64,000 nucleotides of DNA from positions 1-64,000 of IMG/VR virus record IMGVR_UViG_3300029267_002600. One strand, 5' to 3'. This DNA comes from a virus. Positions within the stretch are counted from its first letter, which is position 1; each line of letters begins with the position of its first letter. Below the pieces are notes generated by a model, which saw only the letters and a program-made list of their open reading frames with translations, was not told the origin of the DNA and did no database searches. Of this stretch, positions 1 to 64,000 are shown piece by piece. A program made the translations under genes and the position numbers.

Positions 1-35
1 GCATAGAGATATTGAATTGAAGGAGTTGATTGATT

Positions 36-260
36 ATGAACTTGAAGAAAGCGATTGTGATATGGAAATTTGAAGATGCCCCACCAAAATATCAGGCATT
101 ATCAGATAATTGTGGAGATGAAGATTGGATCGCATTAGTGCCAGAATACTTCAAAGGGCGATACATTGGATTTCTTGATGCTGGAACGCCGTTTGGATGT
201 TGTTGCATTGAGGAACATGAAGTTGCAGATGGAACGATATTTATAGGGTGTCATTCATAG
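36..260 (+). CDS. hypothetical small Cys-rich protein
   Basis: Track ORF 30..260. The in-frame ATG at 36 lies about 10 nt after AGGAG (21-25). C-terminal Cys cluster (FGCCCIEEH...GCH). No family recognised. Confidence 0.5.
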   Translation: MNLKKAIVIWKFEDAPPKYQALSDNCGDEDWIALVPEYFKGRYIGFLDAGTPFGCCCIEEHEVADGTIFIGCHS

Positions 261-282
261 TGATTGGCAAGGAAGTGGCAAT

Positions 283-591
283 ATGGAAGGCAAATTTAGA
301 AAAAGAAGCAATGCGGTATGGTGTCCGAAGCCATCATTGAAGCCAGTTGGTGTAAAGTTCAAGGATGGAGATGAAAGAATTGATAATATCAAGCCAAATC
401 ATAAGATTGTGAGAAAATCCGATAATAGTGAAGTAATTGAAGAAAGGATATTCCGAGAGAAGAAAGTAACTGGATGGGTGAATATGGGTAGGTGTGAGCA
501 TTGTGATCATTGTGAGGAATTTCATGTAGAAGATGAGGGTGTGTATTGCCTTTATCCGAGAACCGTTGCAGATCTGGAAGTGATAGAATGA
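283..591 (+). CDS. hypothetical protein with Cys/His cluster (possible zinc site)
   Basis: ATG 4 nt after GGAAGTGG (271-278). CEHCDHCEEFH near the C-terminus. Confidence 0.55.
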   Translation: MEGKFRKRSNAVWCPKPSLKPVGVKFKDGDERIDNIKPNHKIVRKSDNSEVIEERIFREKKVTGWVNMGRCEHCDHCEEFHVEDEGVYCLYPRTVADLEVIE

Positions 592-923
592 ACAAAGGGC
601 TATATATTGTATTATCTGGAAGTAAGGAATTAGTGGAAGCAAATCAAAAAGAGATTGAACAATTTCTAAACAAATTCACAAGAAAAGTAGGCAAACATGA
701 GAATTGCAGATGTGCCAAAATACATAGAGAGATAGATATTGATAAAGAAACGAATACTGGCAGTAGATTTAAATTAGATGATTTTTCATCAACATTACAA
801 TCCTATCTCAAAGGATATAAAGCAGTTGTATTGAAATATTCACACTATGGAAAAATAGGTAAAATCTTTGTTAGGGGCAGGAGATGGAGAATTAATAAAA
901 AAGGCAAAGAAGTTTATAAATAA
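588..923 (+). CDS. hypothetical basic protein
   Basis: In-frame ATG at 588 overlaps the upstream stop (ATGA). Track ORF 546..923. Confidence 0.5.
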   Translation: MNKGLYIVLSGSKELVEANQKEIEQFLNKFTRKVGKHENCRCAKIHREIDIDKETNTGSRFKLDDFSSTLQSYLKGYKAVVLKYSHYGKIGKIFVRGRRWRINKKGKEVYK

Positions 924-1241
924 ATGATTAATATGAGAATACTGGATAAGGTTTGTGAGAAATGTATGGGTGATAGTAATTTATGTCCAGCACTATCAGA
1001 TGATATAGATTGTTGCATAATGGAATTAAAAATGATTGATCCAGATGCCGATCCAGAATTTATTTTCTTTTATTGTTGCATACTTCAATGTGGGTTCAAC
1101 AAGCATAGGTGTGATAGTTGTTTGATAACAAAGTCAGGGATTATAAAATTTGTTAAAGAGAAACAGGTAGAAGATCCTATGCAAAAGACATTATCGGAAT
1201 TTTCCGAATCAGGCGTGGGCAAAATCGTATTCCATGCCTAA
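924..1241 (+). CDS. hypothetical Cys-rich protein
   Basis: ATG directly after the upstream stop. Many Cys residues (CEKC, CPALSDDIDCC, CCILQC, CDSC). Confidence 0.5.
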   Translation: MINMRILDKVCEKCMGDSNLCPALSDDIDCCIMELKMIDPDADPEFIFFYCCILQCGFNKHRCDSCLITKSGIIKFVKEKQVEDPMQKTLSEFSESGVGKIVFHA

Positions 1242-1464
1242 AAAGTATTAAAAAACGCATGAAATTGCGAAAAATACAAGTGATTGATAGTTACAAATAA
1301 CACATTATGGTATTGTTGGTTGTGTTAGATTACGCAAATGTTAATTTTGAGTTGAGATAGGTTTATAGTCTTTCAACCTTTATGTTTGATTGATAATGAG
1401 GATATACTGGCTACCCCAAAATAGCAGTAAAAACTCATTATTACACTAATAGGAAGTGGAATGC

Positions 1465-1677
1465 ATGAAAATATACAATAAAGAGAGATTGGAAGAAATA
1501 TTGAAGGCACAGCATTTGGAACGCAACCCAAGAGATCAGCAAATCTTCTGTCCGAAGTGTGAGTTCTCAATGTGGATTCACAAGAAGTTCGGCAAGTTAT
1601 GTAGGTTTTGTGGTTTCTCTCAAACCAAGATACTGGATACCCTAACCAAGAAGGAAATCAGGGAGATGGCATCATGA
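1465..1677 (+). CDS. small zinc-ribbon protein
   Basis: ATG at 1465 follows GGAAGTGG (1452-1459). CPKC...CRFC pairs. Track ORF 1456..1677 starts inside the SD-like motif. Confidence 0.55.
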   Translation: MKIYNKERLEEILKAQHLERNPRDQQIFCPKCEFSMWIHKKFGKLCRFCGFSQTKILDTLTKKEIREMAS

Positions 1678-2312
1678 AGAACAGGTATGAACGCATGAAC
1701 CGATCTGAATGGGCGTTGTTTGAGGAAGGCAGGAAATGGTCAAAAAGCCCCCGATTCGTTAAGAACGCCGTTAAACTGATGGCAAAGTATGGTACTTATC
1801 CAAGAACCCCTGCAATGTTGCCAGTAGAGATCTCCAAGCGCATGACGAGTTACTATGGCAGATGTTGTTATGGGAAGTGGATTAAGATCGCACATTATCA
1901 TTGGAAAGGTAGCCCACGAAACAGGGTAATCAGAACATTACGGCATGAATATCTGCATGAATGGATAAGATATAATCACAGGCGAATCAAGGATCAGGTA
2001 TCACTTCGCCAGTTTGAGAAGGAAGCATACTACACATTCGGATTTCAGGGCGATCACAAATCCTACAAGTATCGTTATACTGGCAACAAATGTAGATGCT
2101 GGAGAAAAACAAACAATCTGATGAAGGAATGGATTTGTGGTCATGGTCATGTGTATGTGAAGCCATCCATCTACAAGGAAGCGAAGGCGAATGGTGGCAC
2201 ATACCGATCAAGGCATAAAAGAACAGATGTGCCAGTATCGGAATTGGGCATATTTCGGAAGAAGATTCTGATCAAGGTGTCAAATGGGGGCAATCAAGCC
2301 CCCACTCTTTAA
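1674..2312 (+). CDS. SprT-like zinc metalloprotease domain protein
   Basis: The YYGRCCYGKWIKI...RTLRHEYLHEW (HExxH) layout is typical of SprT-like domains. ATG 1674 overlaps the upstream stop (ATGA). C-terminal Cys/His-rich tail. Confidence 0.55.
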   Translation: MKNRYERMNRSEWALFEEGRKWSKSPRFVKNAVKLMAKYGTYPRTPAMLPVEISKRMTSYYGRCCYGKWIKIAHYHWKGSPRNRVIRTLRHEYLHEWIRYNHRRIKDQVSLRQFEKEAYYTFGFQGDHKSYKYRYTGNKCRCWRKTNNLMKEWICGHGHVYVKPSIYKEAKANGGTYRSRHKRTDVPVSELGIFRKKILIKVSNGGNQAPTL

Positions 2313-2333
2313 ACAGCACAGGAAGGCGATAGA

Positions 2334-2522
2334 ATGGAAGTAGGAGAAGAATATGAATATGTTCCCATGCCAGTATCCGTTAGGGGCTTACTGAAAGCAG
2401 TAAAGAATGGAAGCGCACATGGATTGGAAACGAAGGATGGCAGGGAATTGACAAAGCAGGAAGCGATAGAGTATTTGGAAGATCTACTTGATCGTGGCAT
2501 TACAACATTGCCACAGGAGTAG
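2334..2522 (+). CDS. hypothetical protein
   Basis: 62-aa ORF followed by a hairpin at 2528-2562 and a 600-bp non-coding region. Confidence 0.5.
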   Translation: MEVGEEYEYVPMPVSVRGLLKAVKNGSAHGLETKDGRELTKQEAIEYLEDLLDRGITTLPQE

Positions 2523-2527
2523 CCAGT

Positions 2528-2562
2528 AATGGTGGGTGGGCTTACACCCCCCCACCACCATT
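2528..2562 (+). terminator. GC-rich hairpin after the last gene of the first module
   Basis: AATGGTGGGTGGG ... CCCACCACCATT inverted repeat with a one-nt bulge, immediately after the stop at 2522. No strong T-run follows. Confidence 0.3.
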
Positions 2563-3294
2563 TCCATTGGAACTATTGAAAATAAAAAAAAACGGAAGAA
2601 GGAAATCCGATAGGGATTCGGGAAGGATCAGGAAGGAAGTGGAAAATTCACAAGCCCGATCCATTCCCACGATTTCTGCAAGGAGAGTATTTGGGTTAGA
2701 TATTTTTACAGAAACCGTTCCTTTGGGTTATTACATTCCTATTGTTTATTGTCTATCGCATTTAGCGTATGCTAAACATACATAGAATTACATCTATTAA
2801 TACTTTCACTTTCGTTCCCTTTATAGATATATAATATTGAAATTAATCCGCAATTTTGTTATGGATCATCAAAAAATGGAAAAGTTAGAGTATTCTTTAC
2901 AGATTTAGAGTAAGCATGAAACCGATCTAACCATTCAAAAATTCGTTTTGACCGAATTACTGGATGCCGAATTTCAGGTAATTTATTTTAATAAAAAATC
3001 TATTATGAAAATCGGTTATCAATATCAATACTTAATAGGAGAAGTTAATATAGAGGCACAGGTTGAATTTCCAAATTTCCAAAAAAACGGCGAATAGGAT
3101 TATTTTTTTTACCATCCGAGCATATTTATAGACGTTCTGAATTATTATAAAACACTTTCACAGGTCAATAGCCAGATGGTAGTATATGAACTTCATCCGT
3201 ATGCTTAAAGGTCAGGAAAAACAATCGGTTAGACATTGCATATATGGGAACGGAATAGTATATCGGTATATGCTTCTGAAACATTAGATCGGGA

Positions 3295-3320
3295 TTTATA
3301 ATTATTTAAATAATTATAAA
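3295..3320. repeat. perfect 26-bp palindrome
   Basis: TTTATAATTATTTAAATAATTATAAA equals its own reverse complement. It lies in the 2786-3394 non-coding region, 75 nt upstream of the 3395 start. Confidence 0.85.
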
Positions 3321-3349
3321 TATTATATGGCTATTTTCATACATTATGG

Positions 3350-3367
3350 AAAATGTATTAATATATG
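3350..3367 (+). promoter_or_regulatory. putative promoter element (shared 14-mer AAAATGTATTAATA)
   Basis: The same 14-mer recurs at 47149-47162. Both copies lie 24-32 nt upstream of the first ATG after a non-coding gap. TATA-like TTAATATAT. Confidence 0.3.
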
Positions 3368-3394
3368 TACGTCTTAAAATGTCGTGGTTGATAG

Positions 3395-4078
3395 ATGTAT
3401 AATCAGCAAGGGCAGGAATCATTTAGATCGGTAGTGATGGCACATCTCAAAGACTTATCAAAACTTACTTGCACAGCAGAACCTTTCGATTATCATATGA
3501 ATCATATTTGGGCAATGCTTGATCCTTACACAACTGATGATGATCACAGGAAATGGCAAAGGGAAACTGTCAATAATGATTACAAATCTGGCATGATGAA
3601 AATTAGGATCATATCAATGGTATTGTATCGGGCAGGGGTTTTACCGAAAAGGGATATTAAGAATCGGCAGTTTCCAGTTCAAGTAAAAATTGGCAAGATA
3701 GGTATTAAACAAGGTATGACACGACACGTTAAAGAGGACATTGGATTTATGGACATATTATTTAATCACATGAGAATCATATCAATGCTAACTTCCAGAA
3801 GAATGGATGTAACAATTCATCTTGATGCACTTTGGTTTTTGCTTTCACCTTATATAACACAAGAAGATTATTATCGTTGGCAACAGAACAATGAAACCTT
3901 TGGCAACAAAGGAAGCGATAAATATAAACCGCAAATGTGGAATATCGAAAAGGAACGTATAATTGTTCATTTAATGAATCGTGCCGATTTTCTTTGGAAA
4001 TCCACAGGAATAGATGCCCCTGAAGAATTTGTAGATGGGGATGGAGAAATAAATGTCAGAAGCGCAATCAAAGGATAG
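3395..4078 (+). CDS. hypothetical protein with internal duplication
   Basis: Two similar halves (LDPYTTDDDHRKWQRE vs LSPYITQEDYYRWQQN; RIISMVL vs RIISMLT). First gene after the long non-coding region. Confidence 0.6.
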   Translation: MYNQQGQESFRSVVMAHLKDLSKLTCTAEPFDYHMNHIWAMLDPYTTDDDHRKWQRETVNNDYKSGMMKIRIISMVLYRAGVLPKRDIKNRQFPVQVKIGKIGIKQGMTRHVKEDIGFMDILFNHMRIISMLTSRRMDVTIHLDALWFLLSPYITQEDYYRWQQNNETFGNKGSDKYKPQMWNIEKERIIVHLMNRADFLWKSTGIDAPEEFVDGDGEINVRSAIKG

Positions 4079-5378
4079 AGAAATTGATGAAGATTTCAAT
4101 AAAATGGAATTAGAAATAGAGTATGAAGATGATCATTTTCATGCAAAAGAAGATATTGAAGAAGATTACAGATTATTAATGGAACAATCAAAGATTAAGC
4201 ACAAGTATTGGTTAAGCGATTATGCATTGCGTAGAATCCGCATGAATCAGAATTACATTATATTGATTGTCGGGGGCGTGGGAACTGGAAAATCATATTC
4301 GGGCATTAAACTTGCAGAAGATATTGATCCGTATTTCAATGTGGATCGGATAATCTTCCATCCGAAAGATTTCATTACATTATTAGATAGTTCATTGCCG
4401 AAGGGTTCAGTAATCATGTGGGAAGAAGTTGGTGTATCGCTATCATCAAGGGATTGGTATAAGGAACAGAACAAGATTATTTCATCATTATTTGAAACAT
4501 TCCGAAGGCACAATCTAATATTGATCATGACAGTTCCATTTGTTAAGTTCATTGACAGCAGGATTAGAAGCATGATACATGGATTTGCGGAGATGATAGA
4601 TCCGACATTTACAGGTGGCAAATTCGGTTGGTTGAAGTATTTCCATGTGATTGTAGATCAGCGTTCAGGAAAGATTAGGCACAGGTATCCGAGAATCCGA
4701 GATGATGAGGGTATGGTAATAACAATGCAGGGAACTACCACCGAGCAGGGCAATATGCGATTCTCATTGCCTTCAAAGGAGATACTTCCACTATATGAGC
4801 AGAAGAAGTTAGAGTTTGTTCAATGGCAACAGAAATCGGGGTTATCAAGTTTTGAACCGAAGAAGGTTGCAGGTAGTTTAGAGATAAACGATTTCATCAA
4901 AAAAATGACATCCAATCCGAGAAAGTATAAATTGATAACAGGAAAGGGCAAGAAGAAGGAATCATTAACTAATTTGATTGAGCATAATTGGGTTCTATTC
5001 AAGATAGATTATCCAGATATGAATTTTCAGAAGAAAGATTTAGTTAGCGCATTAAGGTTTGTATTGAGTTCATATGATTACACATTCAAAGGGGCATCCA
5101 AAGAGATTCAGGATAATGAACTTGGCACAGTATATGAGTTAATGGAACTTGTGGGCGATAACAAGAATCAGATAGCCAAGATGCTTAATACGAGTAATCA
5201 CACATTGACAAAAGCAATCAGTAATTGGAAGAAGAACGGAATGTGGCAGGAATATATTGATGATATAGAGTTACAAAAACAGTTGGAAGAAGAAGAAGCA
5301 GAAGCGATCATAATGCCAAGCGATAGAAAAGACCATAAGGAAAATAATGGAGATGAAGAAGATGAAGAAGATGAATGA
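4053..5378 (+). CDS. P-loop NTPase (possible morphogenesis/packaging ATPase), C-terminal HTH-like segment and acidic tail
   Basis: Walker A ILIVGGVGTGKS, Walker-B-like SVIMWEE, and the later NQIAKMLNTSNHTLTKAISNW. No nuclease motifs recognised. Confidence 0.65.
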   Translation: MSEAQSKDREIDEDFNKMELEIEYEDDHFHAKEDIEEDYRLLMEQSKIKHKYWLSDYALRRIRMNQNYIILIVGGVGTGKSYSGIKLAEDIDPYFNVDRIIFHPKDFITLLDSSLPKGSVIMWEEVGVSLSSRDWYKEQNKIISSLFETFRRHNLILIMTVPFVKFIDSRIRSMIHGFAEMIDPTFTGGKFGWLKYFHVIVDQRSGKIRHRYPRIRDDEGMVITMQGTTTEQGNMRFSLPSKEILPLYEQKKLEFVQWQQKSGLSSFEPKKVAGSLEINDFIKKMTSNPRKYKLITGKGKKKESLTNLIEHNWVLFKIDYPDMNFQKKDLVSALRFVLSSYDYTFKGASKEIQDNELGTVYELMELVGDNKNQIAKMLNTSNHTLTKAISNWKKNGMWQEYIDDIELQKQLEEEEAEAIIMPSDRKDHKENNGDEEDEEDE

Positions 5379-5610
5379 GAATCAGCAGTTTGTAGTAGAT
5401 AAGATGAAAGAAGGATATGAGTTGATAAAATCATGGTCATTCGTAGGTCATGATATTAAGGATACATATCACTTAATCAAGAATAAAGATTGGATTAAGG
5501 TTGATGGCAGAACATTTAAATCACTACTGAACAAAGGAGTAATTGCTTATGATCGCAACTGGGAAAAGTATGATGGCAAAGTCATGAAGTTAGTTGAGAT
5601 AGAGGGTTGA
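5347..5610 (+). CDS. hypothetical protein
   Basis: ORF overlapping the end of the NTPase gene. Alternative in-frame ATG at 5371. Confidence 0.55.
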   Translation: MEMKKMKKMNENQQFVVDKMKEGYELIKSWSFVGHDIKDTYHLIKNKDWIKVDGRTFKSLLNKGVIAYDRNWEKYDGKVMKLVEIEG

Positions 5611-5612
5611 AT

Positions 5613-5807
5613 ATGAAAGTGAATAAGATTATTCTATGGAAACTTATCAATAAGAACGGCACAATCCTAAATTCAGGAGTATTGGATCACAGATGCAATA
5701 TTGATAAAGATTGGCTTAAAGAGAATAAATATACGTTGATTGAGAAAGAGTTTGAAATCAATTACGATACCATGAAGATAAACGAAATCGGAGGTAAAGA
5801 TGAGTAA
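5613..5807 (+). CDS. hypothetical protein
   Basis: ATG at 5613 just after the upstream stop. Track ORF 5607..5807. Confidence 0.5.
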   Translation: MKVNKIILWKLINKNGTILNSGVLDHRCNIDKDWLKENKYTLIEKEFEINYDTMKINEIGGKDE

Positions 5808-6162
5808 AAGAAAGAAAATGCAAAGGGATAAAGCATTGAATAGTGATAAGAAGATTTGGGCAATTCAAGTTATTATGAAAGAGTATTGCCAAACATGGAA
5901 TGATGCATGGAAAGACGGCAAGGGCATTATGGTTTATGTCGTTGATAACTCAATGGCAAGAGCAATTCAGAAAGCGATTTATTATTATGGCAGAAAAACA
6001 GGAATAAAATCAATAAAAGTTAAGGAACATTACAAGCATGATAAAATCCAAATTAATTTCAGGAGAGCAACCAAAATGGAGATTATCAATACAAGGGCAG
6101 GTATGGGGCTTGATTTCACAGATGGAGAATCAAAGAGATTTAGATGCTTGGAAGTGATCTGA
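5800..6162 (+). CDS. hypothetical basic protein
   Basis: ORF with an 8-nt overlap to the upstream gene. No family recognised. Confidence 0.5.
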   Translation: MSKRKKMQRDKALNSDKKIWAIQVIMKEYCQTWNDAWKDGKGIMVYVVDNSMARAIQKAIYYYGRKTGIKSIKVKEHYKHDKIQINFRRATKMEIINTRAGMGLDFTDGESKRFRCLEVI

Positions 6163-6510
6163 ATGAGCAAAAGAGATACAAGATTGGATAACATAGATGA
6201 AAAGTTGCAGAAGGCAAAAGAAGAAATTGAAAAGTTGGATAAGACAGTAAGCAAGAGAACGCAAGTATTATTTACGATCTTTGAGTTCCAGAAAGCACAT
6301 GGCAGGGGCATCACATTAAATGAATTAGTTGATTTAAGCGGATTCAATAGGGATGTGGTATCCAAATCATTTGATAGTTTGTATGATATGCGAATCATAG
6401 AAGATGATTGGAAATGTGTGAGGGGTGATTATACGAAGGTCATATCAGTTGTAAAGGATTCAATGGCATTCGTGGAGAAGATCTATAATGAAATAAAGGA
6501 AGGTGATTAA
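6163..6510 (+). CDS. putative winged-helix DNA-binding protein with N-terminal coiled coil
   Basis: GITLNELVDLSGFNRDVVSKSFDSLYDMRIIE resembles MarR/TrmB-type wHTH. The call is by eye only. Confidence 0.4.
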   Translation: MSKRDTRLDNIDEKLQKAKEEIEKLDKTVSKRTQVLFTIFEFQKAHGRGITLNELVDLSGFNRDVVSKSFDSLYDMRIIEDDWKCVRGDYTKVISVVKDSMAFVEKIYNEIKEGD

Positions 6511-7069
6511 TTTGGATTGGAAAGGGCATTTAAAGTGGGGCTTCATTGGAACGGTGATGCTATTGATAGCATTACTAATCTTGGAATTTCTGAAGTTACC
6601 TTTCTTTATTGAGTATGAAAGTTTATTTGCCAGTTCAAGATTCATAATACTTGGAATTACGATCCCGAACATAATAATAGCATTTGTGGGTGGGCTATAT
6701 GGATCATTATTTCCAGATGTAGATGTAGGCACATCAAAGGCGTTTGCAATCACATATATGATACTGATACTTTTATGTTTATATTTCACCTATTCTGGCT
6801 ATGTCATGGGCTTATTTGTAGGCTTGATTTTAATGGCATTTATAATTGGTTTAAAGCACAGGGGAGTTATGCACAAACCCTATACGGCGATCATACTTGG
6901 CATAGTAATATGGATATTTTTTGAGAGCATTTTTATTGCCACATTTTTCACATATGGTTACTTGATTCATTTGGTTTGTGATATTCCACCGAAAGCCAGA
7001 TGTAAAGAATGCGGAAGGAAATTTAACCCCAAATCTGCCAATCAGAAATATTGTAATCGGTGTAGATAA
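6503..7069 (+). CDS. polytopic membrane protein, DUF457/YdjM-like putative metal-dependent hydrolase with C-terminal zinc ribbon
   Basis: Several TM helices. LFPDVDVG, HRGVMHKP and HLVCD motifs recall the DUF457 family. C-terminal CKECG...CNRC. GTG 6503 or TTG 6512 start after GGTGA. Confidence 0.4.
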   Translation: MINLDWKGHLKWGFIGTVMLLIALLILEFLKLPFFIEYESLFASSRFIILGITIPNIIIAFVGGLYGSLFPDVDVGTSKAFAITYMILILLCLYFTYSGYVMGLFVGLILMAFIIGLKHRGVMHKPYTAIILGIVIWIFFESIFIATFFTYGYLIHLVCDIPPKARCKECGRKFNPKSANQKYCNRCR

Positions 7070-7070
7070 T

Positions 7071-7511
7071 ATGAATATGAGAGAAGCAGTAATGGGCGAT
7101 CTCAAGCAGATATTATACATATATCATGCCACATTCAACGATACAATCAGGAATCCAGAAAAATACTACAAGAAATATATCAAGCAAGGCAATGTGATGG
7201 TTCTGGATAAGAACGGAATCATCTATGGGGCATATGTTTGGGAAATCAACAGAATGAGAAATATATTCAATTCAAAATCATTATGCGGAAGCAGATTCCT
7301 TTGGTTACGGCAGGTCATGGTAGATCCAGAACATCAAGGTCATGGCTTGGGCAGGATGCTAATGCTTGATTTTATGATGAAATCGAATTATCAAATGCGG
7401 TTAGTTTGTGAGCAACATTTGGTAGAATGGTATAAGCGATTTTCATTTCTATGTGATCAGGTTTGTTACCATAATAAAAAAGAATTATATCTTATGAGAA
7501 AGGATGGATAG
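7071..7511 (+). CDS. GNAT-family N-acetyltransferase
   Basis: RQVMVDPEHQGHGLGRMLM matches GNAT motif A (Q/R-x-x-G-x-G/A). ATG at 7071 right after the upstream stop. Confidence 0.6.
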   Translation: MNMREAVMGDLKQILYIYHATFNDTIRNPEKYYKKYIKQGNVMVLDKNGIIYGAYVWEINRMRNIFNSKSLCGSRFLWLRQVMVDPEHQGHGLGRMLMLDFMMKSNYQMRLVCEQHLVEWYKRFSFLCDQVCYHNKKELYLMRKDG

Positions 7512-7520
7512 AAATGATAG

Positions 7521-7540
7521 CAAAGTATAAATTTATATAC
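7521..7540 (+). promoter_or_regulatory. putative promoter (CAAAGTATAA + TATA-like TTTATATA)
   Basis: The exact 10-mer CAAAGTATAA also occurs at 19008-19017, and TAAAGTATAA at 58052-58061. Each copy is 30-45 nt upstream of a start codon. Confidence 0.3.
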
Positions 7541-7565
7541 ATTTTAATAGGTGAAGGTGAAAGCC

Positions 7566-7835
7566 ATGAGTGAAAAGAAAAAGTTAAGTGATAAGGAGAA
7601 GGTTTTGAGAGCAGGATGGATAGTAGCCATAGGATTGATTGTAATCTGTTTTGCAACCACAATCATATTTTGGTTCAATGGCATCACATCTTTTAAAGTG
7701 CCAATGGGTGTCATGATGCTATTGACATTCGTATATCCGATCTTATTCTTCTTCTTGGGAATGTGGATTGTAATGAAGAAGAAACTATTTCCCATGAAGA
7801 AGCCAAAGCCAGATCCAGAAATACCACAGGAGTAA
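7566..7835 (+). CDS. small membrane protein (2 TM)
   Basis: ATG 7566 after GGTGAAGGTGA. Two hydrophobic helices. Confidence 0.55.
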   Translation: MSEKKKLSDKEKVLRAGWIVAIGLIVICFATTIIFWFNGITSFKVPMGVMMLLTFVYPILFFFLGMWIVMKKKLFPMKKPKPDPEIPQE

Positions 7836-7839
7836 TTTA

Positions 7840-8148
7840 ATGGAATATAGTAATGGATTTCATACAATGATGTATGCGGTTTGGGAACTACTTGATAAGG
7901 TCAATATAGAATCCAACAGCATAAGTATGAATGCATTCAAATTAGGCAAGTTGATTAAACGGCAGAAGATAAAATCCAAGCATACTTTAGATCAGAAAGA
8001 AATCTATTACTATTCCCAATCTTTAAAAGAGATATACAAGGAATGGGCAAGGCATGGGCATCCTGATTGGTCAGTAAGGGAAAAGGAAATAAGTTCAGTA
8101 TTTACAGTAATATTTGAACGCAAGGAATTTAAAAGGAAGGGATGCTAA
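7840..8148 (+). CDS. hypothetical protein
   Basis: 102-aa ORF in tight spacing. No family recognised. Confidence 0.5.
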   Translation: MEYSNGFHTMMYAVWELLDKVNIESNSISMNAFKLGKLIKRQKIKSKHTLDQKEIYYYSQSLKEIYKEWARHGHPDWSVREKEISSVFTVIFERKEFKRKGC

Positions 8149-8582
8149 TGGAGATAACGACAGCATTTAGATTTTGGGATTGGATTAAGGGAGAATGGAC
8201 AGTTATAAATTATGGCATAATATCAATCGAAGGGCATCCGATCTTTCAATTTATTAAAGATTGTGAAAAAAGCCCAATTGAGATTACGCATTCGATTGGA
8301 GAAACGGATATTAATGGCAAAAGGATATTCGTGGGCGATTGGGTAGAAACGACATCAGATTATGAGAAGGATCTTTATCTGATACTTAATGACGGTGAGA
8401 AGATATTCGCCAGAAGGTTCATCATAGATTACAGATGCCAATGTGAGCAATGCATTGATGAAGATAAGGTAAGCAATTGCTGGACATACGAAGATCTGGA
8501 TATATATTATGCATTGATGAATCCAAAGATCGTAGGCAATCAATTTGAGCATCCAAACTTACACAAGGGGGTAAGAGATTGA
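8142..8582 (+). CDS. YopX-like protein
   Basis: GETDINGKRIFVGDWVE and C-terminal IVGNQFEHPNL resemble the YopX family signature (tG..D.nGk.IyeGD ... iGNi.enpeLl). Confidence 0.5.
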   Translation: MLMEITTAFRFWDWIKGEWTVINYGIISIEGHPIFQFIKDCEKSPIEITHSIGETDINGKRIFVGDWVETTSDYEKDLYLILNDGEKIFARRFIIDYRCQCEQCIDEDKVSNCWTYEDLDIYYALMNPKIVGNQFEHPNLHKGVRD

Positions 8583-8631
8583 AAACAGGTAGGCACGAAG
8601 AATTGATGAAGGGAAGAAAGGAGAAGGAATA

Positions 8632-9120
8632 ATGCAAGAACCAACCAATATCAAGGAGAAGCGATTCAACATTAGCCAAGATGATTTGTTAGTAATATTA
8701 ATTTGCGGATTGATCATATTTGGATTGGCATTGGTTTGGTATTGGAGAATTACATTATGGATCAGCATTCCATTGACGGCGATCTTGGGCTTGTCATTGT
8801 ATTATCAAGTGATGGTGTGGATTAAACAAACAAGCATGGCAATGGTGGGTATGGAGATAGAAGATAAGATGATAAACGAGTTTGCCTATCAAACAATGAA
8901 AAGGGGGCATACAGTAAGGATCTTTAATGTTAGGGATAGTGATGATGCAGATTCAGATAGCCATTACAAGATTACAACAGATATGCCAAAATGGAAAAAG
9001 AAGTATGTGAAAACGATCACAATCATATTTGTGATTCTATTTCCAGCATGGAGATACAGGGAGTTTGAGGGCGAAGATAACATATGGGTTAGTGATATTT
9101 GGGAAGGTGATGTTAGATGA
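8632..9120 (+). CDS. membrane protein
   Basis: At least two N-terminal TM helices and one C-terminal hydrophobic segment. Confidence 0.55.
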   Translation: MQEPTNIKEKRFNISQDDLLVILICGLIIFGLALVWYWRITLWISIPLTAILGLSLYYQVMVWIKQTSMAMVGMEIEDKMINEFAYQTMKRGHTVRIFNVRDSDDADSDSHYKITTDMPKWKKKYVKTITIIFVILFPAWRYREFEGEDNIWVSDIWEGDVR

Positions 9121-9482
9121 ACGGAAAGAATGATGAAGTAAAGACAGCAGATCAGAAGCGAATGGGCATAGCCAAAGAGATAGAGCAGAAGCGATTCAAG
9201 GGCAAGAGGAACAAGATCGTGGATGCCTTTATCGAAGTATTAGAAGAAGATCCTGATATTGTGATAGAATATATCACAGATACAGGAGTTGAATGGAATT
9301 TCAAGCCAGATAGTGATCCAGTAAAGGCGATTGCAGGAGATATAAAATCACTTGCAGATATGGACAAGTTGGAAAGGAAGCAATACGACAGGATGTATAA
9401 GGATTATGAGAAGGAAGCACTAAAGAAGGCGAAGAAGAAGTTGGGAACTATCGGCGTAATGAGGGCGATCATGGGGGAATAA
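9117..9482 (+). CDS. hypothetical Lys/Glu-rich protein
   Basis: ATGA overlap with the upstream gene. Charged and probably helical. Confidence 0.5.
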   Translation: MNGKNDEVKTADQKRMGIAKEIEQKRFKGKRNKIVDAFIEVLEEDPDIVIEYITDTGVEWNFKPDSDPVKAIAGDIKSLADMDKLERKQYDRMYKDYEKEALKKAKKKLGTIGVMRAIMGE

Positions 9483-9483
9483 C

Positions 9484-9621
9484 ATGGGATATACTGATAA
9501 AGAAAAAAAGATTGTAGATCAAATTCAAAACTTCTGCAAGAATGATTGTTCGGTCAATGAAACTTGCGCCGAAGATGAATGCATATTATACAGGATTCTC
9601 AAGATAATCAAGGAGAAATAG
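9484..9621 (+). CDS. small Cys-rich protein (45 aa, below the track threshold)
   Basis: ATG one nt after the upstream stop; the stop lies one nt before the next ATG. MGYTDKEKKIVDQIQNFCKNDCSVNETCAEDECILY... Confidence 0.4.
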   Translation: MGYTDKEKKIVDQIQNFCKNDCSVNETCAEDECILYRILKIIKEK

Positions 9622-9622
9622 A

Positions 9623-10327
9623 ATGGAAATGGAATGGATGATGCCAATAGTCATGATCATGGTCGTGGTCATTATAGTTATGATGGTAGTTAGAATGATC
9701 AAAGACATGGCAGGTAAAAAGAAGCCACAAAAGATTGAGATTGCAAGGGATAGTGATGAACGATTGGAGAAGGCATACACCCGAATGATCAAAAACAAAT
9801 TGAACAAGGATAGAATGCGACACACACTTTGGATTACTGGCGATAAATACATACAGGGTTATAGAGTGGGCGATATAGTTGGCATTCAACCACAGAACGA
9901 GATGTTGAAGATGCACATCAAATCTCATTGGTGGATGTTCTGGAAGAAGGCGTTTCCGATCTATATAGATCCAATCCTTTGTAGTGATTTAAATTGTAAG
10001 GACATTGTAGTTCAATGCAAGGGCTTTGAAGCAGTATCAGAAGGGCTTTATTTTCCCATTCCAGTTGCCGATACAAAGAATCTGGAAGCCATTTATATTG
10101 GCAGGGATAATTGGAGATTATCACGAATATTGAAGCAATCAATGGATGATTTAAATCAGGATACAGATGTAATTACAAAGATGGCAATGCGTGGAGATCT
10201 TGAAAGGGCAGGATTTGAAATAGAAAAACTACACATCATGCCAGAAATAGAAGAAGAAAAGGTCAGGAAGTATCAGCAAAGGGAAGTTAGAGATCGGTAT
10301 TCAGGTTCAGGTGGGGGTGGTTCTTAA
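9623..10327 (+). CDS. N-terminally membrane-anchored protein
   Basis: Met/Val/Ile-rich N-terminal TM helix. C-terminal GSGGGGS tail. Confidence 0.6.
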   Translation: MEMEWMMPIVMIMVVVIIVMMVVRMIKDMAGKKKPQKIEIARDSDERLEKAYTRMIKNKLNKDRMRHTLWITGDKYIQGYRVGDIVGIQPQNEMLKMHIKSHWWMFWKKAFPIYIDPILCSDLNCKDIVVQCKGFEAVSEGLYFPIPVADTKNLEAIYIGRDNWRLSRILKQSMDDLNQDTDVITKMAMRGDLERAGFEIEKLHIMPEIEEEKVRKYQQREVRDRYSGSGGGGS

Positions 10328-11037
10328 TGGCTTACTATTTTTGGGATGCCATTGCGGATTATCCAGTTGAATCCGCAATCATAATCACAATCGGGGCATT
10401 GATCTATATCGGTTGGGTGAAGAAATTTTGGTATTTACATAAGCCATCAATATTTTGCACAAAAATGGGCAAATGGAGAGTTAGGAGATTCAATGGCAGG
10501 ATAGTTCGATTCAAAACCGAGCATGGCAAGAAGATGCTAACTGAAAAATGGAAAGATTTCGAAGATAATAAGGAGATAATGTTATACATCTATATATCAG
10601 GGCAACCAATTAGACCAATGAAAGTAATCAACGGCGATATTTGGTCAATCAAAAGGAATCCGTATAAGTTATTCAAACGAGAAATCACAATGAATAGAAA
10701 GAATCTGATTTGGAATGCGGATAAGAACTATTATGAATATTCAGATGATGATAATGAGATTTACCTTATTAAGCCACATATATTTGAGAAGGCAATGATG
10801 AAAAAGATAGACAATTTGGATATAAAAGCCAGTAGGGGATCAAAGACATCCCCACAATTGATTCATAGCGGTTATTTCAATAATCATCTTCCAATCCCAC
10901 CTGATGAATATCATGAAAAGGATAAATCCATGCAGATAACAGAATACGCCTACTCTACAAAGGATCGTGGGGCATATGGAAAATATGATGATTTGATGGG
11001 TGAAGATGAAGATGAAGAACTGGATGGTGAAGAATGA
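10327..11037 (+). CDS. N-terminally membrane-anchored protein with acidic tail
   Basis: TAATG overlap. TM helix AIIITIGALIYIGWV. C-terminal EDEDEELDGEE. Confidence 0.6.
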   Translation: MAYYFWDAIADYPVESAIIITIGALIYIGWVKKFWYLHKPSIFCTKMGKWRVRRFNGRIVRFKTEHGKKMLTEKWKDFEDNKEIMLYIYISGQPIRPMKVINGDIWSIKRNPYKLFKREITMNRKNLIWNADKNYYEYSDDDNEIYLIKPHIFEKAMMKKIDNLDIKASRGSKTSPQLIHSGYFNNHLPIPPDEYHEKDKSMQITEYAYSTKDRGAYGKYDDLMGEDEDEELDGEE

Positions 11038-11408
11038 ACTACGGTAAAGATGAGCATGAGATAAGACAACTGGAAGAACGCATTGATAAGAAAATGCGTG
11101 ATTTACAATTCAGAAAAGGTGAGATACTTGATCTTAATATTCGACATATTCAGGAATTTGTGTGGTCATTTACAAAGGCTTATGAGAACGGCGATATGCA
11201 AAGGTGTGGTAGAATATTAGACATTATGATAACACTATCGCATAATAAAGAGCAGATACCAACATTGCAGGAGTATTTTGGTGGAGAAAGAATAGCCAGA
11301 TACAAAGGCACGATCCATATTGATAAGGCATCAGAATGGATAACATACATAGGAGAAATAATAATTGGAATGACAGAATGGAGAATAGAAGCAGAACCGA
11401 TAGATTAG
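11034..11408 (+). CDS. hypothetical protein
   Basis: ATGA overlap. No family recognised. Confidence 0.55.
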   Translation: MNYGKDEHEIRQLEERIDKKMRDLQFRKGEILDLNIRHIQEFVWSFTKAYENGDMQRCGRILDIMITLSHNKEQIPTLQEYFGGERIARYKGTIHIDKASEWITYIGEIIIGMTEWRIEAEPID

Positions 11409-11420
11409 GAGTTGAAAAAT

Positions 11421-11936
11421 ATGGGTAATGATGATGAAGTAAGGAAATCAAGAGTTGCGAGAACAAGAGCAAGACCGATTACGGATGATGATGAAGAAAT
11501 ACAGCAAAGAACGACAGAACCAAATTGCCCTAATTATTGTCCGAGATTTGAATGCGTTCTCAAAGGTGATTGTAATATGGAATGCGAAAAACTTGACATG
11601 GCAAAAGCATTGATTTGCGAATTATGTGCCAACCCATGCGAAACAGAAAAGCAAAAGATTCTAATGCTGAATACGAAATATTATGATCAGAAAAAGAAGG
11701 AGTTCTCCAAGAACATTTTGGATGGGGTTCATAAGGTTAAAGATCGGCATAATTATCTGGAAACAAGATACAATGAATTGAAGAAAGAGCAATTACAAAC
11801 ATCCATGTGGAAATTCTGGAAGAAAACCGAGATTGCAAAGAAAGGCAAAAAGATCAGGTATGAGATGGAATTAATAAGGCAGTTCATGGATTGGCTTGAA
11901 ATTCCTTATAAGCAAGAGATTGATTTAGACACATAG
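11421..11936 (+). CDS. hypothetical Cys-rich / coiled-coil protein
   Basis: ATG 11421 about 10 nt after TAGGAG; the track starts at TTG 11412. Cys cluster CPNYCPRFECVLKGDCNMEC...CELCANPC. Confidence 0.55.
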   Translation: MGNDDEVRKSRVARTRARPITDDDEEIQQRTTEPNCPNYCPRFECVLKGDCNMECEKLDMAKALICELCANPCETEKQKILMLNTKYYDQKKKEFSKNILDGVHKVKDRHNYLETRYNELKKEQLQTSMWKFWKKTEIAKKGKKIRYEMELIRQFMDWLEIPYKQEIDLDT

Positions 11937-11964
11937 GAAATTATAAATAAAAGGTTGCAGATTT

Positions 11965-14388
11965 ATGTGTGTGATAATGCGAAAGTATCTTGCATTTGCG
12001 GTTTTCATCATCATCATAGGGGTTCTTTTTCAATCTCCAGTAGCCAAAGCACAGGAAGATTCTGCCCATTCTTTTGATGCCGAATTTCAAGCGCAAACAC
12101 TACCTGATGGAAGCCCTGTAATTGAGAATAATCTTGCCGAGCAAGGTGAAATCAGAACGGAAATTGATATTTGGGAAAACGACATGGGCAAGGAAGTAAC
12201 TGATGGATCTTATGTCGGTGGTATTTTTGAATCATCATTGATGGAAGTTGATTATGAACCATTAAAAATTAATGATTCATATTCATATGATGTAAAACTA
12301 TATGATAATCTTTTACCAAGTTTTTATAGGGATGATTATGGAACACCATTATTTCCACCACCACCAATCCCATTAGTTGCAATAGGGGATGAATATGGTG
12401 GCAGGTATCAAGATAATTTTCCGATTGCAAAAAAAAGATCAATTATAACGATTTCTAACGTAATGAATTTTACTAATAGAATGATTATGTCGGGGGCAAC
12501 AGAATTTTATGTAAAAATACCACTAAACCCAAGTTGCATTAATTTTGATGAAATTACACCAACCATGTGTGCATTTAAAATTGAGAATGAAAATTCCACT
12601 CAAATATATCAATCTATAAATAATGGGCATCTATATTTAGAACCAAATTTTTCGATTATTTATGATCCATTTCCATTTCGTTGGCAATCGTATGATAATG
12701 GAACTGTATATGATGTTCAACAAGATTCTGGATTAATAAGACAGGATATTAATGTGGGTGAAATTTTATTTCCATATTATCGTGGAAATATACCAAATAT
12801 AATTCAACCTATTAGGAACAAAAACATAGTAAATGATGGATTATATGCAAGAGTTTTAGGAACAATTGAACCAAACACAAATTATTTATTTACATTCAAT
12901 TGTATTTTAGAATCACAACCATTAGTATATCTTACAGAAGATGATATTTGTTCCAATGGCAGAAATTCTTCAATCATGGTTTCCGATCTAAATTTTGTAT
13001 TAGAACCATCTGGATCAACATGGTGGGATGGAACATTTGAAATAACAGCATCACATGGTTGGCATCAACTTGTAAAGGTTAATGTTAATGAAACAAATTT
13101 TCCATTAATAAATGAAACGATTGATGTTCCAGTAGATATAGCATTCTCATTTATATTTAAAAGTGGTAGAGGGAATTATGGGATGTTTGGTCATAAATTC
13201 CATTTCAATAAAAATGATGCACTTGTATTTTATGATAGATTAGAAGCCCCAACAACTGATAAATTCGTTTCAGTTATGTTACCTTTCATTGCAGATAGTG
13301 GTATATTTATAAACCTAACAGTTTGGCTTTTAGATCCCACTAACAAATATGAACCAACTGGCGTTTTAAGTGAATATGGTAATGAATATGTATATGTAAA
13401 TACAAATGTTTGGCATTCAAATGAACAAATTGACTATACAGATTACATCATTTTTACAGTTCCTTATAGAATTAATGCAACAACTGTTAGAACAGATTAT
13501 ATTGATATTAAAGTGATGGTAACATTTGAAAAAGAAGCAGATGTTACATTTATGTTCTCTACCCCTGATAATGCAAAAACTGGCATTGATGATTCATATA
13601 TAGAGCAGAATCCAAGTTTATGGGATAGCACAACTGAATATGATACATTTCAATCATACATTCCATATTACAAACCAAGAAGAAATTTAACTTATATATA
13701 TGAGGATGTTAGAACAATTCAATTTGGTCATTATACATGGTATGATTATGAAGGATTCATTAAGAAAGTATTTCCAACTCAAAATGTATCAAGTTCAAAG
13801 ATAAAAGTTCCAAGAGATTATTCAGATGCCACAATAATGCATTATGAACTTTTCAGATCGGTTCAATTAACAGATGGAATCTGGCATGAATTAGTAACAT
13901 CAGCAGAAGGATTCCAGTATGCCACACACTTCTTTGAGAGAAGGATTTCTATTGGATTGATTAACTTATGGGTTGATACAACAGATAACGATACCGAAGA
14001 ACAAGTTGCATGGTATGATGATGGATTGCAGAAGTGGGGTAAAGCATGGGAATCATTGACAAAATTAGATATTATCAATGCGATCTATTATGCAGTATCG
14101 GGAACAATATCGTTAATCTGGAATGGCTTACAAGCATTTCTTGGCTTCATTGTTGGCATATTCTATAAAGTTTGGGATGGGCTTGTAAAGGTGGGAAAGT
14201 TTGTCTATTCTGTATTATCTTCATTCGTAGGAAAAATTTTAGAAATTGTGGGGGATATTGTCAATAGTCTTGAGAATATTTTGGAAGTAATGCTATATAT
14301 CATTGCCATAATCATTTTTGCATATGTGGTAAGTTGGTCAGGAAGATTCATCTATAAGAAAATCAGTTTAAGGGGGCTTGGAATATAA
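11965..14388 (+). CDS. large secreted, C-terminally membrane-embedded glycoprotein candidate (virion/envelope spike?)
   Basis: Signal peptide (AFAVFIIIIGVLFQSPVAKA/QED). Many N-x-S/T sequons. About 130-aa C-terminal region with several hydrophobic helices. Confidence 0.7.
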   Translation: MCVIMRKYLAFAVFIIIIGVLFQSPVAKAQEDSAHSFDAEFQAQTLPDGSPVIENNLAEQGEIRTEIDIWENDMGKEVTDGSYVGGIFESSLMEVDYEPLKINDSYSYDVKLYDNLLPSFYRDDYGTPLFPPPPIPLVAIGDEYGGRYQDNFPIAKKRSIITISNVMNFTNRMIMSGATEFYVKIPLNPSCINFDEITPTMCAFKIENENSTQIYQSINNGHLYLEPNFSIIYDPFPFRWQSYDNGTVYDVQQDSGLIRQDINVGEILFPYYRGNIPNIIQPIRNKNIVNDGLYARVLGTIEPNTNYLFTFNCILESQPLVYLTEDDICSNGRNSSIMVSDLNFVLEPSGSTWWDGTFEITASHGWHQLVKVNVNETNFPLINETIDVPVDIAFSFIFKSGRGNYGMFGHKFHFNKNDALVFYDRLEAPTTDKFVSVMLPFIADSGIFINLTVWLLDPTNKYEPTGVLSEYGNEYVYVNTNVWHSNEQIDYTDYIIFTVPYRINATTVRTDYIDIKVMVTFEKEADVTFMFSTPDNAKTGIDDSYIEQNPSLWDSTTEYDTFQSYIPYYKPRRNLTYIYEDVRTIQFGHYTWYDYEGFIKKVFPTQNVSSSKIKVPRDYSDATIMHYELFRSVQLTDGIWHELVTSAEGFQYATHFFERRISIGLINLWVDTTDNDTEEQVAWYDDGLQKWGKAWESLTKLDIINAIYYAVSGTISLIWNGLQAFLGFIVGIFYKVWDGLVKVGKFVYSVLSSFVGKILEIVGDIVNSLENILEVMLYIIAIIIFAYVVSWSGRFIYKKISLRGLGI

Positions 14389-14519
14389 GATATACTGTCA
14401 TATTTGTAGCAATTATAATATTAATATTACCTTTAAATCAGGTTGTTCAAGCGGATGTAGTTGAGGAAGAAAGAACATTATTTATCCAAGCAGATCCAGA
14501 TATTGAATATGATTGTGTT

Positions 14520-17500
14520 TTGAACATAATAAATACAAGCAATGATCAATACACAAACGATAAGTTATTGATTGAACAATTTGAACAGGATACTGGCATA
14601 TCGGGTGGTTTTTCAGGATCGTTTTTGCCCCCTGCAAAGTTTCAACTAAATGATGCAAATACATCTGCATCCAATAATCATCTTGTTATGGCATCCATAG
14701 TAGAATTTAATCGTAAGAATCTACTTTCAGGGGCTTCAATATCTTGGTGGAGATGCCCCTACTTCTATAACTCATCCTTTTCTACAAGCAGGGATTGGAA
14801 TTTAAATATGTCAATCTATCATGTAGATCTTCCAAGAGTAGTTAATTTTTCATTTGATTATGCAGGTGGTGGAAATAATTATCCAGTAGTGCCAACAGCA
14901 TCATCACATCCATCACTTATATTCCAGAAATCATTTACAAATTGCGGATCTACACAGAATGATGAGCAATGGAACTTTACGAAAACAGCAATCATTCCAG
15001 CAAACGATACATTAGTTGATCCAGAATTGCCTTACAATGAAACTACAAATCCACATCTATATAATAATTCACTTCAGTATAGTTTTGCTTGGTTCAATGT
15101 TTCTGCCCCGATCTATCCGAATGAATCATACATGGTCATTTGGGATGTGCAAGATGTAGCAATGGGCGTTAATGATGCAGGAAGTATGTGGCTAACAGCA
15201 TCCGATATAGGAAACAATGCATACGGCAGAACATTATTCTGTTGGAATAACAGAACAGTATATGAACTGCCAATTGATTTAGATAGTTCTGTAATATTCC
15301 AGATAGGCATGGGGGCAGGAATTTCAGGAACAAAATTGGCTTATAACGATCCTGATTATATAGATCATACTTCCAGATTTGATCACACAAATTTTGGTTC
15401 AGGGGGATATAATTTTCAATCCGATTTCAGCAATTCCTTTGCAACTGATGGCTTTACAACAAGCGTTTCAACAAGTTCAGATGCATGGGTTAGACGAAAT
15501 GCAACATTAGAAAGAGCAGATTTTATACTTAATAGAACAGGATCGGTATCATCAAATTTTGGTGGGGCAGGAACAGATGGAACAAATAGTGGAGAATGGG
15601 GGGAATTAATATATGATAGGGGGTTAAGTAAATGGGATTCAGAAGGAGTTACTTTCAAATTTGATGTAAATATGTATGGTGGCATTGTTGATCTAACAAG
15701 CCCCGATAGAACAGTAGTAAGTTCAGAATTAAAAATAGCATTATACGATACTACATCAGAACAATGCAGATTTGCAATAGCAAGATACAAGGAGATTTCA
15801 GCAACAGGAGTAAATTTTAGCAATGAAATTAGATATTATGATAGCGGAAGCGTATATTCTACAATACCTTTGCCCGATTCATTTCCACAACATTTTCATC
15901 TTTCAGTATCAGTAGATATACCCAAAGGAGAAGTATATATCCACATATATCATCCAGATATTCCAAACAGAATATATTTTGCACATATGTATTCCAATAG
16001 ATTTGTGGGTTCAAGCACAATTAATGGCTTATTATTGGCAGGTTGTGTGTTAGAAACTGCATTAGCAGATACAAGAACAGATGGAGAAGTTGTAATTTCA
16101 GTAACCAAACTATCAGGAACTAATAGAAAAAACACATTACTTTGGACAATAAACAATCCATTTAACCGACAATCTTTATCTATTCATGATTTCTATTCAG
16201 GTTACGAAACATTAGTTCCAGATGTGAATTTTTCTTCTCCAGATACAAGGTGTATAGGATTTACTCATAGATTTCCAATTGGTTCAGCAGTAGATATTCA
16301 ACAAACCCAATCATTTTCTGTTGGAATAAACAGAAGGGTGTTTGCGACAGGATATTATAGGATGCTTTTCAATGACAGCACAGATTCTTATGCAGGATCG
16401 GACAGTTATTTCTATTTCCAAGTTGAAGGATGGGATGGCTTCAATTGGATTGCTTCAATCAATGAGAAATATTATGCTCTTGATGGAACATGGCATCAGG
16501 TCAGCACAGGTCATATAACTGGCACATTCTATCAAATAAGAATAACAGTAGGATTTAGATTCCCAAGCCCTGATGATACAAGTAGGGCAGATTTAAAACT
16601 TGGATTTTTTGATAATTTAAAAGTATTCAGTATTGATAATTCCAGTTTGAAGCATCATATATTCTATCAGGATGTGGATCAGCAGGATTGGAATGCCACA
16701 AATTACTACACATTCATGCTTCCATTTAGACAGGTTGAAGATCCTGATTTTACTCCATTCTGCAAGTTAGAGTTCAAAAATTCAGGTGGAACAACTGTTT
16801 ATACAAGTCTAACTTATCCAACAGATTTTCATGATGATTTCATAATAGCAGGTATTAAAACATCCAGCATTCCAAGTTCTTCAGCATTTATAAAAATCAC
16901 ATTGTATAATTTCGGTAATCAATCATATTTATTCTTGCACGATAGAAATAGTGATTTCGATCTAAATACGGATAGAATGTTCAGAAATAATTACTTTACA
17001 GATAATGATGCATCAGGAACAATGCTAAACGAAACATATTTTTCGCCTTACTATTCATTGAAAACCACAGAAGGCGAATGGCTTAATGCTGATTCATATT
17101 TCACTACAAGTTATTTCTATTTTGTAGTTGTCAGATTCATAGAATGGAACGATAATGATCCAGAAGTGATATTGATTCAATTTGATGCAGTTGATGTTGA
17201 AGATATTGATGTTTATAGGGTTAAATTAAGCGCATTTGGAGATGTCTATGATGATGAGGAATGGAAGATGTATCTGGATATACGGAATCGCCCATCATGG
17301 TTAGATAAGATTGTAGATTGGTTCTTAAATTCTCCATTAGGTCAGTTCTTTGGTATGATCGGCAAGTTTATTCATAAAGTTATAAGTTTTCTTGCGCCCT
17401 ATGTTCAATCATTACTTCATTTAATGCTGGAAGCATTTGTATTTATAGTATCAGTAGCCATATTTTTCTTTGCCATGTTTGTGATGTGGAATCTTGTTCA

Positions 17501-17612
17501 ATTTACTATATTAATGGCACAAAACAAGCCAGAAGAAGCCATAGATCAATTAACAGATTTCACAGGTAAGGTATCAGCATTAGTTGGTAAAGCAGTAAGC
17601 GTGGTAAGGTGA
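14520..17612 (+). CDS. very large glycoprotein candidate with C-terminal membrane helices; true start probably upstream
   Basis: 1030-aa ORF from TTG 14520. The in-frame upstream stretch 14358-14519 encodes a signal-peptide-like YTVIFVAIIILILPLNQVVQA/D but has no ATG/GTG/TTG. Many sequons. C-terminal TM helices. Confidence 0.65.
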   Translation: MNIINTSNDQYTNDKLLIEQFEQDTGISGGFSGSFLPPAKFQLNDANTSASNNHLVMASIVEFNRKNLLSGASISWWRCPYFYNSSFSTSRDWNLNMSIYHVDLPRVVNFSFDYAGGGNNYPVVPTASSHPSLIFQKSFTNCGSTQNDEQWNFTKTAIIPANDTLVDPELPYNETTNPHLYNNSLQYSFAWFNVSAPIYPNESYMVIWDVQDVAMGVNDAGSMWLTASDIGNNAYGRTLFCWNNRTVYELPIDLDSSVIFQIGMGAGISGTKLAYNDPDYIDHTSRFDHTNFGSGGYNFQSDFSNSFATDGFTTSVSTSSDAWVRRNATLERADFILNRTGSVSSNFGGAGTDGTNSGEWGELIYDRGLSKWDSEGVTFKFDVNMYGGIVDLTSPDRTVVSSELKIALYDTTSEQCRFAIARYKEISATGVNFSNEIRYYDSGSVYSTIPLPDSFPQHFHLSVSVDIPKGEVYIHIYHPDIPNRIYFAHMYSNRFVGSSTINGLLLAGCVLETALADTRTDGEVVISVTKLSGTNRKNTLLWTINNPFNRQSLSIHDFYSGYETLVPDVNFSSPDTRCIGFTHRFPIGSAVDIQQTQSFSVGINRRVFATGYYRMLFNDSTDSYAGSDSYFYFQVEGWDGFNWIASINEKYYALDGTWHQVSTGHITGTFYQIRITVGFRFPSPDDTSRADLKLGFFDNLKVFSIDNSSLKHHIFYQDVDQQDWNATNYYTFMLPFRQVEDPDFTPFCKLEFKNSGGTTVYTSLTYPTDFHDDFIIAGIKTSSIPSSSAFIKITLYNFGNQSYLFLHDRNSDFDLNTDRMFRNNYFTDNDASGTMLNETYFSPYYSLKTTEGEWLNADSYFTTSYFYFVVVRFIEWNDNDPEVILIQFDAVDVEDIDVYRVKLSAFGDVYDDEEWKMYLDIRNRPSWLDKIVDWFLNSPLGQFFGMIGKFIHKVISFLAPYVQSLLHLMLEAFVFIVSVAIFFFAMFVMWNLVQFTILMAQNKPEEAIDQLTDFTGKVSALVGKAVSVVR

Positions 17613-17619
17613 TAATTCT

Positions 17620-17973
17620 ATGGTGATTCAGGAACTTCCATTTTTTGCGATTCTTCTTCTAACGATACTCCCCATTACGATAGGAATAATTATATTCGCA
17701 AGGATTCTTGGAATCGCAAGGGGATTAATTACAAAATTCAAATCCAAAGAAGTATCTACATTGATGGATTTTGGAGAATTATATCTATTTGTAACCTTTT
17801 TGGTTATCATAATTGGTATTGTTTATTACATCATGGGTTCTCAACCATCTGGCTTTTCGATCTTCGATTTTTTAATAGTAGAGATGTTGCCAATAGCGTG
17901 GTATTCAATATTATTATATGGCATAATTGTTCAGTTAGTAATCATGCTTGGCAGGGGTGAGAATATTGGTTGA
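17620..17973 (+). CDS. integral membrane protein (3-4 TM)
   Basis: Hydrophobic throughout. Confidence 0.6.
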   Translation: MVIQELPFFAILLLTILPITIGIIIFARILGIARGLITKFKSKEVSTLMDFGELYLFVTFLVIIIGIVYYIMGSQPSGFSIFDFLIVEMLPIAWYSILLYGIIVQLVIMLGRGENIG

Positions 17974-17983
17974 TCTTGATATA

Positions 17984-18058
17984 ATGATTGGATTATTAGC
18001 CACATTATTTGGGCTTATGATTATCAACTTTCTTGATCGCTTATTCTGGAGAAAATAG
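17984..18058 (+). CDS. tiny single-TM peptide (24 aa), tentative
   Basis: MIGLLATLFGLMIINFLDRLFWRK. Below the track threshold. Confidence 0.3.
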   Translation: MIGLLATLFGLMIINFLDRLFWRK

Positions 18059-18215
18059 TAGAAGTATTTAAATCTTATGCGTTAGGTTATATATAAGTGA
18101 ATGAAATTTATGAGTAACTAATGCTTACTACAAAATACAGCGACAACGGAAACATCTGCCCCGAAGATGTAAAAACATACTGGGGAAGAACTGGAAATTT
18201 GGGGGTGTATTAGTA

Positions 18216-18326
18216 ATGACCGATTTTTCGGAAATTACGACACTTGTTATTTCACTTCTGCCTGTTTTGGTGATATTGATCGTTTTCAAGTGGATCATCA
18301 AGACATTCAGCGAGATGGAGTTCTAA
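18216..18326 (+). CDS. tiny single-TM peptide (36 aa), tentative
   Basis: MTDFSEITTLVISLLPVLVILIVFKWIIKTFSEMEF, preceded by GGGGGTG. Below the track threshold. Confidence 0.35.
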   Translation: MTDFSEITTLVISLLPVLVILIVFKWIIKTFSEMEF

Positions 18327-18358
18327 TAGCCCAACATACAATCTAATAGGTGATGTAA

Positions 18359-18937
18359 ATGAAGAAATTCATTTCATTCCTTTTGATAGGATTGATGTTG
18401 TCGGCGTTAGCCACACCACTTGCTTGTGCATCAAGTGAAACAGGATCAGGTTCATCCAGAACTGTAACATTCCATGATTCATTTCAGGATTGTAACACTT
18501 CTGTAATCGTTCCAACCGTTCTCAACAATGAAACAAACAATTCCTTTGCCTTTGTGGTAATGGATGAATCAGGTAATTGGGGGAACAACTACACATTTAA
18601 CATCACGATATACGACAACAATGTTACTTGGTGGAACGGAACGGTTGATATTGATGGAGTTCCCAATGATAACACTACTGGATACATCAACTATTCCGCA
18701 AACACATTTGATGTAGTGGATAATGCCAATATCACAATCACTATGCAATGGCAGAACTTCACAGCAACGAATGATGATGTTTGGTATGGAGAAGTTGATA
18801 TTGTTGATGAAGCCACATATACAATCCGAGTTGTAACAACAGAATTGATGGTATCTATTCTGGCAATGGGATTAGTGATACTCTTTATCGGCAAGATCTT
18901 GGGATCTATGAAGATGGATGAAAAGAAAAAGAAGTAA
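18359..18937 (+). CDS. small sequon-rich, C-terminally anchored surface protein (candidate abundant virion/envelope protein)
   Basis: SD GGTGAT. Signal peptide. At least 11 N-x-S/T sequons by my count in about 150 aa. C-terminal TM followed by KKKK. A strong hairpin follows. Confidence 0.7.
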   Translation: MKKFISFLLIGLMLSALATPLACASSETGSGSSRTVTFHDSFQDCNTSVIVPTVLNNETNNSFAFVVMDESGNWGNNYTFNITIYDNNVTWWNGTVDIDGVPNDNTTGYINYSANTFDVVDNANITITMQWQNFTATNDDVWYGEVDIVDEATYTIRVVTTELMVSILAMGLVILFIGKILGSMKMDEKKKK

Positions 18938-18953
18938 TTTCATACCTGAAAAT

Positions 18954-18985
18954 AAAGGGGAGATGAACTTCTCCCCTTTCCTTTT
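18954..18985 (+). terminator. intrinsic-terminator-like hairpin
   Basis: AAAGGGGAG (18954-18962) pairs with CTCCCCTTT (18971-18979), followed by CCTTTTACATTTCTT. Confidence 0.55.
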
Positions 18986-19007
18986 ACATTTCTTGATCAG
19001 AAATGGG

Positions 19008-19028
19008 CAAAGTATAAGAATATATAAC
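19008..19028 (+). promoter_or_regulatory. putative promoter of the leader-family array (CAAAGTATAA + TATATAA)
   Basis: Same 10-mer as at 7521. It lies between the terminator hairpin and the first family gene (ATG 19047). Confidence 0.3.
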
Positions 19029-19046
19029 ACATAAGGAAGATCGCAA

Positions 19047-19649
19047 ATGTCTTGGAAAGGCGAATCAAGAAGGCATTCGTTAGCCAGAAAGGGCGTTAAG
19101 ACTAATGTTGATAATCGAAGGCAATTTGATAATAGTAAATTAATAGGAGAAGGAGTTTATAATAAAAGAACATATTTGAATATTTTTACTAATCATATTA
19201 AGAATTTGAGGGTTGAAGATGCAATTATGTTAAGAGATATTATGGAAAGCAGATTAATAAACGCATTATTTGATCATCAATATAGAAAAACGAATAACTA
19301 TCCATCACGATCAGAACAAAAACGGATTCATCAAAAAATACAACTAATGGATATGGATGAATTGGTAGAAAATCTTCAAAAGTATCAAAATTATGGAACT
19401 TCTAATATCTACAAAGTAAAAGATCATGCGGAATATCTTATAGATATAGAAAAACAATCAACAGATATTGTGCATTTAGGAAATACAAAGAAATTGAGAT
19501 GGGGAGATACATTAGTTTATATTCAGGGATCGCCAGATAATACGGCATGGGTAATTCATAAAGGGCTGATTGGAAAACATAACTATGGGGCATATGGTGG
19601 AATAGATAAAGATCCAAATTTAGAAAGAATGTTAATTAGGGATGATTGA
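19047..19649 (+). CDS. WKGESRRHSLARKG-leader family protein 1/25
   Basis: MSWKGESRRHSLARKGVKTNVDNRRQFDNSKLIGEG (degenerate second module). Unique body. Confidence 0.85.
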   Translation: MSWKGESRRHSLARKGVKTNVDNRRQFDNSKLIGEGVYNKRTYLNIFTNHIKNLRVEDAIMLRDIMESRLINALFDHQYRKTNNYPSRSEQKRIHQKIQLMDMDELVENLQKYQNYGTSNIYKVKDHAEYLIDIEKQSTDIVHLGNTKKLRWGDTLVYIQGSPDNTAWVIHKGLIGKHNYGAYGGIDKDPNLERMLIRDD

Positions 19650-19650
19650 G

Positions 19651-20649
19651 ATGGCAGGAAAAGGAAGCGGTTGGAAGAACGAATCAAGAAGGCATTCGTT
19701 GGCAAGGAAGGGCGTAAAGACTAACATAGATCAGGGAAAACGATTTGATGTTTCTAATTTTGTCGCAAGGGGAGAAGGATTATCCAAAAAACTTGATGAT
19801 CTTGATGGTTTAGTATATGAGAGATTCATAATTATAGAAGAAGATCTGAAAGGGTTTATTCGATACAAGGATGAATGGGTTGAATATATACAAACAGAAT
19901 TATCCAAGATGGGCTATGATGAGGGCGATATTGATGATATGAATATTGAAGGATGGACAATCAGGTTACTTCTTGATTATATTGATGATAGATTAGATGT
20001 TCAAACAGGGCAGGAAGTAGATGATCTATCTGTTTGGATAGAAGATTATACTGGAGAGAAGATAGATACAGATGATATTACAGAATTAATATACAATAGC
20101 GTTATACTATTAGATCCAGAATTTAATAGCATTGTAAGGGTAAGAGATGGCTTGGAAGTAGATGTTGAAAGAGAATTGAGCAAGTTAGGATTTGATGAAG
20201 GTCAAATAGAAGATATATATATTGAAGATTGGGCAAGTCAAAGATTATTGGATGAGATTGAAGATGAGATCGGTTGGCAAAGATTATTTTCAAGAACGGA
20301 CACATTAGAAAGTTGGATTAGAGATCGCATAAGGATTAGGGATGAATCACAATTCAAGAGTTCGGGCAAGAGAAAGGACATAGATTTGCCCCAATCCAAC
20401 TTATATTTGAAAGGATTCGGTATGGATAGGAACGGCAATAAGGTAATCAAATTAACCTATCCGAATGGCAGGGGGTTCAGCATACAAACGAATATGAATC
20501 TTCCGATCATACACAGCATGAAACTTGGCAATAAGGATTTGCAGAATTTAACGAAATCAGAATTGAAAGCAATAGAAAGCGAAGTGATAGATTACATTGA
20601 GGGATATGGAAGTAAAGGTCAGCAAGATAGATTGAGGAAATTTAGGTGA
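19651..20649 (+). CDS. leader family protein 2/25, acidic body with internal duplication
   Basis: MAGKGSGWKNESRRHSLARKGVKTNIDQGKRFDVSNFVARG. Duplicated ELSKMGYDEGDIDDMNIEGW / ELSKLGFDEGQIEDIYIEDW. Confidence 0.85.
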   Translation: MAGKGSGWKNESRRHSLARKGVKTNIDQGKRFDVSNFVARGEGLSKKLDDLDGLVYERFIIIEEDLKGFIRYKDEWVEYIQTELSKMGYDEGDIDDMNIEGWTIRLLLDYIDDRLDVQTGQEVDDLSVWIEDYTGEKIDTDDITELIYNSVILLDPEFNSIVRVRDGLEVDVERELSKLGFDEGQIEDIYIEDWASQRLLDEIEDEIGWQRLFSRTDTLESWIRDRIRIRDESQFKSSGKRKDIDLPQSNLYLKGFGMDRNGNKVIKLTYPNGRGFSIQTNMNLPIIHSMKLGNKDLQNLTKSELKAIESEVIDYIEGYGSKGQQDRLRKFR

Positions 20650-20654
20650 TTTAA

Positions 20655-21143
20655 ATGGCATGGAAAGGCGAGAGCAGAAGGCACAGTTTGGCACGAAAGG
20701 GCGTAAAGACTAACATAGATGGTGGCAGAAGGTTTGATGTATCTAACTTTGTTGCAAGGGGGAAGTTAGATTTAAAGGAGTTTCCACCACAGAAGTATGT
20801 GGGAGATGGCAAACTTCCCAATATGTATTGGGTAAGTATCTCCAATCATTACTATTATTTTGATGAAGATTCAAATTCATTAGAAAGCATTACAGAAAGA
20901 GATCCAGATTTCAAGATTGAAGGTGGAACTGTTGCGGTATTTTCAACATTCAGGGAAGCACTTGAATTTGCCGATAAAAACAGTTGGCAGGGAGATGATA
21001 TTACCATAGAAGATAGATTAACAGGTCAAATTTGGGAACAATTTAAGTTTGTTCATATGATAGAAAAGGAAGAATACGAAACCCATGATGATACAAGATG
21101 GACAAAAGAACATATGAAAGAATTAGGAGTTGAGTTTGAATGA
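20655..21143 (+). CDS. leader family protein 3/25
   Basis: MAWKGESRRHSLARKGVKTNIDGGRRFDVSNFVARG. 95 nt are identical to the next copy. Confidence 0.85.
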   Translation: MAWKGESRRHSLARKGVKTNIDGGRRFDVSNFVARGKLDLKEFPPQKYVGDGKLPNMYWVSISNHYYYFDEDSNSLESITERDPDFKIEGGTVAVFSTFREALEFADKNSWQGDDITIEDRLTGQIWEQFKFVHMIEKEEYETHDDTRWTKEHMKELGVEFE

Positions 21144-21778
21144 GTTGGAAAGGCGAGAGCAGAAGGCACAGTTTGGCACGAAAGGGCGTAAAGACTAACA
21201 TAGATGGTGGCAGAAGGTTTGATGTATCTAACTTTGTTGCCAAAGGCGAAGATAGACCAAAAGTAAAATTCATGGGGGAAGGCAGAAGTATGCATGGCTA
21301 TATTGATAGATCGTGGGATGAATACCTATTTGAAGAAGAAGATGGCACGAATATAGAAGTAGTGGTATTTTCTGAACCCGATTGGGATATGTTAAGAGAA
21401 GTTGGAGAAGAAGAAGAAATCAAAGAACAAGATTGGGATGAATTTGTTCTTGATAGAGAAGAAGAATTTTATCAAGAAGGCAATGGAGAAGTTCATGTCA
21501 TATGGGCAGGGGCTTTGGATTTCACAGGAACAGAAAATGAATTTGCAGGTAGGTATCCAGAATTGAACGAGTATTTGAATCTTGGAGATTTATCTGGAAC
21601 ATGGGTTGTAGAAGATATGCCACATGAATTAAAATATCATGCAGAAAAAATGCCACAAGGTCATTATAAAGTAGTTGCAGAAGATAAATCAGGTAGATAT
21701 AGGATAGGATATACAAGCGATCCAGAAGCAATGATTAGAGAAACAGCGAAGGGTTATGACATTAGGAAGGTTAGGTGA
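21140..21778 (+). CDS. leader family protein 4/25, acidic body
   Basis: MSWKGESRRHSLARKGVKTNIDGGRRFDVSNFVAKG. ATGA overlap. Confidence 0.85.
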   Translation: MSWKGESRRHSLARKGVKTNIDGGRRFDVSNFVAKGEDRPKVKFMGEGRSMHGYIDRSWDEYLFEEEDGTNIEVVVFSEPDWDMLREVGEEEEIKEQDWDEFVLDREEEFYQEGNGEVHVIWAGALDFTGTENEFAGRYPELNEYLNLGDLSGTWVVEDMPHELKYHAEKMPQGHYKVVAEDKSGRYRIGYTSDPEAMIRETAKGYDIRKVR

Positions 21779-21783
21779 TTAAA

Positions 21784-22884
21784 ATGGCAGGAAAAGGAAG
21801 CGGTTGGCATGGAGAATCCCGAAGGCATTCTCTTGCAAGGAAAGGCGTAAAGACAACTCCACAAGGGGCAAGAATGAAAACAGTTCCGAAAGGAAGGATT
21901 ATAGATGCCTATGGCATTAAGTTTGATGCACATGGGCAACCAATGGTTGCCGAAGGCATATTGGGAGATCTTTGGGATAAGGCGAAATCCACGATAACAC
22001 AATCCAAATTAACACAGAAGATAAAGGATGTTGGTGGCACGATCAAGCAGAAAGTAACTGGCGTAGGTCAAAAAATAAAAGAAACTGGCGCAAAGATAAA
22101 AGAGAAGGTAACACCATCAAAAGATAAGGTAAAAACATCAACGGTGAAAGCGGATCATCCAATGAGAAGGGGGATGGAAATTCCCAAAGAAACACCGAAA
22201 GGTAAGCATCCAGCAAGGAGAGAGAACGAAGCATTAGCCAAGCAGATGGATAAGGTTGAAAGACAAAAGATAAGTTCAACAGAAGAAGAACTTGAACAAG
22301 CATCCCATTTCGGCAGGAAACCGAGCAAGGAAGAAGTAGATATAGATAACAAGGGCAGGGTTGGGGCATTAAAATCCAAGATTGCTTCGGAAGAAAAGAA
22401 AGTTCCGAGAGAGCAACTTACCGATATGCCAGAAGAAGTCTTTGAAAGCCCTGATGCCGATTCATTGATAGCCATTGCAGAAAATAGTGAAAAACTGATA
22501 GATTACAAGAATGAATTACAGTATGACATCAACATGATAAAGACAGAAGCGAAGCGATTGAAAAAGCGGTTTGAAACTGATGAACGGAAAGAGATTGCGG
22601 ATTTGAATGCTGACAGGGATAAAGCAAGGGCAAATTTCAAGAAGTTCAAAGATAATATAAAAATGAGTGGCATGGATGAAAGCAAGGCGAAGCACAAAAC
22701 CCAATCTAAATTGAATGAGTTAAAGCAAGAGTTTGAGCAAAGGAAGGTAGAGATTGGGGCATTAAAAATGCGAAATAAGGTTACGATAGATTTCTTAAAT
22801 GATCTTACTGACGATCTAACAAGGAATGTAGTAAAGATGGATAAGAAAGTCAAGCAAATGACAGCATCAGGGAAGGTGAAGTAA
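21784..22884 (+). CDS. leader family protein 5/25, Lys-rich coiled-coil body
   Basis: MAGKGSGWHGESRRHSLARKGVKTT. Ends ...MTASGKVK. Confidence 0.85.
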   Translation: MAGKGSGWHGESRRHSLARKGVKTTPQGARMKTVPKGRIIDAYGIKFDAHGQPMVAEGILGDLWDKAKSTITQSKLTQKIKDVGGTIKQKVTGVGQKIKETGAKIKEKVTPSKDKVKTSTVKADHPMRRGMEIPKETPKGKHPARRENEALAKQMDKVERQKISSTEEELEQASHFGRKPSKEEVDIDNKGRVGALKSKIASEEKKVPREQLTDMPEEVFESPDADSLIAIAENSEKLIDYKNELQYDINMIKTEAKRLKKRFETDERKEIADLNADRDKARANFKKFKDNIKMSGMDESKAKHKTQSKLNELKQEFEQRKVEIGALKMRNKVTIDFLNDLTDDLTRNVVKMDKKVKQMTASGKVK

Positions 22885-22885
22885 T

Positions 22886-23443
22886 ATGGCATGGAAAGGC
22901 GAGAGCAGACGGCACAGTTTGGCAAGGAAAGGCGTAAGGACAGCAAAGGGTTGCCCCCAGAAAAAGATGGTGGCAAGGGGCAATGAAGATGATGATCGTA
23001 GGGAATACATAAATAGGCAGGTTGCAGAATTTCAAAGGGATTTCTGCCCATATGGTTATCTTGATATAGAACAAGCATTGCTACATTTAGAAGCTTATGG
23101 TCATGGTATAGGATACTTGTTTGAAGCACTTGAAGAATTTGTTGAAAGCACAGGTACAGATAGAAATGATGTAGATATTACATGGATAGCATACGATAGC
23201 ATTCTTCAAGAAATTAGGCAGAAAATAGATTCTGAAATTGGCTTTGACATTATGAATGATGCTGATTATTACGCCTATGGAAATTACATGGCAACATCAT
23301 ACGATTGGAGTTCAGAAGATCAGGAAGCATTGAAATCAGCAATTAAGAATGCAGATATGGAATCAAAACACAACTTGCTTTCGGATGATGATGTAGTAAC
23401 TTGGCTTTCAGAAGTTGATATTGATATTAAGGAGTTGAGTTAA
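22886..23443 (+). CDS. leader family protein 6/25
   Basis: MAWKGESRRHSLARKGVRTAKG. Confidence 0.85.
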   Translation: MAWKGESRRHSLARKGVRTAKGCPQKKMVARGNEDDDRREYINRQVAEFQRDFCPYGYLDIEQALLHLEAYGHGIGYLFEALEEFVESTGTDRNDVDITWIAYDSILQEIRQKIDSEIGFDIMNDADYYAYGNYMATSYDWSSEDQEALKSAIKNADMESKHNLLSDDDVVTWLSEVDIDIKELS

Positions 23444-23868
23444 TGGCATGGAAAGGCGAGAGCAGAAGGCATAGTCTTGCCAGAAAGGGCGTAAAGACAG
23501 CAAAGCCAAGAATGAGGGCATCAGGGAAGAAAGAATTTGGAAATGCATTATCGCCAGAAGGTAAGGCATTATTAAAATCAGAAGGGTTTTCAGAAGATTA
23601 CATAATATTCATTTGGAAATCAGAAATGGATTCCCCACCAAATGTTCCACATTACATGACAATTGATTTTGTATTAGATTCTGAAATGAGAAAAGAATAC
23701 AATGAATTGAGAGAAGATGAAGATGGTATTACTGGAGAATGGTTAAGCCATAATCTTTGGACATTAATAGATAGGGGTTTAGTGGTTGATGTGTATGATG
23801 GTATTAATAGCCCCGAAGAATTGAAAGATAAATATGATGATATAGTATTAATTTATGGAAGGGGATAA
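23443..23868 (+). CDS. leader family protein 7/25
   Basis: MAWKGESRRHSLARKGVKTAKPRMRASGKK. TAATG overlap. Confidence 0.85.
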   Translation: MAWKGESRRHSLARKGVKTAKPRMRASGKKEFGNALSPEGKALLKSEGFSEDYIIFIWKSEMDSPPNVPHYMTIDFVLDSEMRKEYNELREDEDGITGEWLSHNLWTLIDRGLVVDVYDGINSPEELKDKYDDIVLIYGRG

Positions 23869-23869
23869 C

Positions 23870-24622
23870 ATGAGTTGGCATAGAGAATCAAGAAGGCACA
23901 GTTTGGCAAGGAAGGGCATTAAAACGGCGAAAGGGCATTTCATGGATACAGATGAAGGCAAAAGAGAAATGAGAGAACCATTACACACAGATCCATTTGC
24001 CACAGGAGATTCACTTCGGGATTATCTTGATTCTCCAGCAGGAGAAGAATATCTTGAACTGCATTGGGAAAGTTTATATGAAGTTCCATTTAATTCATTT
24101 GAAGAAGGCATTCCATATTGGATAGATCATTATGAGAATCTATTGTTAGAAGAAGAAGTATATAGCCGAGAATATACTGATGAATTAATTGAACATGAAC
24201 TTGGCTATCATGATGGCTATGAGATTGGAGAATACAGAACCTTTGATGGCAAGGATTATTATTATGTTGGAAGCGTTTCGGGTGGAAGTGGAGAATTAGA
24301 GTTACAAGCAGATAACGGCGATCTTGTTTATGATGGCATTGGTGATAGTTTCTTCCGCATTTGGAAGCCATTCCCCGAAACATACATTTCATTGGAAGAA
24401 GATAGTTATGAATTAATTCATAACCATAAGACAGTTGCAGAAACCGAAAAAATATCTGAAATGAACAATCCAGATAAAGCATTACAAGATTTAAAAAATA
24501 GGGCATTAAAGAATGGTTGGAAACTTGAACCTATAATATGGGATGATGCAGAAAATAGATTTGAAAAACAGAAATCAATTCCAAGTTATAAGCCAGATAT
24601 ATATGAAGATATGTTTAATTAG
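23870..24622 (+). CDS. leader family protein 8/25, acidic body
   Basis: MSWHRESRRHSLARKGIKTAKG. Track ORF 23855..24622. Confidence 0.85.
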   Translation: MSWHRESRRHSLARKGIKTAKGHFMDTDEGKREMREPLHTDPFATGDSLRDYLDSPAGEEYLELHWESLYEVPFNSFEEGIPYWIDHYENLLLEEEVYSREYTDELIEHELGYHDGYEIGEYRTFDGKDYYYVGSVSGGSGELELQADNGDLVYDGIGDSFFRIWKPFPETYISLEEDSYELIHNHKTVAETEKISEMNNPDKALQDLKNRALKNGWKLEPIIWDDAENRFEKQKSIPSYKPDIYEDMFN

Positions 24623-24632
24623 GAGATAAAAC

Positions 24633-25085
24633 ATGAGTTGGTGGAAACAAAGCGAAAGGCATAGTCTTGCCAGAAAGGGCATCAAGACAGCACAACAGGG
24701 TAAGCCCAAGATCACTAAAGGTATTGCGAATGAGCAAGTGATCAAGCACAAGTTATCCAACAACATTCACAAGAATATTACGGCGTTAGATCGTAAATTG
24801 CGTAAGGTAGCCAATCTTGAAAGCCAGAAAGACATTCAAAGGAATCTTGAAGATGCCATGAAGTTGTATGATTCATTAGGCGAAAAGATAAAAAATCACA
24901 AGCAACGGTATGGCAATATGCCAGATTGGATACAGCATGATTGGGTTCATAATGAAACATTCGACAAGAACGGCAAGATAAAGAAGCAGATGCAGAAGAT
25001 GAGGGAATTAGATCCAAAGAACTTGAAGAAAGAGCAGAACAAGATGTGGAATTTGATAGCGTTAAAGACGGAAAGGAGAAGGTGA
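24633..25085 (+). CDS. leader family protein 9/25 (most divergent leader)
   Basis: MSWWKQSERHSLARKGIKTAQQGKPK. Basic body. Confidence 0.8.
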   Translation: MSWWKQSERHSLARKGIKTAQQGKPKITKGIANEQVIKHKLSNNIHKNITALDRKLRKVANLESQKDIQRNLEDAMKLYDSLGEKIKNHKQRYGNMPDWIQHDWVHNETFDKNGKIKKQMQKMRELDPKNLKKEQNKMWNLIALKTERRR

Positions 25086-25089
25086 TAAT

Positions 25090-25299
25090 ATGCCATATAA
25101 GAAAGCAAGATATACACATAAAAGATATACAAATCCAAGAAATATCGTGAAAGGAACATTCAGAACAGTTCCATTATCGCATACGAGATCAAAGAGAAAG
25201 ATAAAAAATGCAAAAGCGATAGTAGGGAAATCCAAGAAAACAGGTAAGAACATCATTCAATCGGTATTAATACCGAAGAAAAATAGGAAGGTGAAGTAG
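25090..25299 (+). CDS. very basic small protein (not a family member)
   Basis: 69 aa, Lys/Arg-rich. It ends KKNRKVK, as does the mini-ORF at 37966-38073. Confidence 0.6.
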   Translation: MPYKKARYTHKRYTNPRNIVKGTFRTVPLSHTRSKRKIKNAKAIVGKSKKTGKNIIQSVLIPKKNRKVK

Positions 25300-25300
25300 G

Positions 25301-26113
25301 ATGGCATGGAAGAACGAATCTCGAAGGCATTCGTTGGCAAGGAAAGGCATAAGAACAAACATAGATGATGGCAGAAGGTTTGATGTATCCAACTTTGTTG
25401 CGAAGGGCAAGGGCAGATATACATATCATGGAAGGAAATTAGAATTAGGGGAATTACTTCAGGATGGATACAAATCAGGTAATGATTATTTTCTAATTAT
25501 CCAGTTACAAGATGGTTTCATAATCGGTGGATACATAGATCTTGATGAATACTGGAAAGATGCTGAATATATTAATGAAATCATAGTAGAACCCATGATA
25601 TTCACAGTAGAAGAATTTGATGAAAGACCAATGGAACAGTTATCAAGTGGTTGGGATTTAAGAACAAAGGAAGGAAAAGAGTATTTAAATAGGCACATAA
25701 AGAAGATAGAAGATTTACTGAAAGATTCAAGAGATTTCGAAACAAAAGCCAGATATGAGATAATCAATAAAACCGATTATGCGAAGGATGTTGCAATTGC
25801 TTACAATCAGAACTATGACAATGTGAAGCACACGAAATGGTTTATGAATGCGGTTGAAACAGAATTAGAATCTGATTTCAAATCCGAACAAAGATGGAAG
25901 GAACTGAAGCAAATGGAGAAGAAAAAGGCATCAGGAAAACATCTTTCAGTAAGAAAATTCAATGGAGAAGAATATTACTATACAGGAATAATGGATTCAG
26001 AATCAAAAGAAAGATTAGAAGCGACAGCAAAAGTAATGGGTAGAGGAAAACCATTCAAAATAGTAAGATTAAAGGATGGTTATCATCTTTATGCAAAAAA
26101 GAAGGTGATGTAG
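25301..26113 (+). CDS. leader family protein 10/25
   Basis: MAWKNESRRHSLARKGIRTNIDDGRRFDVSNFVAKG. Internal KKKASG. Confidence 0.85.
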   Translation: MAWKNESRRHSLARKGIRTNIDDGRRFDVSNFVAKGKGRYTYHGRKLELGELLQDGYKSGNDYFLIIQLQDGFIIGGYIDLDEYWKDAEYINEIIVEPMIFTVEEFDERPMEQLSSGWDLRTKEGKEYLNRHIKKIEDLLKDSRDFETKARYEIINKTDYAKDVAIAYNQNYDNVKHTKWFMNAVETELESDFKSEQRWKELKQMEKKKASGKHLSVRKFNGEEYYYTGIMDSESKERLEATAKVMGRGKPFKIVRLKDGYHLYAKKKVM

Positions 26114-26893
26114 ATGGGTTGGAAAGGCGAATCCCGAAGGCATTCGTTGGCAAGGAAAGGCATAAGAACAAACATAGATGATGGCAGAAGGTTTGATGTA
26201 AGTTCTTTTGTTGCAAAGGGCAAGAAGTTGCCAGAAGTGGATTATGGCACAGATGTATGGGAGTTCAGGGTGAATCCAGATGGTTCTATGCGTTTAAGAT
26301 TGGGCAATATGACAACAGCAGGATGGTATTGGACAGGGGATGAAACCGATCTTGGAACATTCTTGGTTAGAATTGTTAATTTCGGAGAGATGGATGAATT
26401 TAAGGAAGCAATGGCAGAAGCAGGAATATCCTTTGATATGTTGAAGCCATTTTTATTGAAGAACATTGATGAACCTGATGGAAATGGTATGTATTCTATT
26501 ACAGGGGATAATGTTAGATGGAAATTTGGAGAAGCGTATGATATTGATGTAGATGAAGAAGTCGAATATTTAACAAGTATGTATGAATTATCTGATGAAG
26601 ATAAGCAGGAGATAAAAGATGAGCATTATTGGAATCTTACAAGAGTTAGTATAGATGATTTTGAGAAAACAAAAGATTATGAGGAAATCAAAGGAGATCT
26701 GGAAGAAGCATTTAAATTATCAGATGATTTTGATGATTTTTCAAGCAATATAAAAGAATTAAAAGAAAATGTATTCTGGCAAATGATAGAATACGATCAA
26801 GAAGTAGAATTTGAAGATTTTGAGAGGGCATTCGATATTTGGAAGGGGAAAAAGAAGAAAGAAGGCAGAACCGTTAAGAAGATCAAGGGGTGA
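26114..26893 (+). CDS. leader family protein 11/25, acidic body
   Basis: MGWKGESRRHSLARKGIRTNIDDGRRFDVSSFVAKG. Confidence 0.85.
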   Translation: MGWKGESRRHSLARKGIRTNIDDGRRFDVSSFVAKGKKLPEVDYGTDVWEFRVNPDGSMRLRLGNMTTAGWYWTGDETDLGTFLVRIVNFGEMDEFKEAMAEAGISFDMLKPFLLKNIDEPDGNGMYSITGDNVRWKFGEAYDIDVDEEVEYLTSMYELSDEDKQEIKDEHYWNLTRVSIDDFEKTKDYEEIKGDLEEAFKLSDDFDDFSSNIKELKENVFWQMIEYDQEVEFEDFERAFDIWKGKKKKEGRTVKKIKG

Positions 26894-26897
26894 TAAA

Positions 26898-27968
26898 ATG
26901 AGTAAAGGTTGGAAGAACGAATCTCGAAGGCATAGTCTTGCCAGAAAAGGAGTTAAAACCAATGTAGATGAGAGCAGAAGATTTGATGTCAGCACATTTG
27001 TTGCGAAGGGCATGGTTCATGGCTATGATATAGATGAGATTTACAATGGCTTTATTGAAGCAATGCTTTGGGCTACGCAAGATCCAGATCATAAAGATGA
27101 AGTATTTTTAGAAAATAATTATAGTATCTATGATGTTGATAAAGACACAGCAAGAGCAATCAAATTCCTTATTGAAGATTTCATGAATGAAAACCATGAA
27201 TTATTTGAAGAAATAGAAATAAACGAAGGAATAAGAATATCAGAAGAAATGATAGGTAATGATCTATTCTTGGACACACAAGGTCATGGGGTAGGATTTT
27301 GGAGTAGAGATTATGGGCTTAATGGCAAACTATTAAGCAAAGAAGCAAAAAAGTTCTTTGATGATAGTATGTATGCCTATGCTGGAGATGATGGCAAGAT
27401 TTACTTTGAAGGAGTAACTAAATTGAAGGCATCAGGAAGAAGCAAATTCACGATTGTTAGAGATCTAATGAGAAAGGAAGGCGTAGATCCAGAATATGCT
27501 TCTCCAAATTTCGTTAAGGATTTTGCAGATAATAGAGGAATTAAACTAACATCAGAACAAGTAGTTGATATTTCCAATAGATATACAAGTTCAGGAGAAT
27601 ACAAACAGAAAAAATGGGAAGTTGTAATGATTTCACCACATGGCAGAACTGCAATAGAAGAAGTAACACTTGGCAGGAAATCAAACAAATTTGATGTCAT
27701 TCAATCATTAAAAAGACAGGGAATAAAGGGAGAAATTATTCAGATAAAGGAATTGAAGGCATCAGGAGTATCGGCAGATGTTAGCAGGATAAAAAGAAAT
27801 CTAATAAACAAAGCGAAAAAGAGAGGCATCTATGAAAATTTCGGACAAGTTGAAATTAACCGATTGAGAGATAAATATTCTGATTACAGATATGGTTCAG
27901 AAGAACAAAGAAAACAATGGGCAAATATAGAAGCATTAGACGAATGGGCAATGAATTATACAGGGTGA
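26898..27968 (+). CDS. leader family protein 12/25, three-part body
   Basis: MSKGWKNESRRHSLARKGVKTNVDESRRFDVSTFVAKG. GNDLFLDTQGHGVGFWSRD motif. Two internal LKASG motifs. Confidence 0.85.
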   Translation: MSKGWKNESRRHSLARKGVKTNVDESRRFDVSTFVAKGMVHGYDIDEIYNGFIEAMLWATQDPDHKDEVFLENNYSIYDVDKDTARAIKFLIEDFMNENHELFEEIEINEGIRISEEMIGNDLFLDTQGHGVGFWSRDYGLNGKLLSKEAKKFFDDSMYAYAGDDGKIYFEGVTKLKASGRSKFTIVRDLMRKEGVDPEYASPNFVKDFADNRGIKLTSEQVVDISNRYTSSGEYKQKKWEVVMISPHGRTAIEEVTLGRKSNKFDVIQSLKRQGIKGEIIQIKELKASGVSADVSRIKRNLINKAKKRGIYENFGQVEINRLRDKYSDYRYGSEEQRKQWANIEALDEWAMNYTG

Positions 27969-27973
27969 TTAAC

Positions 27974-28444
27974 ATGGCAATAAAAGGAAAAGGTTGGAAG
28001 AACGAATCAAGAAGGCATAGTCTTGCGAGAAAGGGCATTAGAACAACGGATAATTCCATGTCGGGAGTAAGGGTTGATGAAAGTTCAGGATTATGGTTTG
28101 AATCGCAAGGAGTAGTATCCGAGATGGTTTCATTGGTTCAATTAATAGGATTTGATGATCTTATCAAAGAAAAGAAAGCAAGTGGCATTTCAAGAGATCA
28201 ATATGAAGCAGATGGAGAGAAGATTATAGTATTTCCATCAGAAGAAAGCAAGAAAACAGTTAAATGGCTATTGAACGAATACATCAATGGAGATCGCAAA
28301 AGAAGGAAGCAGGTAAAAAGGATGCTAAACATTGCCATCAAGGAAATAGATAGAAGATTGGGCAAGGAGAACATCATAGACATTAGAGTTGATCTTCACA
28401 AGAGCAGAAAGATGTTTAGAGAACTTGAACAGGAGTTGAGTTAA
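27974..28444 (+). CDS. leader family protein 13/25
   Basis: MAIKGKGWKNESRRHSLARKGIRTTDNS. Internal KKASG. Confidence 0.85.
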   Translation: MAIKGKGWKNESRRHSLARKGIRTTDNSMSGVRVDESSGLWFESQGVVSEMVSLVQLIGFDDLIKEKKASGISRDQYEADGEKIIVFPSEESKKTVKWLLNEYINGDRKRRKQVKRMLNIAIKEIDRRLGKENIIDIRVDLHKSRKMFRELEQELS

Positions 28445-29280
28445 TGGCTTGGAAAGGCGATAGCAGAAGGCATTCTTTGGCAAGGAAGGGCATCAAGACC
28501 AACATAGATCAGGGCAGAAGGTTTGATGTTTCTACATTTGTCGCAAGGGGTAATGATATTGGTAGATATTTCGATAGCGAACCTGAAAATGATGAACTTT
28601 TGGAATATTGGGATATAGCAATATGGTTTGAAGATTTGCCGAGAGATCCAAAAGAACAAGAAAAAGAAATAAGGGAATGGGTTGAATTACTTGAAAAGAG
28701 AACAAATATGCATTTCCAAGATTTAGTAGATAAAGCATATAAGGTAGATCCAAACGATTCAAAATATTCTATGCTTTTCACACCAATTGATGAACTTTTC
28801 AAGAAGATAGGAATGAGATTGCTAAATTATGGTCATGATGTTTATGAATCAGATACAAGAATGATTGTTTGGAGAAAAGGAACAATACCGAGATGGTATG
28901 ATACAGATTTTGATGAAATAGCAAATGTAATTAGCATTCCATTAATGAACAAATCTCAAATAGAAGGGAACATTGATTATCTTGATGAAAAATATGAAGC
29001 AGATGTTTTTGAAGGATACAATATGGAATTGGCAGGGGTAGATGAAGCAGGTAAAAGAAGGGAACAACTTGTTAGATGGCTTTCATTACCTGATAAAAAG
29101 AAAAAGATATTCAAGGAGTTACATGAAACAGATGAAAATCTATTCCATTCACAATTATTGGGTTCGACATATGAGCATTTGCATCCATCAGCAGAAAAAC
29201 TTGCGGAAGCATACAATCTTCCAATGGATGAAGCCAAAGAGATATTTGCAGAATATGAATCTGGATGGTGGTGGAAGTAA
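28444..29280 (+). CDS. leader family protein 14/25
   Basis: MAWKGDSRRHSLARKGIKTNIDQGRRFDVSTFVARG. TAATG overlap. Confidence 0.85.
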   Translation: MAWKGDSRRHSLARKGIKTNIDQGRRFDVSTFVARGNDIGRYFDSEPENDELLEYWDIAIWFEDLPRDPKEQEKEIREWVELLEKRTNMHFQDLVDKAYKVDPNDSKYSMLFTPIDELFKKIGMRLLNYGHDVYESDTRMIVWRKGTIPRWYDTDFDEIANVISIPLMNKSQIEGNIDYLDEKYEADVFEGYNMELAGVDEAGKRREQLVRWLSLPDKKKKIFKELHETDENLFHSQLLGSTYEHLHPSAEKLAEAYNLPMDEAKEIFAEYESGWWWK

Positions 29281-30245
29281 TGGCATGGAAAGGCGATTCA
29301 CGAAGGCATTCATTGGCAAGGAAGGGCGTTAAGACAGCATCAGGAAGATTCAAGTTAAAAGATTATCGTGGTATTGATGGTCGTTTAAAGAAGCCCGACA
29401 TGGTAATGAATCTTGAAGTTGCATTAAAACAGGAAGGGCTTCCAGAATTTGCATGGGATAAGGGCGCAATAGATGGAGAACCATTTGGATGGATAGATTT
29501 CGGTTGGGAAGATGATTATGGTATTGGAATTGGAACATATGTTATAGTAATGAACGGAGATGAATTTGAAGTATATGATCAGAATGGGAATATGCTATTC
29601 AGAACGGATAGCGTTTCAAGGGCAGAATATATTGTAAAGCAATTGACAATTCAGAAATGGAGAGATGATATGCTTGAAAGCCCATATGGAGATCTCATGG
29701 ATTATGTTAAGGATGGGGAACTAACCGAGAAAGGTTTAATGGAATATGATCGGTTTGCAAAATTGATCATGGCTTCGGGGAAAGATAAAAAAAGAGCAGA
29801 ATTAACGGATAAAGAGGAAGGGGCATGGAATTTTGCAATGGAATATTATTTAAATGAAGGCAAATCTGATGAGGAAGCGGATGAGTTGGCATGGAAAGAT
29901 ATTCAGCAGGAGTTTCCAAGATTGAAGAAATATAAAGGGATCATCAACAATAAATCATTGAAATCTAAAGGGCAATTACAGTTCAAAACACCTATCAACG
30001 AATATCAAAGGTTCATGGATAAACTATCAGCAGAAACAATGGCAGATTTGGGTTCAGATGCAGATTACTCCGATCCAAATAAATTTGTTACTGTAATTGT
30101 AGATATTCCTGACAAATGGGATTATACAGAAATAGATGGTTTTAATTACTATGATCACACAAGAAATAGAATCATGCGGTATGCGAAGGAATATAATGCA
30201 AGATTAAAATATGAAGAAAAGGAAGGAAAGGAGAAATATTACTGA
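29280..30245 (+). CDS. leader family protein 15/25
   Basis: MAWKGDSRRHSLARKGVKTASGRFK. Track ORF 29265..30245. Confidence 0.85.
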   Translation: MAWKGDSRRHSLARKGVKTASGRFKLKDYRGIDGRLKKPDMVMNLEVALKQEGLPEFAWDKGAIDGEPFGWIDFGWEDDYGIGIGTYVIVMNGDEFEVYDQNGNMLFRTDSVSRAEYIVKQLTIQKWRDDMLESPYGDLMDYVKDGELTEKGLMEYDRFAKLIMASGKDKKRAELTDKEEGAWNFAMEYYLNEGKSDEEADELAWKDIQQEFPRLKKYKGIINNKSLKSKGQLQFKTPINEYQRFMDKLSAETMADLGSDADYSDPNKFVTVIVDIPDKWDYTEIDGFNYYDHTRNRIMRYAKEYNARLKYEEKEGKEKYY

Positions 30246-31609
30246 TGAATCGCAAAGTATATAGGTATATAGGTAATAATCGCCCAAGTGCAAGGGGTAT
30301 CAGTATGAAAAAAGCAATGAATATACTATTAATGATAGGAATAGTGGCAATGATTTGTATGCCAATAGTGAATGCAATCCAAACGGATAAGATATATGTC
30401 GGCACGACAGGGGCTATTGGTGGTTACAATACCTATGACTATGATTGTTATAGGTATGGAGATTATATCGTATGGGTAAGGTCATTGGATATTTATGATA
30501 GTGGTGGGAATGTCAATCCAGATGGTGATACAATTGATATGTATGATCCGAGTTGGATTATGCTTCATCAAATCTCCACAGGAGAATCATGGAACATAAC
30601 GCCAGATTATGATGCAGGATTGAAAATTGCGCCCAACTACTATTATCATTCACAATCTCCCACGATTTCCAACAATAAGATATTATATGAAGAAGTGTAT
30701 GGTGATGATAATTGGGAAAGAACATTATATATGTATAATATTTCCACAGATGAACATTGGCAAATCCCACATGGTTCATTATCACAATATACAGCAGGGT
30801 ATGAGCATATGATCTATGGAGATTGGATTTATTTCACACATTATGGTGGTGGTGGAAGGCAAATATTTGTATATAATTACGATACAGGGGAAGGTAGAAG
30901 AATTGATGATGGTGTGGTATTAAATTCAAATTTAGGAATGAACGAAGATTTTATGTGGTTTAGTGATACAAGCGGAAGCCCCCACGATCTTATGATATAC
31001 TCATTGGAAACTGATAAATTAACGGAAATCACAGGAGTAAATGTTGGATATAATATCTATGCATCAGATAAATCATCAATGGATGGATTATTGGGCATAA
31101 CCATAAAAAGTGGAGTAGATTTCGATTCATATATAATTGATATGGAAGGCATGAATATCACATCCGAAGGTGGAACGGAATTAATATATTGGGAAAACAT
31201 TGCAGAAGAAAACATTATCGTGGTAGATACTGACGATTCATATAATTCATATGCGCCTTACACAGATGGCAATTATGCGATTTACCAATATTATGAGAAT
31301 GAAGCAGATATAATGATACACGATATTGACGATAATTCAAGCACAGTATTCATAAATTCGGATAATGATGAGGATCTTTATGATTATTATAATACAATGA
31401 TTCTATATTCGACAAATCAGAACAGTTTTACGCACAACAATGATGCAACAGATGATTACGATATTTACAGATCAGAAAGCGAAACCGAGAACATTGGTAA
31501 TACAATAACCGAGATGATACCGTTAATAATTATCATCATGGTTATCGGCGCAATCTTGGGCGCATTTGCAATGTTTGGTGGATCGGCAGGTGATGGGGGT
31601 ATGCTTTGA
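30245..31609 (+). CDS. secreted, C-terminally anchored beta-propeller-like protein (paralogue of 47434..48594)
   Basis: Signal peptide from the alternative ATG at about 30305 (MKKAMNILLMIGIVAMICMPIVNA). Shares PSWIM[LV]H..G.SWNIT, L[YF]MYNIS and DWI.[YF]TH with 47434..48594. C-terminal TM. Confidence 0.7.
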   Translation: MNRKVYRYIGNNRPSARGISMKKAMNILLMIGIVAMICMPIVNAIQTDKIYVGTTGAIGGYNTYDYDCYRYGDYIVWVRSLDIYDSGGNVNPDGDTIDMYDPSWIMLHQISTGESWNITPDYDAGLKIAPNYYYHSQSPTISNNKILYEEVYGDDNWERTLYMYNISTDEHWQIPHGSLSQYTAGYEHMIYGDWIYFTHYGGGGRQIFVYNYDTGEGRRIDDGVVLNSNLGMNEDFMWFSDTSGSPHDLMIYSLETDKLTEITGVNVGYNIYASDKSSMDGLLGITIKSGVDFDSYIIDMEGMNITSEGGTELIYWENIAEENIIVVDTDDSYNSYAPYTDGNYAIYQYYENEADIMIHDIDDNSSTVFINSDNDEDLYDYYNTMILYSTNQNSFTHNNDATDDYDIYRSESETENIGNTITEMIPLIIIIMVIGAILGAFAMFGGSAGDGGML

Positions 31610-34218
31610 TGAAAAGGTTGTTATCAATGATGATAATAATAACAGTATTATTAATGCCATTTACAGCAATAGGGGAAAGCCAAGATAATCTTGTAGAGAA
31701 CGGCACGTTTGATACAGATATGGATGGATGGAATACACAAACTTCACAGAACTTCAGCATCACATCAAATGCAGGAGTATGTGATGTAAATACGACACAC
31801 ACAGATTGGATGCTTGATTTTGATAATACTATGATGAATGCAACCTTATATAATATGACATTAAAAAATGGAGATCCAAGCGAATCTTTCCTGAACAACT
31901 ATACAGAATTGGATGGTTATCAATATCAAGTATTGAATAATACTTTCGATAATTATTCATTGAACGGTTGGGAATATCTTGAACAGCAACCATCAGTATC
32001 GCCTTTCTTGAGAACGAATTTCAGTTCAGCATATAATTTATCTGCCAATTTGAGTTTGGGGGCAGAATCAATTAAATTGCATAATATTACTGATTTTGAT
32101 GATAATTTAACCACAGAAAGATCATCAATAGGATATGAAAATGCTTCCACAGATTTTGTATATAAAACAGGGCATTACGAATGCAATTATACAAATAGCA
32201 GATATGCAGTTAGATGCTGGAATATATCAGAAAGGCGAGTTATAAGCGGAATAAATTCTAATGAATTTGGAATGAATGTCAGCATAATATCAAACGAAAG
32301 TGGATTGCAACAAAATAATGCGTGGATATTAATCGGATATGGTAATAGAGATGAACTGGAATCAAGCCCACAGAATCCACTAAATCATATGACCGTTTAT
32401 ATTAGAAGATACAATTCAACCCATATGCGAAGCCATATGCTATTAAGAAATGCAACAGGTTCAGCATATAATGTTGGATATTCTTACTGGAATTATAGTA
32501 ATTTTACTAACGGTATAAATGTATCAATATATTCTTCTTCACAATCAGAAGTGGGTTATTCAATTAAAGATATATCAACAGATCATATTTTAGCATCAAC
32601 AAAAGGTGGTGGCAGGATAAATTTCATTATAAATTGCATACACACAAGATCTTATCACACAGGAACGGAAAGCATATCTGCCAATATAACACACATGAAA
32701 TCATGGTTAGCCCCGAACAACTTGCCAACATCTGCATCCAGCACATTCAATAAGACGATCAACATAGCTAATGAATCAGTAAGATTGGATATAGAAACTA
32801 ACAGATTGCACTATCATAATGCATTCAATGGATTAGTAAAATCCGCAATTGGAATAAATTCATCACATGGTTCATCAGAATTAAGCAATATATCCACATC
32901 ATCAACATCCTCTTGGTTATCAACGGATGATACAATTAGGAATGTAACTGGCAACTTCACACTATCATCATGGAATTACTTTTCATTGAGTGAAGGTCAA
33001 ACAAGTTTTCCAGCAAAGGCAGTATATTACGATAATCTGACGATTACTGCAACAGAATATGATTGGAACGGAACATACGAATCACAGATTTTTGATAGAA
33101 GTTATTATGCGGATTGGCAAACGATAGAACTTTATTTTAATGATACTGATGGAACATATTCTCCATCATATCCATTTCAAACATTCTTTAATATATCTGT
33201 ATATACAAGAGTAGGCGATCATGCGGTAGTTGATGGCACATGGAGTAGTTGGCAACAAACCGAAAATCAGCAATATTCGTATATTGGTTACTTATTTTGG
33301 CAGGGCAATATTGCATCCAAGAACGGTGAATTTTTCCAATATAAGATAGATATAGATTTATGGAAAAGAGGATTAGAACCGCCGAGATTTTTATTCTCAC
33401 AATTCAGTTCCATCCCTATAAACACATCAATGGAATGGGGTAGTTTTGATCAGAACATTACGAAGCCCTACACTAACTACACTACTTTAAAATACGATTA
33501 CAAAATTCAGGAATTGAATAATACAATCAACGGCACGATTCAGGTATTCATTAATGGATCGTTGATCAATCAGCACAATTACACATTTTTTGAAACAGGA
33601 TGGAACAATGTTGAGATAGATTTAGATTCAATATATAATGTTTCTGGAACTTATAACCTTAACTTTACGATTATAACAAATTTCAACTCAACGAATGGCA
33701 GTTCAACAGTTTGGTTTGATAATGTAGAGATGTTAATTACAAAACAAGCCCCGACAATCACATCCTTTGAAATTCATAATGAAACAGATATTAGGTTTAG
33801 CGGTAACTTTACCGATTTATCAAGGGGTTCAGATTATCAATATCTTGGGGCAGATGGTATAGAATCGGTGAATATAACTGTCGGAGATGTCGTTCTTGAA
33901 ATTGATGATTATACTTATTTAGGTGATGGTAATTTTTCATTCAACTATACTTGGGAAAATACGCCTTTTGAGATAGGGGGGAATATAACTTATGATGCTA
34001 CTTTAACCGTATTGGACATTACAGATCTTCAGGATCAGGAAGTTCAGGAAGTATTAATGCCATCAGCAACAGGATTCATGGTTGCAATCTTATCGGCAGG
34101 ATTAGTAGTTATATTTGTAGTATTGATAATAGGAAGGCATTTGGGAACAGAATGGGATACTATTAAGCCCAAGCATGAAGGTATAATGCCTACAACTTTG
34201 ACAGGAAAAGGGAGATGA
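31609..34218 (+). CDS. large surface glycoprotein with CBM/jelly-roll-like ends and C-terminal TM anchor
   Basis: Signal peptide. NLVENGTFDTDMDGWNTQ and VWFDNVEM resemble CBM_4_9-type modules. Very many sequons. TM near the C-terminus. Confidence 0.65.
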   Translation: MKRLLSMMIIITVLLMPFTAIGESQDNLVENGTFDTDMDGWNTQTSQNFSITSNAGVCDVNTTHTDWMLDFDNTMMNATLYNMTLKNGDPSESFLNNYTELDGYQYQVLNNTFDNYSLNGWEYLEQQPSVSPFLRTNFSSAYNLSANLSLGAESIKLHNITDFDDNLTTERSSIGYENASTDFVYKTGHYECNYTNSRYAVRCWNISERRVISGINSNEFGMNVSIISNESGLQQNNAWILIGYGNRDELESSPQNPLNHMTVYIRRYNSTHMRSHMLLRNATGSAYNVGYSYWNYSNFTNGINVSIYSSSQSEVGYSIKDISTDHILASTKGGGRINFIINCIHTRSYHTGTESISANITHMKSWLAPNNLPTSASSTFNKTINIANESVRLDIETNRLHYHNAFNGLVKSAIGINSSHGSSELSNISTSSTSSWLSTDDTIRNVTGNFTLSSWNYFSLSEGQTSFPAKAVYYDNLTITATEYDWNGTYESQIFDRSYYADWQTIELYFNDTDGTYSPSYPFQTFFNISVYTRVGDHAVVDGTWSSWQQTENQQYSYIGYLFWQGNIASKNGEFFQYKIDIDLWKRGLEPPRFLFSQFSSIPINTSMEWGSFDQNITKPYTNYTTLKYDYKIQELNNTINGTIQVFINGSLINQHNYTFFETGWNNVEIDLDSIYNVSGTYNLNFTIITNFNSTNGSSTVWFDNVEMLITKQAPTITSFEIHNETDIRFSGNFTDLSRGSDYQYLGADGIESVNITVGDVVLEIDDYTYLGDGNFSFNYTWENTPFEIGGNITYDATLTVLDITDLQDQEVQEVLMPSATGFMVAILSAGLVVIFVVLIIGRHLGTEWDTIKPKHEGIMPTTLTGKGR

Positions 34219-34222
34219 TAAT

Positions 34223-37200
34223 ATGAAAAGTAAAATAGTGGCAATGTTGATTGTGATCGGAATATTCGGAATGAACTTCGCAACAATCAGCATGGGCATA
34301 ACGCCCATTGATAATAAGATAATAGCAGAACCAAATCAAAAATCTATTTTAAGTCTAAACCAAATATTATTTTATGATGATGGCACAAATGAAACATGGG
34401 AGAAAAATGAAGAAAAAGATGGTGGAAATATTACACTTAATACAACTTTTGATGGTAGAACTTGTCATAGATTATCTGGCAATCAATCAACATCAGTTGC
34501 ATATGCAATCCAAAACGAAACATTCACAACAGAATATGATAAAATTGAGATATTTTGGATACAAAATACTACAATGAACAATACAGATGATAAAGCAGAT
34601 ATAGGTTTTTATTCAAGGAATTGTTTTGTTGGTACAGGGGTTCAAGAACATAATTCTACACATGATGCTATGTGGGTTCAAAATGGAACTGGAGTTCCTA
34701 TAATATATGAATATATTGAAAAAAACAGAAATCAATGGGTAAATTATAGTTTGAGAGCAGAATGGAATGGAACAGGTTATACTTATGATGTATATGACAA
34801 TGGAACTTATGTAATGTCAGGGGCATCATATAATTTAAGTGTATTTGGTGGATGGATTTCTAACATAACAATTCTCCAATATTCTATCGGCACAGGATCT
34901 TCAGATTCTCATATTTGGTTTGATGAGATTAGTTTCCAAAGTATAACACATATACATTCACCGATAAGGATCAATTCAAATACAGATTTCACTTTTGATA
35001 ATGGAGTAACATCAGGAACAGGGGTTTGGAACGATCCCTACATAATAGATAATTGGATTATCAATGGAACAGGATATGGATCTGGAATATATATAGGCAA
35101 TACAACAAAACATTTTATCATCAGAAATTGCACGATATATAATTCAACAAATTATTCATCATCAGTTTATTATGGTGAATCTGGAATCTGTATATATGAA
35201 ACATATAATGCGACAATCCATAATAATACATTTTGGAATAATACAAGGCAAATTTATATGGAAAATAGCGTTCAGGATGAATATAATATTACCATAACTA
35301 AAAATAAATTCTCTAATTTAGATGAAAGTTTAATTAATTATGGGATTTATATTGAAAATGCAAATAATATAACGATAGATAATAATAATGCCACAGATCT
35401 TTATGGATTCGGAATGGATTTAGATACAATAAATAATGCAACGATAATAAATAATGAAATGAATAATGTTGGAAAAGGATCGCCAGTAATGAGATTTTTT
35501 GTAATGGAAAATTTTACTGTAAGCAATAATACAATCTTAATAGGTTCAATGGTGAATGCAAACGGTATGCTACTTACTGATATAAAAAATGGTCAAATTG
35601 ATTCTAATTATATATTTGATATGCTTATTGCTGGAATGATTATTGCTTCAGGTGGTGGTGGGGTTGATAATGTAACTGTATTTCATAATGAGATAGAAGA
35701 TTGCCAATACGGATTAAGGATTACAACCCCATCAGTAAATAATGTTACGATCTATCATAATAATTTCATAGATAATTCAGTATCACACATAGAAAGTATT
35801 TATTCTTCAACATCAAACAAATTTCATCTTGGGCATCAATTTGGTGGAAATTATTATAATGATTTGATTACCGAAGATTTTTATCATGGTATCAATCAAA
35901 ATCTTGTTGGGATAGATAATTTAAATGATACTGGAATAACCGTTAGTGCCAATGTTAATGATGCTTATCCATTGATTTATCCCTTTGAAACTAACAATAC
36001 TCCAGTTGCGGAAGCAGGGGCAGATAATTACACTCAAAGAGTTCATTATATTTCGGCATACAATTCATCAGATGCAGGTGGATCGGCATTGAATTATACT
36101 TGGAACTTCACATACAATTCTAATCCATACACCTATTACACAATGAATTTCAGTTTTAACTTTGCCATTCAAGGCAATTATACAGTAACATTGAATGTAA
36201 CTGATATTGATGGCAATTGGGATATAGATACAATGACCGTTTATGCCCAACCATTAACAGCAAATGCAGGGGCAGATGATAGTGTTTATCGTGGAAATTC
36301 ATATCAATTTAATGCTTCAGGATCTTTAGGGGCAATTAATAATTGGACATGGAATTTCACACACAATTCAACATCAGAATATCTTTACGGCGAAACACCA
36401 TCCTTTGAATTTTGGGAACTTGGAATAATTAATGTAACATTAAATGTAACAGATGTTTATGGAAGCTATGATTTAGATTGGATGAATCTAACTGTATTGA
36501 ATAATCCACCAACGGCAAATGCAGGAGTTAATCAAGCAGGATTGAAGGGCATCTACACATTAGATGGTTCAGGATCTTCCGATATAGATGGAACGATTCA
36601 GAACTATACATGGAATTTCACATACAACGGCAATCCGCAAACACTTTATCTGACATATCCCATGTTTAACTTCCAGATATTAGGCAACTACTTTATAACT
36701 TTAAATGTAACAGATAATGATGGTGGATATGATCATGATACCACTTGGGTTAATATATCTAATGCAAATCCAGTAGCCAATGCAGGAACGGATATAATAG
36801 GCAAGAGATTGATCACATTTGATGGTTCTTTATCATCTGATGTTGATGGTTCGATTGTAAATTATACTTGGACATTTTCAGATGATGGAACGCCAGTAAC
36901 ATTGTATGGGGTTAGCCCAAGTTATGATTTCAACATATCTCAAGCCCCGATCACAGTAACATTGAATGTAACTGATGATGAGGGTGGCACAGATGAAGAT
37001 ACAGTTCTTGTAACTTTAGTATTTCAATTACCGATAGCGGATGCAGGAGAAGATCAGGGAACTAACAAAGGAACATTCATATTGGATGGTTCTGGATCTT
37101 CCGATCCTGATGGTAGCATAATCAACTGGACATGGACATTCACCTATGATGGTTCTCCAGAAACATTATGGGGAGATCAACCCACATTTGACTTCTTACT

Positions 37201-37966
37201 TGAAGGCAATTATCAGATAACATTGAACGTAACTGATGATGATTGGAGATATGATGAAGATACCACATGGGTTAATATCACATTCAAGAAGCCAGTAGCC
37301 AGTTTTACAATAAACCCATCTGGAACATTGAAGGGTTGGAGATTAGTTGATGGCAATCCATCATCTGATGCAGATGGCACGATAGTTAATTACACATACG
37401 AATGGGAATACAATTCGATCACATATTATCGTTATGTTGCACAGTTCTCATTCAATTTCCTACTTGAAGGCACATATAATATCACATTGAATATCACAGA
37501 TGATGATGGATTACAGGATGAAACATACAGGACATTTAGCATAGTATTTGTAGATCCTGTTGCGGTCATATCTGACATCCCCTCTTTTATTATAACAGAT
37601 AATGTAACAAAAGTATTACAAGGTAATGAAATCGAATTTGATGGAAGCGAATCATATGATCTGGATGGCACGATTGCAAATTACACATGGAGTTTCACTT
37701 ACAACAATGTAAGTTATGAATACTATGGGGTTAGTTTCAATTTCACATTTAGCGAATCGGAAGAAAATATTACAATCACGTTGAATGTAACAGATGATGA
37801 TGGCTTATCTGACGAAACATCAATAATTATTACAGTAAGAAGCGCAAGTGAATATCTTGCCGATCTATTATTATTGCTTATCCCATTGTTCATAGTTCTA
37901 ATGTTAGTCATGATAGTAATCGCATATGTTAAGAAAACGACAAACCAACAGGAAGGTGATATTTAA
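34223..37966 (+). CDS. giant surface protein: lectin-like N-domain, parallel beta-helix repeats, seven PKD-like domains, C-terminal TM anchor
   Basis: Signal peptide. Repeated [IV]xNNxF/I.N.T beta-helix-like units (IIRNCTIYNSTN, ATIHNNTFWNNT, VTIYHNNFIDNS). Seven units of about 85 aa with ANAG..DGS.S.D.DG.I.NYTW.F...G.Y.ITLNVTDDDG. TM at the end. Confidence 0.75.
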   Translation: MKSKIVAMLIVIGIFGMNFATISMGITPIDNKIIAEPNQKSILSLNQILFYDDGTNETWEKNEEKDGGNITLNTTFDGRTCHRLSGNQSTSVAYAIQNETFTTEYDKIEIFWIQNTTMNNTDDKADIGFYSRNCFVGTGVQEHNSTHDAMWVQNGTGVPIIYEYIEKNRNQWVNYSLRAEWNGTGYTYDVYDNGTYVMSGASYNLSVFGGWISNITILQYSIGTGSSDSHIWFDEISFQSITHIHSPIRINSNTDFTFDNGVTSGTGVWNDPYIIDNWIINGTGYGSGIYIGNTTKHFIIRNCTIYNSTNYSSSVYYGESGICIYETYNATIHNNTFWNNTRQIYMENSVQDEYNITITKNKFSNLDESLINYGIYIENANNITIDNNNATDLYGFGMDLDTINNATIINNEMNNVGKGSPVMRFFVMENFTVSNNTILIGSMVNANGMLLTDIKNGQIDSNYIFDMLIAGMIIASGGGGVDNVTVFHNEIEDCQYGLRITTPSVNNVTIYHNNFIDNSVSHIESIYSSTSNKFHLGHQFGGNYYNDLITEDFYHGINQNLVGIDNLNDTGITVSANVNDAYPLIYPFETNNTPVAEAGADNYTQRVHYISAYNSSDAGGSALNYTWNFTYNSNPYTYYTMNFSFNFAIQGNYTVTLNVTDIDGNWDIDTMTVYAQPLTANAGADDSVYRGNSYQFNASGSLGAINNWTWNFTHNSTSEYLYGETPSFEFWELGIINVTLNVTDVYGSYDLDWMNLTVLNNPPTANAGVNQAGLKGIYTLDGSGSSDIDGTIQNYTWNFTYNGNPQTLYLTYPMFNFQILGNYFITLNVTDNDGGYDHDTTWVNISNANPVANAGTDIIGKRLITFDGSLSSDVDGSIVNYTWTFSDDGTPVTLYGVSPSYDFNISQAPITVTLNVTDDEGGTDEDTVLVTLVFQLPIADAGEDQGTNKGTFILDGSGSSDPDGSIINWTWTFTYDGSPETLWGDQPTFDFLLEGNYQITLNVTDDDWRYDEDTTWVNITFKKPVASFTINPSGTLKGWRLVDGNPSSDADGTIVNYTYEWEYNSITYYRYVAQFSFNFLLEGTYNITLNITDDDGLQDETYRTFSIVFVDPVAVISDIPSFIITDNVTKVLQGNEIEFDGSESYDLDGTIANYTWSFTYNNVSYEYYGVSFNFTFSESEENITITLNVTDDDGLSDETSIIITVRSASEYLADLLLLLIPLFIVLMLVMIVIAYVKKTTNQQEGDI
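36002..37840 (+). repeat. seven tandem PKD-like domain repeats (coding)
   Basis: Units start PVAEAGADN, PLTANAGADD, PPTANAGVNQ, PVANAGTDI, PIADAGEDQ, PVASFTINP and PVAVISDIP. Each ends ..LNVTD.DG..D. Confidence 0.7.
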
Positions 37967-38073
37967 TGGCAAGAAAAGGCATTCCCAAAAGGGATGGATC
38001 GGGTAAAGGAAAGGGTTTGAATAAAGGAAGGGGTGGATGCAAACCACCGAAGAAAAATAGGAAGGTGAAGTAG
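37966..38073 (+). CDS. 35-aa basic Gly-rich mini-protein (DUF5320-like?), below the track threshold
   Basis: MARKGIPKRDGSGKGKGLNKGRGGCKPPKKNRKVK. TAATG overlap upstream. Its last 27 nt plus the next gene start repeat 25273-25342. Confidence 0.45.
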   Translation: MARKGIPKRDGSGKGKGLNKGRGGCKPPKKNRKVK

Positions 38074-38074
38074 G

Positions 38075-38599
38075 ATGGCATGGAAGAACGAATCTCGAAG
38101 GCATTCATTGGCAAGGCGTGGTATTAAAACAGCAGATGGTTCATATGGAAGAAGCCCTAACCAATATACAAAATATTGGTATGAGATGCAAATTGCATTA
38201 GACCGTTATCTTGGATTAACAGAAATAGGATTGGATGTTGAAAAGGTAAAAAGGATTAAAGATCCAACTCAACCACAAGATCTGGAATATACATTCAAGA
38301 TAGATGGTAGGGAATTTACGGTTCAATTCACATTTTTGAGAAGGGAAGGAATAACCGATCTGAAATTTGTTCCTGAATCGGATCTTGAAATATTTGATGA
38401 AATGCATTGGAATATTGAGCAAGGAAAGAAAGCATCAGGAATCTTACCTGCACATATTACAACCATGAGTTCAAGACAAAGAAAAGAAGAACAAGAAAGG
38501 AAAAATCTATTAGAATTAGAAAGAAAAATTAAAGAAATGAGTGATGAAGAAAGAAGGGAAATGTTAGAAATACTCAAAAAATATAAAGAATGGGATTAA
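38075..38599 (+). CDS. leader family protein 16/25
   Basis: MAWKNESRRHSLARRGIKTADGSYG. Internal KKASG. Confidence 0.85.
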   Translation: MAWKNESRRHSLARRGIKTADGSYGRSPNQYTKYWYEMQIALDRYLGLTEIGLDVEKVKRIKDPTQPQDLEYTFKIDGREFTVQFTFLRREGITDLKFVPESDLEIFDEMHWNIEQGKKASGILPAHITTMSSRQRKEEQERKNLLELERKIKEMSDEERREMLEILKKYKEWD

Positions 38600-38601
38600 T
38601 C

Positions 38602-39144
38602 ATGGCATGGAAGGGCGAGAGCAGAAGGCATAGTCTTGCAAGGAAAGGTGTAAGTACAGCACATGGTTTAAATCCAGATCTGGAGAGAATATCACAGAAT
38701 TATGAGGAAAGACTTCAAGCAATACAGGAATTTTTGGATAATCCAACGACAGAAGATCCCGAAACCAACTATTACAACTATCTTGAATTATTAATGGGCT
38801 TACCATACACAAGAAGAATACTTGATAAAACAGCATCAGCAAAAGAGCAGTTTAGTTTTAAAGAGATGGGAAAAACGATTGAGTTATATGATCTCCATTT
38901 CTATGATAAACAATTACCACTTCAGAAGTTAAATTATGATGAATATATCGAAATGATAAACCTAATGGCTTCAGAACCAAGAATAACAAGGGATATTCAC
39001 ATGAAATTAGCCAAGAAAGGTTGGGTATCATTGTATGATGGGTATTATGATGCAGTAATTCCATCATATCGTGCATACCGACAGTTAAAGGAATATGATC
39101 TTCAGGATTATGTATGGGATGAAGAAAAAAGGTGGTTGCAATAG
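38602..39144 (+). CDS. leader family protein 17/25
   Basis: MAWKGESRRHSLARKGVSTAHG. Track ORF 38590..39144. Confidence 0.85.
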   Translation: MAWKGESRRHSLARKGVSTAHGLNPDLERISQNYEERLQAIQEFLDNPTTEDPETNYYNYLELLMGLPYTRRILDKTASAKEQFSFKEMGKTIELYDLHFYDKQLPLQKLNYDEYIEMINLMASEPRITRDIHMKLAKKGWVSLYDGYYDAVIPSYRAYRQLKEYDLQDYVWDEEKRWLQ

Positions 39145-39752
39145 GTTGGAAAGGTGAAAGCCGAAGGCATAGTCTTGCCAGAAAGGGAGTTAAGACAGCG
39201 AAAGGCATCACAAATTCCAAGTATAATGTAATCAACAGCAAGGGTAAGCCCAAGTTGAAGATCGGATTGCCCGATTACAGCAGGGATCAGATAAAGCATC
39301 TATGCCAATTAGCGAATGGCAAAGAATGGATTGCCGAGTTAAATATGGTTAATGGAGATATTCTTATAGATGATATTCAGGTATCGAAGGAAGTTGATCA
39401 TTCTTATTTGCGTTGGAATAAGGGGGATGAAAGCCATAATGTTGGCTACATTCACTTTCATCCCAAGACTTTAATCCCTGAATTTTCCGCACAGGATTTC
39501 GTATTGGCAATAGAGATTCATGATATTCGTGGAAATAAGGGGAATTATCCATATACGATAATGGGCTTGGTATATCCAGATGATAACGATAAGTTACATT
39601 TGAGAATGTATGCGATCAATCCCAAGCAAGATTACAAGCCAATGCTTGAAGGCAGGGAAGTAACAGAAAGGGATTTGAAGGAAGAAATTGATGTCATGAT
39701 CAGCAATCAGGAGTTAATCAAATTGAACAACATAAGTGGAGATATATCATGA
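39132..39752 (+). CDS. leader family protein 18/25 with possible JAB/MPN-like metalloprotease body
   Basis: GTG start, (M)VAIGWKGESRRHSLARKGVKTAKG. HFHPKTLIPEFSAQD approximates the JAMM H-x-H-x7-S-x2-D motif but has one extra residue. A Glu lies upstream (EWIAELNMVNG). Confidence 0.8.
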   Translation: MVAIGWKGESRRHSLARKGVKTAKGITNSKYNVINSKGKPKLKIGLPDYSRDQIKHLCQLANGKEWIAELNMVNGDILIDDIQVSKEVDHSYLRWNKGDESHNVGYIHFHPKTLIPEFSAQDFVLAIEIHDIRGNKGNYPYTIMGLVYPDDNDKLHLRMYAINPKQDYKPMLEGREVTERDLKEEIDVMISNQELIKLNNISGDIS

Positions 39753-40987
39753 AGTCGGGCAAAGGAGAAGTTAGGAACGGCAAAAGAATGAAAGCGATAA
39801 CCATTATGGTATCGTTAGCCATGCTATTTTCTGGATTAATGACAGTAAATGCAACAGCAGGAAATGTTTGGTGGAATAGCAGTTGGAATTACAGTAAAGA
39901 ATTAACATTCGATAATTCCGATCAATCCGAGAATCTAACGAACTTTCCAGTAATGGTTAGATTGACCACATCAAACTTTGATTATTCAAAGTGCAATGCA
40001 GATGGTTCAGATATTAGATTTGTTGATGGCTTAACCGAATTAAGTTACGAATTTGACTTATGGAACAATACTGGAGAAAGCATCTTATGGGTTAATGTGC
40101 CACAAATAGATGGTGAAAGTTACACAGATTCGATAGATCTTTATTACGGCAATGAGAATGCCGTTTCAGGTGAAGATAAGGAAGGCACATGGCATGAAGA
40201 TTATACGATAGTCTATCACATGGGAGAAGCCAATCTCACTCATAACGATAGCACAGCAAATGAATTAGATGGTACTCCATCAGGATTTAATGGAAGTGAA
40301 ACAACAGATGGTATTGTTGGATTAGCAGATGAATTTGATGGTGTAGATGATTGGATTAATATAACTGGAACAGATCTGTTTCCACCAATGCAAAATTGCA
40401 CACAATCCTTTTGGTTTAAATGGAAAGGAACATTCACTCAATGGATTATTGTAATGGGATGTGGAGATTCAGGTTGGGGAAACACAAGCATAGCCATTAA
40501 TCAGGATGATGGTTGGGCGTTATGTGTTCGAAAAAATATTACTGGCACATCTACTTACAACGGACATTATGGAGATTCATTATATGCAGAAGGAGAATGG
40601 ACAAATATCGTGTGCCGACACGATTATCTGAACAATAATTTTTCAATGTTTGTTAATGGAGAACATATAAAAAGTGTCGAATCATATGGTTTAGGTAGTA
40701 ATGTAGGGCATACTTTGAAACTTGGGGCTTTTGGGAATCCAACTGACGATTATTTTAACGGAACATTGGATGAAGTTAGAAGATCCAATAATGTTCAAAG
40801 TGATGATTGGATAAAGGCCGAATATCTATCTATAACAGACAATTTCATAACATTTGGTAATGAGAATCAAGCCCCATTCAGTTGGTTGCCATCACTTGTA
40901 CCACTTGGATTTGCAGTTATTTTAATGATTGTGATCGTAAATTACTTCAATGAATCAATGGGCATGAAAAAGAAAGGTGGTAGATAG
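39749..40987 (+). CDS. DUF2341 + LamG (concanavalin-A-like lectin) surface protein with C-terminal TM anchor
   Basis: WWNSSWNYSKELTFDN...NLTNFPVMVRL...GSDIRFVD...ILWVNVP...IDLYYGNENA matches the DUF2341 pattern. FDGVDDWINI...FWFKW...MFVNGEHI...FNGTLDEVRRSNNVQSDDWIKAEY matches Laminin_G_3. Confidence 0.75.
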   Translation: MKSGKGEVRNGKRMKAITIMVSLAMLFSGLMTVNATAGNVWWNSSWNYSKELTFDNSDQSENLTNFPVMVRLTTSNFDYSKCNADGSDIRFVDGLTELSYEFDLWNNTGESILWVNVPQIDGESYTDSIDLYYGNENAVSGEDKEGTWHEDYTIVYHMGEANLTHNDSTANELDGTPSGFNGSETTDGIVGLADEFDGVDDWINITGTDLFPPMQNCTQSFWFKWKGTFTQWIIVMGCGDSGWGNTSIAINQDDGWALCVRKNITGTSTYNGHYGDSLYAEGEWTNIVCRHDYLNNNFSMFVNGEHIKSVESYGLGSNVGHTLKLGAFGNPTDDYFNGTLDEVRRSNNVQSDDWIKAEYLSITDNFITFGNENQAPFSWLPSLVPLGFAVILMIVIVNYFNESMGMKKKGGR

Positions 40988-42974
40988 GTTGAACAGTTTC
41001 CGAAAATACGGTTTAGGAATCATAATATTATCTATGATTATGCCGTTATTTTCTGGAATTACATTAGGTAAAGATCTCCCACAACCACAAACACAAGCGG
41101 TATTATATTCTGAAGATTTTGATGGTTACAATGATGGTGATATTCCAACCACAGCAGAATGGCATCAGGGAACTGGAAACTATGATCCACAGGTATTTGA
41201 AGTTGATGATGATCAGCAATGGCAATCTGCCCCTAATTCGTTATGGATGAAAAGTTGGAGTTCATGGTTTGCATTTTGTAGATACACAAACAGCACATCA
41301 TTTTCAGATTATACAATCACATTTGATATATATATTAATGCCAGTAATGGATTATATTATTTTTCTACAACAGAAGGAACAAATGAGTGGCATCAGGAAC
41401 AAAGTTTGCATCAACAGGTATTTAGATTACAATTTATGGCAGATGGCACAATTAAATACAATAGTGGTGGATGGATAGATACAGGAATGACATATACTGT
41501 TGGTTGGTATAATTTTACAATTCGACATAATGATACAGATGATAAGGTAGATATTTGGATAAATAACAATCATATAATGAATTGGGCTAATTATAGATGG
41601 GCTTGTGATGGAATAAGAGGAATGCATTTTGGCATATCAGCAAGTGGATCTGTAATTAGAGATATATTCATTGATAATTTTAAAATCGAATCTGAAGAAT
41701 TACCGCAACCGCAATTTAGCAATGTAATAATAACTCCCGATTCAGCAGAATATGATGTAGATTACGTTAATATCACTTGCAATATTACAAATGGAGTGGG
41801 GATAGATAGTGCATATGTAAATATAACAGGATTGGGTAATTACTCTATGGTACAAGGATCGGGAGATATTTGGTATCTGAACCAAACATATTCAAAACTT
41901 GGAACAAATTCATTTTTTATTACTGCCAATGACACATCAAACAATTGGAATAATACAGGTAATTTTTCATTTATAATATATGATACTTTAGCCCCACAGA
42001 TTACCCTTATTAGCGTAAGCCCTGTTCCTCAAGAGTATGATGAAGCAGTTAATGTTACTGCCACAATTCAGAATCATGTTGCAGTAAGTAGTGCATATGT
42101 AAATATAACAGGATTGGGTAATTATTCTATGGTACAAGGATCGGGATATTTATGGCATTTCAATCAATCATTATCTGCCCCTGTTGATATATACACATTC
42201 CATATCGCAAGTAATGACACATCAAACAATTGGAATAATTCAGGGGTTTATTTCTTTGAATTAAAAGATACTACTCCACCCGAAATAATAAATATAGTAT
42301 CTACTCCAAACGAGATCGAATCGGGTTGCAATATGAATATTACAGCAGAAGTAACAGATTTTAGTGGTGTAAATGCAACCATTATTCATTTGCAAATAAT
42401 AACTCCAATCGGAACTACAAACCATACTATGACAAAAGGATCAGGGGATGAATATTATTACAATAATACTTTCGTTTTAAATTCAGAAGTTCAATATTTA
42501 TTATGGAGTAATGATTCGTGGGATAATGTGAATCAATCAGGTTGGAGTTCTTTTTGGGTGAATGATACCACACCACCTGATCTGGATGTATTATATACAC
42601 CATCAACTGAAACTACAAGAACGGATTCGATAAATATCACATTCAACATTACGGATCTTGGAGATATTGATGAAGTTTGGATTAATTTATTCTATCCAGA
42701 TGGTTCAAGCCAAAACATCAGCATGAAGGAAGGGGTAGATGGTTGGTTCTTCAATCAAACCTTTGATGATGTTGGAGAATATCATTATTTTATTGTAGCC
42801 AAAGATAGTAGTAATAATTGGGGCAGATCATCAGAATATTCGTTTGAAATAGAAATGACACAGAACGATTTCATTTGGTCATTAATATTATTTCTGGCAA
42901 TTATGTTTGGGGCAATTGTAGTTACAAAAGGCGTATTGTATGGTGATAAATTTGGGGTGGAAAGGCGAAAGTAG
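40977..42974 (+). CDS. surface protein: jelly-roll/lectin-like N-domain plus four Ig-like repeats and C-terminal TM anchor
   Basis: GTG 40977 or TTG 40989 start. Signal peptide. LYSEDFDGYNDGDIP...IFIDNFKIE. Four units of about 95 aa containing NIT...MV/TKGSGD.WY.N.T...A.D.S.NWNN. Confidence 0.7.
   Translation: MVDRLNSFRKYGLGIIILSMIMPLFSGITLGKDLPQPQTQAVLYSEDFDGYNDGDIPTTAEWHQGTGNYDPQVFEVDDDQQWQSAPNSLWMKSWSSWFAFCRYTNSTSFSDYTITFDIYINASNGLYYFSTTEGTNEWHQEQSLHQQVFRLQFMADGTIKYNSGGWIDTGMTYTVGWYNFTIRHNDTDDKVDIWINNNHIMNWANYRWACDGIRGMHFGISASGSVIRDIFIDNFKIESEELPQPQFSNVIITPDSAEYDVDYVNITCNITNGVGIDSAYVNITGLGNYSMVQGSGDIWYLNQTYSKLGTNSFFITANDTSNNWNNTGNFSFIIYDTLAPQITLISVSPVPQEYDEAVNVTATIQNHVAVSSAYVNITGLGNYSMVQGSGYLWHFNQSLSAPVDIYTFHIASNDTSNNWNNSGVYFFELKDTTPPEIINIVSTPNEIESGCNMNITAEVTDFSGVNATIIHLQIITPIGTTNHTMTKGSGDEYYYNNTFVLNSEVQYLLWSNDSWDNVNQSGWSSFWVNDTTPPDLDVLYTPSTETTRTDSINITFNITDLGDIDEVWINLFYPDGSSQNISMKEGVDGWFFNQTFDDVGEYHYFIVAKDSSNNWGRSSEYSFEIEMTQNDFIWSLILFLAIMFGAIVVTKGVLYGDKFGVERRK
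41703..42855 (+). repeat. four tandem Ig-like domain repeats (coding), two with near-identical DNA
   Basis: 41808-41864 and 42090-42146 are identical at 56 of 57 nt (agtgcatatgtaaatataacaggattgggtaatta[c/t]tctatggtacaaggatcggga). Confidence 0.75.
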
Positions 42975-43365
42975 AAGGCATAGTCTTGCCAGAAAAGGAA
43001 TAAAAACAGGTGGTAAAAGCATGGGCATAAAGATAAAGCCATCAAAGGATACAATAGAGGGCATTCCATTAAGTAAAAATATTGATGGGCATAAATTCAC
43101 ATTAAGAAAGAGCGGTCAATATCAGAAAGATTTCAAGATTAAGATCTCAATTACAGAAGAAGAATACACTAAATGGAAGGAATTACTTGAAAGAAAAGGA
43201 AATCCAAAAGATATGGCAAATCAGATAGCATTCTTCGACATGATAGATTTTGAATTATCGGCAATAAGGGGCGAGGGAGAGATAGATGAAAAGGAATATG
43301 AGATCAATGAAAGAATCAAGAAGGAAATGGAAATGATAAGGCACAAGTTAAATTTGGATGAGTAA
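42952..43365 (+). CDS. leader family protein 19/25
   Basis: TTG start 4 nt after GGTGAT gives (M)GWKGESRRHSLARKGIKTGGKS. Track ORF 42940..43365. Overlaps the end of the upstream surface-protein gene. Confidence 0.8.
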   Translation: MGWKGESRRHSLARKGIKTGGKSMGIKIKPSKDTIEGIPLSKNIDGHKFTLRKSGQYQKDFKIKISITEEEYTKWKELLERKGNPKDMANQIAFFDMIDFELSAIRGEGEIDEKEYEINERIKKEMEMIRHKLNLDE

Positions 43366-43366
43366 T

Positions 43367-43972
43367 ATGTCATGGAAGGGCGAAAGTAGAAGGCATTCAC
43401 TTGCAAGGAAGGGCATCAAGACAGCACAGCAACCAATGATAGCAAGTGCCATGAACCGATCTCAATCAGATACTTCTCCATATTTTGATATGGATCTATC
43501 AGAACATAATCTTCCTTTCATAGCAGATTTGCACGAAGATCCAGAATATAACGATAGGCGAAGGGAGAGAACGCACGAAGTCATTCTAATGACATCAGAT
43601 GAATATCTTCAAGCCATAGATGTGGGTTCAAAGGGCAGGAGTATTCAGATTCATGATTTCAAGTTAGATCCAATCAAAGAAGATATGGAGAAGGGCGATA
43701 AATTCTCCATGCCGTTCTTGGAGTATGATATGGGATACTCAAAGCCAATATTAAGACAGGAAGGCATTCATAGGGCAGTAGCATCAAAAGAGATGGGGCA
43801 TGAACTGATTCCAGTTGTAGTTGTATATCCAAGCACGATTGGAAAATACAGAAAAGTCAGTATGTTAATGTCAGATCTCATAGCAGGAACAATAGATAAG
43901 ACTAAAATTAGATCGAAAGAACAAAGAAGGCAGGAGTATGAGAAGATTTATGGTGAAAGGTGGGATTTATAA
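43367..43972 (+). CDS. leader family protein 20/25 with ParB-like nuclease (ParB/Srx fold) body
   Basis: MSWKGESRRHSLARKGIKTAQQ. PFLEYDMGYSKPILRQEGIHRAVASKEMGHELIPVVVV fits the ParB N-terminal domain pattern (..dG.HR..A....G...iPv.v). Confidence 0.8.
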   Translation: MSWKGESRRHSLARKGIKTAQQPMIASAMNRSQSDTSPYFDMDLSEHNLPFIADLHEDPEYNDRRRERTHEVILMTSDEYLQAIDVGSKGRSIQIHDFKLDPIKEDMEKGDKFSMPFLEYDMGYSKPILRQEGIHRAVASKEMGHELIPVVVVYPSTIGKYRKVSMLMSDLIAGTIDKTKIRSKEQRRQEYEKIYGERWDL

Positions 43973-43993
43973 TGTTCAGAATGAACTTCTCCA

Positions 43994-44046
43994 TTGGGGG
44001 TAGTTTTGGTTGTTGCCACTTCCAACGAATCCCCCTTTTTTATTTT
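43994..44046 (+). terminator. hairpin plus T-run terminator inside the family array
   Basis: TTGGGGG ... CCCCC long imperfect stem followed by TTTTTTATTTT. Confidence 0.5.
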
Positions 44047-44065
44047 CAATCAGGGGGGCTAACTG

Positions 44066-44185
44066 ATGGAACGGTGTGATAGATGCAACAGGGCAGTTCC
44101 CGATTTTCTTCTTAATAGAGTTGGCAAAATCATGTTATGTGATAATTGTAAGGAGAAGAAGGAGAGATCACAGGGGGCAGTATAG
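44066..44185 (+). CDS. 39-aa zinc-ribbon mini-protein (below the track threshold)
   Basis: MERCDRCNRAVPDFLLNRVGKIMLCDNCKEKKERSQGAV. The stop abuts the TTG start of the next family gene. Confidence 0.45.
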   Translation: MERCDRCNRAVPDFLLNRVGKIMLCDNCKEKKERSQGAV

Positions 44186-44698
44186 TTGGCATGGAAGGGC
44201 GAATCCAGAAGGCATAGTCTTGCAAGGAAGGGGATCAAGACGGCGAAGCCAGTAATAGCAAGTGGTGTTAGCATTGATAAATTAAAACTCCATAAGAGAT
44301 TACCAAAAGATAAATTAGATAAAAAAATGCAAAATTTATTTTATTATGATGTTGAAGGATTAGAATGTTTTGTAAAGCAATATTTGGAAGAAATGTTCTT
44401 TGATGAAGATAAAAGCGTGATAGATATTGTTGATGTTGTATTATGGGGTAGTTATACTAAAAACGAAGAAAAAGTAGGTTCTGATCTTGATTTCTTATTG
44501 ACATATAATGGAACAGCAAGAGAAGATGGCTTATTCAATTGGATTAATCATGATAATCCAGAAGGGCAACTTATGATAATAGATAGATATGGGAATGAAG
44601 TTAAGATAGATATTACTCCTGTTAATCTACATAGGGAATCAACTACTGAAGAAGAATTAATTAATTATTCAAAAATGGAACAAAGGAGAATTAGATAA
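44186..44698 (+). CDS. leader family protein 21/25 with minimal nucleotidyltransferase (Pol-beta superfamily) body
   Basis: TTG start, (M)AWKGESRRHSLARKGIKTAKPVIASG. VVLWGSYTKNEEKVGSDLDFLL is the G-S-x(9-10)-D-x-D NTase signature. Confidence 0.8.
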   Translation: MAWKGESRRHSLARKGIKTAKPVIASGVSIDKLKLHKRLPKDKLDKKMQNLFYYDVEGLECFVKQYLEEMFFDEDKSVIDIVDVVLWGSYTKNEEKVGSDLDFLLTYNGTAREDGLFNWINHDNPEGQLMIIDRYGNEVKIDITPVNLHRESTTEEELINYSKMEQRRIR

Positions 44699-45150
44699 TG
44701 GCATGGAAGGGCGAATCAAGAAGGCATAGTCTTGCAAGGAAGGGCATCAAGACGGCGAACAAGCCATTAAAATCAGCAGGAAAGAAGTTCAAAAGCCAAG
44801 CAGATCCAGAAGTGTATAAAAAATGGGATAAATTAGTCAATATGAGTTATTCCGAATTGAAGCGATTCATTGATACTGAAGAAGGAAGGAAGGCAGGATT
44901 GAGCAAAGAACAAGCCCGAAAGCAAGGCATCAAATACGGAAGGGAAAGTGCCAAATGGATACTGAAGATGAAGAAAACCCCTGTTAATGAATGGACAGAA
45001 ACCATGTGGGAGTGGGCAAGAAGGCAGAATAGTTTCATAAGCAGAATGCGTGGAAATAAGGGAAAATTGTATGATGAAGAAGGCAATAAAACGAGAAAGC
45101 ACACTTCATTATTGATTTGGGGGCATGATCCCACAAAGGAGAATAAGTAA
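44698..45150 (+). CDS. leader family protein 22/25 with DUF3140-like body
   Basis: MAWKGESRRHSLARKGIKTANKP. VNMSYSELKRFIDTEEG...HTSLLIWGHDP recalls DUF3140 (VNMS..EL..WL ... W.YSLMNWGHDP). This rests on memory only. Confidence 0.8.
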   Translation: MAWKGESRRHSLARKGIKTANKPLKSAGKKFKSQADPEVYKKWDKLVNMSYSELKRFIDTEEGRKAGLSKEQARKQGIKYGRESAKWILKMKKTPVNEWTETMWEWARRQNSFISRMRGNKGKLYDEEGNKTRKHTSLLIWGHDPTKENK

Positions 45151-45731
45151 TGGCTTGGAAGGGCGAATCACGAAGGCATAGTCTTGCAAGGAAGGGGATT
45201 AAGACAGTAATTAGTGATAAACGAAAGGTTGATGTATCTACATTTGTTGCGAAAGGCAAATTACATCCACAATTATTTACATTTAAGAACAACCCATATA
45301 TGATTGATCAGGGCTATAAAATGAAAGAAATACGGTGGAGTTATCCTGAAGATAAATCAGAAAATTATTTTTTTCATGCAACATTTTTACCAAAATTAGA
45401 ATCAATCAAAAAGGAAGGTTTAAAAGTAGATACAGAAAAATTATGGGATATTTCAGGATCAGGAAAATCATATTTCACTCATATTCCAATAACAGCAATA
45501 GGTTGGGTGATGGGATATATGTATGGGGAAGATGAATATGATGATGAAGAAGATATTTCAATAGTGTTATTAAGGATTCCACCGAAATATAAGATGGAAT
45601 ACGATCACAAAGGAACTTTGAATAGCACACCAAGAAGTAACAATTATTTCACAGAAGAAAATGTTGATCCAAACGATATTGAGATAAAAACAAAGGGTGG
45701 TTGGATTCCTTTAAAGGAGTTTGATATATGA
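45150..45731 (+). CDS. leader family protein 23/25, tentative ADP-ribosyltransferase-like body
   Basis: MAWKGESRRHSLARKGIKTVISDKRKVDVSTFVAKG. FFHAT..I.KEGL, GSGKSYFT and YFTEENV are arranged like an H-Y-E ART fold. This is very tentative. Confidence 0.8.
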   Translation: MAWKGESRRHSLARKGIKTVISDKRKVDVSTFVAKGKLHPQLFTFKNNPYMIDQGYKMKEIRWSYPEDKSENYFFHATFLPKLESIKKEGLKVDTEKLWDISGSGKSYFTHIPITAIGWVMGYMYGEDEYDDEEDISIVLLRIPPKYKMEYDHKGTLNSTPRSNNYFTEENVDPNDIEIKTKGGWIPLKEFDI

Positions 45732-46309
45732 GTTGGAAAGGCGAGAGCAGAAGGCATAGTCTTGCAAGGAAGGGCATTAAGACGGCGAAAGGAGTAAATG
45801 TAGTTGGAAAAACAGATGTTTTATATCCAAGCGTTCAAGATTATTGGCACACAATATTCCCTTTAAAAGTATTCAGATGTGGAGATTCGGAAGAAAAATC
45901 AAAGGTAAGATTCTTTTCAGATGGAGATACAGCAGAAGGATATTGTGATGCGTTTGGTGGAGAGATATATGAAGAAATAATAACAATGAAGAACCCATTA
46001 ATATTACATTCGGGATTGAAAAATAGTTTAACAAAAGAAGAAATGAAAAAATTATTCAAAATATTATTTATAGATAGAGAAAAGAACTACAAAGAGTTGA
46101 TAAAATATAGAAAAGAACAGGGGAAATATACATCAGAATGGGAAGATCTTGAAGAACATGATTTGGGTTTGAGAATAAGAGGGGATGGTTGGAAACCGAT
46201 CATTGAATATGCTATGAAGGAAGGTTATGATGGAATAATAACAAGAGATACAGATGCATTATTAACACATGGAACTGTTAGTTATATAACTTGGAAAGGA
46301 GATAATTAA
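45728..46309 (+). CDS. leader family protein 24/25
   Basis: MSWKGESRRHSLARKGIKTAKGVNV. ATGA overlap. Confidence 0.85.
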   Translation: MSWKGESRRHSLARKGIKTAKGVNVVGKTDVLYPSVQDYWHTIFPLKVFRCGDSEEKSKVRFFSDGDTAEGYCDAFGGEIYEEIITMKNPLILHSGLKNSLTKEEMKKLFKILFIDREKNYKELIKYRKEQGKYTSEWEDLEEHDLGLRIRGDGWKPIIEYAMKEGYDGIITRDTDALLTHGTVSYITWKGDN

Positions 46310-47145
46310 TGGCATGGAAGGGCGAATCACGAAGGCATAGTCTTGCAAGGAAAGGCGTTAAAACAGCATCAGGAAGAAAGAGATCGGATTATTATTCAAA
46401 GGAAAATATTGAGAAAAGGGCAAAGGAAATGGAAGAAATGTACAACAAACAAACCGAAGATAGATTAGAATATCTAAAGAAATACAATCCAGATTGGTTT
46501 GTTGATAAATTAAATGTAGTAAAATGGGGGGATCGGAAATATCGTGAAGATTGGTTAGAGATAACAGGAAGGAACAGAAAAAAGAGATTGCCAGAAGCCA
46601 TTGGAGAAACGGTTGGAATATCAATGGGTTGGGTATCTGACCATTCAGGGTTGGTTCTTCTTACAGATGCAAAATTACTTGAAATTAAAGATAATGGTTA
46701 TGTAATTGTTGAAGTTGATGGAAATGAAGTTGAATTACCATCATACAGAATCAAATGGATTAAAAGAAAAGAGAAGAAGAAAGAACCGAAGAAAAGACCG
46801 AAGAAGATTCCAAAGAATATATCTGGATTAAAATTTAAATTAGAATCAGATACTTACAAAATTGAACAATATACGGCGAATACAGAATGGAATGGCATTC
46901 CGATCTCATTTCATGTTACCATGCGATATGGCACATTTGTAAAATCATGGTATGTAACTTACGGCATCAGTTACATGGAGAAATCTGGATGGATGGGTAT
47001 TGGAGAATTACTTAAAGGCAAGAGTGGAATCAAAAGTAGAAAAGAAGCAAGAGAACTGGCACATGAATTGATAGAAAATGCTTCGATAGAAGAATTAGAA
47101 TCATTATCTGAAGGATATAAGCGGAAAATACAAGAACGAGTTTAA
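46309..47145 (+). CDS. leader family protein 25/25
   Basis: MAWKGESRRHSLARKGVKTASGRKR. TAATG overlap. Internal poly-Lys linker KRKEKKKEPKKRPKKIPK. Confidence 0.85.
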   Translation: MAWKGESRRHSLARKGVKTASGRKRSDYYSKENIEKRAKEMEEMYNKQTEDRLEYLKKYNPDWFVDKLNVVKWGDRKYREDWLEITGRNRKKRLPEAIGETVGISMGWVSDHSGLVLLTDAKLLEIKDNGYVIVEVDGNEVELPSYRIKWIKRKEKKKEPKKRPKKIPKNISGLKFKLESDTYKIEQYTANTEWNGIPISFHVTMRYGTFVKSWYVTYGISYMEKSGWMGIGELLKGKSGIKSRKEARELAHELIENASIEELESLSEGYKRKIQERV

Positions 47146-47148
47146 TCC

Positions 47149-47170
47149 AAAATGTATTAATAGATATAAT
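47149..47170 (+). promoter_or_regulatory. putative promoter (AAAATGTATTAATA + TATAAT)
   Basis: The 14-mer is shared with 3350-3363. TATAAT at 47165-47170, 16 nt before ATG 47186. Confidence 0.3.
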
Positions 47171-47185
47171 CGTTAAGCATAACTG

Positions 47186-47452
47186 ATGAACAGAAGAAAG
47201 ATTGCAGGTATGGTTGTCTTAATACTATTAGGTTCATTTTTCATAGTAAATCAGATTGGCAATGATACTTGGGATGATACCCATTGGGGTGGGGATACTG
47301 GAGAAGAAGAATATCATGTTCCACAGCAAAGTGATGGCACAAGAGATGGAGATGGTGGAGAAGTTTGTAGTATGATCTTTTTCATTGGTTTCATTGGTGG
47401 AACAGGTTATTATATCAAATGGAAGCGGAATAAATGTGTAAATCAGGATTAA
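47186..47452 (+). CDS. small membrane protein (2 TM)
   Basis: N- and C-terminal hydrophobic helices with an acidic Gly-rich loop. Confidence 0.55.
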   Translation: MNRRKIAGMVVLILLGSFFIVNQIGNDTWDDTHWGGDTGEEEYHVPQQSDGTRDGDGGEVCSMIFFIGFIGGTGYYIKWKRNKCVNQD

Positions 47453-48594
47453 TTCTGATAATGTTCGGCATTATACTGATTGCAACAATTCCAGTTCAAG
47501 CACAGGAAATAACGATAAAATCAATAGATCCATCCGAGTATTATGATTCCAAGCCATGCATTTGGGGGAATTACATTGTTTGGAGAAGGGCGATCAATCA
47601 GAATGACAATGAGTATATCGAATTGAGAGAACCATCATGGATAATGGTTCATGACATTGATAAAGGAAGGTCTTGGAACATTACCGAGAAAAACTTGCTT
47701 ATGTATGGATCAGATATTTATTGCCATGCCGAAGCCCCTGAAATTCAAGACGGCAGAATCATCTATGAGGCACAGGGAAGCGGAAATTCGTGGGATACTC
47801 GTTTATTCATGTATAATATATCCAGCAAGAAAACTTGGGAGATTCCATTGAAATCCACAGATTACGCACATGGGCATCTGCATCTTATACATGACGATTG
47901 GATTGCCTACACCCACAAGGAGAATGGAAAACGTCAAGCATACTTGCTGAACTATGCGGATGGTAATTACAGAACGATAGTTGGCAAGAACGAGAATTAT
48001 AGTGTTTATGGCATGGTCATGTGGGAAGATACTGTTGTGATCACAGCATTGAACAATTCTGATGGTTTTGAGATCTTGACATATGACATAGGCACAACAA
48101 TGAGAGAAAGCATAGGGATTGGCTTCAATTACAGCAAGGCGATTGCCACCACGATCCACGAAGATAGGGTTGGCATCAATATTCTGGAAGAACAGGACAA
48201 TTCAACCCAATGGAATTGCTACATTTACGATCTTGAAAGCGATACATTAACCAAATTGCAAGATGGGATATACGGATTGCTTATTTGGGGCAATCAGATG
48301 GCTTACGAGCATGATGGCAATATCTTTATTCAGAATCAAGGTCAGGATATTGTAATCACTTCGATAGGAAAGCAGTATTTGGGCGATATTTACGATAATG
48401 CATTGGTTTGGATGGACAATAGCAATTCCGAAGGCGATCATGGTGATGCAAGGGATAATACAGATGTCTTTGTTAGGAAGCGGATCACTCCCGAAGAAAT
48501 CTTTTGGAACAATTGGTATTTCATCTTGATTCTGATAGTGATAATTGTGATCGGATTATTGTTTAGAGGAAGCGGAAAGGAAGGGATGGTGTAA
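47434..48594 (+). CDS. secreted, C-terminally anchored beta-propeller-like protein (paralogue of 30245..31609)
   Basis: Signal peptide ...IATIPVQA/QE. Shared motifs with 30245..31609. C-terminal TM FILILIVIIVIGLLF. Confidence 0.7.
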   Translation: MCKSGLILIMFGIILIATIPVQAQEITIKSIDPSEYYDSKPCIWGNYIVWRRAINQNDNEYIELREPSWIMVHDIDKGRSWNITEKNLLMYGSDIYCHAEAPEIQDGRIIYEAQGSGNSWDTRLFMYNISSKKTWEIPLKSTDYAHGHLHLIHDDWIAYTHKENGKRQAYLLNYADGNYRTIVGKNENYSVYGMVMWEDTVVITALNNSDGFEILTYDIGTTMRESIGIGFNYSKAIATTIHEDRVGINILEEQDNSTQWNCYIYDLESDTLTKLQDGIYGLLIWGNQMAYEHDGNIFIQNQGQDIVITSIGKQYLGDIYDNALVWMDNSNSEGDHGDARDNTDVFVRKRITPEEIFWNNWYFILILIVIIVIGLLFRGSGKEGMV

Positions 48595-48651
48595 ATCGGG
48601 GTATTTCATGGGCGAAATTAATGCGGTAGGCATATACAGGGGCTTGATAGC

Positions 48652-49167
48652 GTGAATAACTCAAGGATAAAGGCAGGAACATATGCCGATCCCCAAGATA
48701 GTGCCGTAAAACGCCTAAAAACGCCCTTTAAAGAGCAACAGGCACGAAATAAGGAGAAAATCATCATAATTACCCTGCAAGGCACGATTCTGAACGAAAA
48801 TCAGGAAATACCTAATACGGCAGTATTCTTGAGCATGATGAAAAAGACAACTGGCTTGAAGATGATATATTTGGGTGGAATCCCTGCAAAAGAGAAGAAG
48901 CAGATCAAGAAGTTCATGCGAAATAATCAGTTCCCACAGGGCAGGATCTATTTGCAGAAGAAGAATACGGAACTTGATGATCATTATCTGGAAGTATTGC
49001 TGGAACATAAGTTGTATTACGATTGCATGGTGATTACGAGCAATGAGAAGATCTTGTCATATTGCGGAATATTGGGGATTTCAAGCGTGAAAACTCCAGA
49101 AAACACAGAATGGGATTGTGGGAAACGGCAAGAGATAATACGGAAATGCGGTTGTATCGGCGGTTAG
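48652..49167 (+). CDS. hypothetical protein
   Basis: GTG start. 171 aa. No confident family. Confidence 0.45.
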   Translation: MNNSRIKAGTYADPQDSAVKRLKTPFKEQQARNKEKIIIITLQGTILNENQEIPNTAVFLSMMKKTTGLKMIYLGGIPAKEKKQIKKFMRNNQFPQGRIYLQKKNTELDDHYLEVLLEHKLYYDCMVITSNEKILSYCGILGISSVKTPENTEWDCGKRQEIIRKCGCIGG

Positions 49168-49240
49168 CCCGAATAGGCAAAAGTATATATATTTGTAATG
49201 AGATACACCTTTTGCTATTTGTTAGCAGGAAGTGGAATAA

Positions 49241-49735
49241 ATGGAAAGAAAAGATTGCTGGAGATGTGGTGGTAGTGGTCAGATACAACATCCACATCAT
49301 GTAGGTGAGAATGTTGATTGCCCAAGTTGTGCAATAACATCAGAAGAACAGGAAGTGAGCAAGATAGAGAATGCCAAGATGGGTGATTTCTGCCCATTCT
49401 GTTTGGAAATGACCGTTCATCATGGTATGCTGAAGGGTGGAGATGAATTATTGTGGGTATATAATTGCACGAATTGTAATTTCCACATTGAGTATCCAGT
49501 AGTATCATCCTACAATGTTGCGGATATGGATGGAACTGTTGGTGAGATCATAGCGATAAACAAGAGGAAGCCAATCAACTGGAATGAAAGTCAGGGAGAG
49601 ATAGATTATTCATTGGAGAGTTTCACAATAAGATGGAAGGATGGGGCAGTTCATGAAAAAGTATGTCCAGAAGCAGTATTTGTGATGGGGGATATAAGAA
49701 CGATAAGAGAAGAATTGAAAAAGGAAGTGGAATAA
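49241..49735 (+). CDS. protein with N-terminal DnaJ-type CxxCxGxG zinc finger
   Basis: CWRCGGSGQ...CPSC, then CPFC...CTNC. Ends KKEVE, overlapping the next SD-like GGAAGTGG. Confidence 0.55.
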   Translation: MERKDCWRCGGSGQIQHPHHVGENVDCPSCAITSEEQEVSKIENAKMGDFCPFCLEMTVHHGMLKGGDELLWVYNCTNCNFHIEYPVVSSYNVADMDGTVGEIIAINKRKPINWNESQGEIDYSLESFTIRWKDGAVHEKVCPEAVFVMGDIRTIREELKKEVE

Positions 49736-50002
49736 ATGGGAGAACAGCAGTTTAAAAAAGTGAGAAAGGGAAGGCGAATTACCTGTATCTATTACAATGG
49801 ATATGGGCAATTGCGTAAGCAACAGAAATGGTCATGGATTTGTGAATGTGGTAAGGAATACCAATCTATGAATGGGGCAAAATATTGTTGCTATCCGAAA
49901 AAGACAAAGAAAGATATATCTTATGTTAAAGATTCATTTCTTTGCATGGAAGGGGGAAAACTGCCAGAATGGGCAGAACCACAAGAAAAGGAAGTGAAAT
50001 AA
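49736..50002 (+). CDS. small Cys-rich (zinc-ribbon-like) protein
   Basis: WICECG...CCYPKK. Ends EKEVK. Confidence 0.5.
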   Translation: MGEQQFKKVRKGRRITCIYYNGYGQLRKQQKWSWICECGKEYQSMNGAKYCCYPKKTKKDISYVKDSFLCMEGGKLPEWAEPQEKEVK

Positions 50003-50112
50003 TGACGGATGAAGAAGCATATGGGTGTAAGGGTTGCGGAAAGAAAGGAATGACATATGATGAATTAATAGAACATCTTTTTGAAGAATTTGCAGTAAAG
50101 GAAGTGGAATAA
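50002..50112 (+). CDS. 36-aa mini-protein with CxxC (below the track threshold)
   Basis: MTDEEAYGCKGCGKKGMTYDELIEHLFEEFAVKEVE. TAATG overlap. The stop abuts the next ATG. Confidence 0.4.
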   Translation: MTDEEAYGCKGCGKKGMTYDELIEHLFEEFAVKEVE

Positions 50113-50457
50113 ATGGTAAGGAAAGGAGAAAGGATAGGATACACAACCGAAGAAGCAATCAAAGGCAAAGAATATGCTTGGAAAGATGAATACGGTGAGT
50201 ATCACACAAAGAAGAATTACTGGCATTGTGGGGTATGCAATAAGAAATTCATTGCAAGGAGAGATGCCCAAACTTGTGAAGATTTACACAATGCGAAATG
50301 TTCTATTTGTGGTAATCCTGCAACAGTTCAGATAATATTAAGAAGGGAATATTTTTGTGATAAACATTACAATAACCAACCAATATATGCCAAATTATCA
50401 GAATTAAGAGATGAACATCAAAAAAGATCAGTAGTATATAAAAAGGAAGTGGATTAA
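50113..50457 (+). CDS. double zinc-ribbon protein
   Basis: CGVCNKKF...CEDLH and CSICGN...CDKH. Ends KKEVD. Confidence 0.55.
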   Translation: MVRKGERIGYTTEEAIKGKEYAWKDEYGEYHTKKNYWHCGVCNKKFIARRDAQTCEDLHNAKCSICGNPATVQIILRREYFCDKHYNNQPIYAKLSELRDEHQKRSVVYKKEVD

Positions 50458-50613
50458 ATGACGGCGATAGCGAAGATAATGAATAAGGCGTTCAGGAAAC
50501 TGGACAGCAAGAGATGTTGGGTGTGCAATGGAAGTGGAACGATAATAACCTTTATTGGCATTGGCATACCATGTGCCAAGTGTCATGGAGAAGGGCTTGT
50601 TAGGGTGGTTTAA
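50458..50613 (+). CDS. 51-aa stand-alone DnaJ-type zinc-finger mini-protein
   Basis: CWVCNGSGT and CAKCHGEGL (two CxxCxGxG). Below the track threshold. Confidence 0.5.
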   Translation: MTAIAKIMNKAFRKLDSKRCWVCNGSGTIITFIGIGIPCAKCHGEGLVRVV

Positions 50614-50748
50614 ATGGGTTTTGAGGGCAAAACCGAATATGTGTGCCAGAACTGTTGGCACAAACACTTCCAGAACAAGAGAACAGGAGAAGCACTTGAT
50701 TGTTCGTATGCAGGTTGCGATTGCAAGGATTATGATGATGGTGAGTAA
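50614..50748 (+). CDS. 44-aa Cys-rich mini-protein
   Basis: MGFEGKTEYVCQNCWHKHF...CSYAGCDCKDY. The ATG abuts the upstream stop. Confidence 0.4.
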   Translation: MGFEGKTEYVCQNCWHKHFQNKRTGEALDCSYAGCDCKDYDDGE

Positions 50749-50749
50749 A

Positions 50750-51049
50750 ATGGATACCCATGAGATAGACACATTGGAGAAAGTCATGGATGATACCTTT
50801 GAAACGCCAGAAGATAACCGAACAACCATGCCAATCCATGAGAACATCAAGAAGGAGTATGTGTATAGCAGATACAGGGAAGTTCTTCTATACGTTCTGC
50901 ATGAAGCGACAGAAGAAGGATATGCATTTGTAGTGCATTATACACCGACAGGGGAGATCTATGGTTTCAAGACATGGCAGGAAGCGGATGGCTTTGCGAA
51001 GGGCAGGAAAGCCCATGTAGGCGCATTCAATCAGTTGTGGGGGGAGTAG
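50750..51049 (+). CDS. hypothetical protein
   Basis: In-frame ATG at 50750 within track ORF 50555..51049. The upstream part of that ORF is occupied by the two mini-genes. Confidence 0.5.
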   Translation: MDTHEIDTLEKVMDDTFETPEDNRTTMPIHENIKKEYVYSRYREVLLYVLHEATEEGYAFVVHYTPTGEIYGFKTWQEADGFAKGRKAHVGAFNQLWGE

Positions 51050-51051
51050 AG

Positions 51052-51192
51052 ATGGCAGATGATAGGATCAGATTAGAACGGCATGAACCCCCATACACAA
51101 AGGAATGCCCTGATTGTAAGGGCAAAGGAACGGTCAAGAAGGGATGGCAGAAGTGTTTGAGATGCAATGGAGAAGGCAGGGTGTATGTATGA
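51052..51192 (+). CDS. 46-aa stand-alone DnaJ-type zinc-finger mini-protein
   Basis: CPDCKGKGT and CLRCNGEGR. In-frame ATG inside track ORF 50974..51192. Confidence 0.5.
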   Translation: MADDRIRLERHEPPYTKECPDCKGKGTVKKGWQKCLRCNGEGRVYV

Positions 51193-51314
51193 AGAAACTC
51201 AAATACAGGTGTAACAAGTGCGGTTGGGCAACCTACTTTTACAAGTTGGTTAGCGGAAGAACTTGCCGAAACCCCGAAAAGAATTGTGATGGGCTTTTGA
51301 TGAGGGTGAAGTAA
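51189..51314 (+). CDS. 41-aa zinc-ribbon mini-protein
   Basis: CNKCG...CRNPEKNC. ATGA overlap. Confidence 0.4.
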   Translation: MKKLKYRCNKCGWATYFYKLVSGRTCRNPEKNCDGLLMRVK

Positions 51315-51439
51315 TGAACAAGAGATCACAACAACAAAAAATATGTGGTTGCGGAACAAAAATGACCATTACAACATCTACAACTCCCAAAGAAGATGGT
51401 TCTGATGAATTGTGGTATTGCAAAAAGTGTGATCATTGA
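51314..51439 (+). CDS. 41-aa zinc-ribbon mini-protein
   Basis: CGCG...CKKC. TAATG overlap. Confidence 0.4.
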   Translation: MNKRSQQQKICGCGTKMTITTSTTPKEDGSDELWYCKKCDH

Positions 51440-51482
51440 ATTTAGATTCAATGATGATGGTAGTGTAGTGGTGGTGAGTTAA

Positions 51483-52040
51483 GTGGTTCAAGCATGGGAA
51501 TGTGATAGTTGCGATAAGAGATGCAGAAGATATACAGATAATGATGGAGATTTTCCAGTAATAGATGGAAGATTATGCAAAGAAGCGGAATATCCTAATA
51601 CCAATGCCCATTTTGTTCCGATAGATTTTCATGAAATCACAGAAGAACAATACATAGAAGCCCTGAATATCTATCTGGATATTGCCTATCCTGATGATAA
51701 GCGGATATGGAGAATCATAGTAGGTCAGCGAATGGAATCAGGAGAAATTTCTGGAGAGCATCAAAGACGATCTATTTTTGTTAGTGTATGCGAAGAACCA
51801 CACCGTTCAGCATTCTTTAGGCATGGCATCCCATCCTCTATCACATTCGGCAGTTGGATTCAACCGCACATGAAATTGCGATATGATGATTGTGGTTATA
51901 AGGATAAGAAGGAACTTTGGGTAGAATCCAATGAGAGATCCGAAGATGGAGAAGTGGCTTGTGAATTGAGCAGGGAAATAGCCCAAGAGATTGAGAAGGC
52001 ATGGAGAGAACAATTGGATTGGTTTGAGGAAGGCGATTGA
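51483..52040 (+). CDS. hypothetical protein
   Basis: GTG start. N-terminal CDSCDKRC. Confidence 0.55.
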   Translation: MVQAWECDSCDKRCRRYTDNDGDFPVIDGRLCKEAEYPNTNAHFVPIDFHEITEEQYIEALNIYLDIAYPDDKRIWRIIVGQRMESGEISGEHQRRSIFVSVCEEPHRSAFFRHGIPSSITFGSWIQPHMKLRYDDCGYKDKKELWVESNERSEDGEVACELSREIAQEIEKAWREQLDWFEEGD

Positions 52041-52218
52041 GTTGGATAAAGAAAAGATTGGTGTGATCATATTCTTTGGTGGTGGGTTAATTGCATTTCC
52101 AATAACATTAGTTAATGTTGCCTTTGGCTGTTTGGCTATTGCGATCACAACAATATCTGGATTCTCTATTGTTTATTATGAACGAGAAATCAAGCATTTG
52201 AGAAAGAAGGGTGATTGA
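51991..52218 (+). CDS. small membrane protein (2 TM); start probably internal
   Basis: The hydrophobic core GVIIFFGGGLIAFPITLVNVAFGCLAIAITTISGF lies after the upstream stop (52040). Confidence 0.4.
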   Translation: MRRHGENNWIGLRKAIELDKEKIGVIIFFGGGLIAFPITLVNVAFGCLAIAITTISGFSIVYYEREIKHLRKKGD

Positions 52219-53013
52219 ATGACTTTGAAGGTACATTACACAGAAAAGCCACTATCAATTGGCAAACTTCATAAGGTATTTTGTGGCAGGATGGTAAGGG
52301 CAGTTCATACAGATACAGATCTGAATGAAGTAACTTGTAAATCATGTTTAAACAAACTGAAGAAAAGAGAACAGATAGAAACCAATCCATATGTGATATG
52401 CAGAAGCAACGGTCAGATTTGCATGGATTGTGGCAAGAAGATTAAGATCGGTGAGGAATATTGGTATTACACATCATCCAATAAGAAGTTGAAGAAAAAG
52501 AAGAAGAAATACACATATTGTAAGCCCTGCAAGGAGAAGCCAGAACATAACCGAGATCGGTTGGATTATGAGGGCATGGCATTCACATTATTGAACAAGC
52601 CCCTTTTCAAGCACGAATTTGAGCAGAAGTTTGAGTTATCCAACAGATGCCAAAGCAATGAGATTATCAACCGATTGTTCAATCTTGGCTTCCCGATCAG
52701 GAAGTTCAGATGGTTCAAGAGATCACGATACAACAGCAGGATAGGTGAGAATCCAAATTGGAATCATGGCTTTCAACCTAATAAATTCACAATCTACTAT
52801 CATGAAGGCACAGAAAATAAGGTAGTAAAGCGATTACTGGAAGAATTTGGATTTGATTCAATCAAGTGGAAGGATCTGATACAATCGTTATACGGTTGCA
52901 GGTTGCCAACAGAAGTAAGAAGTAAGGAAGCATTAGTTGATTGGTCAAACCACAATGTTTATAATTTTATACCGAATAAAGCAAATGAAAAAGGAGATGA
53001 AGAAAATGAGTAA
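52219..53013 (+). CDS. zinc-ribbon-containing protein
   Basis: CKSC, CMDCGKK...CKPC. Poly-Lys run. Confidence 0.55.
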   Translation: MTLKVHYTEKPLSIGKLHKVFCGRMVRAVHTDTDLNEVTCKSCLNKLKKREQIETNPYVICRSNGQICMDCGKKIKIGEEYWYYTSSNKKLKKKKKKYTYCKPCKEKPEHNRDRLDYEGMAFTLLNKPLFKHEFEQKFELSNRCQSNEIINRLFNLGFPIRKFRWFKRSRYNSRIGENPNWNHGFQPNKFTIYYHEGTENKVVKRLLEEFGFDSIKWKDLIQSLYGCRLPTEVRSKEALVDWSNHNVYNFIPNKANEKGDEENE

Positions 53014-53410
53014 GATAGATAAGGAGAAGTTTGGAAAAATACTGAAAAGTAAGAAAGCCATGCGGAAGATAATGATGGCTTTTTTGATGTGTGCGGTGGC
53101 ATTCTATGGAATTGCGTTCATGCTTGGACACTTTGGCATAGAATACGGAACGGATATAATCATGCAATGGGGTAACATCTTTGTTTTGATTGTGATCTTG
53201 ATATTTGCCTATGAGATGTTCTTCTTTGATGAGGATTTCCAGAAGATAATGAGGGGCAATAAAAAGGATAGATGCCCAAAGTGTAAATCAAAGGAATATA
53301 TTGTCATGATCAAACCCTATGAACTTGATGGAAATCCGAAAGAGAAACGACAATGTAAGAAATGCGCCCATGTTTATGATGTGGAAGTGGCAAAAAAGGT
53401 GAAATCATGA
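53006..53410 (+). CDS. membrane protein with C-terminal zinc ribbon
   Basis: ATG 53006 (MSKIDKEKF). Two TM helices. CPKC...CKKC. Confidence 0.55.
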   Translation: MSKIDKEKFGKILKSKKAMRKIMMAFLMCAVAFYGIAFMLGHFGIEYGTDIIMQWGNIFVLIVILIFAYEMFFFDEDFQKIMRGNKKDRCPKCKSKEYIVMIKPYELDGNPKEKRQCKKCAHVYDVEVAKKVKS

Positions 53411-53494
53411 TGTTTGTAACACATGGTAATGCCCCATTAAACGAAGTGATGATGGGGATGGGCAGATGTGTTACTTATGAACAGGAGGTTTCCG

Positions 53495-54223
53495 ATGTCA
53501 AATAATGAAACCCATCCAACAGATGCCTCGTCTGTAGCGGAAGTGAGTTACAAACTGGGGGACTGTTATGAGTTAATTAAAGACTTACCAGATAATTCGG
53601 TTGACTTGATACTCACAGACCCGCCATATGGGATTAACAAAGAGGGTGTTATCGGTGACGACTCATTAGATACCTTTAAGAATATCCAAGATGAATTATA
53701 CAGGGTATTAAAGACAGATAGGTGGGCGGTGTTTTTTGTTCCAAATGGTAGGTTGCCCGAAGTATTAGAGTTCATGCCTTTTGATTATGTGTGGTCATGT
53801 ATGGTGTTTTATTCAAATATGCAACGGGTAAACCACATCCCTATCGGGCGTTGCATGACCTCCATGTATATAGTTTTCAAAAAGGGCAACCCAAAAACAA
53901 ATAGAAAGATATGGGATATTCAAAAGTATGTATATCGTGGAGAGGACATCGTAAAACACCCCAGTCCAAAACCAATAGTGGTCTGTGAAAGAATTGTTAC
54001 TGCTTTTAGCAAACCGAATGACATGGTTTTCGACCCATTTTTAGGTAGTGGCACGACATTAATGGCTTGTCGTAACACTGGTCGAAATGGATTGGGCTAT
54101 GAAATAAACGAAGAATATGAACAAGTAATCAAGGAACGCATAAAAGAGTCAGTCCCCGAATTAATGAAGTACGACTCACTTCCGCAAGGGCGGGGAGGTG
54201 TAGGGAATGAGCGAAGCGAATGA
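53495..54223 (+). CDS. DNA methyltransferase (N6-adenine/N4-cytosine, beta-class motif order)
   Basis: DLILTDPPYG (motif IV) precedes FDPFLGSGTT (motif I). ATG 53495 lies 6 nt after a canonical AGGAGG. Codon usage differs from the neighbouring genes (many GAC, CTC, TCG, CCC codons). Confidence 0.85.
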   Translation: MSNNETHPTDASSVAEVSYKLGDCYELIKDLPDNSVDLILTDPPYGINKEGVIGDDSLDTFKNIQDELYRVLKTDRWAVFFVPNGRLPEVLEFMPFDYVWSCMVFYSNMQRVNHIPIGRCMTSMYIVFKKGNPKTNRKIWDIQKYVYRGEDIVKHPSPKPIVVCERIVTAFSKPNDMVFDPFLGSGTTLMACRNTGRNGLGYEINEEYEQVIKERIKESVPELMKYDSLPQGRGGVGNERSE

Positions 54224-54256
54224 TTGGACAGTCACTTTTAATGGTGGCGGTCAGTA

Positions 54257-54379
54257 ATGGTAAGTGAGATTACCTTTCAAACGAGTTCTACAAACGAAGG
54301 AGATATAGATAAGTTCATAAAGTTAGCAAATAAATTAAAACTTGGCTATTATTGTGAGGAAGTGGAAATCGGTGGATAA
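54257..54379 (+). CDS. 40-aa mini-protein, tentative
   Basis: MVSEITFQTSSTNEGDIDKFIKLANKLKLGYYCEEVEIGG. Contains GGAAGTGG ahead of the next ATG. Confidence 0.3.
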   Translation: MVSEITFQTSSTNEGDIDKFIKLANKLKLGYYCEEVEIGG

Positions 54380-54380
54380 T

Positions 54381-54518
54381 ATGCCCATGAAAAACTTGCC
54401 AATATGCCCGAAATGTGAGCATTGGATAGGTAGTATCTATCACTTATATTTTTGTCAGCATTGGCACAAGCGAAGAAAAAAGGAAGTGGCAAATGAACAA
54501 GAAAGTTCTACTAATTGA
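54381..54518 (+). CDS. 45-aa zinc-ribbon mini-protein, tentative
   Basis: MPMKNLPICPKCEHW...FCQHWH. Overlaps the start of the radical-SAM gene. Confidence 0.35.
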   Translation: MPMKNLPICPKCEHWIGSIYHLYFCQHWHKRRKKEVANEQESSTN

Positions 54519-55485
54519 TGTTGATTCCAAAATTCCCAACATAGCCCTGATGAAAATCTCCGCATGGCATAAGCAACAGGGCGATCAGGTTTCATGGGAT
54601 GCTAAAGATCCTGATATTGTTTATGCCAGTATAATTTTTACTGAAAATCGTGATAAACTCTACTTTCTGAAGCAAAATTATCCAAATGCGGAGATCCATA
54701 TTGGTGGATCAGGATACTCATTGGATATAGAACTGCCCAAAGAAATTGATAAAATGAAGCCCGATTATTCGATCTACAAAGAACGATATTCAATAAATTT
54801 CACTACAAGGGGTTGCCCCAACAAATGCAAGTGGTGTATTGTGGGCGAAAAGGAAGGGCATAAGGTAGTGCCATATCAAAAGATAGAGCAGTTCCATGAT
54901 CCGAAACACAAGAAGGTAGTATTGCTGGATAACAACATATTAGCCCTGAAAGATTGGTTCAGGGAGAACATGGGGTATGTGAAGAAGCACAATCTGAAGG
55001 TGGATTTCAATCAGGGCTTGGATATTCGATTGGTGGATGAAGAAATTATCGAAATTTTGAAGTCAGTAAATTACCATGAGTTGCGATTCGCATGGGATAG
55101 CATGGAAGTTAGCAAGATCGTGAAGAAGAAACTCAAATTGATAGAGAAGCATTTCCATCATGAAATTCATGTATATCATGCGATCACATTCTACATTTTA
55201 GTGGAATGCGATACAAACATTGTAGAAGATCTGGAAAGGGTTCATTACTTGAGAGAAAGGAACATTCCATCCTACATAATGCCCTATCAGAAGATCTACA
55301 AGAAACAACCCGATCCTGTAAGGCAGAAGCATACGAAATCATTGGAACGATACTGCAATAAGCGTGATGAATATTTCCGATATGATAATTATTGGGAATA
55401 CCTGAAGGGATACTATTCATTGAGTTACTATCTGAAGATCAAGGCGAAATATGATAAATTGAAAGGTGAGAACAATGGAAAATGA
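54493..55485 (+). CDS. radical SAM domain protein
   Basis: TTRGCPNKCKWCIV contains CxxxCxxC. The N-terminal KVLLIDVDSKIPNIALMKISAW looks like a Rossmann/B12-binding-like lead-in. Confidence 0.7.
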   Translation: MNKKVLLIDVDSKIPNIALMKISAWHKQQGDQVSWDAKDPDIVYASIIFTENRDKLYFLKQNYPNAEIHIGGSGYSLDIELPKEIDKMKPDYSIYKERYSINFTTRGCPNKCKWCIVGEKEGHKVVPYQKIEQFHDPKHKKVVLLDNNILALKDWFRENMGYVKKHNLKVDFNQGLDIRLVDEEIIEILKSVNYHELRFAWDSMEVSKIVKKKLKLIEKHFHHEIHVYHAITFYILVECDTNIVEDLERVHYLRERNIPSYIMPYQKIYKKQPDPVRQKHTKSLERYCNKRDEYFRYDNYWEYLKGYYSLSYYLKIKAKYDKLKGENNGK

Positions 55486-55735
55486 ACTGATACTGATAAC
55501 AAAGGTAGATTGTCAGAAGTGTGATTGGTTGAAGAACAAGTTAGAGAAGGAGAGCATTGAGATCGAAACCCATGATGCAAAATCGGTTGATGGCATGGTT
55601 CATCTGGCTTTTCATGGATTACTGGATGATGATGTCCATATGCCAGTATTGTTGATCAATGACGATAGGCACATTGCAGGGAAAACGCTTGAAATGTTGA
55701 AGGAGATCCGACAGAATAACGGCGCAAAAGTTTAA
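55475..55735 (+). CDS. glutaredoxin/NrdH-like small redox protein
   Basis: LILITKVDCQKCDWLKNKL (CxxC after beta1) ...PVLLIND. About 86 aa. Confidence 0.55.
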   Translation: MENELILITKVDCQKCDWLKNKLEKESIEIETHDAKSVDGMVHLAFHGLLDDDVHMPVLLINDDRHIAGKTLEMLKEIRQNNGAKV

Positions 55736-55766
55736 ATTTATATACTGTTTAAGGGATATTGTTAGA

Positions 55767-55979
55767 ATGGGAAAAAAGGATGAAGAAATCAAAGAGCAAT
55801 TGCTTGTAGAAAGTTTGGGCTATGTCAAAATCCCAAAACGAGTTAGAGATCAGTATGGCAACCCGAAGAAGTATCCCAATCCTGATGTATCGGCGCATGA
55901 GCAGGATGGCAAACTGATAGTATGCTATGAGTTTGAACTGGATGAGTTGCCGAAGAAGGAGAAGAAGGAAGTGGAATAG
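55767..55979 (+). CDS. AbrB/SpoVT-type DNA-binding domain protein, putative
   Basis: GYVKIPKRVRDQYG resembles the looped-hinge-helix core (G.v.IPk.vR..lg). Confidence 0.45.
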   Translation: MGKKDEEIKEQLLVESLGYVKIPKRVRDQYGNPKKYPNPDVSAHEQDGKLIVCYEFELDELPKKEKKEVE

Positions 55980-56192
55980 ATGGTTGAAGCAATAATTGAA
56001 TTGGGTAAAGAAAATCCATTCATTTTAAGAGTTAAAGATGTAAGCATTTACCATTTTTCAAAAACAGTAGATATATTATCAGAAATTCATGGAGAAAGAA
56101 CAGTTAATCAGGAAGAATTGGACAAGTTACTTGAATTAATGGGTAAAGTTGAAAATTATTATTTAACTTTACCAAAGAAGGAAGTGGAGTAA
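55980..56192 (+). CDS. hypothetical protein
   Basis: 70-aa ORF ending KKEVE. Confidence 0.5.
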   Translation: MVEAIIELGKENPFILRVKDVSIYHFSKTVDILSEIHGERTVNQEELDKLLELMGKVENYYLTLPKKEVE

Positions 56193-56558
56193 TTGGAGAA
56201 GATAGTTGAAGTCAAAGGCGATAGATTCTTTATTAAAGGTTGTTTAAATTTAAAACTGAAAAGTTTGTTGCCATGCCAAAAGTGTGGTTTTTGGAATGGA
56301 GAAAAATGCGAAAATCCAGATTATAATCATGAAGAAATGGATGGGATATTGCATGGCAGATGGGAGATCATGAAATTTGAAATTCCACATGAGGAAATTA
56401 TAATTGATACAATGCCGATCCCAACAAATAAAGTATCAAAATTAAAATGTAAGCATTGTGGGATGGAAATAGAATGTAAGATTCCAAAATGGAAAGAAGG
56501 CGAATGTCCATCAGGAGAACTTCAGCACGAATTTAGGGCATTAAAGGAAGAAGATTAA
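56193..56558 (+). CDS. zinc-ribbon-containing protein
   Basis: TTG start after GGAAGTGG. CQKCG...C and CKHCG...C. Confidence 0.5.
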   Translation: MEKIVEVKGDRFFIKGCLNLKLKSLLPCQKCGFWNGEKCENPDYNHEEMDGILHGRWEIMKFEIPHEEIIIDTMPIPTNKVSKLKCKHCGMEIECKIPKWKEGECPSGELQHEFRALKEED

Positions 56559-57302
56559 ATGGCAGGAAATATGTATGCAGGAGTAAAGCCCATTAATGAT
56601 ATGGGTGGCAGATGCAAACATGAATGTGTCTATTGCAGTTCCATATTGCTTCGACATCAATACCCTGCAAGTAGAGAAAAATACAATGGAGAATACAGGA
56701 TATACGAGCATGAACTGAAGAAGAACTACAAGAACAAAGTATTGTTTGTTTGCGGTCAGAATGATTTGTTTGAAGCATCAGTTCCCGAAGAAATCATAGT
56801 CAGGATACTTGAGAGATGCAGGAAACGAGATCAAAGTAATCTGTTTATGTTCCAAACGAAGAATCCTGAAAGAATCAACGACTTTCATAAACTTTTACCT
56901 GAAAATCATATGATCGGCACAACAATCGAAACCAACCGAGAAGAATACATATCAAAATACAGCAATGCCTCATCAATAAAAGACAGAATGGAAGCAATGA
57001 TTCTTCTAAACTTTTTCGGGCATCCTATTTATATAACAATTGAACCGATCTTGGATTTTGACTTGGAAGAATTTGTGGAGATAATCAAAAGAATCAAGCC
57101 AGATAAGGTTTATATCGGGGCAGATAGCAAGGTTCATAAGTATCCGAAGATTTACAATAATTTGAAACTCCCTGAACCCAATGGAGAAAAGGTTCTCAAA
57201 CTGATTGAAGAATTGGAGAAATTTACGGAAGTAGAAATAAAGAAAAATTTAATTAGGATATTAAAAGGAAGTGGCAAAGATGAAGAAGGGAACAGTAACT
57301 AA
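56559..57302 (+). CDS. radical SAM domain protein (second)
   Basis: GGRCKHECVYCSS contains CxxxCxxC near the N-terminus. About 247 aa. Confidence 0.6.
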   Translation: MAGNMYAGVKPINDMGGRCKHECVYCSSILLRHQYPASREKYNGEYRIYEHELKKNYKNKVLFVCGQNDLFEASVPEEIIVRILERCRKRDQSNLFMFQTKNPERINDFHKLLPENHMIGTTIETNREEYISKYSNASSIKDRMEAMILLNFFGHPIYITIEPILDFDLEEFVEIIKRIKPDKVYIGADSKVHKYPKIYNNLKLPEPNGEKVLKLIEELEKFTEVEIKKNLIRILKGSGKDEEGNSN

Positions 57303-57855
57303 ATTTACGATAGACTTGGAAAGAGTTGAGCAAAGCGTATTTGATAGACTTCTAAAATTAGGAGAATTTGAATCATTGGGTTTCAGCACGAATAGATGGA
57401 CATTCCCTATAATTCATATCAGGGAAGTGGAGAAGATAATCGGAGATCGCATTTCTTTCGATATGAGATATATCAGGGAACATATTGTTGGCATGGAATC
57501 TGTTGAGGGTGGAAAACTATACATTACAAAGGGCTTGAAGGATAGTAAGGTTGAAGAAGTCTTGAAGATGAAAGACAGGGTAGAATCAATTCTGAAGCGT
57601 GATCCGAGAGCAAGGAATAGCGACAAATGGCTTTATCTGAAAGTTCTGGAAGATCTTGGTTATGAAATCTATGCGGATTACGGCGAAGTAACTAATCTTC
57701 CATCATGGGAAACGGTATCAAGAATCCGAAGGAAGTTCCAAGAGTTTGATATGTATCTGCCCAATCCAGAAATTCTTGCGGTCAGGAAGGAAAACGAAGA
57801 ACAAATGCGAAAGAACAACGATTGGTTTGGTATGGGCGAAGCGGAATACCAATAA
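57280..57855 (+). CDS. hypothetical protein
   Basis: ATG 57280 after GGAAGTGG. No family named. Confidence 0.55.
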   Translation: MKKGTVTKFTIDLERVEQSVFDRLLKLGEFESLGFSTNRWTFPIIHIREVEKIIGDRISFDMRYIREHIVGMESVEGGKLYITKGLKDSKVEEVLKMKDRVESILKRDPRARNSDKWLYLKVLEDLGYEIYADYGEVTNLPSWETVSRIRRKFQEFDMYLPNPEILAVRKENEEQMRKNNDWFGMGEAEYQ

Positions 57856-57930
57856 ATTTATATATCTAAAAATATATATCGGTTTGCTTGGAACATCTTG
57901 GCGCATATCCCAAGTGCAAAGGAATCCCAT

Positions 57931-57955
57931 CCCTTTATTTTTTTATTTTTTTTAA
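57931..57955 (+). terminator. oligo-T tract terminator candidate
   Basis: CCCTTTATTTTTTTATTTTTTTTAATT lies 75 nt after the stop at 57855. Confidence 0.4.
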
Positions 57956-58008
57956 TTCTTTAATGCCCCCCACCCCCCTATATTTCGTATGGAACTTTAT
58001 TCGATAGT

Positions 58009-58046
58009 AAATCGGGCAGTTGCCGATTTCGTTTGAAGCGTTTTTT
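58009..58046 (+). terminator. hairpin plus T6
   Basis: AAATCGGGCA / TGCCGATTT stem, then GCGTTTTTTG. Confidence 0.3.
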
Positions 58047-58051
58047 GATGA

Positions 58052-58071
58052 TAAAGTATAAATGTTTATAA
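58052..58071 (+). promoter_or_regulatory. putative promoter (TAAAGTATAA + TTTATAA)
   Basis: Third copy of the AAAGTATAA element. It overlaps the annotated ATG 58062, and the alternative in-frame ATG 58095 lies 25-40 nt downstream. Confidence 0.3.
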
Positions 58072-58994
58072 TGAAAATAAGGGTTGGAAATTTCATGAAA
58101 AGGGACAGAAGGGACAAAAAGCATTCCCTAAAGGCAGGGGATAAGAGCAGTATCCAAGCACAAGTTCATGCCTTTTTACAAGCAACATACCCTGCAAGTT
58201 GGATGCCCAAGATTATAGCGAAAGAACTTGGGCTTGATAGTGATAAAGATTATGAAACGGTTAAGAAAGGATGTCAGCGATTACTCAAATCTGGAGATTG
58301 CCAAAGACCAACTGGAATGAAAAGAAATTGGTATATGGGCATTCCAACGGCAGATAATGTAGCATCAATTGACGATCCCCCTGTTGAGATTCACAATTTA
58401 TCCTTTGTTGCCGAAATTGATGAGAAAATCATGAAGCAATTAAAAAAAGGGACAAAAGATAGGGGTAGTGCCACTCTTTTATATACTCAAAGGGACACAA
58501 TGAAAAAATTAGGCAGGGCGATTGAATACACCAAGCATTCCGACAGGGTTTGGTATCTCTACAAAACTTATTGGGTTGCAGATGGCAATCATTTTGATGT
58601 TAGTTTCCATTGTCATGATGAGATAGTTGAAGTCAATCTAAATGCAAGTAAGAATCCTTTATCAGAAATGCAGTTTGCAAGTTTTTACAGTTGGTTACAT
58701 GGAATGCTACAAGGATTGGGTGTAAATGTCCCAATAATTCAACTCAAGATCACAAAGGCAGAACTTAACAAAGATTATACAAAGATAACTATTACGCCGA
58801 AGATGTTGGAGATAAGGGAATTGCTGGAAGGATCGTGGTTGCGAATTTACCGTAAATATAGGAACTTACACAGATTGGAGATCGGAACGACATATGAGGG
58901 AGATAAACAACTGTATGAACTGTTTGAGAACTTTGGCAAAGCCAAGACAAAAGAAGGAAAGCCAATGATAGATGAGGGTGGAATGTTCCGTTGA
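58062..58994 (+). CDS. hypothetical protein with N-terminal winged-helix-like region (regulator/replication initiator candidate)
   Basis: AFLQATYPASWMPKIIAKELGLDSDKDYETVKKGCQRLLKSGD. The start could be 58095. First gene of a new transcription unit, 1.2 kb upstream of the iterons. Confidence 0.55.
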   Translation: MFIMKIRVGNFMKRDRRDKKHSLKAGDKSSIQAQVHAFLQATYPASWMPKIIAKELGLDSDKDYETVKKGCQRLLKSGDCQRPTGMKRNWYMGIPTADNVASIDDPPVEIHNLSFVAEIDEKIMKQLKKGTKDRGSATLLYTQRDTMKKLGRAIEYTKHSDRVWYLYKTYWVADGNHFDVSFHCHDEIVEVNLNASKNPLSEMQFASFYSWLHGMLQGLGVNVPIIQLKITKAELNKDYTKITITPKMLEIRELLEGSWLRIYRKYRNLHRLEIGTTYEGDKQLYELFENFGKAKTKEGKPMIDEGGMFR

Positions 58995-60154
58995 AAACGA
59001 TTGCCATAGATCCGAGCAGATTATCCGAGATGGAGATTTGCCCTTATCAATTTTTTTTAAAATATGAATATGATGCCAAATATCCGAAGGAATATCAAGA
59101 TTACGGAAATGAGCAAGAACTGATAGAAAGAAGCATCCGAGATCTACTATCCGAGCAGGGAACTGTAAAGGAAGTAGTTGCGAAGAATCTTGAGGAAATG
59201 GACAGGGTATTTCGCCCTGATTCTGTTAAGGAAGCGGTATTGTTGCTTGATAATTGGCTTGATAGAAGGCGATTTCAGGGCGATTTGCAGGAGATCAACC
59301 AATCTTTCACAGAAACATACACATTAGGCAAAGAAACGGTTGCTATTAGCGGTTTAATCCATCAAATAGAAAAGATAGAAGGCGAAGGCACGATCAAGGC
59401 AACGGTATTCAAGGGAGAGAACCGATTATACACACATGATTGGATGGTTAAGACTTACTTACCGATTATTTATGCTTTAGTTATCAGAAGGTTATACAAT
59501 GCCGATAAGATAATTATAAGTTATTTCATGATCAAGCACGATTCTGAAGTGTGGGTTGAGTTCAAGGATACAGATTGGGATTACATGAAGCGATTGGTTG
59601 CCATCCAGTTGAAAGGTTTGATGCACAGCAGGGGAGAGAAGGCGATCACAGGTAGCCATTGTGCCTACTGCCCCCGAAAGACCGTATGCAATGACTACAA
59701 GAAATTGATCATGGATGCCTTTGAGATAGAGAAGTTCCATGAGTTATTCAAATTGAGCATGGAAGAAATCATTGCGTTCATTGATGCCATTGATAGCCAA
59801 AGAACCGTTCTGAAGGGCAGATCCGAAGAATTGAAGAACATCCTGATCCAAGAATTGCTTGAGAACGGCAATGATTGTGCCGATTACGGTAAGTTTTCAG
59901 TTGGGATAGAGCAGAAGAAAACGATTGATTGTGATCTGGAGAAGATTCTGAAGGAAATCAAGCCCGATCTCCACAGCAAGATTACGAAAATAGACAGGAA
60001 GAAATTGGAGAAATATCTTGATGGCTTATCTGATGAAGATAAGGTCAAGTTGATGATGCATTGCAGTATCCGATTCTACAAGCCCAATTTGAGAATCAGG
60101 GAGAAGAAGGAAGAATTTGATAAGGGCAAGTTATCAGATTTGCTTGGATTCTAA
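58991..60154 (+). CDS. Cas4-like / RecB-family PD-(D/E)XK nuclease with 4-Cys cluster
   Basis: N-terminal Cys in MEICPYQFFLKYEY and C-terminal CAYCPRKTVC (C-x2-C-x5-C), the Cas4-type Fe-S arrangement. TTG start. Confidence 0.55.
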   Translation: MKTIAIDPSRLSEMEICPYQFFLKYEYDAKYPKEYQDYGNEQELIERSIRDLLSEQGTVKEVVAKNLEEMDRVFRPDSVKEAVLLLDNWLDRRRFQGDLQEINQSFTETYTLGKETVAISGLIHQIEKIEGEGTIKATVFKGENRLYTHDWMVKTYLPIIYALVIRRLYNADKIIISYFMIKHDSEVWVEFKDTDWDYMKRLVAIQLKGLMHSRGEKAITGSHCAYCPRKTVCNDYKKLIMDAFEIEKFHELFKLSMEEIIAFIDAIDSQRTVLKGRSEELKNILIQELLENGNDCADYGKFSVGIEQKKTIDCDLEKILKEIKPDLHSKITKIDRKKLEKYLDGLSDEDKVKLMMHCSIRFYKPNLRIREKKEEFDKGKLSDLLGF

Positions 60155-60177
60155 CTTACCTATAACTTACTTCAATT

Positions 60178-60320
60178 TGTAATACTGGCTATTTAATGGT
60201 ACATATAATTCTGAATTAAAGGTACATGAAATTAATTATGTGTATTACAAATTGTATTACAATCCGTAATACAACTTCAAGAATAATTGTATTACAAAAT
60301 GTATTACAAACTGTAATACA
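60178..60320. repeat. iteron array: seven copies of TGTATTACA / TGTAATACA in both orientations
   Basis: Direct copies at 60241, 60253, 60288 and 60300. Inverted copies at 60178, 60265 (CGTAATACA) and 60312. Two [direct, direct, inverted] modules with 12-bp spacing, set 47 bp apart. Confidence 0.85.
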
Positions 60321-60335
60321 AGATACTGGCTATTT
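60182..60335. repeat. 13-bp direct repeat ATACTGGCTATTT flanking the iteron array
   Basis: Copies at 60182-60194 and 60323-60335. Confidence 0.8.
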
Positions 60336-60583
60336 TCATCCCGATATATGACACAAGGGCAGAATAGTTTTCACCTATCGGGTATTATTTGCAGTTCCAT
60401 TTATAATACTTACTATTTGTTAAGCACAAATCTTAATCTAATTATCCATCATGGCTAAATGGAGTTAAATTAAAACTATGTGTTTTCGTGCAAAAAATGA
60501 ACTACATATGCAAACGACACACATCATATTTAAGGTTGATGTAATGCGTAAGTGCATTGAATCCGCATTGTTTAATTTGTTGA

Positions 60584-60612
60584 AAAAGTTTAAATAGAAC
60601 AGTTGTATTACA
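60584..60612 (+). promoter_or_regulatory. putative promoter with an eighth iteron copy as operator
   Basis: AAAAAGTTTAAATAG (TATA-like) is followed by TGTATTACA at 60604-60612, then GGAAGTGG and ATG 60635. Confidence 0.35.
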
Positions 60613-60634
60613 TTTGAATTAGGAAGTGGCAACA

Positions 60635-60808
60635 ATGGTTGAAGAAAATCAGAAAAAGGAAAAATTCTGCCCATTCAAGAAATCGGATTGTTTGGGCGAT
60701 CTTTGTGCGTTATGGATACCAAGATACAATGATAAAGGGATATGGGAAGGCGATTGTGCATTTGCAGTATTGGGGCAGGATGCACAGGAACGGTTGAATC
60801 TATTGTAG
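60635..60808 (+). CDS. small Cys-containing protein
   Basis: ATG 60635 after AGGAAGTGG. Track ORF 60626..60808. Confidence 0.5.
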   Translation: MVEENQKKEKFCPFKKSDCLGDLCALWIPRYNDKGIWEGDCAFAVLGQDAQERLNLL

Positions 60809-60817
60809 GTGAGCATA

Positions 60818-61105
60818 ATGGAAATAAAACTATTGAATATCATTGCAATGTGGTGTGATCTGGAAAAGGAAATAACTATTGTTCTCAAACACAAAACAAT
60901 CAATCAAGGGATTTTTAAAGGCAAGATTACAGCAAGTGGGGATGATTATATTGAATTTACAAGCAATGATGGTTTTCCAAAAGACATTGTAATTCCAATA
61001 GATGAAATCATGATGTTCATACCGAGTGAAAAAAATAAATCAATGCCACTTAAAAAAAAAAGATCAGGTAAAGATATTAGATGGGCAAAAAGGGAAGGGA
61101 AGTAA
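60818..61105 (+). CDS. hypothetical protein
   Basis: ATG 60818 after TAGGTGA. Track ORF 60809..61105. Confidence 0.5.
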   Translation: MEIKLLNIIAMWCDLEKEITIVLKHKTINQGIFKGKITASGDDYIEFTSNDGFPKDIVIPIDEIMMFIPSEKNKSMPLKKKRSGKDIRWAKREGK

Positions 61106-61321
61106 ATGGCAGAACAAAATCATGAATATGGCACGATTGGAGAACCAATCTTCATCTGTTCAAAGAATTTCAATCAACCAATCAAGCAATCATGTATTCC
61201 AGATTATCCATTAGATGAAACAGAACCATGTGGGCATCATCAAGCGGATCTATGGTGTATCATTAACGGTCATGTTTGCCCATATCTGATAATGGGCTTG
61301 AAGCCAAAGGAGAATGATTAG
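61106..61321 (+). CDS. hypothetical small protein
   Basis: ATG directly after the upstream stop. Confidence 0.5.
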   Translation: MAEQNHEYGTIGEPIFICSKNFNQPIKQSCIPDYPLDETEPCGHHQADLWCIINGHVCPYLIMGLKPKEND

Positions 61322-61350
61322 ATGCCAGATGAGAACAGGGGGTTGTGGGA

Positions 61351-61620
61351 ATGAAAACGCATTATATATTCGGCAAAGTGCCAGAACATATCGGCATTCC
61401 CAAGTTGGATACAACATGGGCGCAATGTGGTAAGGAGATTCCTTTAGATAACCTAACAAACGAATTGAACAAGGTTACTTGTAAGAATTGCTTGAAGGCG
61501 TTCATCAGCAACGAGCATTGGATTATCCGAGAAAGTAGCAGGGCAATATCAGAATCATCTAAAGAGATAAAGGAAGCACAAAAACAATTGGATAAATTGA
61601 GGGCAGGTGAATTAAAATGA
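61351..61620 (+). CDS. small zinc-ribbon-like protein
   Basis: CGKE...CKNC. ATG 61351 within track ORF 61345..61620. Confidence 0.5.
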   Translation: MKTHYIFGKVPEHIGIPKLDTTWAQCGKEIPLDNLTNELNKVTCKNCLKAFISNEHWIIRESSRAISESSKEIKEAQKQLDKLRAGELK

Positions 61621-62090
61621 ACGAGCATGAATATACTCCAGAATTTTACGAGTTGGTAACAGCAGATGGCAAGAGATATTTATCATATCATTGCTTTAGT
61701 TGTAATTGCAAACATCTAATCCGATCCACAGCAAACGAGATTGCAAGAATCAGGGCATCATTACGCATGGTGGAAAAGGCATGGCAACAGGATGAAGTTC
61801 TGATCCTGCATTGCGGTAAGAAGAAAATCCCAAAATATGAGGGGGATGGCATTCTCATTGTGATTACGCCCAAGACGATCATTCCAAAGAGAGAAGCGGA
61901 TAAAATCAGAAAGCGAATAGCCAGAATTATAGAGGAATTGCCATACGTTTATTATGACAATGAGGAAATCACATCCACCGAGAAGATGATTCTGGATAAG
62001 GTATTAAAGTTTGAAAACTTGGAAGAAAAGATTAGCAAAGCAAAGAAGGAATTGAAGAAAGATCTGGAGAAGTTGAAAAGGATTGATTGA
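61617..62090 (+). CDS. hypothetical protein
   Basis: ATGA overlap. CFSCNCKH...C. C-terminal coiled coil. Confidence 0.55.
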   Translation: MNEHEYTPEFYELVTADGKRYLSYHCFSCNCKHLIRSTANEIARIRASLRMVEKAWQQDEVLILHCGKKKIPKYEGDGILIVITPKTIIPKREADKIRKRIARIIEELPYVYYDNEEITSTEKMILDKVLKFENLEEKISKAKKELKKDLEKLKRID

Positions 62091-62091
62091 T

Positions 62092-62622
62092 ATGGGTAAA
62101 GAGATTCATAAATCAAGCGGTTGTGAAGTAATAGATAACGCCAGAAAAATGCAAAAAGAGGGGATTGCATTTGAAGAAATCGGGAAATATACCGAAGGCA
62201 ATTGTTCTGGCGATTGTGATAACTGCCAGTTCAATACATTCAAGAGGGATAAGCCCAAGATATATTTTCTATCTCATGGAGATCCAGAAGTGAAGATAAT
62301 CGAATATGATAATGTAGAAACCGAAGAACAATTCCAAAACATGATGGCAATGGCATTGATGATCGGCAATGAAGATGGATCATTCAATGATAAGGCATTT
62401 GGCTATTGGAATGGCATATGGTATCATTCAGTTCCAAGCCCAAAGGAAGATAAAGAAGAACAGGAGATACCCAACGAAATTCCCGATCAATGCTTGGCTT
62501 GTGATGGCATAGACTTTGATTTTGCATTCTTTCACGAAGGCAAGAAAGTAATCAAATGCATGGATTGTGGCAATTTACAGTATGAGAATCCAAAGGAGAT
62601 AATAGATGAAGGAACAGATTAG
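62092..62622 (+). CDS. hypothetical Cys-rich protein
   Basis: ATG 62092 after the upstream stop. CSGDCDNC, CLAC...CMDC. Confidence 0.55.
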   Translation: MGKEIHKSSGCEVIDNARKMQKEGIAFEEIGKYTEGNCSGDCDNCQFNTFKRDKPKIYFLSHGDPEVKIIEYDNVETEEQFQNMMAMALMIGNEDGSFNDKAFGYWNGIWYHSVPSPKEDKEEQEIPNEIPDQCLACDGIDFDFAFFHEGKKVIKCMDCGNLQYENPKEIIDEGTD

Positions 62623-63619
62623 GAACTGGAAGCCAAGACAGAAGATAAAGGTCAAGTATCAGATTGATAAGGGGCATTATGCCTATTGGGAAACCACAGC
62701 AAATGATCTTTACACAATCATTTCAGCAGTAGTAGATGCCTATATAAGAAAGGGCATCAAACTATCGAATAGGCAGTTATATTACAGATTAGTGGGCAAG
62801 GATCTAATACCAAATTACATTGAGATTTATAAACGAGTTTGCAAGTTCCTAACCGATCTCAAATACGGTGGATACATAGATTGGGATGCCATTGAAGATC
62901 GTGGTAGAGTTCCCAAGAGAAAATCAGAATGGGATACCATTCAGGATTTGATAGATTCAGCAGTTTCATCATACAGATTACCGAGATGGCAGGATCAGGA
63001 TTTCTACATTGAATTGTATTGTGAAAAGGAAGCAATGGAAAGTGTGTTAAGACCGATTGCCGACAAGTATCATATTTATTTCGGTTACAACAAAGGATAC
63101 AGCAGTTCATCCACCATGTATGAATTAGCGAAAAGGGTTGATAAGGCATTGGATGATGAAAAAATTGTAACAATCTTGTATTTAGGCGATCACGATCCAT
63201 CAGGGCTTGATATGGTCAGGGATGTGGAAGAAAGGATAAAGGAATTTCTGATGGCTTGGAGATATGGGCTTGATATTGATGATGAAGAATATCCAAGATG
63301 GCAAACAGAAGAATGGATTGACGATAATTTTTCAGTTGAAGCGGTTGCCCTAACAAAAATACAGATTGAGAAATACAAGCCCCCACCGAATCCTGCAAAA
63401 ATAACAGATCCAAGAGCAAAGGATTACATTGCCGAGCATGGCAGGATAAGTTGGGAATTGGATTCAATAGAACCTGAAATATTAATGGAGATAACCGAGA
63501 ATGCGATTTTGGATTATCTGATAGTGGATAGATACAATGCATGGATAGAGAAGGAGAAGGAAGAATCGAAGGCATTGGTTGAGTTTGGCAAATCATTGAA
63601 GGAATGTGATAAAGAATGA
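62606..63619 (+). CDS. Topoisomerase VI subunit A / Spo11-like protein (mini-A-like: 5Y-CAP + Toprim)
   Basis: LSNRQLYYRLV (catalytic-Tyr wHTH motif), ELYCEKEAMESV (Toprim Glu) and ILYLGDHDPSGLDM (DxDxxG). 337 aa and no partner B subunit seen. Confidence 0.55.
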   Translation: MKEQIRNWKPRQKIKVKYQIDKGHYAYWETTANDLYTIISAVVDAYIRKGIKLSNRQLYYRLVGKDLIPNYIEIYKRVCKFLTDLKYGGYIDWDAIEDRGRVPKRKSEWDTIQDLIDSAVSSYRLPRWQDQDFYIELYCEKEAMESVLRPIADKYHIYFGYNKGYSSSSTMYELAKRVDKALDDEKIVTILYLGDHDPSGLDMVRDVEERIKEFLMAWRYGLDIDDEEYPRWQTEEWIDDNFSVEAVALTKIQIEKYKPPPNPAKITDPRAKDYIAEHGRISWELDSIEPEILMEITENAILDYLIVDRYNAWIEKEKEESKALVEFGKSLKECDKE

Positions 63620-63969
63620 AACAAGAGGAAATTGATAGATTAATCAAAAAAGGAATCTTAATTCCAGATTATTTTTTGGAAGATAAATATGTTCTCGTAG
63701 AAACAAACGAAATGGTTGGCTTGGTAAAGAAATGCATTGATTTAAAAAGAGAAGGTAAAGAACCTGTTGTTGTATTTTTTGATGGATTACCTGTAAGAGA
63801 ACGGATTACAAGAGAACATTACACAAAAAATATGATAGAATATAGAAATCTAACGCATATTACAAGACACATAATAATTCTTGATGGAGATAGATTAACA
63901 ATAAATGAATATGAAGAATTAAAAAGAGAATGGAAAATCAAAAGTATAGTAGGTGATGGGAATGGCTAA
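63616..63969 (+). CDS. hypothetical protein
   Basis: ATGA overlap. 117 aa. Confidence 0.5.
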   Translation: MKQEEIDRLIKKGILIPDYFLEDKYVLVETNEMVGLVKKCIDLKREGKEPVVVFFDGLPVRERITREHYTKNMIEYRNLTHITRHIIILDGDRLTINEYEELKREWKIKSIVGDGNG

Positions 63970-64000
63970 ATGCATGGGCAAATGGTCAGAAAAGACGATT
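63962..64000 (+). CDS. 5' fragment of a further ORF running off the window
   Basis: ATG overlapping the upstream stop region. MAKCMGKWSEKTI... Confidence 0.25.
   Translation, partial: MAKCMGKWSEKTI

Follow-up and report, generated by a model that had tools for sequence, protein, structure and literature searches.

Tag-bearing genes and their arrays

The window, by which we mean the whole 64,000-nt stretch of DNA analysed here, belongs to a virus- or plasmid-like element of ∼74.2 kb that is probably circular and codes on a single strand. Twenty-five of its + strand genes start with M-x followed by W-K-G-E-S-R-R-H-S-L-A-R-K-G-[IV]-K-T, the core of a basic peptide of ∼19 residues that we call the tag; in nine of the 25 the core is continued by an optional extension, N-I-D-x-G-R-R-F-D-V-S-x-F-V-A-[KR]-G, giving a long leader (Table 1). 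A six-frame motif scan returned exactly 25 copies, all on the + strand, which is the number of direct repeats that the initial annotation had counted, and the remaining ∼10 kb of the genome outside the window contains none. Together, the tag-bearing genes make up 22.6% of the genome.

The copies fall into three blocks. Within arrays 1 and 3, neighbouring tag genes overlap or lie at most 10 nt apart, except at the flanks of a 69-aa basic open reading frame (25090–25299), which is the sole interruption of array 1 and the only small reading frame interleaved between tag genes of these two arrays, and at one gap of 213 nt (43972–44186). The placement of array 1 between backbone genes of 192 aa and 454 aa is kept in three related loci (L013, L024, and L090). 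All arrays are enclosed in a block of ∼35 kb whose products are secreted or anchored in the membrane and contain PKD, beta-helix, and LamG domains.

Table 1. Arrays, tag-bearing genes, and shared DNA tracts, in window positions; the core column gives the 17-codon tag core
Feature	Position	Strand	Core	Remarks
Array 1	19047–30245	+		15 tag-bearing genes in direct succession
Array 2	38075–39752	+		3 tag-bearing genes; flanked by PKD/beta-helix and LamG/DUF2341 protein genes
Array 3	42952–47145	+		7 tag-bearing genes
Tag gene, 200 aa	19047–19649	+	19053–19103	Degenerate long extension
Tag gene, 332 aa	19651–20649	+	19672–19722	MAGKGSG prefix; long leader; K-S-S-G joint near residue ∼239 of longer ORF
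Tag gene, 162 aa	20655–21143	+	20661–20711	Long leader; cargo homologues without tag (P0153–P0156)
Tag gene, 212 aa	21140–21778	+	21146–21196	Long leader
Tag gene, 366 aa	21784–22884	+	21805–21855	MAGKGSG prefix; short leader; basic cargo, conserved in L013, L024, L090
Tag gene, 185 aa	22886–23443	+	22892–22942	Short leader; L013 ortholog with long leader
Tag gene, 141 aa	23443–23868	+	23449–23499	Short leader ending RMRASG; homologue P0157 with long leader ending FVARG at same junction
Tag gene, 250 aa	23870–24622	+	23876–23926	
Tag gene, 150 aa	24633–25085	+	24639–24689	Divergent leader MSWWKQSERHSLARKG; cargo and odd leader kept together in L013, L018, L024, L090
Tag gene, 270 aa	25301–26113	+	25307–25357	Mosaic leader
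Tag gene, 259 aa	26114–26893	+	26120–26170	Long leader
Tag gene, 356 aa	26898–27968	+	26910–26960	Long leader; two K-A-S-G joints part three cargo modules
Tag gene, 156 aa	27974–28444	+	27995–28045	Start by gene callers, 27944
Tag gene, 278 aa	28444–29280	+	28450–28500	Long leader
Tag gene, 321 aa	29280–30245	+	29286–29336	
Tag gene, 174 aa	38075–38599	+	38081–38131	5′ parent of 25301 mosaic
Tag gene, 180 aa	38602–39144	+	38608–38658	
Tag gene, 206 aa	39132–39752	+	39147–39197	GTG start
Tag gene, 137 aa	42952–43365	+	42958–43008	TTG start; start by gene callers, 42940
Tag gene, 201 aa	43367–43972	+	43373–43423	Cargo homologue in distant IMG/VR contig L011/L012
Tag gene, 170 aa	44186–44698	+	44192–44242	TTG start; weak Pfam NTP_transf_2 match (8.5e-6 for one window cargo, taken to be this gene by assumption)
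Tag gene, 150 aa	44698–45150	+	44704–44754	Basic cargo
Tag gene, 193 aa	45150–45731	+	45156–45206	Long-leader variant
Tag gene, 193 aa	45728–46309	+	45734–45784	
Tag gene, 278 aa	46309–47145	+	46315–46365	
95-nt identical tract	20661–20755	+		Identical to 21146–21240; match stops abruptly at leader/cargo junction
95-nt tract, partner	21146–21240	+		Identical to 20661–20755
66-nt identical tract	25322–25387	+		Identical to 26135–26200
66-nt tract, partner	26135–26200	+		Identical to 25322–25387
61-nt identical tract	25272–25332	+		Identical to 38046–38106
61-nt tract, partner	38046–38106	+		Identical to 25272–25332
Mosaic breakpoint interval	25321–25333	+		Within invariant R-R-H-S codons

Pfam and PHROGs scans of the window and of 13 other tag-bearing loci found no capsid, portal, terminase, prohead protease, encapsulin, or conjugation families, which leaves the existence of a particle itself unproven; structural proteins too diverged for detection may be encoded. 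Genes for small membrane proteins lie at 5800–11936 and 17620–18937. Secretion-system families were likewise not detected, and the window yielded neither an integrase family nor, among its cargos, any toxin domains. A weak SprT-like match is the sole protease-like family match in the window, with no capsid-maturation or processing protease found. Homologues of the backbone genes occur both in bacterial phages and in Methanomassiliicoccales viruses, and three GTDB matches fell in one bacterial bin (WOR-3) and two archaeal bins.

Behind the tag, the 25 cargo regions are mutually unrelated. The tandem, co-directional arrays are typical of duplication, and the genes might be read as ordinary paralogs, derived from a single gene by 25 duplications that left only the N-terminus recognizable. 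We consider this very improbable, as no pair of cargos is detectably related and they range from 116 to 340 aa in length and from 4.2 to 10.1 in pI. Moreover, one cargo family (that of gene 20655) exists without the tag and other families have members with and without it, orthologous cargos bear different leader types (genes 22886 and 23443), and the tag may be C-terminal. Recognizable cargo domains (nucleotidyltransferase, GNAT, JAB, RQC, and DUF5661) are of kinds known from conflict systems. A Foldseek search with one predicted cargo fold gave no PDB match at E ≤ 1e-3.

The motif K-[AS]-S-G occurs six times in the tag-gene proteins, as compared to 0.3 expected (none of 500 shuffles reaches six), and coincides with module boundaries observed in relatives. 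Leaders of different length also finish in a common pattern, hydrophobic-x-A-[RKS]-G, at the same cargo junction. Both observations would suit a processing or regulatory handle (a protease site, degron, or chaperone- or ribosome-binding segment) by which cargo activity is timed or restricted; cleavage of polyprotein-like cargos would take place at the F-V-A-[KR]-G terminus and at K-A-S-G joints. We regard this as quite improbable, given that the protease-like matches go no further than the SprT-like one and that the joints may be mere linkers.

Selection on the peptide and recombination in its DNA

Ten residues of the tag (W3, S7, R9, H10, S11, L12, A13, R14, G16, and T19) are invariant in all 25 copies, and in the 11-residue centre only 5 of 275 cells differ in amino acid. 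The initial annotation had reported that the same residues use different codons, with serines switching between the TCN and AGY families, and had taken this to argue for selection on the peptide rather than on a DNA or RNA motif. Our codon table of the 25 copies reproduces all of it: the first Ser is TCA, AGC, or TCC (and also TCT and AGT), the second is TCG, AGT, or TCT (and also TCA), Leu is TTA, TTG, or CTT, and Arg is AGA, CGA, or AGG, with both serines alternating between TCN and AGY. The pooled synonymous difference, pS, is 0.64 over the 17-codon core. The dN/dS estimate that had been suggested as a check came to 0.11 for the window leaders by the NG86 method, which overstates dN because TCN-to-AGY switches are counted via non-synonymous steps. 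At the conserved residues, a set of 262 distinct copies (70 loci) uses every synonymous codon of Ser, Arg, and Leu (six each) and of Gly and Ala (four each); selection therefore acts on the peptide. Judged from these codon comparisons, purifying selection holds the peptide near-invariant while synonymous sites drift.

Could the conserved unit instead act as DNA or RNA (a recombination site, an RNA structure, or a translation-initiation element), with peptide conservation as a by-product? The identical tracts described below, one of which reaches the upstream ribosome-binding site, would fit, as would the non-random codon choice in the window: GGC is used at both Gly positions, one Arg is AGG in 24 of 25 copies, and AGT and CTT are used more often than in the genome as a whole, in a test that assumes independent copies, which these are not. 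Yet the reading frame is always kept, amino-acid identity of the leaders is far above their nucleotide identity, no Rfam family matches the leader, and leader folding energies are no different from those of shuffles (z −1.0 to +0.85). This explanation is hardly credible, being largely refuted by the synonymous codon use across the 262 copies. A function at the RNA level is ruled out by that codon use, the lack of an Rfam match, and the lack of a folding signal.

Superimposed on this synonymous variation are long identical tracts. The longest in-register run has a median of 13 nt over all 300 pairs of copies, and the two tracts that the initial annotation had put at about 95 and 66 nt are exactly of these lengths. 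The 95-nt pair has identical codons at 30 of 31 degenerate positions encoding the same residue, as compared to a background of 0.558 per codon (P = 3.6e-7, or ∼1e-4 corrected for 300 pairs); the 66-nt pair by itself is not significant once corrected. We now report a further tract, of 61 nt, that links copies 12.8 kb apart and comprises 29 nt 5′ of the ATG (with the ribosome-binding site GGAAGGTGA), followed by the first 10 codons and 2 nt of the eleventh. In copy 25301 the leader is a mosaic of two parents, agreeing with copy 38075 at 26 of 26 informative sites and then with copy 26114 at 30 of 31 (Fisher p = 2e-15). The cargos behind identical leaders are unrelated, which rules out whole-gene duplication. 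Thus, of the gene conversion or recent duplication that had been proposed for these tracts, the sequence comparisons support recombination or conversion, most directly through the 25301 mosaic, and not duplication of whole genes.

The repeats had also been proposed as a substrate that could shuffle, delete, or amplify cargo cassettes, to be checked against related elements and metagenome variants. Where the window has 15 leader genes in the syntenic array, relatives with a collinear backbone have 7 (L090) or at least 16 (L013), and their cargos are only partly common to the window and changed in order; these sequences support gain, loss, and shuffling of cassettes at leader boundaries. Near-identical population contigs show no cassette polymorphism and have identical gene orders, so turnover is visible only between diverged relatives.

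Copies in one element share more of their synonymous codons (identity 0.53) than do copies from different elements (0.39; permutation p ≤ 1e-4), a signal that could be inflated by codon-usage differences between elements; within L024 the identity is just 0.37, indicating weak homogenization. Of eight pairs of orthologous cargos, six place the true ortholog's leader no higher than 8th to 23rd among 25. Leaders are thus closer to copies in the same genome than to the leaders of orthologous cargos, which points to concerted evolution.

The tag family and its comparison with known systems

A profile search of 1.84 billion representatives retrieved 854 protein clusters that carry the tag at E ≤ 1e-3, and nearly all of the 70 loci (∼36 metagenome datasets) have multi-copy, co-directional tag arrays. 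No model or entry in Pfam, NCBIfam, PHROGs, PADLOC, PDB sequences, or Rfam covers the leader. A tblastn search with the tag gave no match in 50,697 GenBank phage records or 72,556 plasmids (PLSDB), and an exact degenerate DNA pattern for E-S-R-R-H-S-L-A-R-K-G gave none in viral contigs; a peptide-pattern scan matched one IMG/VR contig. Our literature search found nothing relevant on an RHSLA-type peptide or on such a family in archaeal viruses. On these searches, the tag family is widespread in metagenomes and lies outside curated protein families.

The tag is N-terminal in ∼95% of the top 150 matches; distant relatives have it at the C-terminus, inside the protein, or as tandem copies. The term “leader” of the initial annotation is therefore apt for the window but too narrow for the family. 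Such varied placement is as in portable tags. As an observation that counts against docking or packaging, internal and tandem copies are ill-suited to a cleaved N-terminal targeting sequence.

The internal anti-restriction proteins of phage T4 are unrelated to one another except for a common capsid-targeting sequence and are packed with the DNA (PMC3012670). The window resembles that system (IPI-III, Alt, and the polymorphic IP loci) in that a short conserved N-terminal peptide is the sole common part of diverse small proteins of one virus. There are also differences: the tag has no sequence similarity to the capsid-targeting sequence, it is longer (19–36 aa) and in relatives also C-terminal or internal, T4 has a handful of such genes as compared to 25 here, and the Pfam and PHROGs scans of the window and relatives found no capsid with a scaffolding core and prohead protease. 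T-even phages hold their internal-protein genes in variable loci.

Polymorphic toxin loci (CdiA-CT, Rhs, and MafB) likewise combine a conserved N-terminal region with a variable C-terminal one, cassette arrays, and recombination at the junction, all of which are seen here. They differ in having a cognate immunity gene per cassette and a delivery domain, neither of which was found, with no immunity genes interleaved; each tag cassette, moreover, forms a whole gene that brings its own start codon and ribosome-binding site. Encapsulins and microcompartments have cargo-loading peptides, short, disordered, terminal, and movable to either terminus, that dock unrelated cargos to one shell protein (PMC11664910 and PMC8229669 for the encapsulin concept). 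The tag is similarly short, movable, carried by unrelated cargos, and predicted to be disordered, but it is basic whereas loading peptides are hydrophobic or amphipathic, it serves 25 cargos per genome rather than one to a few, and no BMC-H/P or HK97-fold encapsulin shell gene at the locus gave a Pfam or PHROGs match.

Oomycete RxLR-dEER and Plasmodium PEXEL motifs are also short, N-terminal, and shared by hundreds of unrelated, fast-evolving effectors in expanded families; those motifs come after a classical signal peptide and function in trafficking in eukaryotes, whereas the tag lacks a signal peptide and belongs to a prokaryotic mobile element. Integrons have non-coding attC sites with an adjacent integrase, whereas the tag repeat is coding sequence that stays in frame and is under selection for its peptide.

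The Tat consensus is S/T-R-R-x-F-L-K, and the tag shares with Tat signal peptides an S-R-R-x-x-L core near the N-terminus. This likeness of E-S-R-R-H-S-L-A, the position of the tag at the extreme N-terminus of most proteins, and the interleaving of the arrays with genes for secreted or membrane-anchored, adhesin-like proteins suggest that the tag might be a non-classical export signal, perhaps a Tat mimic or derivative, that acts through a putative translocon to bring cargos to the cell surface, the surrounding medium, or another cell, be it a neighbour or the host. We think this unlikely. The motif is followed by a polar, charged stretch (R-K-G-V-K-T-N-I-D-G-G-R-R-F-D) in place of the 12–20-residue hydrophobic region of Tat signals, the leader has no evident signal-peptidase-type or A-x-A cleavage site, the motif is found at C-termini, inside proteins, and in tandem as well, and the scans detected no secretion-system family.

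A candidate docking tag and what it may mean

The explanation that we lean towards, with moderate confidence, is that the peptide is a portable docking tag and its gene DNA a recombination joint, the common fate of the cargos possibly being loading into a particle. The tag would be a short linear motif that folds on binding one conserved partner, and this common partner would give all of the diverse cargos one fate. In its favour are the unrelated cargos, the cargo homologues that lack the tag, the basic leaders on mostly acidic cargos, the predicted disorder of the tag next to a folded cargo, its varied placement, and the conflict-system kinds of cargo domain. No partner gene common to all tag-bearing loci was found, only cargo families and lineage-specific backbone genes being shared; a host component, nucleic acid, a membrane, or an over-diverged structural protein is therefore the likelier partner. 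More speculatively, the cargos might enter a transmitting particle or vesicle, or be co-transferred with the DNA, and might reach the next host as early effectors, like the T4 internal proteins. The block of secreted and membrane proteins around the arrays is where a virion or envelope module would be expected. At the DNA level, the 25 homologous stretches of 50–100 nt serve as crossover points, and crossover at repeats accounts for identical tracts, the mosaic leader, concerted evolution, and cassette turnover.

A variant without any protein partner sees the tag as an arm rich in arginine that binds nucleic acid and so ties each cargo directly to the DNA or RNA of the element, with the conserved W, H, and G shaping a specific contact. 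In keeping with this, the leaders have a pI of 10.4–12 and a net charge of about +4 to +8 on mostly acidic cargos (pI below 6.5 in 19 of 25), the extreme conservation across unrelated elements would suit an invariant ligand, and no partner gene was found. The tag is also predicted to be disordered when alone: in the AlphaFold model of the 20655 product, built on a shallow alignment of 32 rows, residues 1–52 have a pLDDT below 50, as compared to ∼80–86 for the cargo (residues 58–162). Generic, charge-based binding would not, however, require 10 invariant residues, and the tag bears no likeness to known nucleic-acid-binding motifs in Pfam or PDB sequences, so we hold the arm to be a doubtful alternative. 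It overlaps with the docking tag, since tethering to DNA could be a route into a particle.

Extending the docking tag to the whole group, we tentatively raise the possibility of a previously unrecognized effector-delivery system of uncultivated, probably archaeal, mobile elements, in which a universal loading or docking peptide commits dozens of interchangeable effectors per genome to a transmissible particle, a vesicle, or a conserved host machine, and the tag DNA doubles as the recombination joint through which elements swap effector cassettes.

Should the tag prove to act in loading or docking, it would mark out the effectors of an entire group of uncultivated mobile elements, in at least 854 protein clusters, almost all of them unannotated, and would provide a 19-residue handle for partner pull-downs and for the loading of foreign proteins. 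A family model for the tag would end the annotation of these products as unrelated hypothetical proteins. The locus is, moreover, an unusually clear natural example of two levels of selection meeting in one sequence, function fixing the peptide while its DNA supplies dispersed homology for gene conversion, mosaics, and cassette exchange, a logic known from polymorphic toxins and from the T-even internal-protein loci.

The tag and its cargos

A six-frame scan of the window found 25 occurrences of x-R-H-S-L-A-x-x-G, all on the plus strand and each opening an ORF. Alignment of the 25 N termini gives the basic tag M-[AGS]-W-K-G-E-S-R-R-H-S-L-A-R-K-G-[VI]-K-T, with 10 positions invariant. Nine copies have a long leader, adding N-[IV]-D-x-G-R-R-F-D-V-S-x-F-V-A-[KR]-G; the remaining copies have a shorter variable spacer whose end is often hydrophobic-x-A-[RKS]-G. 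Leader pI in the window is 10.4–12. The 25 tag genes constitute 22.6% of the genome, and the part of the genome beyond the window has no tag copies.

Coordinates of tag-gene arrays and associated features (window positions)
Feature	Coordinates	Strand	Detail
Array 1	19047-30245	+	15 tag genes
Array 2	38075-39752	+	3 tag genes
Array 3	42952-47145	+	7 tag genes
Block containing arrays	11965-48594		~35 kb
Identical tract	20661-20755 = 21146-21240		95 nt
Identical tract	25322-25387 = 26135-26200		66 nt
Identical tract	25272-25332 = 38046-38106		
Tag-free ORF	25090-25299		69 aa
K-[AS]-S-G site	19651-20649		residue ~239
K-[AS]-S-G site	25301-26113		residue 209
K-[AS]-S-G sites	26898-27968		two sites
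K-[AS]-S-G site	27974-28444		
K-[AS]-S-G site	38075-38599		residue 119
Membrane-anchored paralogue after array 1	30245-31609		454 aa
Membrane-anchored paralogue after array 3	47434-48594		386 aa
Direct DNA repeats	36065-37820; 41766-42272		250-290 nt period
PD-(D/E)XK nuclease gene	58991-60154		RecB/Cas4-like

The cargos, i.e. the rest of each tag-bearing protein, are 116–340 aa long (pI below 6.5 in 19 of the 25, basic in six) and unrelated: with leaders trimmed, no pair among all 25 reaches BLASTP E ≤ 1e-3. Plain paralogy is effectively excluded. The only Pfam domains among the tag genes are DUF3140, a nucleotidyltransferase domain and DUF6321, and PADLOC returned only weak AbiEii-type matches for them. 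The cargo of copy 20655 (copies are named by gene start) has tag-free homologues (P0153–P0156) that begin straight at the cargo domain, and a homologue of the 23443 cargo (P0157) has the long leader instead, with the joint at the same point. AlphaFold2 modeling of the 20655 protein (32-row alignment) placed residues 1–52 at pLDDT < 50 and residues 58–162 in a compact alpha/beta cargo at about 80–86; Foldseek found no match to this model in the PDB. Given the unrelated cargos, tag-free homologues, swapped leaders and low pLDDT, the leader is a modular appendage, probably disordered, on independent domains.

A further motif, K-[AS]-S-G, marks cargo-module boundaries and may be a linker or protease site. 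Tag-gene proteins contain it six times where 0.3 are expected (a count reached in 0 of 500 shuffles), and the remaining 69 proteins contain it once. The ortholog of 26898 in the related element L013 stops exactly at the first such joint, and in the relatives P0048 and P0064 different modules are fused at joints of this type.

Peptide-level selection and recombination in leader DNA

The initial annotation had argued from codon differences between copies for selection on the peptide, and all of its codon statements match our codon table, including the TCN/AGY switch at both serines. In the 17-codon core of the window copies, the pooled synonymous difference is 0.64, with amino acids differing in few cells only. 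Purifying selection on the peptide is strong: the NG86 dN/dS ratio, which the annotation had proposed estimating, is 0.11 in these copies, and here dN is overstated because serine family switches are scored as non-synonymous steps. From the window alone, the codon bias of its leaders (GGC, AGG, AGT and CTT are over-used relative to the element's own codon usage) could reflect shared ancestry, homogenisation or nucleotide constraint. When 262 distinct copies (70 loci) are pooled, the conserved residues are encoded by the full set of synonymous Ser, Arg, Leu, Gly and Ala codons; no Rfam match was found in the window, and for five leader regions folding does not exceed that of shuffled controls. 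Together these comparisons show that selection acts on the tag peptide. A DNA- or RNA-level element is effectively excluded. For the invariant Arg before His (core codon 7), 24 of the 25 window copies and all 16 L013 copies use AGG, whereas the genome prefers AGA; all six Arg codons are found there family-wide, and the AGG excess looks like lineage-specific homogenisation rather than nucleotide constraint.

The tag coding sequence also recombines. The reported 95-nt and 66-nt identities are exact, compared with a median of 13 nt for the longest in-register identical run over 300 leader pairs. The 95-nt pair agrees at 30 of 31 degenerate codons, versus a background of 0.558 (P = 3.6e-7; about 1e-4 corrected for 300 pairs). 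We found a third tract, which links copies separated by 12.8 kb and takes in 29 nt 5′ of the start codon. Because the cargos behind identical leaders are unrelated, the tracts are not left over from duplication of whole genes. Copy 25301 is a two-parent mosaic: on its 5′ side 26 of 26 informative sites match 38075, on its 3′ side 30 of 31 match 26114, and the switch, at 25321–25333, falls within the invariant R-R-H-S codons (Fisher p = 2e-15). Many of these informative sites arise because the flank of each parent is unrelated, which is exactly what crossover in the shared core predicts. The suggestion that the repeats serve as a recombination substrate is thus borne out, both by the tracts ahead of unrelated cargos and by the mosaic.

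The sole tag-free gene within array 1 encodes a product of pI 11.9, and its last 28 nt lie inside the 29-nt upstream tract common with the intergenic region before 38075. The PD-(D/E)XK nuclease gene matches a phage exonuclease PHROG, and its product could be part of a recombination system that the element encodes and that works on the 50–100-nt leader homologies; a single-strand annealing protein was not identified.

Cassette turnover and concerted evolution

Four related elements (L090, L013, L024/L035 and L018/L037/L038) have a common backbone order: 807-aa, 1030-aa, 117-aa and 192-aa genes, the array, then 454-aa, 870-aa and PKD genes, with 66–76% amino-acid identity for the L090 backbone. 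At the array 1 position, where the window has 15 tag genes, L090 has 7, L013 at least 16 and L024 at least 10; the cargos are partly shared among relatives but reordered, with modules recombined. The proposed shuffling of cassettes (tag plus cargo gene) is thus seen as turnover among related elements, but not as polymorphism in near-identical population contigs.

Leaders evolve in concert, with element-specific signatures, some at synonymous sites. L-A-R-K-G is found in 25 of 25 window copies versus L-S-R-K-G in 14 of 16 L013 copies (a fifteenth has M-S-R-K-G); further signatures are GGC versus GGA, AGT versus TCA, and W-H-D-D-S in L090. Synonymous-codon identity is 0.53 within elements versus 0.39 between (permutation p ≤ 1e-4), a signal to which codon-usage differences between elements may contribute, and homogenisation is weak in L024. 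In six of eight orthologous cargo pairs, the true ortholog's leader ranks only 8th to 23rd of 25. The codon bias specific to the window marks homogenisation inside the element. The divergent “WW” leader of 24633-25085 (M-S-W-W-K-Q-S-E-R-H-S-L-A-R-K-G) appears to escape this process, staying with the same basic, helical cargo in L013, L018, L024 and L090; this cargo may have a core role, as the sole one found in every examined relative of the window. L090 also has degenerate tags (at 11178-11624 and 12103-12384), R-H-S-D-A-R-K-G and R-E-H-G-L-A-R-K-G, which may be decaying copies or have altered specificity.

The element, the tag family and a possible common fate

The window is 100% identical to ENA contig k141_2134957 (74,347 bp), whose ends overlap by 141 bp, and crosses the junction uninterrupted; the genome appears complete, circular or terminally redundant, at about 74.2 kb. 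Several JGI, ENA and Logan samples contain near-identical contigs. The coding strand is the same for every gene, and tRNA genes are absent. Recognisable functions include a DNA N6/N4 methyltransferase, a radical-SAM protein, DUF5131, a PD-(D/E)XK nuclease, Lar, an SprT-like protein, a match to a PHROG annotated as topoisomerase, and helicase- and DnaA-like ATPases; families for capsid, portal, terminase or conjugation functions were not detected in the element. Homologues of the radical-SAM and topoisomerase-like proteins are found both in bacterial tailed phages and in Methanomassiliicoccales viruses. An archaeal host is weakly favored, because two of three tag-bearing genome bins are archaeal and related loci have inteins and an XPB helicase.

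The large proteins encoded by the block containing the arrays have a signal peptide or membrane anchor, and their domains include PKD, beta-helix and LamG/DUF2341. The L090 homologue of the 454-aa paralogue matches the 386-aa one at about 25% identity, which suggests an old segmental duplication of array plus downstream gene. The direct repeats, inside the genes for a 1247-aa PKD/beta-helix protein and a 665-aa protein, reflect tandem Ig-like domains and have no relation to the leader repeats.

Searching 1.84 billion proteins with a profile built from the 25 leaders retrieved 854 cluster representatives at E ≤ 1e-3 (90 at E ≤ 1e-10). Among the top 150 matches, the motif starts at residue 3 in 81, or after a short M-K-K-Q-G-S-G-type prefix, and the cargo domains include DUF5661, nucleotidyltransferase, RQC, GNAT and JAB. 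Pattern-limited scans found the tag in at least 65 loci of about 36 metagenome datasets, at least one IMG/VR contig, and at least three contigs among 185,579 species-representative genomes; nearly all loci have several co-directional copies (maximum 17 in 16 kb). We found no match in curated families, PDB sequences, GenBank phages or PLSDB plasmids, and no published description in the literature searched.

The tag is modular and portable. A second element group, with almost nothing else in common with the window, has the variant M-T-K-G-W-K-x-E-S-x-R-H-S-L-A-R-K-G-I-K-T-G-R-K, also at ORF ends, mid-ORF or in tandem, and its cargo families have members both with and without the motif. Some distant proteins, namely P0030 (654 aa), P0007, P0011 and P0001, have two or three tandem whole ~35-residue modules (G-W-H-G-E-S-R-R-H-A-A-A-A-K-G-V-E-T-V-I-E-P-G-K-R-A-D-M-S-K-Y-V); the module therefore behaves as an autonomous unit able to act in multiple copies.

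Overall, these results support and sharpen the initial interpretation. The tag has not been described before, nor have its scale and its carriers; the principle has precedents in T4 internal proteins, polymorphic toxin cassettes and the loading peptides of encapsulins, and for each of these systems we tested for several defining features and did not find them here. Rival readings, less probable yet compatible with the data, would make the tag a signal for export, an arm that binds nucleic acid directly, or a processing or degron handle. We infer a docking motif on one conserved partner, which would give all cargos a common fate. The tag's near-invariance across otherwise dissimilar elements, with no co-occurring partner gene found, points to a host component, nucleic acid, membrane or unrecognisably diverged structural protein as partner. 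Speculatively, docking could serve loading into a transmissible particle or vesicle, or co-transfer with DNA. The lack of a recognisable capsid gene does not fit particle loading, whereas the location of the arrays amid envelope-like genes and the cargo domains of conflict type do; the closest analogy would be phage T4, whose diverse internal proteins have only a capsid-targeting sequence in common (PMC3012670).

What the first reader, a model, noticed from the sequence alone, without database searches (positions are those of the whole stretch)
30245..48594. The cargo array is interleaved with five giant lectin/PKD/beta-helix surface proteins and two beta-propeller paralogues
The family runs 19047-30245, 38075-39752, 42952-43972 and 44186-47145. 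The gaps are filled by membrane-anchored surface proteins: 30245 (propeller-like), 31609, 34223, 39749 (DUF2341+LamG) and 40977. A second propeller-like paralogue (47434) closes the region, sharing PSWIM[LV]H..G.SWNIT, MYNIS and DWI.[YF]TH with 30245. Co-linear, co-oriented and often overlapping genes (for example 42952 starts inside 40977) suggest co-expression of receptor-binding or adhesion proteins with the tagged cargo. That fits a virion-associated or cell-surface-associated delivery role.
Basis: partly seen in the sequence, partly recalled or inferred. Interest (0 to 1): 0.65.

Follow-up and report, generated by a model that had tools for sequence, protein, structure and literature searches.

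The report
Surface glycoprotein genes interleaved with leader-tagged genes
A 74-kb circular, virus-like element, probably of methane-cycling archaea, mixes genes for sugar-coated membrane-anchored adhesion proteins with 25 genes for unrelated soluble proteins that share one short N-terminal tag, and the layout recurs in related and unrelated elements, so the two sets probably work together.

Summary
Six larger genes fill the gaps, and each encodes a protein with an N-terminal signal sequence and a C-terminal membrane anchor.

- **Domains:** 34223 has a beta-helix plus 7 PKD domains. 39749 has DUF2341 plus LamG. 30245 and 47434 are paralogues (E 5e-37), and the 30245 model is a beta-propeller. 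"Lectin" for 31606 and 40977 rests only on sub-threshold hits.
- **Two compartments:** Four of the six are 2.4-2.8 times enriched in N-glycosylation sequons. The tagged proteins are not enriched.
- **Operon layout:** Genes abut or overlap. The only TATA-like box inside the block lies 27 nt before the first tagged gene.
- **Conservation:** Seven membrane-protein genes keep their order in relatives of 52-136 kb, while the number of tagged genes varies. Tagged genes also sit next to non-homologous LamG/PKD glycoproteins in unrelated contigs. Other arrays have none nearby.
- **The element:** It is a 74.2-kb circle with no recognisable capsid gene. One ATPase matches only the lemon-shaped Haloferax virus LSV-48N.

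Co-expression is well supported. Particle association and delivery remain inference. I file it as a new variant of a known kind.

The parts
11965..14388 (+). 807-aa membrane protein with a signal sequence and a C-terminal TM segment. It is the first gene of the conserved membrane-protein backbone.
   Evidence: Hydropathy. Sequons 13 versus 6.6 expected, p 0.013. Orthologues at 37-72% identity in L001, L003, L005, L006, L033 and L043. No Pfam or PHROG hit.
14370..17612 (+). Membrane protein of about 1030-1075 aa with a C-terminal TM segment. Its signal peptide lies upstream of the first canonical start codon at 14520.
   Evidence: Sequons 21 versus 12.4, p 0.009. Orthologues at 35-72% identity in all relatives.
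17620..17973 (+). 117-aa polytopic hydrophobic protein, conserved in all relatives.
18359..18937 (+). 192-aa glycoprotein with a signal peptide and a TM anchor. A hairpin plus T-run follows it, and a TATA-like box lies at 19020.
   Evidence: Sequons 11 versus 3.7, p 0.0005. Gap sequence. TATA scan.
19047..30245 (+). 15 leader-tagged genes, plus a 69-aa basic ORF at 25090-25299.
   Evidence: No TM segments, and sequons at expectation.
30245..31609 (+). Beta-propeller paralogue 1 (454 aa): cleavable-looking signal peptide, propeller ectodomain, TM anchor and a C-terminal ...GGML tail.
31606..34218 (+). 870-aa glycoprotein with a signal peptide and TM anchor and a conserved cytoplasmic tail. It is mosaic relative to its orthologues.
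   Evidence: Sequons 51 versus 18.1, p 0.0005. Only weak CBM_4_9 and CBM30 hits. Orthologue segments.
34223..37966 (+). 1247-aa glycoprotein with a signal peptide and TM anchor: right-handed beta-helix (NosD-like) plus 7 PKD domains.
   Evidence: Pfam. Sequons 65 versus 25.3, p 0.0005. The PKD repeats show up as DNA repeat family D5.
37966..38073 (+). 35-aa ORF, MARKGIPKRDGSGKGKGLNKGRGGC..., whose start overlaps the stop codon of 34223.
   Evidence: Its 3' end and the following leader start are 92% identical to 25272-25357 (family D4).
38075..39752 (+). 3 leader-tagged genes. In the relatives examined beyond the PKD giant (L006/L007, L022, L023/L024), the orthologue of the third (39132) is the first leader gene after the PKD/beta-helix giant.
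39749..40987 (+). 412-aa glycoprotein with a signal peptide and TM anchor: DUF2341 plus Laminin_G_3.
   Evidence: Pfam. Sequons 15 versus 6.3, p 0.0005.
40977..42974 (+). 665-aa glycoprotein with a signal peptide and TM anchor: an N-terminal jelly-roll-like domain (weak evidence) plus about four Ig-like repeats.
   Evidence: DNA repeats D6 and D7. Sequons 29 versus 10.7, p 0.0005.
42952..43972 (+). 2 leader-tagged genes. The first starts inside 40977.
43973..44185 (+). 213-nt gap with a terminator-like hairpin plus T-run and a 39-aa zinc-ribbon ORF. It is a possible transcription-unit boundary.
44186..47145 (+). 5 leader-tagged genes. 44186 carries an NTP_transf_2 domain and 44698 carries DUF3140.
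47186..47452 (+). 88-aa protein with two TM segments, directly upstream of the second propeller gene.
47434..48594 (+). Beta-propeller paralogue 2 (386 aa): signal peptide, TM anchor and a C-terminal ...EGMV tail.

Best explanation
Window 11965-48594 is the membrane-protein module of a roughly 74.2-kb circular, single-strand-coded, virus-like element. Its host is probably archaeal. The module may be the particle or envelope module.

A conserved backbone of N-glycosylated membrane proteins, each with a signal peptide and a C-terminal anchor, is exported to the outer face of the infected-cell membrane, and hence of any membrane-derived particle. The backbone consists of 11965, 14520, 18359, the propeller 30245, 31606 and the beta-helix/PKD protein 34223. 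This genome adds 39749, 40977 and the second propeller 47434. These proteins carry adhesion-type ectodomains.

Cassettes of leader-tagged genes have expanded into this operon and are transcribed and translated with it. Their products stay on the cytoplasmic or lumenal side. They share only a basic N-terminal tag that is modelled with low confidence. The tag most likely acts as a common handle that brings unrelated proteins to the same assembly site, which could be the genome, an inner membrane-associated protein, or the conserved cytoplasmic tails of the glycoproteins. The tagged proteins would then leave with the particle and act in the next cell.

Shown: topology signals, sequon contrast, domain content, paralogy, propeller fold, gene packing, conserved synteny, and recurrence next to non-homologous glycoproteins.

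Inferred: co-transcription, viral nature, particle association, the role of the tag, and delivery.
For: **(1) Two compartments.**
- Seven of nine larger membrane proteins are sequon-enriched against their own shuffles. Examples are 51 versus 18.1 and 65 versus 25.3, both p 0.0005.
- The 25 tagged proteins (28 versus 23.7, p 0.2) and nine replication-type proteins (11 versus 12.0) are not enriched.
- The tagged proteins have no TM segment.

**(2) Tag plus cargo architecture.**
- The first 40 residues carry a net charge of +6.5, and the rest carries -4.9 per 100 aa.
- In the AF2 model of 20655, the tag has pLDDT 40-54 and the cargo core has 80-88.
- The 25 cargo parts show no mutual similarity.
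- The cargo of 20655 has leaderless homologues.
- A leader profile finds 769 cluster representatives, almost always at residues 2-13.

**(3) One expression unit.**
- Junctions between surface and leader genes range from -23 to +4 nt.
- The only TATA-like box inside the block is at 19020.

**(4) Conserved backbone.**
- Backbone order is kept in relatives of 52-136 kb and 34-45% GC, while leader-gene number varies from about 5 to 25.

**(5) Independent recurrence.**
- L057, L077/L054, L044, L076 and L010 have leader genes beside non-homologous signal-peptide proteins, most of them sequon-rich, and Pfam finds LamG, DUF2341 or PKD domains in three of them.

**(6) Virus-like element.**
- Two assemblies are 100% identical over the stretches compared but permuted. 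Window plus a 10,206-nt joining piece gives 74,206 nt, which equals 74,347 minus a k = 141 overlap.
- The ATPase 4053 matches only the lemon-shaped Haloferax virus LSV-48N, at E 2e-26. That virus also has no recognisable capsid gene (PMC12714723).
- Leader genes occur in an IMG/VR contig and were found in only 3 loci among 185,579 species' genomes.

**(7) Conserved cytoplasmic tails.**
- Fourteen of the 15 propeller-family members end in ...GGM[LI], and 47434 ends in ...EGMV. The tail of 31606 is also conserved.
Against: - No capsid, portal, terminase or known archaeal structural protein was detected in Pfam or PHROGs, so 'particle' is unproven.
- No protease gene or clear cleavage site goes with the tag.
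- In some proteins the leader motif is internal and repeated (P0068, P0105, P0066). That fits a binding motif better than a cleaved targeting peptide.
- Several arrays have no surface-protein gene within 7-20 kb.
- Five tagged proteins are conserved across many related loci, four of them in the backbone-sharing relatives (21775, 24633, 27974, 39132, 43358). They look like core components rather than interchangeable cargo.
- Operon structure rests on spacing and consensus motifs only.
- One relative is labelled as a bacterial WOR-3 MAG contig.
Confidence: 0.45

Rival explanations
1. The two sets are neighbours without functional coupling. The leader family is a fast-expanding multigene family of intracellular host-takeover or anti-defence proteins, and its shared N-terminus is itself the functional part, for example a motif that binds a nucleic acid or a host factor. 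New copies spread by recombination at the conserved 60-100 nt of leader DNA and accumulate in the most plastic part of the genome. That part also holds the fast-evolving surface-protein genes. Nothing is packaged.
For: - Leader DNA forms direct-repeat families of 9-18 copies. Two pairs are near-identical: 96% over 106 nt at 20650/21135, and 92% over 86 nt at 25272/38046. The second pair brackets a 12.8-kb segment.
- Leader-gene number varies widely on a fixed backbone.
- The motif occurs internally and in tandem in P0068 and P0105.
- Arrays exist without nearby surface proteins.
- Cargo domains with any annotation are enzyme-like or DNA-related: NTP_transf_2, GNAT, RQC, HTH and Prok-JAB.
Against: - Recurrence next to non-homologous glycoproteins in unrelated contigs is not expected from chance plasticity alone.
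- Tight overlaps argue for deliberate co-translation.
- No leader motif was found in the 10.2 kb outside the window, and within the window all 25 leader genes lie in one contiguous stretch of about 28 kb between the membrane-protein genes.
Confidence: 0.3
2. The element is not a virus. It is a plasmid-like replicon that remodels the host cell surface, for adhesion to partners, cell-cell contact or vesicle budding. The tagged proteins would be moved by contact- or vesicle-dependent transfer, or would act in the host.
For: - No capsid or packaging genes were found.
- The replicon is circular.
- There are at least ten membrane proteins, far more than a simple envelope needs.
- One relative comes from a cold seep, where consortium-forming Methanosarcinales live (PMC9357000). 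One distant relative sits in a Methanosarcinales MAG.
Against: - No conjugation, partition or typical plasmid replication genes were recognised.
- The only cultured relative of the ATPase is a lemon-shaped virus that also lacks a recognisable capsid gene.
- PHROG hits (topoisomerase-like, radical SAM, methylases) are typical of virus genomes.
- One leader-bearing contig is in IMG/VR.
Confidence: 0.17
3. The surface proteins are host-derived passenger genes, used for example for superinfection exclusion or as decoys. They would have nothing to do with particle structure or with the leader family.
For: PKD, beta-helix and LamG domains are common in cellular archaeal surface proteins (established knowledge; Pfam hits).
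Against: - The propeller family has only 14 members in 5.8 billion proteins, and those whose contigs were examined lie in elements of this kind.
- Seven backbone genes keep their order and orientation across relatives of 52-136 kb.
- No cellular homologues were seen.
Confidence: 0.08

Closest known systems
Capsid-targeting sequences of phage internal proteins (T4 IPI-III with the gp21 prohead protease; phiKZ-like inner-body proteins). Cited from my own knowledge.
   Same: A short conserved N-terminal peptide is fused to unrelated proteins encoded in the structural region. The idea of co-packaging and delivery with the genome is the same.
   Different: No HK97-type capsid, portal, terminase or prohead protease was found here. 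No defined cleavage site is visible. The tag is 20-38 aa, strongly basic, and also occurs as an internal repeat elsewhere. The host is probably archaeal. There are 25 copies, against 3-5 in T4.
Lemon- or spindle-shaped archaeal viruses, especially Haloferax virus LSV-48N (PP151251.1; PMC12714723)
   Same: Both have a circular dsDNA genome and no recognisable capsid gene. Both have a block of small hydrophobic proteins plus 800-900-aa proteins with a signal peptide and TM anchor. They share a 'DnaA-like' P-loop ATPase (30.7% identity, E 2e-26).
   Different: Only that one gene is shared. This genome is three times larger. LSV-48N has no leader family and no PKD, LamG or propeller set. The morphology of this element is unknown.
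Polymorphic toxin or effector families with a conserved N-terminal trafficking domain. Cited from my own knowledge.
   Same: One conserved N-terminus is joined to many unrelated C-terminal domains, in tandem arrays, with recombination at the shared 5' sequence.
   Different: No toxin domains and no interspersed immunity genes were seen. The N-terminus is a short, probably disordered peptide rather than a folded trafficking domain. The genes sit on a virus-like element.
Archaeal cell-surface adhesin-like proteins (PKD / right-handed beta-helix / LamG, with a signal peptide and C-terminal TM anchor, N-glycosylated). Cited from my own knowledge.
   Same: Domain types, topology and sequon richness match 34223 and 39749, and by topology and sequons also 31606 and 40977.
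   Different: The genes are on a mobile element and embedded in arrays of tagged soluble proteins. The propeller family and 31606 have no Pfam family at all.

Membership tests
PKD / right-handed beta-helix surface protein (Pfam PKD_4, Beta_helix, NosD) | Domain hits above the Pfam gathering score | tested here: met
   For 34223: PKD_4 at 204.5 bits in 7 stretches, Beta_helix at 85.9 bits and NosD at 45.1 bits.
DUF2341 + LamG (Laminin_G_3) protein | Both domains above the gathering score | tested here: met
   For 39749: Laminin_G_3 at 53.8 bits and DUF2341 at 39 bits. The same pair occurs in L057 at 16158-20051.
Lectin / carbohydrate-binding module (for 31606 and 40977) | A CBM or lectin domain hit above the gathering score | tested here: not met
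   Only sub-threshold hits: CBM_4_9 at 18.1 bits (cut-off 25.9), CBM30 at 15.2 bits (cut-off 27) and Sialidase-like_CBM at 14.9 bits (cut-off 27). There were no significant sequence matches to solved structures.
Beta-propeller fold (30245 and 47434) | Repeated four-stranded blades closing into a ring, with structural matches to solved propellers | tested here: met
   The AF2 model has pLDDT 78 and pTM 0.75 and is all-beta. Foldseek matches TolB, S9 peptidases and 2gop at E about 1e-9, with TM-score 0.71-0.73 normalised to the target. No sequence family matches.
Membrane protein with a signal peptide, a C-terminal anchor and N-glycosylation (archaeal type) | N-terminal signal sequence, single C-terminal TM segment, and N-x-S/T sequons above what composition predicts | tested here: met
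   Hydropathy. Shuffle tests give p 0.0005 for 18359, 31606, 34223, 39749 and 40977, while the propellers are not enriched. Glycosylation itself cannot be tested here.
Phage capsid-targeting-sequence system (T4-like) | Conserved N-terminal peptide on unrelated proteins | tested here: met
Phage capsid-targeting-sequence system (T4-like) | Prohead protease and HK97-type capsid, portal and terminase genes in the same genome | tested here: not met
   None was found in Pfam or PHROGs over the 64-kb window. The precomputed Pfam hits for the remaining 10 kb show none either.
Phage capsid-targeting-sequence system (T4-like) | Tagged proteins present in particles, with the tag removed at a defined site | not testable with these tools
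   This needs particle proteomics and N-terminal sequencing.
Spindle- or lemon-shaped archaeal viruses | Small hydrophobic two-helix major capsid protein of the SSV1 VP1 / His1 VP21 type | tested here: inconclusive
   No Pfam or PHROG structural hit was found. The 117-aa hydrophobic protein 17620 is a candidate by composition only.
Spindle- or lemon-shaped archaeal viruses | Circular dsDNA genome and a DnaA-like/AAA ATPase shared with members | tested here: met
   Circular permutation. The ATPase matches LSV-48N at E 2e-26 and phrog_5484.
Twin-arginine (Tat) signal peptide | S/T-R-R-x-F-L-K followed by a hydrophobic h-region and an A-x-A site | tested here: not met
   The leader contains S-R-R-H-S-L-A, but what follows is charged (KGVKTNIDGGRRFD), and no TM or h-region is present in any leader protein.
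Polymorphic toxin systems | Variable C-terminal toxin domains with adjacent immunity genes | tested here: not met
   No toxin families were found among 149 representatives or among the window's leader proteins that were scanned. Leader genes follow one another directly, with no interspersed small immunity genes.

The most novel reading that the evidence does not exclude
A diverse, previously undescribed lineage of archaeal membrane-containing viruses or vesicle-forming elements (39-136 kb) uses one short basic N-terminal tag to load dozens of unrelated proteins into particles. The particle surface carries a battery of modular adhesin glycoproteins. This would be a natural, programmable protein-delivery system. 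It would also be a new solution to virion protein packaging, without any known capsid or protease.
Probability: 0.3. Interest if true: 0.85.

Novelty: new variant of a known kind. Interest (0 to 1): 0.62.

Why it matters
If the tagged proteins really travel with particles decorated by these glycoproteins, three things follow.
- It would be the first packaging or delivery tag described for an archaeal virus.
- It would give a handle for identifying virion modules in the many archaeal virus genomes that have no recognisable capsid gene.
- It would offer a short portable peptide that could be tested for loading foreign proteins into archaeal particles or vesicles.

Even without delivery, the leader defines a large protein family that I found in no database. 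It has at least 769 clusters at 50% identity and is absent from Pfam, PHROGs, the PDB, INPHARED and the searched literature. It marks a group of circular elements in cold-seep and other unidentified samples, possibly infecting Methanosarcinales. The sequon contrast also gives a simple sequence-only way to separate exported from internal proteins in such genomes.

Tried and rejected
- **Pfam, PHROGs and PDB on the leader.** Searching the leader alone, whole leader proteins and a leader profile gave nothing.
- **tblastn of the leader against 50,697 phage records.** No match.
- **Full-text search for the motif.** No paper found. Two broader literature searches gave nothing relevant.
- **The search for homologous proteins with the 42-aa leader profile.** It returned one hit only, because of the word index. 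The exhaustive search replaced it.
- **Capsid, portal, terminase or spike families.** Pfam and PHROG scans covered the recognisable non-leader ORFs of 50 aa or more in the window, and none was found.
- **Sequence search of 31606, 40977 and 14520 against the PDB.** Nothing meaningful.
- **JAB/MPN assignment of 39132.** The motif seen by eye (E...HxHx8SxxD, invariant in orthologues) was not confirmed by Pfam or by an orthologue profile against the PDB. I keep it only as a lead.
- **Fold search of the 20655 cargo model.** No match better than E 0.5.
- **Sigma-70 promoter and intrinsic-terminator scan.** Counts were at the level of the shuffles (121 versus 105; 10 versus 7.4), so it is uninformative for a probable archaeal element.
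- **Candidate promoter word GCAAARGTATA.** Not enriched.
- **Borg-like element.** Rejected: almost no tandem repeats, and the genome is a 74-kb circle.
- **Fragment of a cellular genome.** Rejected: no tRNAs, no cellular core genes, and a circular permutation.
- **Tat signal.** Rejected for lack of an h-region.

Full report
**Observation.** All sizeable ORFs of the window lie on the + strand, and GC is about 35%. A six-frame scan for the leader core finds exactly 25 genes, in four runs: 19047-30245 (15 genes), 38075-39752 (3), 42952-43972 (2) and 44186-47145 (5). Within the leader, Ser is coded by both TCN and AGY, Leu by TTG and CTT, and Arg by AGA and CGA. Selection therefore acts on the peptide, not on the DNA.

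Six larger genes fill the gaps, at 30245, 31606/31609, 34223, 39749, 40977 and 47434. Each product has an N-terminal hydrophobic signal-like segment and one C-terminal transmembrane segment.
- Pfam confirms Beta_helix/NosD plus seven PKD stretches in 34223, and DUF2341 plus Laminin_G_3 in 39749.
- 31606 and 40977 give only sub-threshold carbohydrate-binding-module and Ig-like hits and nothing against the PDB.
- 30245 and 47434 are paralogues, with 29% identity and E 5e-37.

The propeller family has only 14 members in 5.8 billion proteins. An AF2 model of 30245 built on their alignment has pLDDT 78 and pTM 0.75. It matches TolB, S9-peptidase and trilobed-protease propellers at E about 1e-9, with TM-score up to 0.73 normalised to the target. 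'Propeller-like' is therefore confirmed at fold level. The title double-counts 30245, and 'giant' fits only 34223.

**Two compartments.** I shuffled each protein and counted N-x-S/T sequons.
- Sequons are 2.4-3 times enriched in 18359, 31606, 34223, 39749 and 40977 (all p 0.0005).
- They are mildly enriched in 11965 and 14520.
- They are at expectation in the 25 leader proteins taken together (28 versus 23.7) and in nine replication-type proteins (11 versus 12.0).

The leader proteins have no hydrophobic segments. Their first 40 residues carry a net charge of +6.5, and the rest is acidic. The simplest reading is that the gap proteins are exported and N-glycosylated, which points to an archaeal host, while the tagged proteins stay on the cytoplasmic side. 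The conserved SWNIT and MYNIS motifs of the propellers are themselves sequons.

**The tag.**
- The 25 cargo parts show no similarity to each other.
- The cargo of 20655 has homologues that lack the leader altogether.
- In an AF2 model of 20655, the first 52 residues have pLDDT 40-54 and the cargo core has 80-88.
- A leader profile run against 1.84 billion cluster representatives finds 769 proteins at E up to 0.001. The match almost always starts at residues 2-13.
- After the core come two alternative linker types, NIDxxRRFDVSNFVARG or A.KPM.SMGK.
- A few proteins carry the motif internally and in tandem.
- The tag is absent from Pfam, PHROGs, the PDB, 50,697 phage records and the searched literature.
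- Annotated cargo domains are rare and diverse: NTP_transf_2, DUF3140, DUF5661, RQC, GNAT, Prok-JAB and HTH.

**Gene packing.** Junctions between leader genes and surface-protein genes range from -23 to +4 nt. The gaps longer than 100 nt between 18937 and 48594 lie after 18937, 25085, 37966, 43972 and 47145, and the last four hold small ORFs. A hairpin plus T-run follows 18937 and another follows 43972. Inside the block, the only TATA-like box lies at 19020, 27 nt before the first leader gene. Others lie at 18087 and 49185. This fits one to three long transcription units that contain both gene classes. It is consensus-level evidence only.

**Comparative genomics.** Relatives on contigs of 51.6, 67, 97, 100 and 136 kb (34-45% GC) keep the following order:
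- a protein of about 800 aa, one of about 1100 aa, a polytopic protein of about 118 aa, and a glycoprotein of about 190 aa;
- the leader array;
- in some relatives, a 420-aa beta-helix protein and further leader genes;
- the propeller, a protein of about 870 aa, and the beta-helix/PKD giant;
- the orthologue of 39132, followed by further membrane proteins.

Seven backbone proteins have orthologues at 29-76% identity, while the number of leader genes varies from about 5 to 25. The interleaving is therefore better described as leader cassettes expanding into a stable glycoprotein operon. Near-identical leader DNA copies fit recombination at the shared 5' sequence: 96% over 106 nt, and 92% over 86 nt flanking a 12.8-kb segment. 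31606 is mosaic relative to its orthologues, as host-recognition proteins often are.

Five leader proteins (21775, 24633, 27974, 39132, 43358) recur in many related loci, and the first four are kept in the backbone-sharing relatives. The rest are variable.

A scan of metagenome contigs returned 63 leader loci. In longer contigs from divergent elements, leader genes again lie beside or between large signal-peptide proteins, most of them sequon-rich. This holds for L057 (92.7 kb), L077/L054 (39 kb), L044, L076 and the Methanosarcinales-MAG contig L010. These proteins have no detectable homology to the window's backbone, apart from one weak DUF2341-region match of 39749 in L057. Three of them carry Laminin_G_3, DUF2341 or PKD domains. 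Arrays in L011/L012, L073, L087, L072, L027 and L009 have no such neighbour within the 7-20 kb available. The association is recurrent and partly independent of shared ancestry, but it is not universal.

**What the element is.** A second assembly (74,347 bp) is 100% identical to the window over the stretches compared but is permuted. It joins the window's end to its start through 10,206 nt, and 64,000 + 10,206 = 74,206 = 74,347 - 141. That is the terminal overlap expected for a circular contig assembled with k = 141. I found no leader-like motif in that extra stretch.
- The window has no tRNAs and almost no tandem repeats.
- No capsid, portal, terminase or known archaeal structural family is detected. 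Recognisable genes are for replication and modification: a topoisomerase-like protein (phrog_6247, 3e-79), radical SAM/DUF5131, DNA methylase, PD-(D/E)XK nuclease, SprT-like, GNAT and PAPS reductase.
- The P-loop ATPase 4053 has a single relative among cultured viruses. It is the 'DnaA-like' protein of the lemon-shaped Haloferax virus LSV-48N (30.7% identity, E 2e-26). That genome also lacks any recognisable capsid gene (PMC12714723) and has a comparable block of small hydrophobic and 800-900-aa proteins with a signal peptide and TM anchor.
- One relative comes from a South China Sea cold seep (PMC9357000).

I conclude that this is a circular virus-like element, probably archaeal and possibly of a membrane-containing or spindle type. 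Neither the host nor the morphology is shown.

**Mechanism.** The model I favour (confidence 0.45) has three parts.
- The glycoproteins are displayed on the outside of the infected-cell membrane, and of particles derived from it, as adhesion or receptor-binding proteins.
- The co-expressed tagged proteins stay inside.
- The tagged proteins use the basic tag as a common handle for recruitment to the assembly site and for co-delivery.

Conserved short cytoplasmic tails are candidate docking points. Fourteen of the 15 propeller-family members end in ...GGM[LI], and 47434 ends in ...EGMV. The tail of 31606 is also conserved.

The main rival (0.30) is that the tag is itself a functional binding motif of an intracellular multigene family that merely accumulates in the plastic part of the genome. 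Internal tandem copies of the motif and arrays without surface genes favour this view. A plasmid-like, cell-surface-remodelling reading (0.17) and a passenger-gene reading (0.08) remain possible.

**Comparison and novelty.** The surface proteins are built from known domain types, and the idea of an N-terminal packaging tag is known from T4-like phages. However, the defining companions of that system (protease, HK97 capsid) were looked for and not found, so this is not a member of it. The tag, the propeller family, 31606, 11965 and 14520 belong to no described family. I rate the finding as a new variant of a known kind, with interest 0.62. The reading as a programmable archaeal protein-delivery system has a probability of about 0.3.

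Noticed in passing
whole window; L014 and L017 (ERZ27256778 k141_2134957): The genome is a circle of about 74,206 bp with every recognisable gene on one strand. A second assembly is 100% identical over the stretches compared but permuted, and its length exceeds window plus joining piece by exactly 141 nt, the assembler's k. No capsid, portal or terminase gene is recognisable.
   Followed up: yes
window 4053-5378: This P-loop ATPase has a single relative among 50,697 phage and archaeal-virus records. It is the 'DnaA-like' protein of the lemon-shaped Haloferax virus LSV-48N (30.7% identity, E 2e-26). No other gene is shared.
   Followed up: yes
window 31540-31606 and 48530-48591; alignment A2: Fourteen of the 15 propeller-family members end, right after the TM segment, in ...G-G-M-[L/I]-COOH. 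The window's second paralogue ends in EGMV. This is a conserved extreme C-terminal cytoplasmic motif of unknown role.
   Followed up: partly
window 39132-39752; L023 17223-17834; L022 11539-12042; L006 15328-15888: This leader protein is the first leader gene after the PKD/beta-helix giant in the relatives examined beyond that gene. It carries an invariant E...H-x-H-x8-S-x-x-D pattern that resembles a JAB/MPN+ metalloprotease motif. Neither Pfam nor an orthologue profile against the PDB supports the assignment.
   Followed up: partly
window 37966-38073 and 25090-25299: Two small basic ORFs of 35 and 69 aa both end in PKKNRKVK. Each is followed by the same 28-nt sequence and an MAWKNESRRHSLAR leader gene (86 nt at 92% identity). 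These direct repeats bracket a 12.8-kb segment holding seven leader genes and three surface-protein genes.
   Followed up: partly
window 14370-14520: The signal peptide of the 1030-aa membrane protein (…IRYTVIFVAIIILILPLNQVVQA|D) is encoded upstream of the first ATG, GTG or TTG of its reading frame and overlaps the end of 11965. This suggests a non-canonical start codon, or coupling to the upstream gene.
   Followed up: partly
P0068, P0105, P0066: In a few proteins from other contigs the leader motif is internal and repeated two or three times. In P0068 and P0105 it alternates with a second motif (Q.RRHAHSARGG) in very acidic proteins. The motif can therefore act as a repeat unit and is not only an N-terminal tag.
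   Followed up: no
P0005-P0008 versus window 20655-21143 (alignment A5): The cargo domain of 20655 has homologues of 130-153 aa that lack the leader entirely, so the leader is a portable add-on.
   Followed up: partly
window 31606-34218 versus L003, L004 and L006: 31606 is mosaic. Its N-terminal 230 residues align only with the L004 orthologue, and its C-terminal 440-490 residues align with L003 and L006. This domain-swapping pattern is typical of host-recognition proteins.
   Followed up: no
L057 7031-8602: In a divergent 92.7-kb contig, a 524-aa protein with a signal peptide and TM anchor sits inside a leader array. It carries Peptidase_C10/C39-like, thrombospondin type 3 and MopE-like motifs.
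   Followed up: no
L002 and L008 (GCA_023132105.1, JAGLYS010000294.1): A 27-kb contig of this element family is deposited in a MAG labelled 'candidate division WOR-3 bacterium'. Given the archaeal-type features of the family, this is probably a binning error.
   Followed up: no
L010 4590-7661; L011 5058-6569 and 16467-19055: Distant leader-bearing contigs carry genes interrupted by inteins with LAGLIDADG endonuclease domains. One of them is an ERCC3/XPB-like helicase.
   Followed up: no
window 47186-47452 and about 18200-18310: Small membrane-protein ORFs (88 aa with two TM segments; about 36 aa with one) sit in the 'intergenic' gaps just before 47434 and 18359. Relatives have similar 30-37-aa genes at the second position.
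   Followed up: no
window 62606-63619: A 337-aa protein matches phrog_6247 'DNA topoisomerase' (3e-79). It has homologues at 35-41% identity in 84 phage records, and the listed ones are bacterial phages (Flavobacterium, Xylella, Xanthomonas and others).
   Followed up: partly
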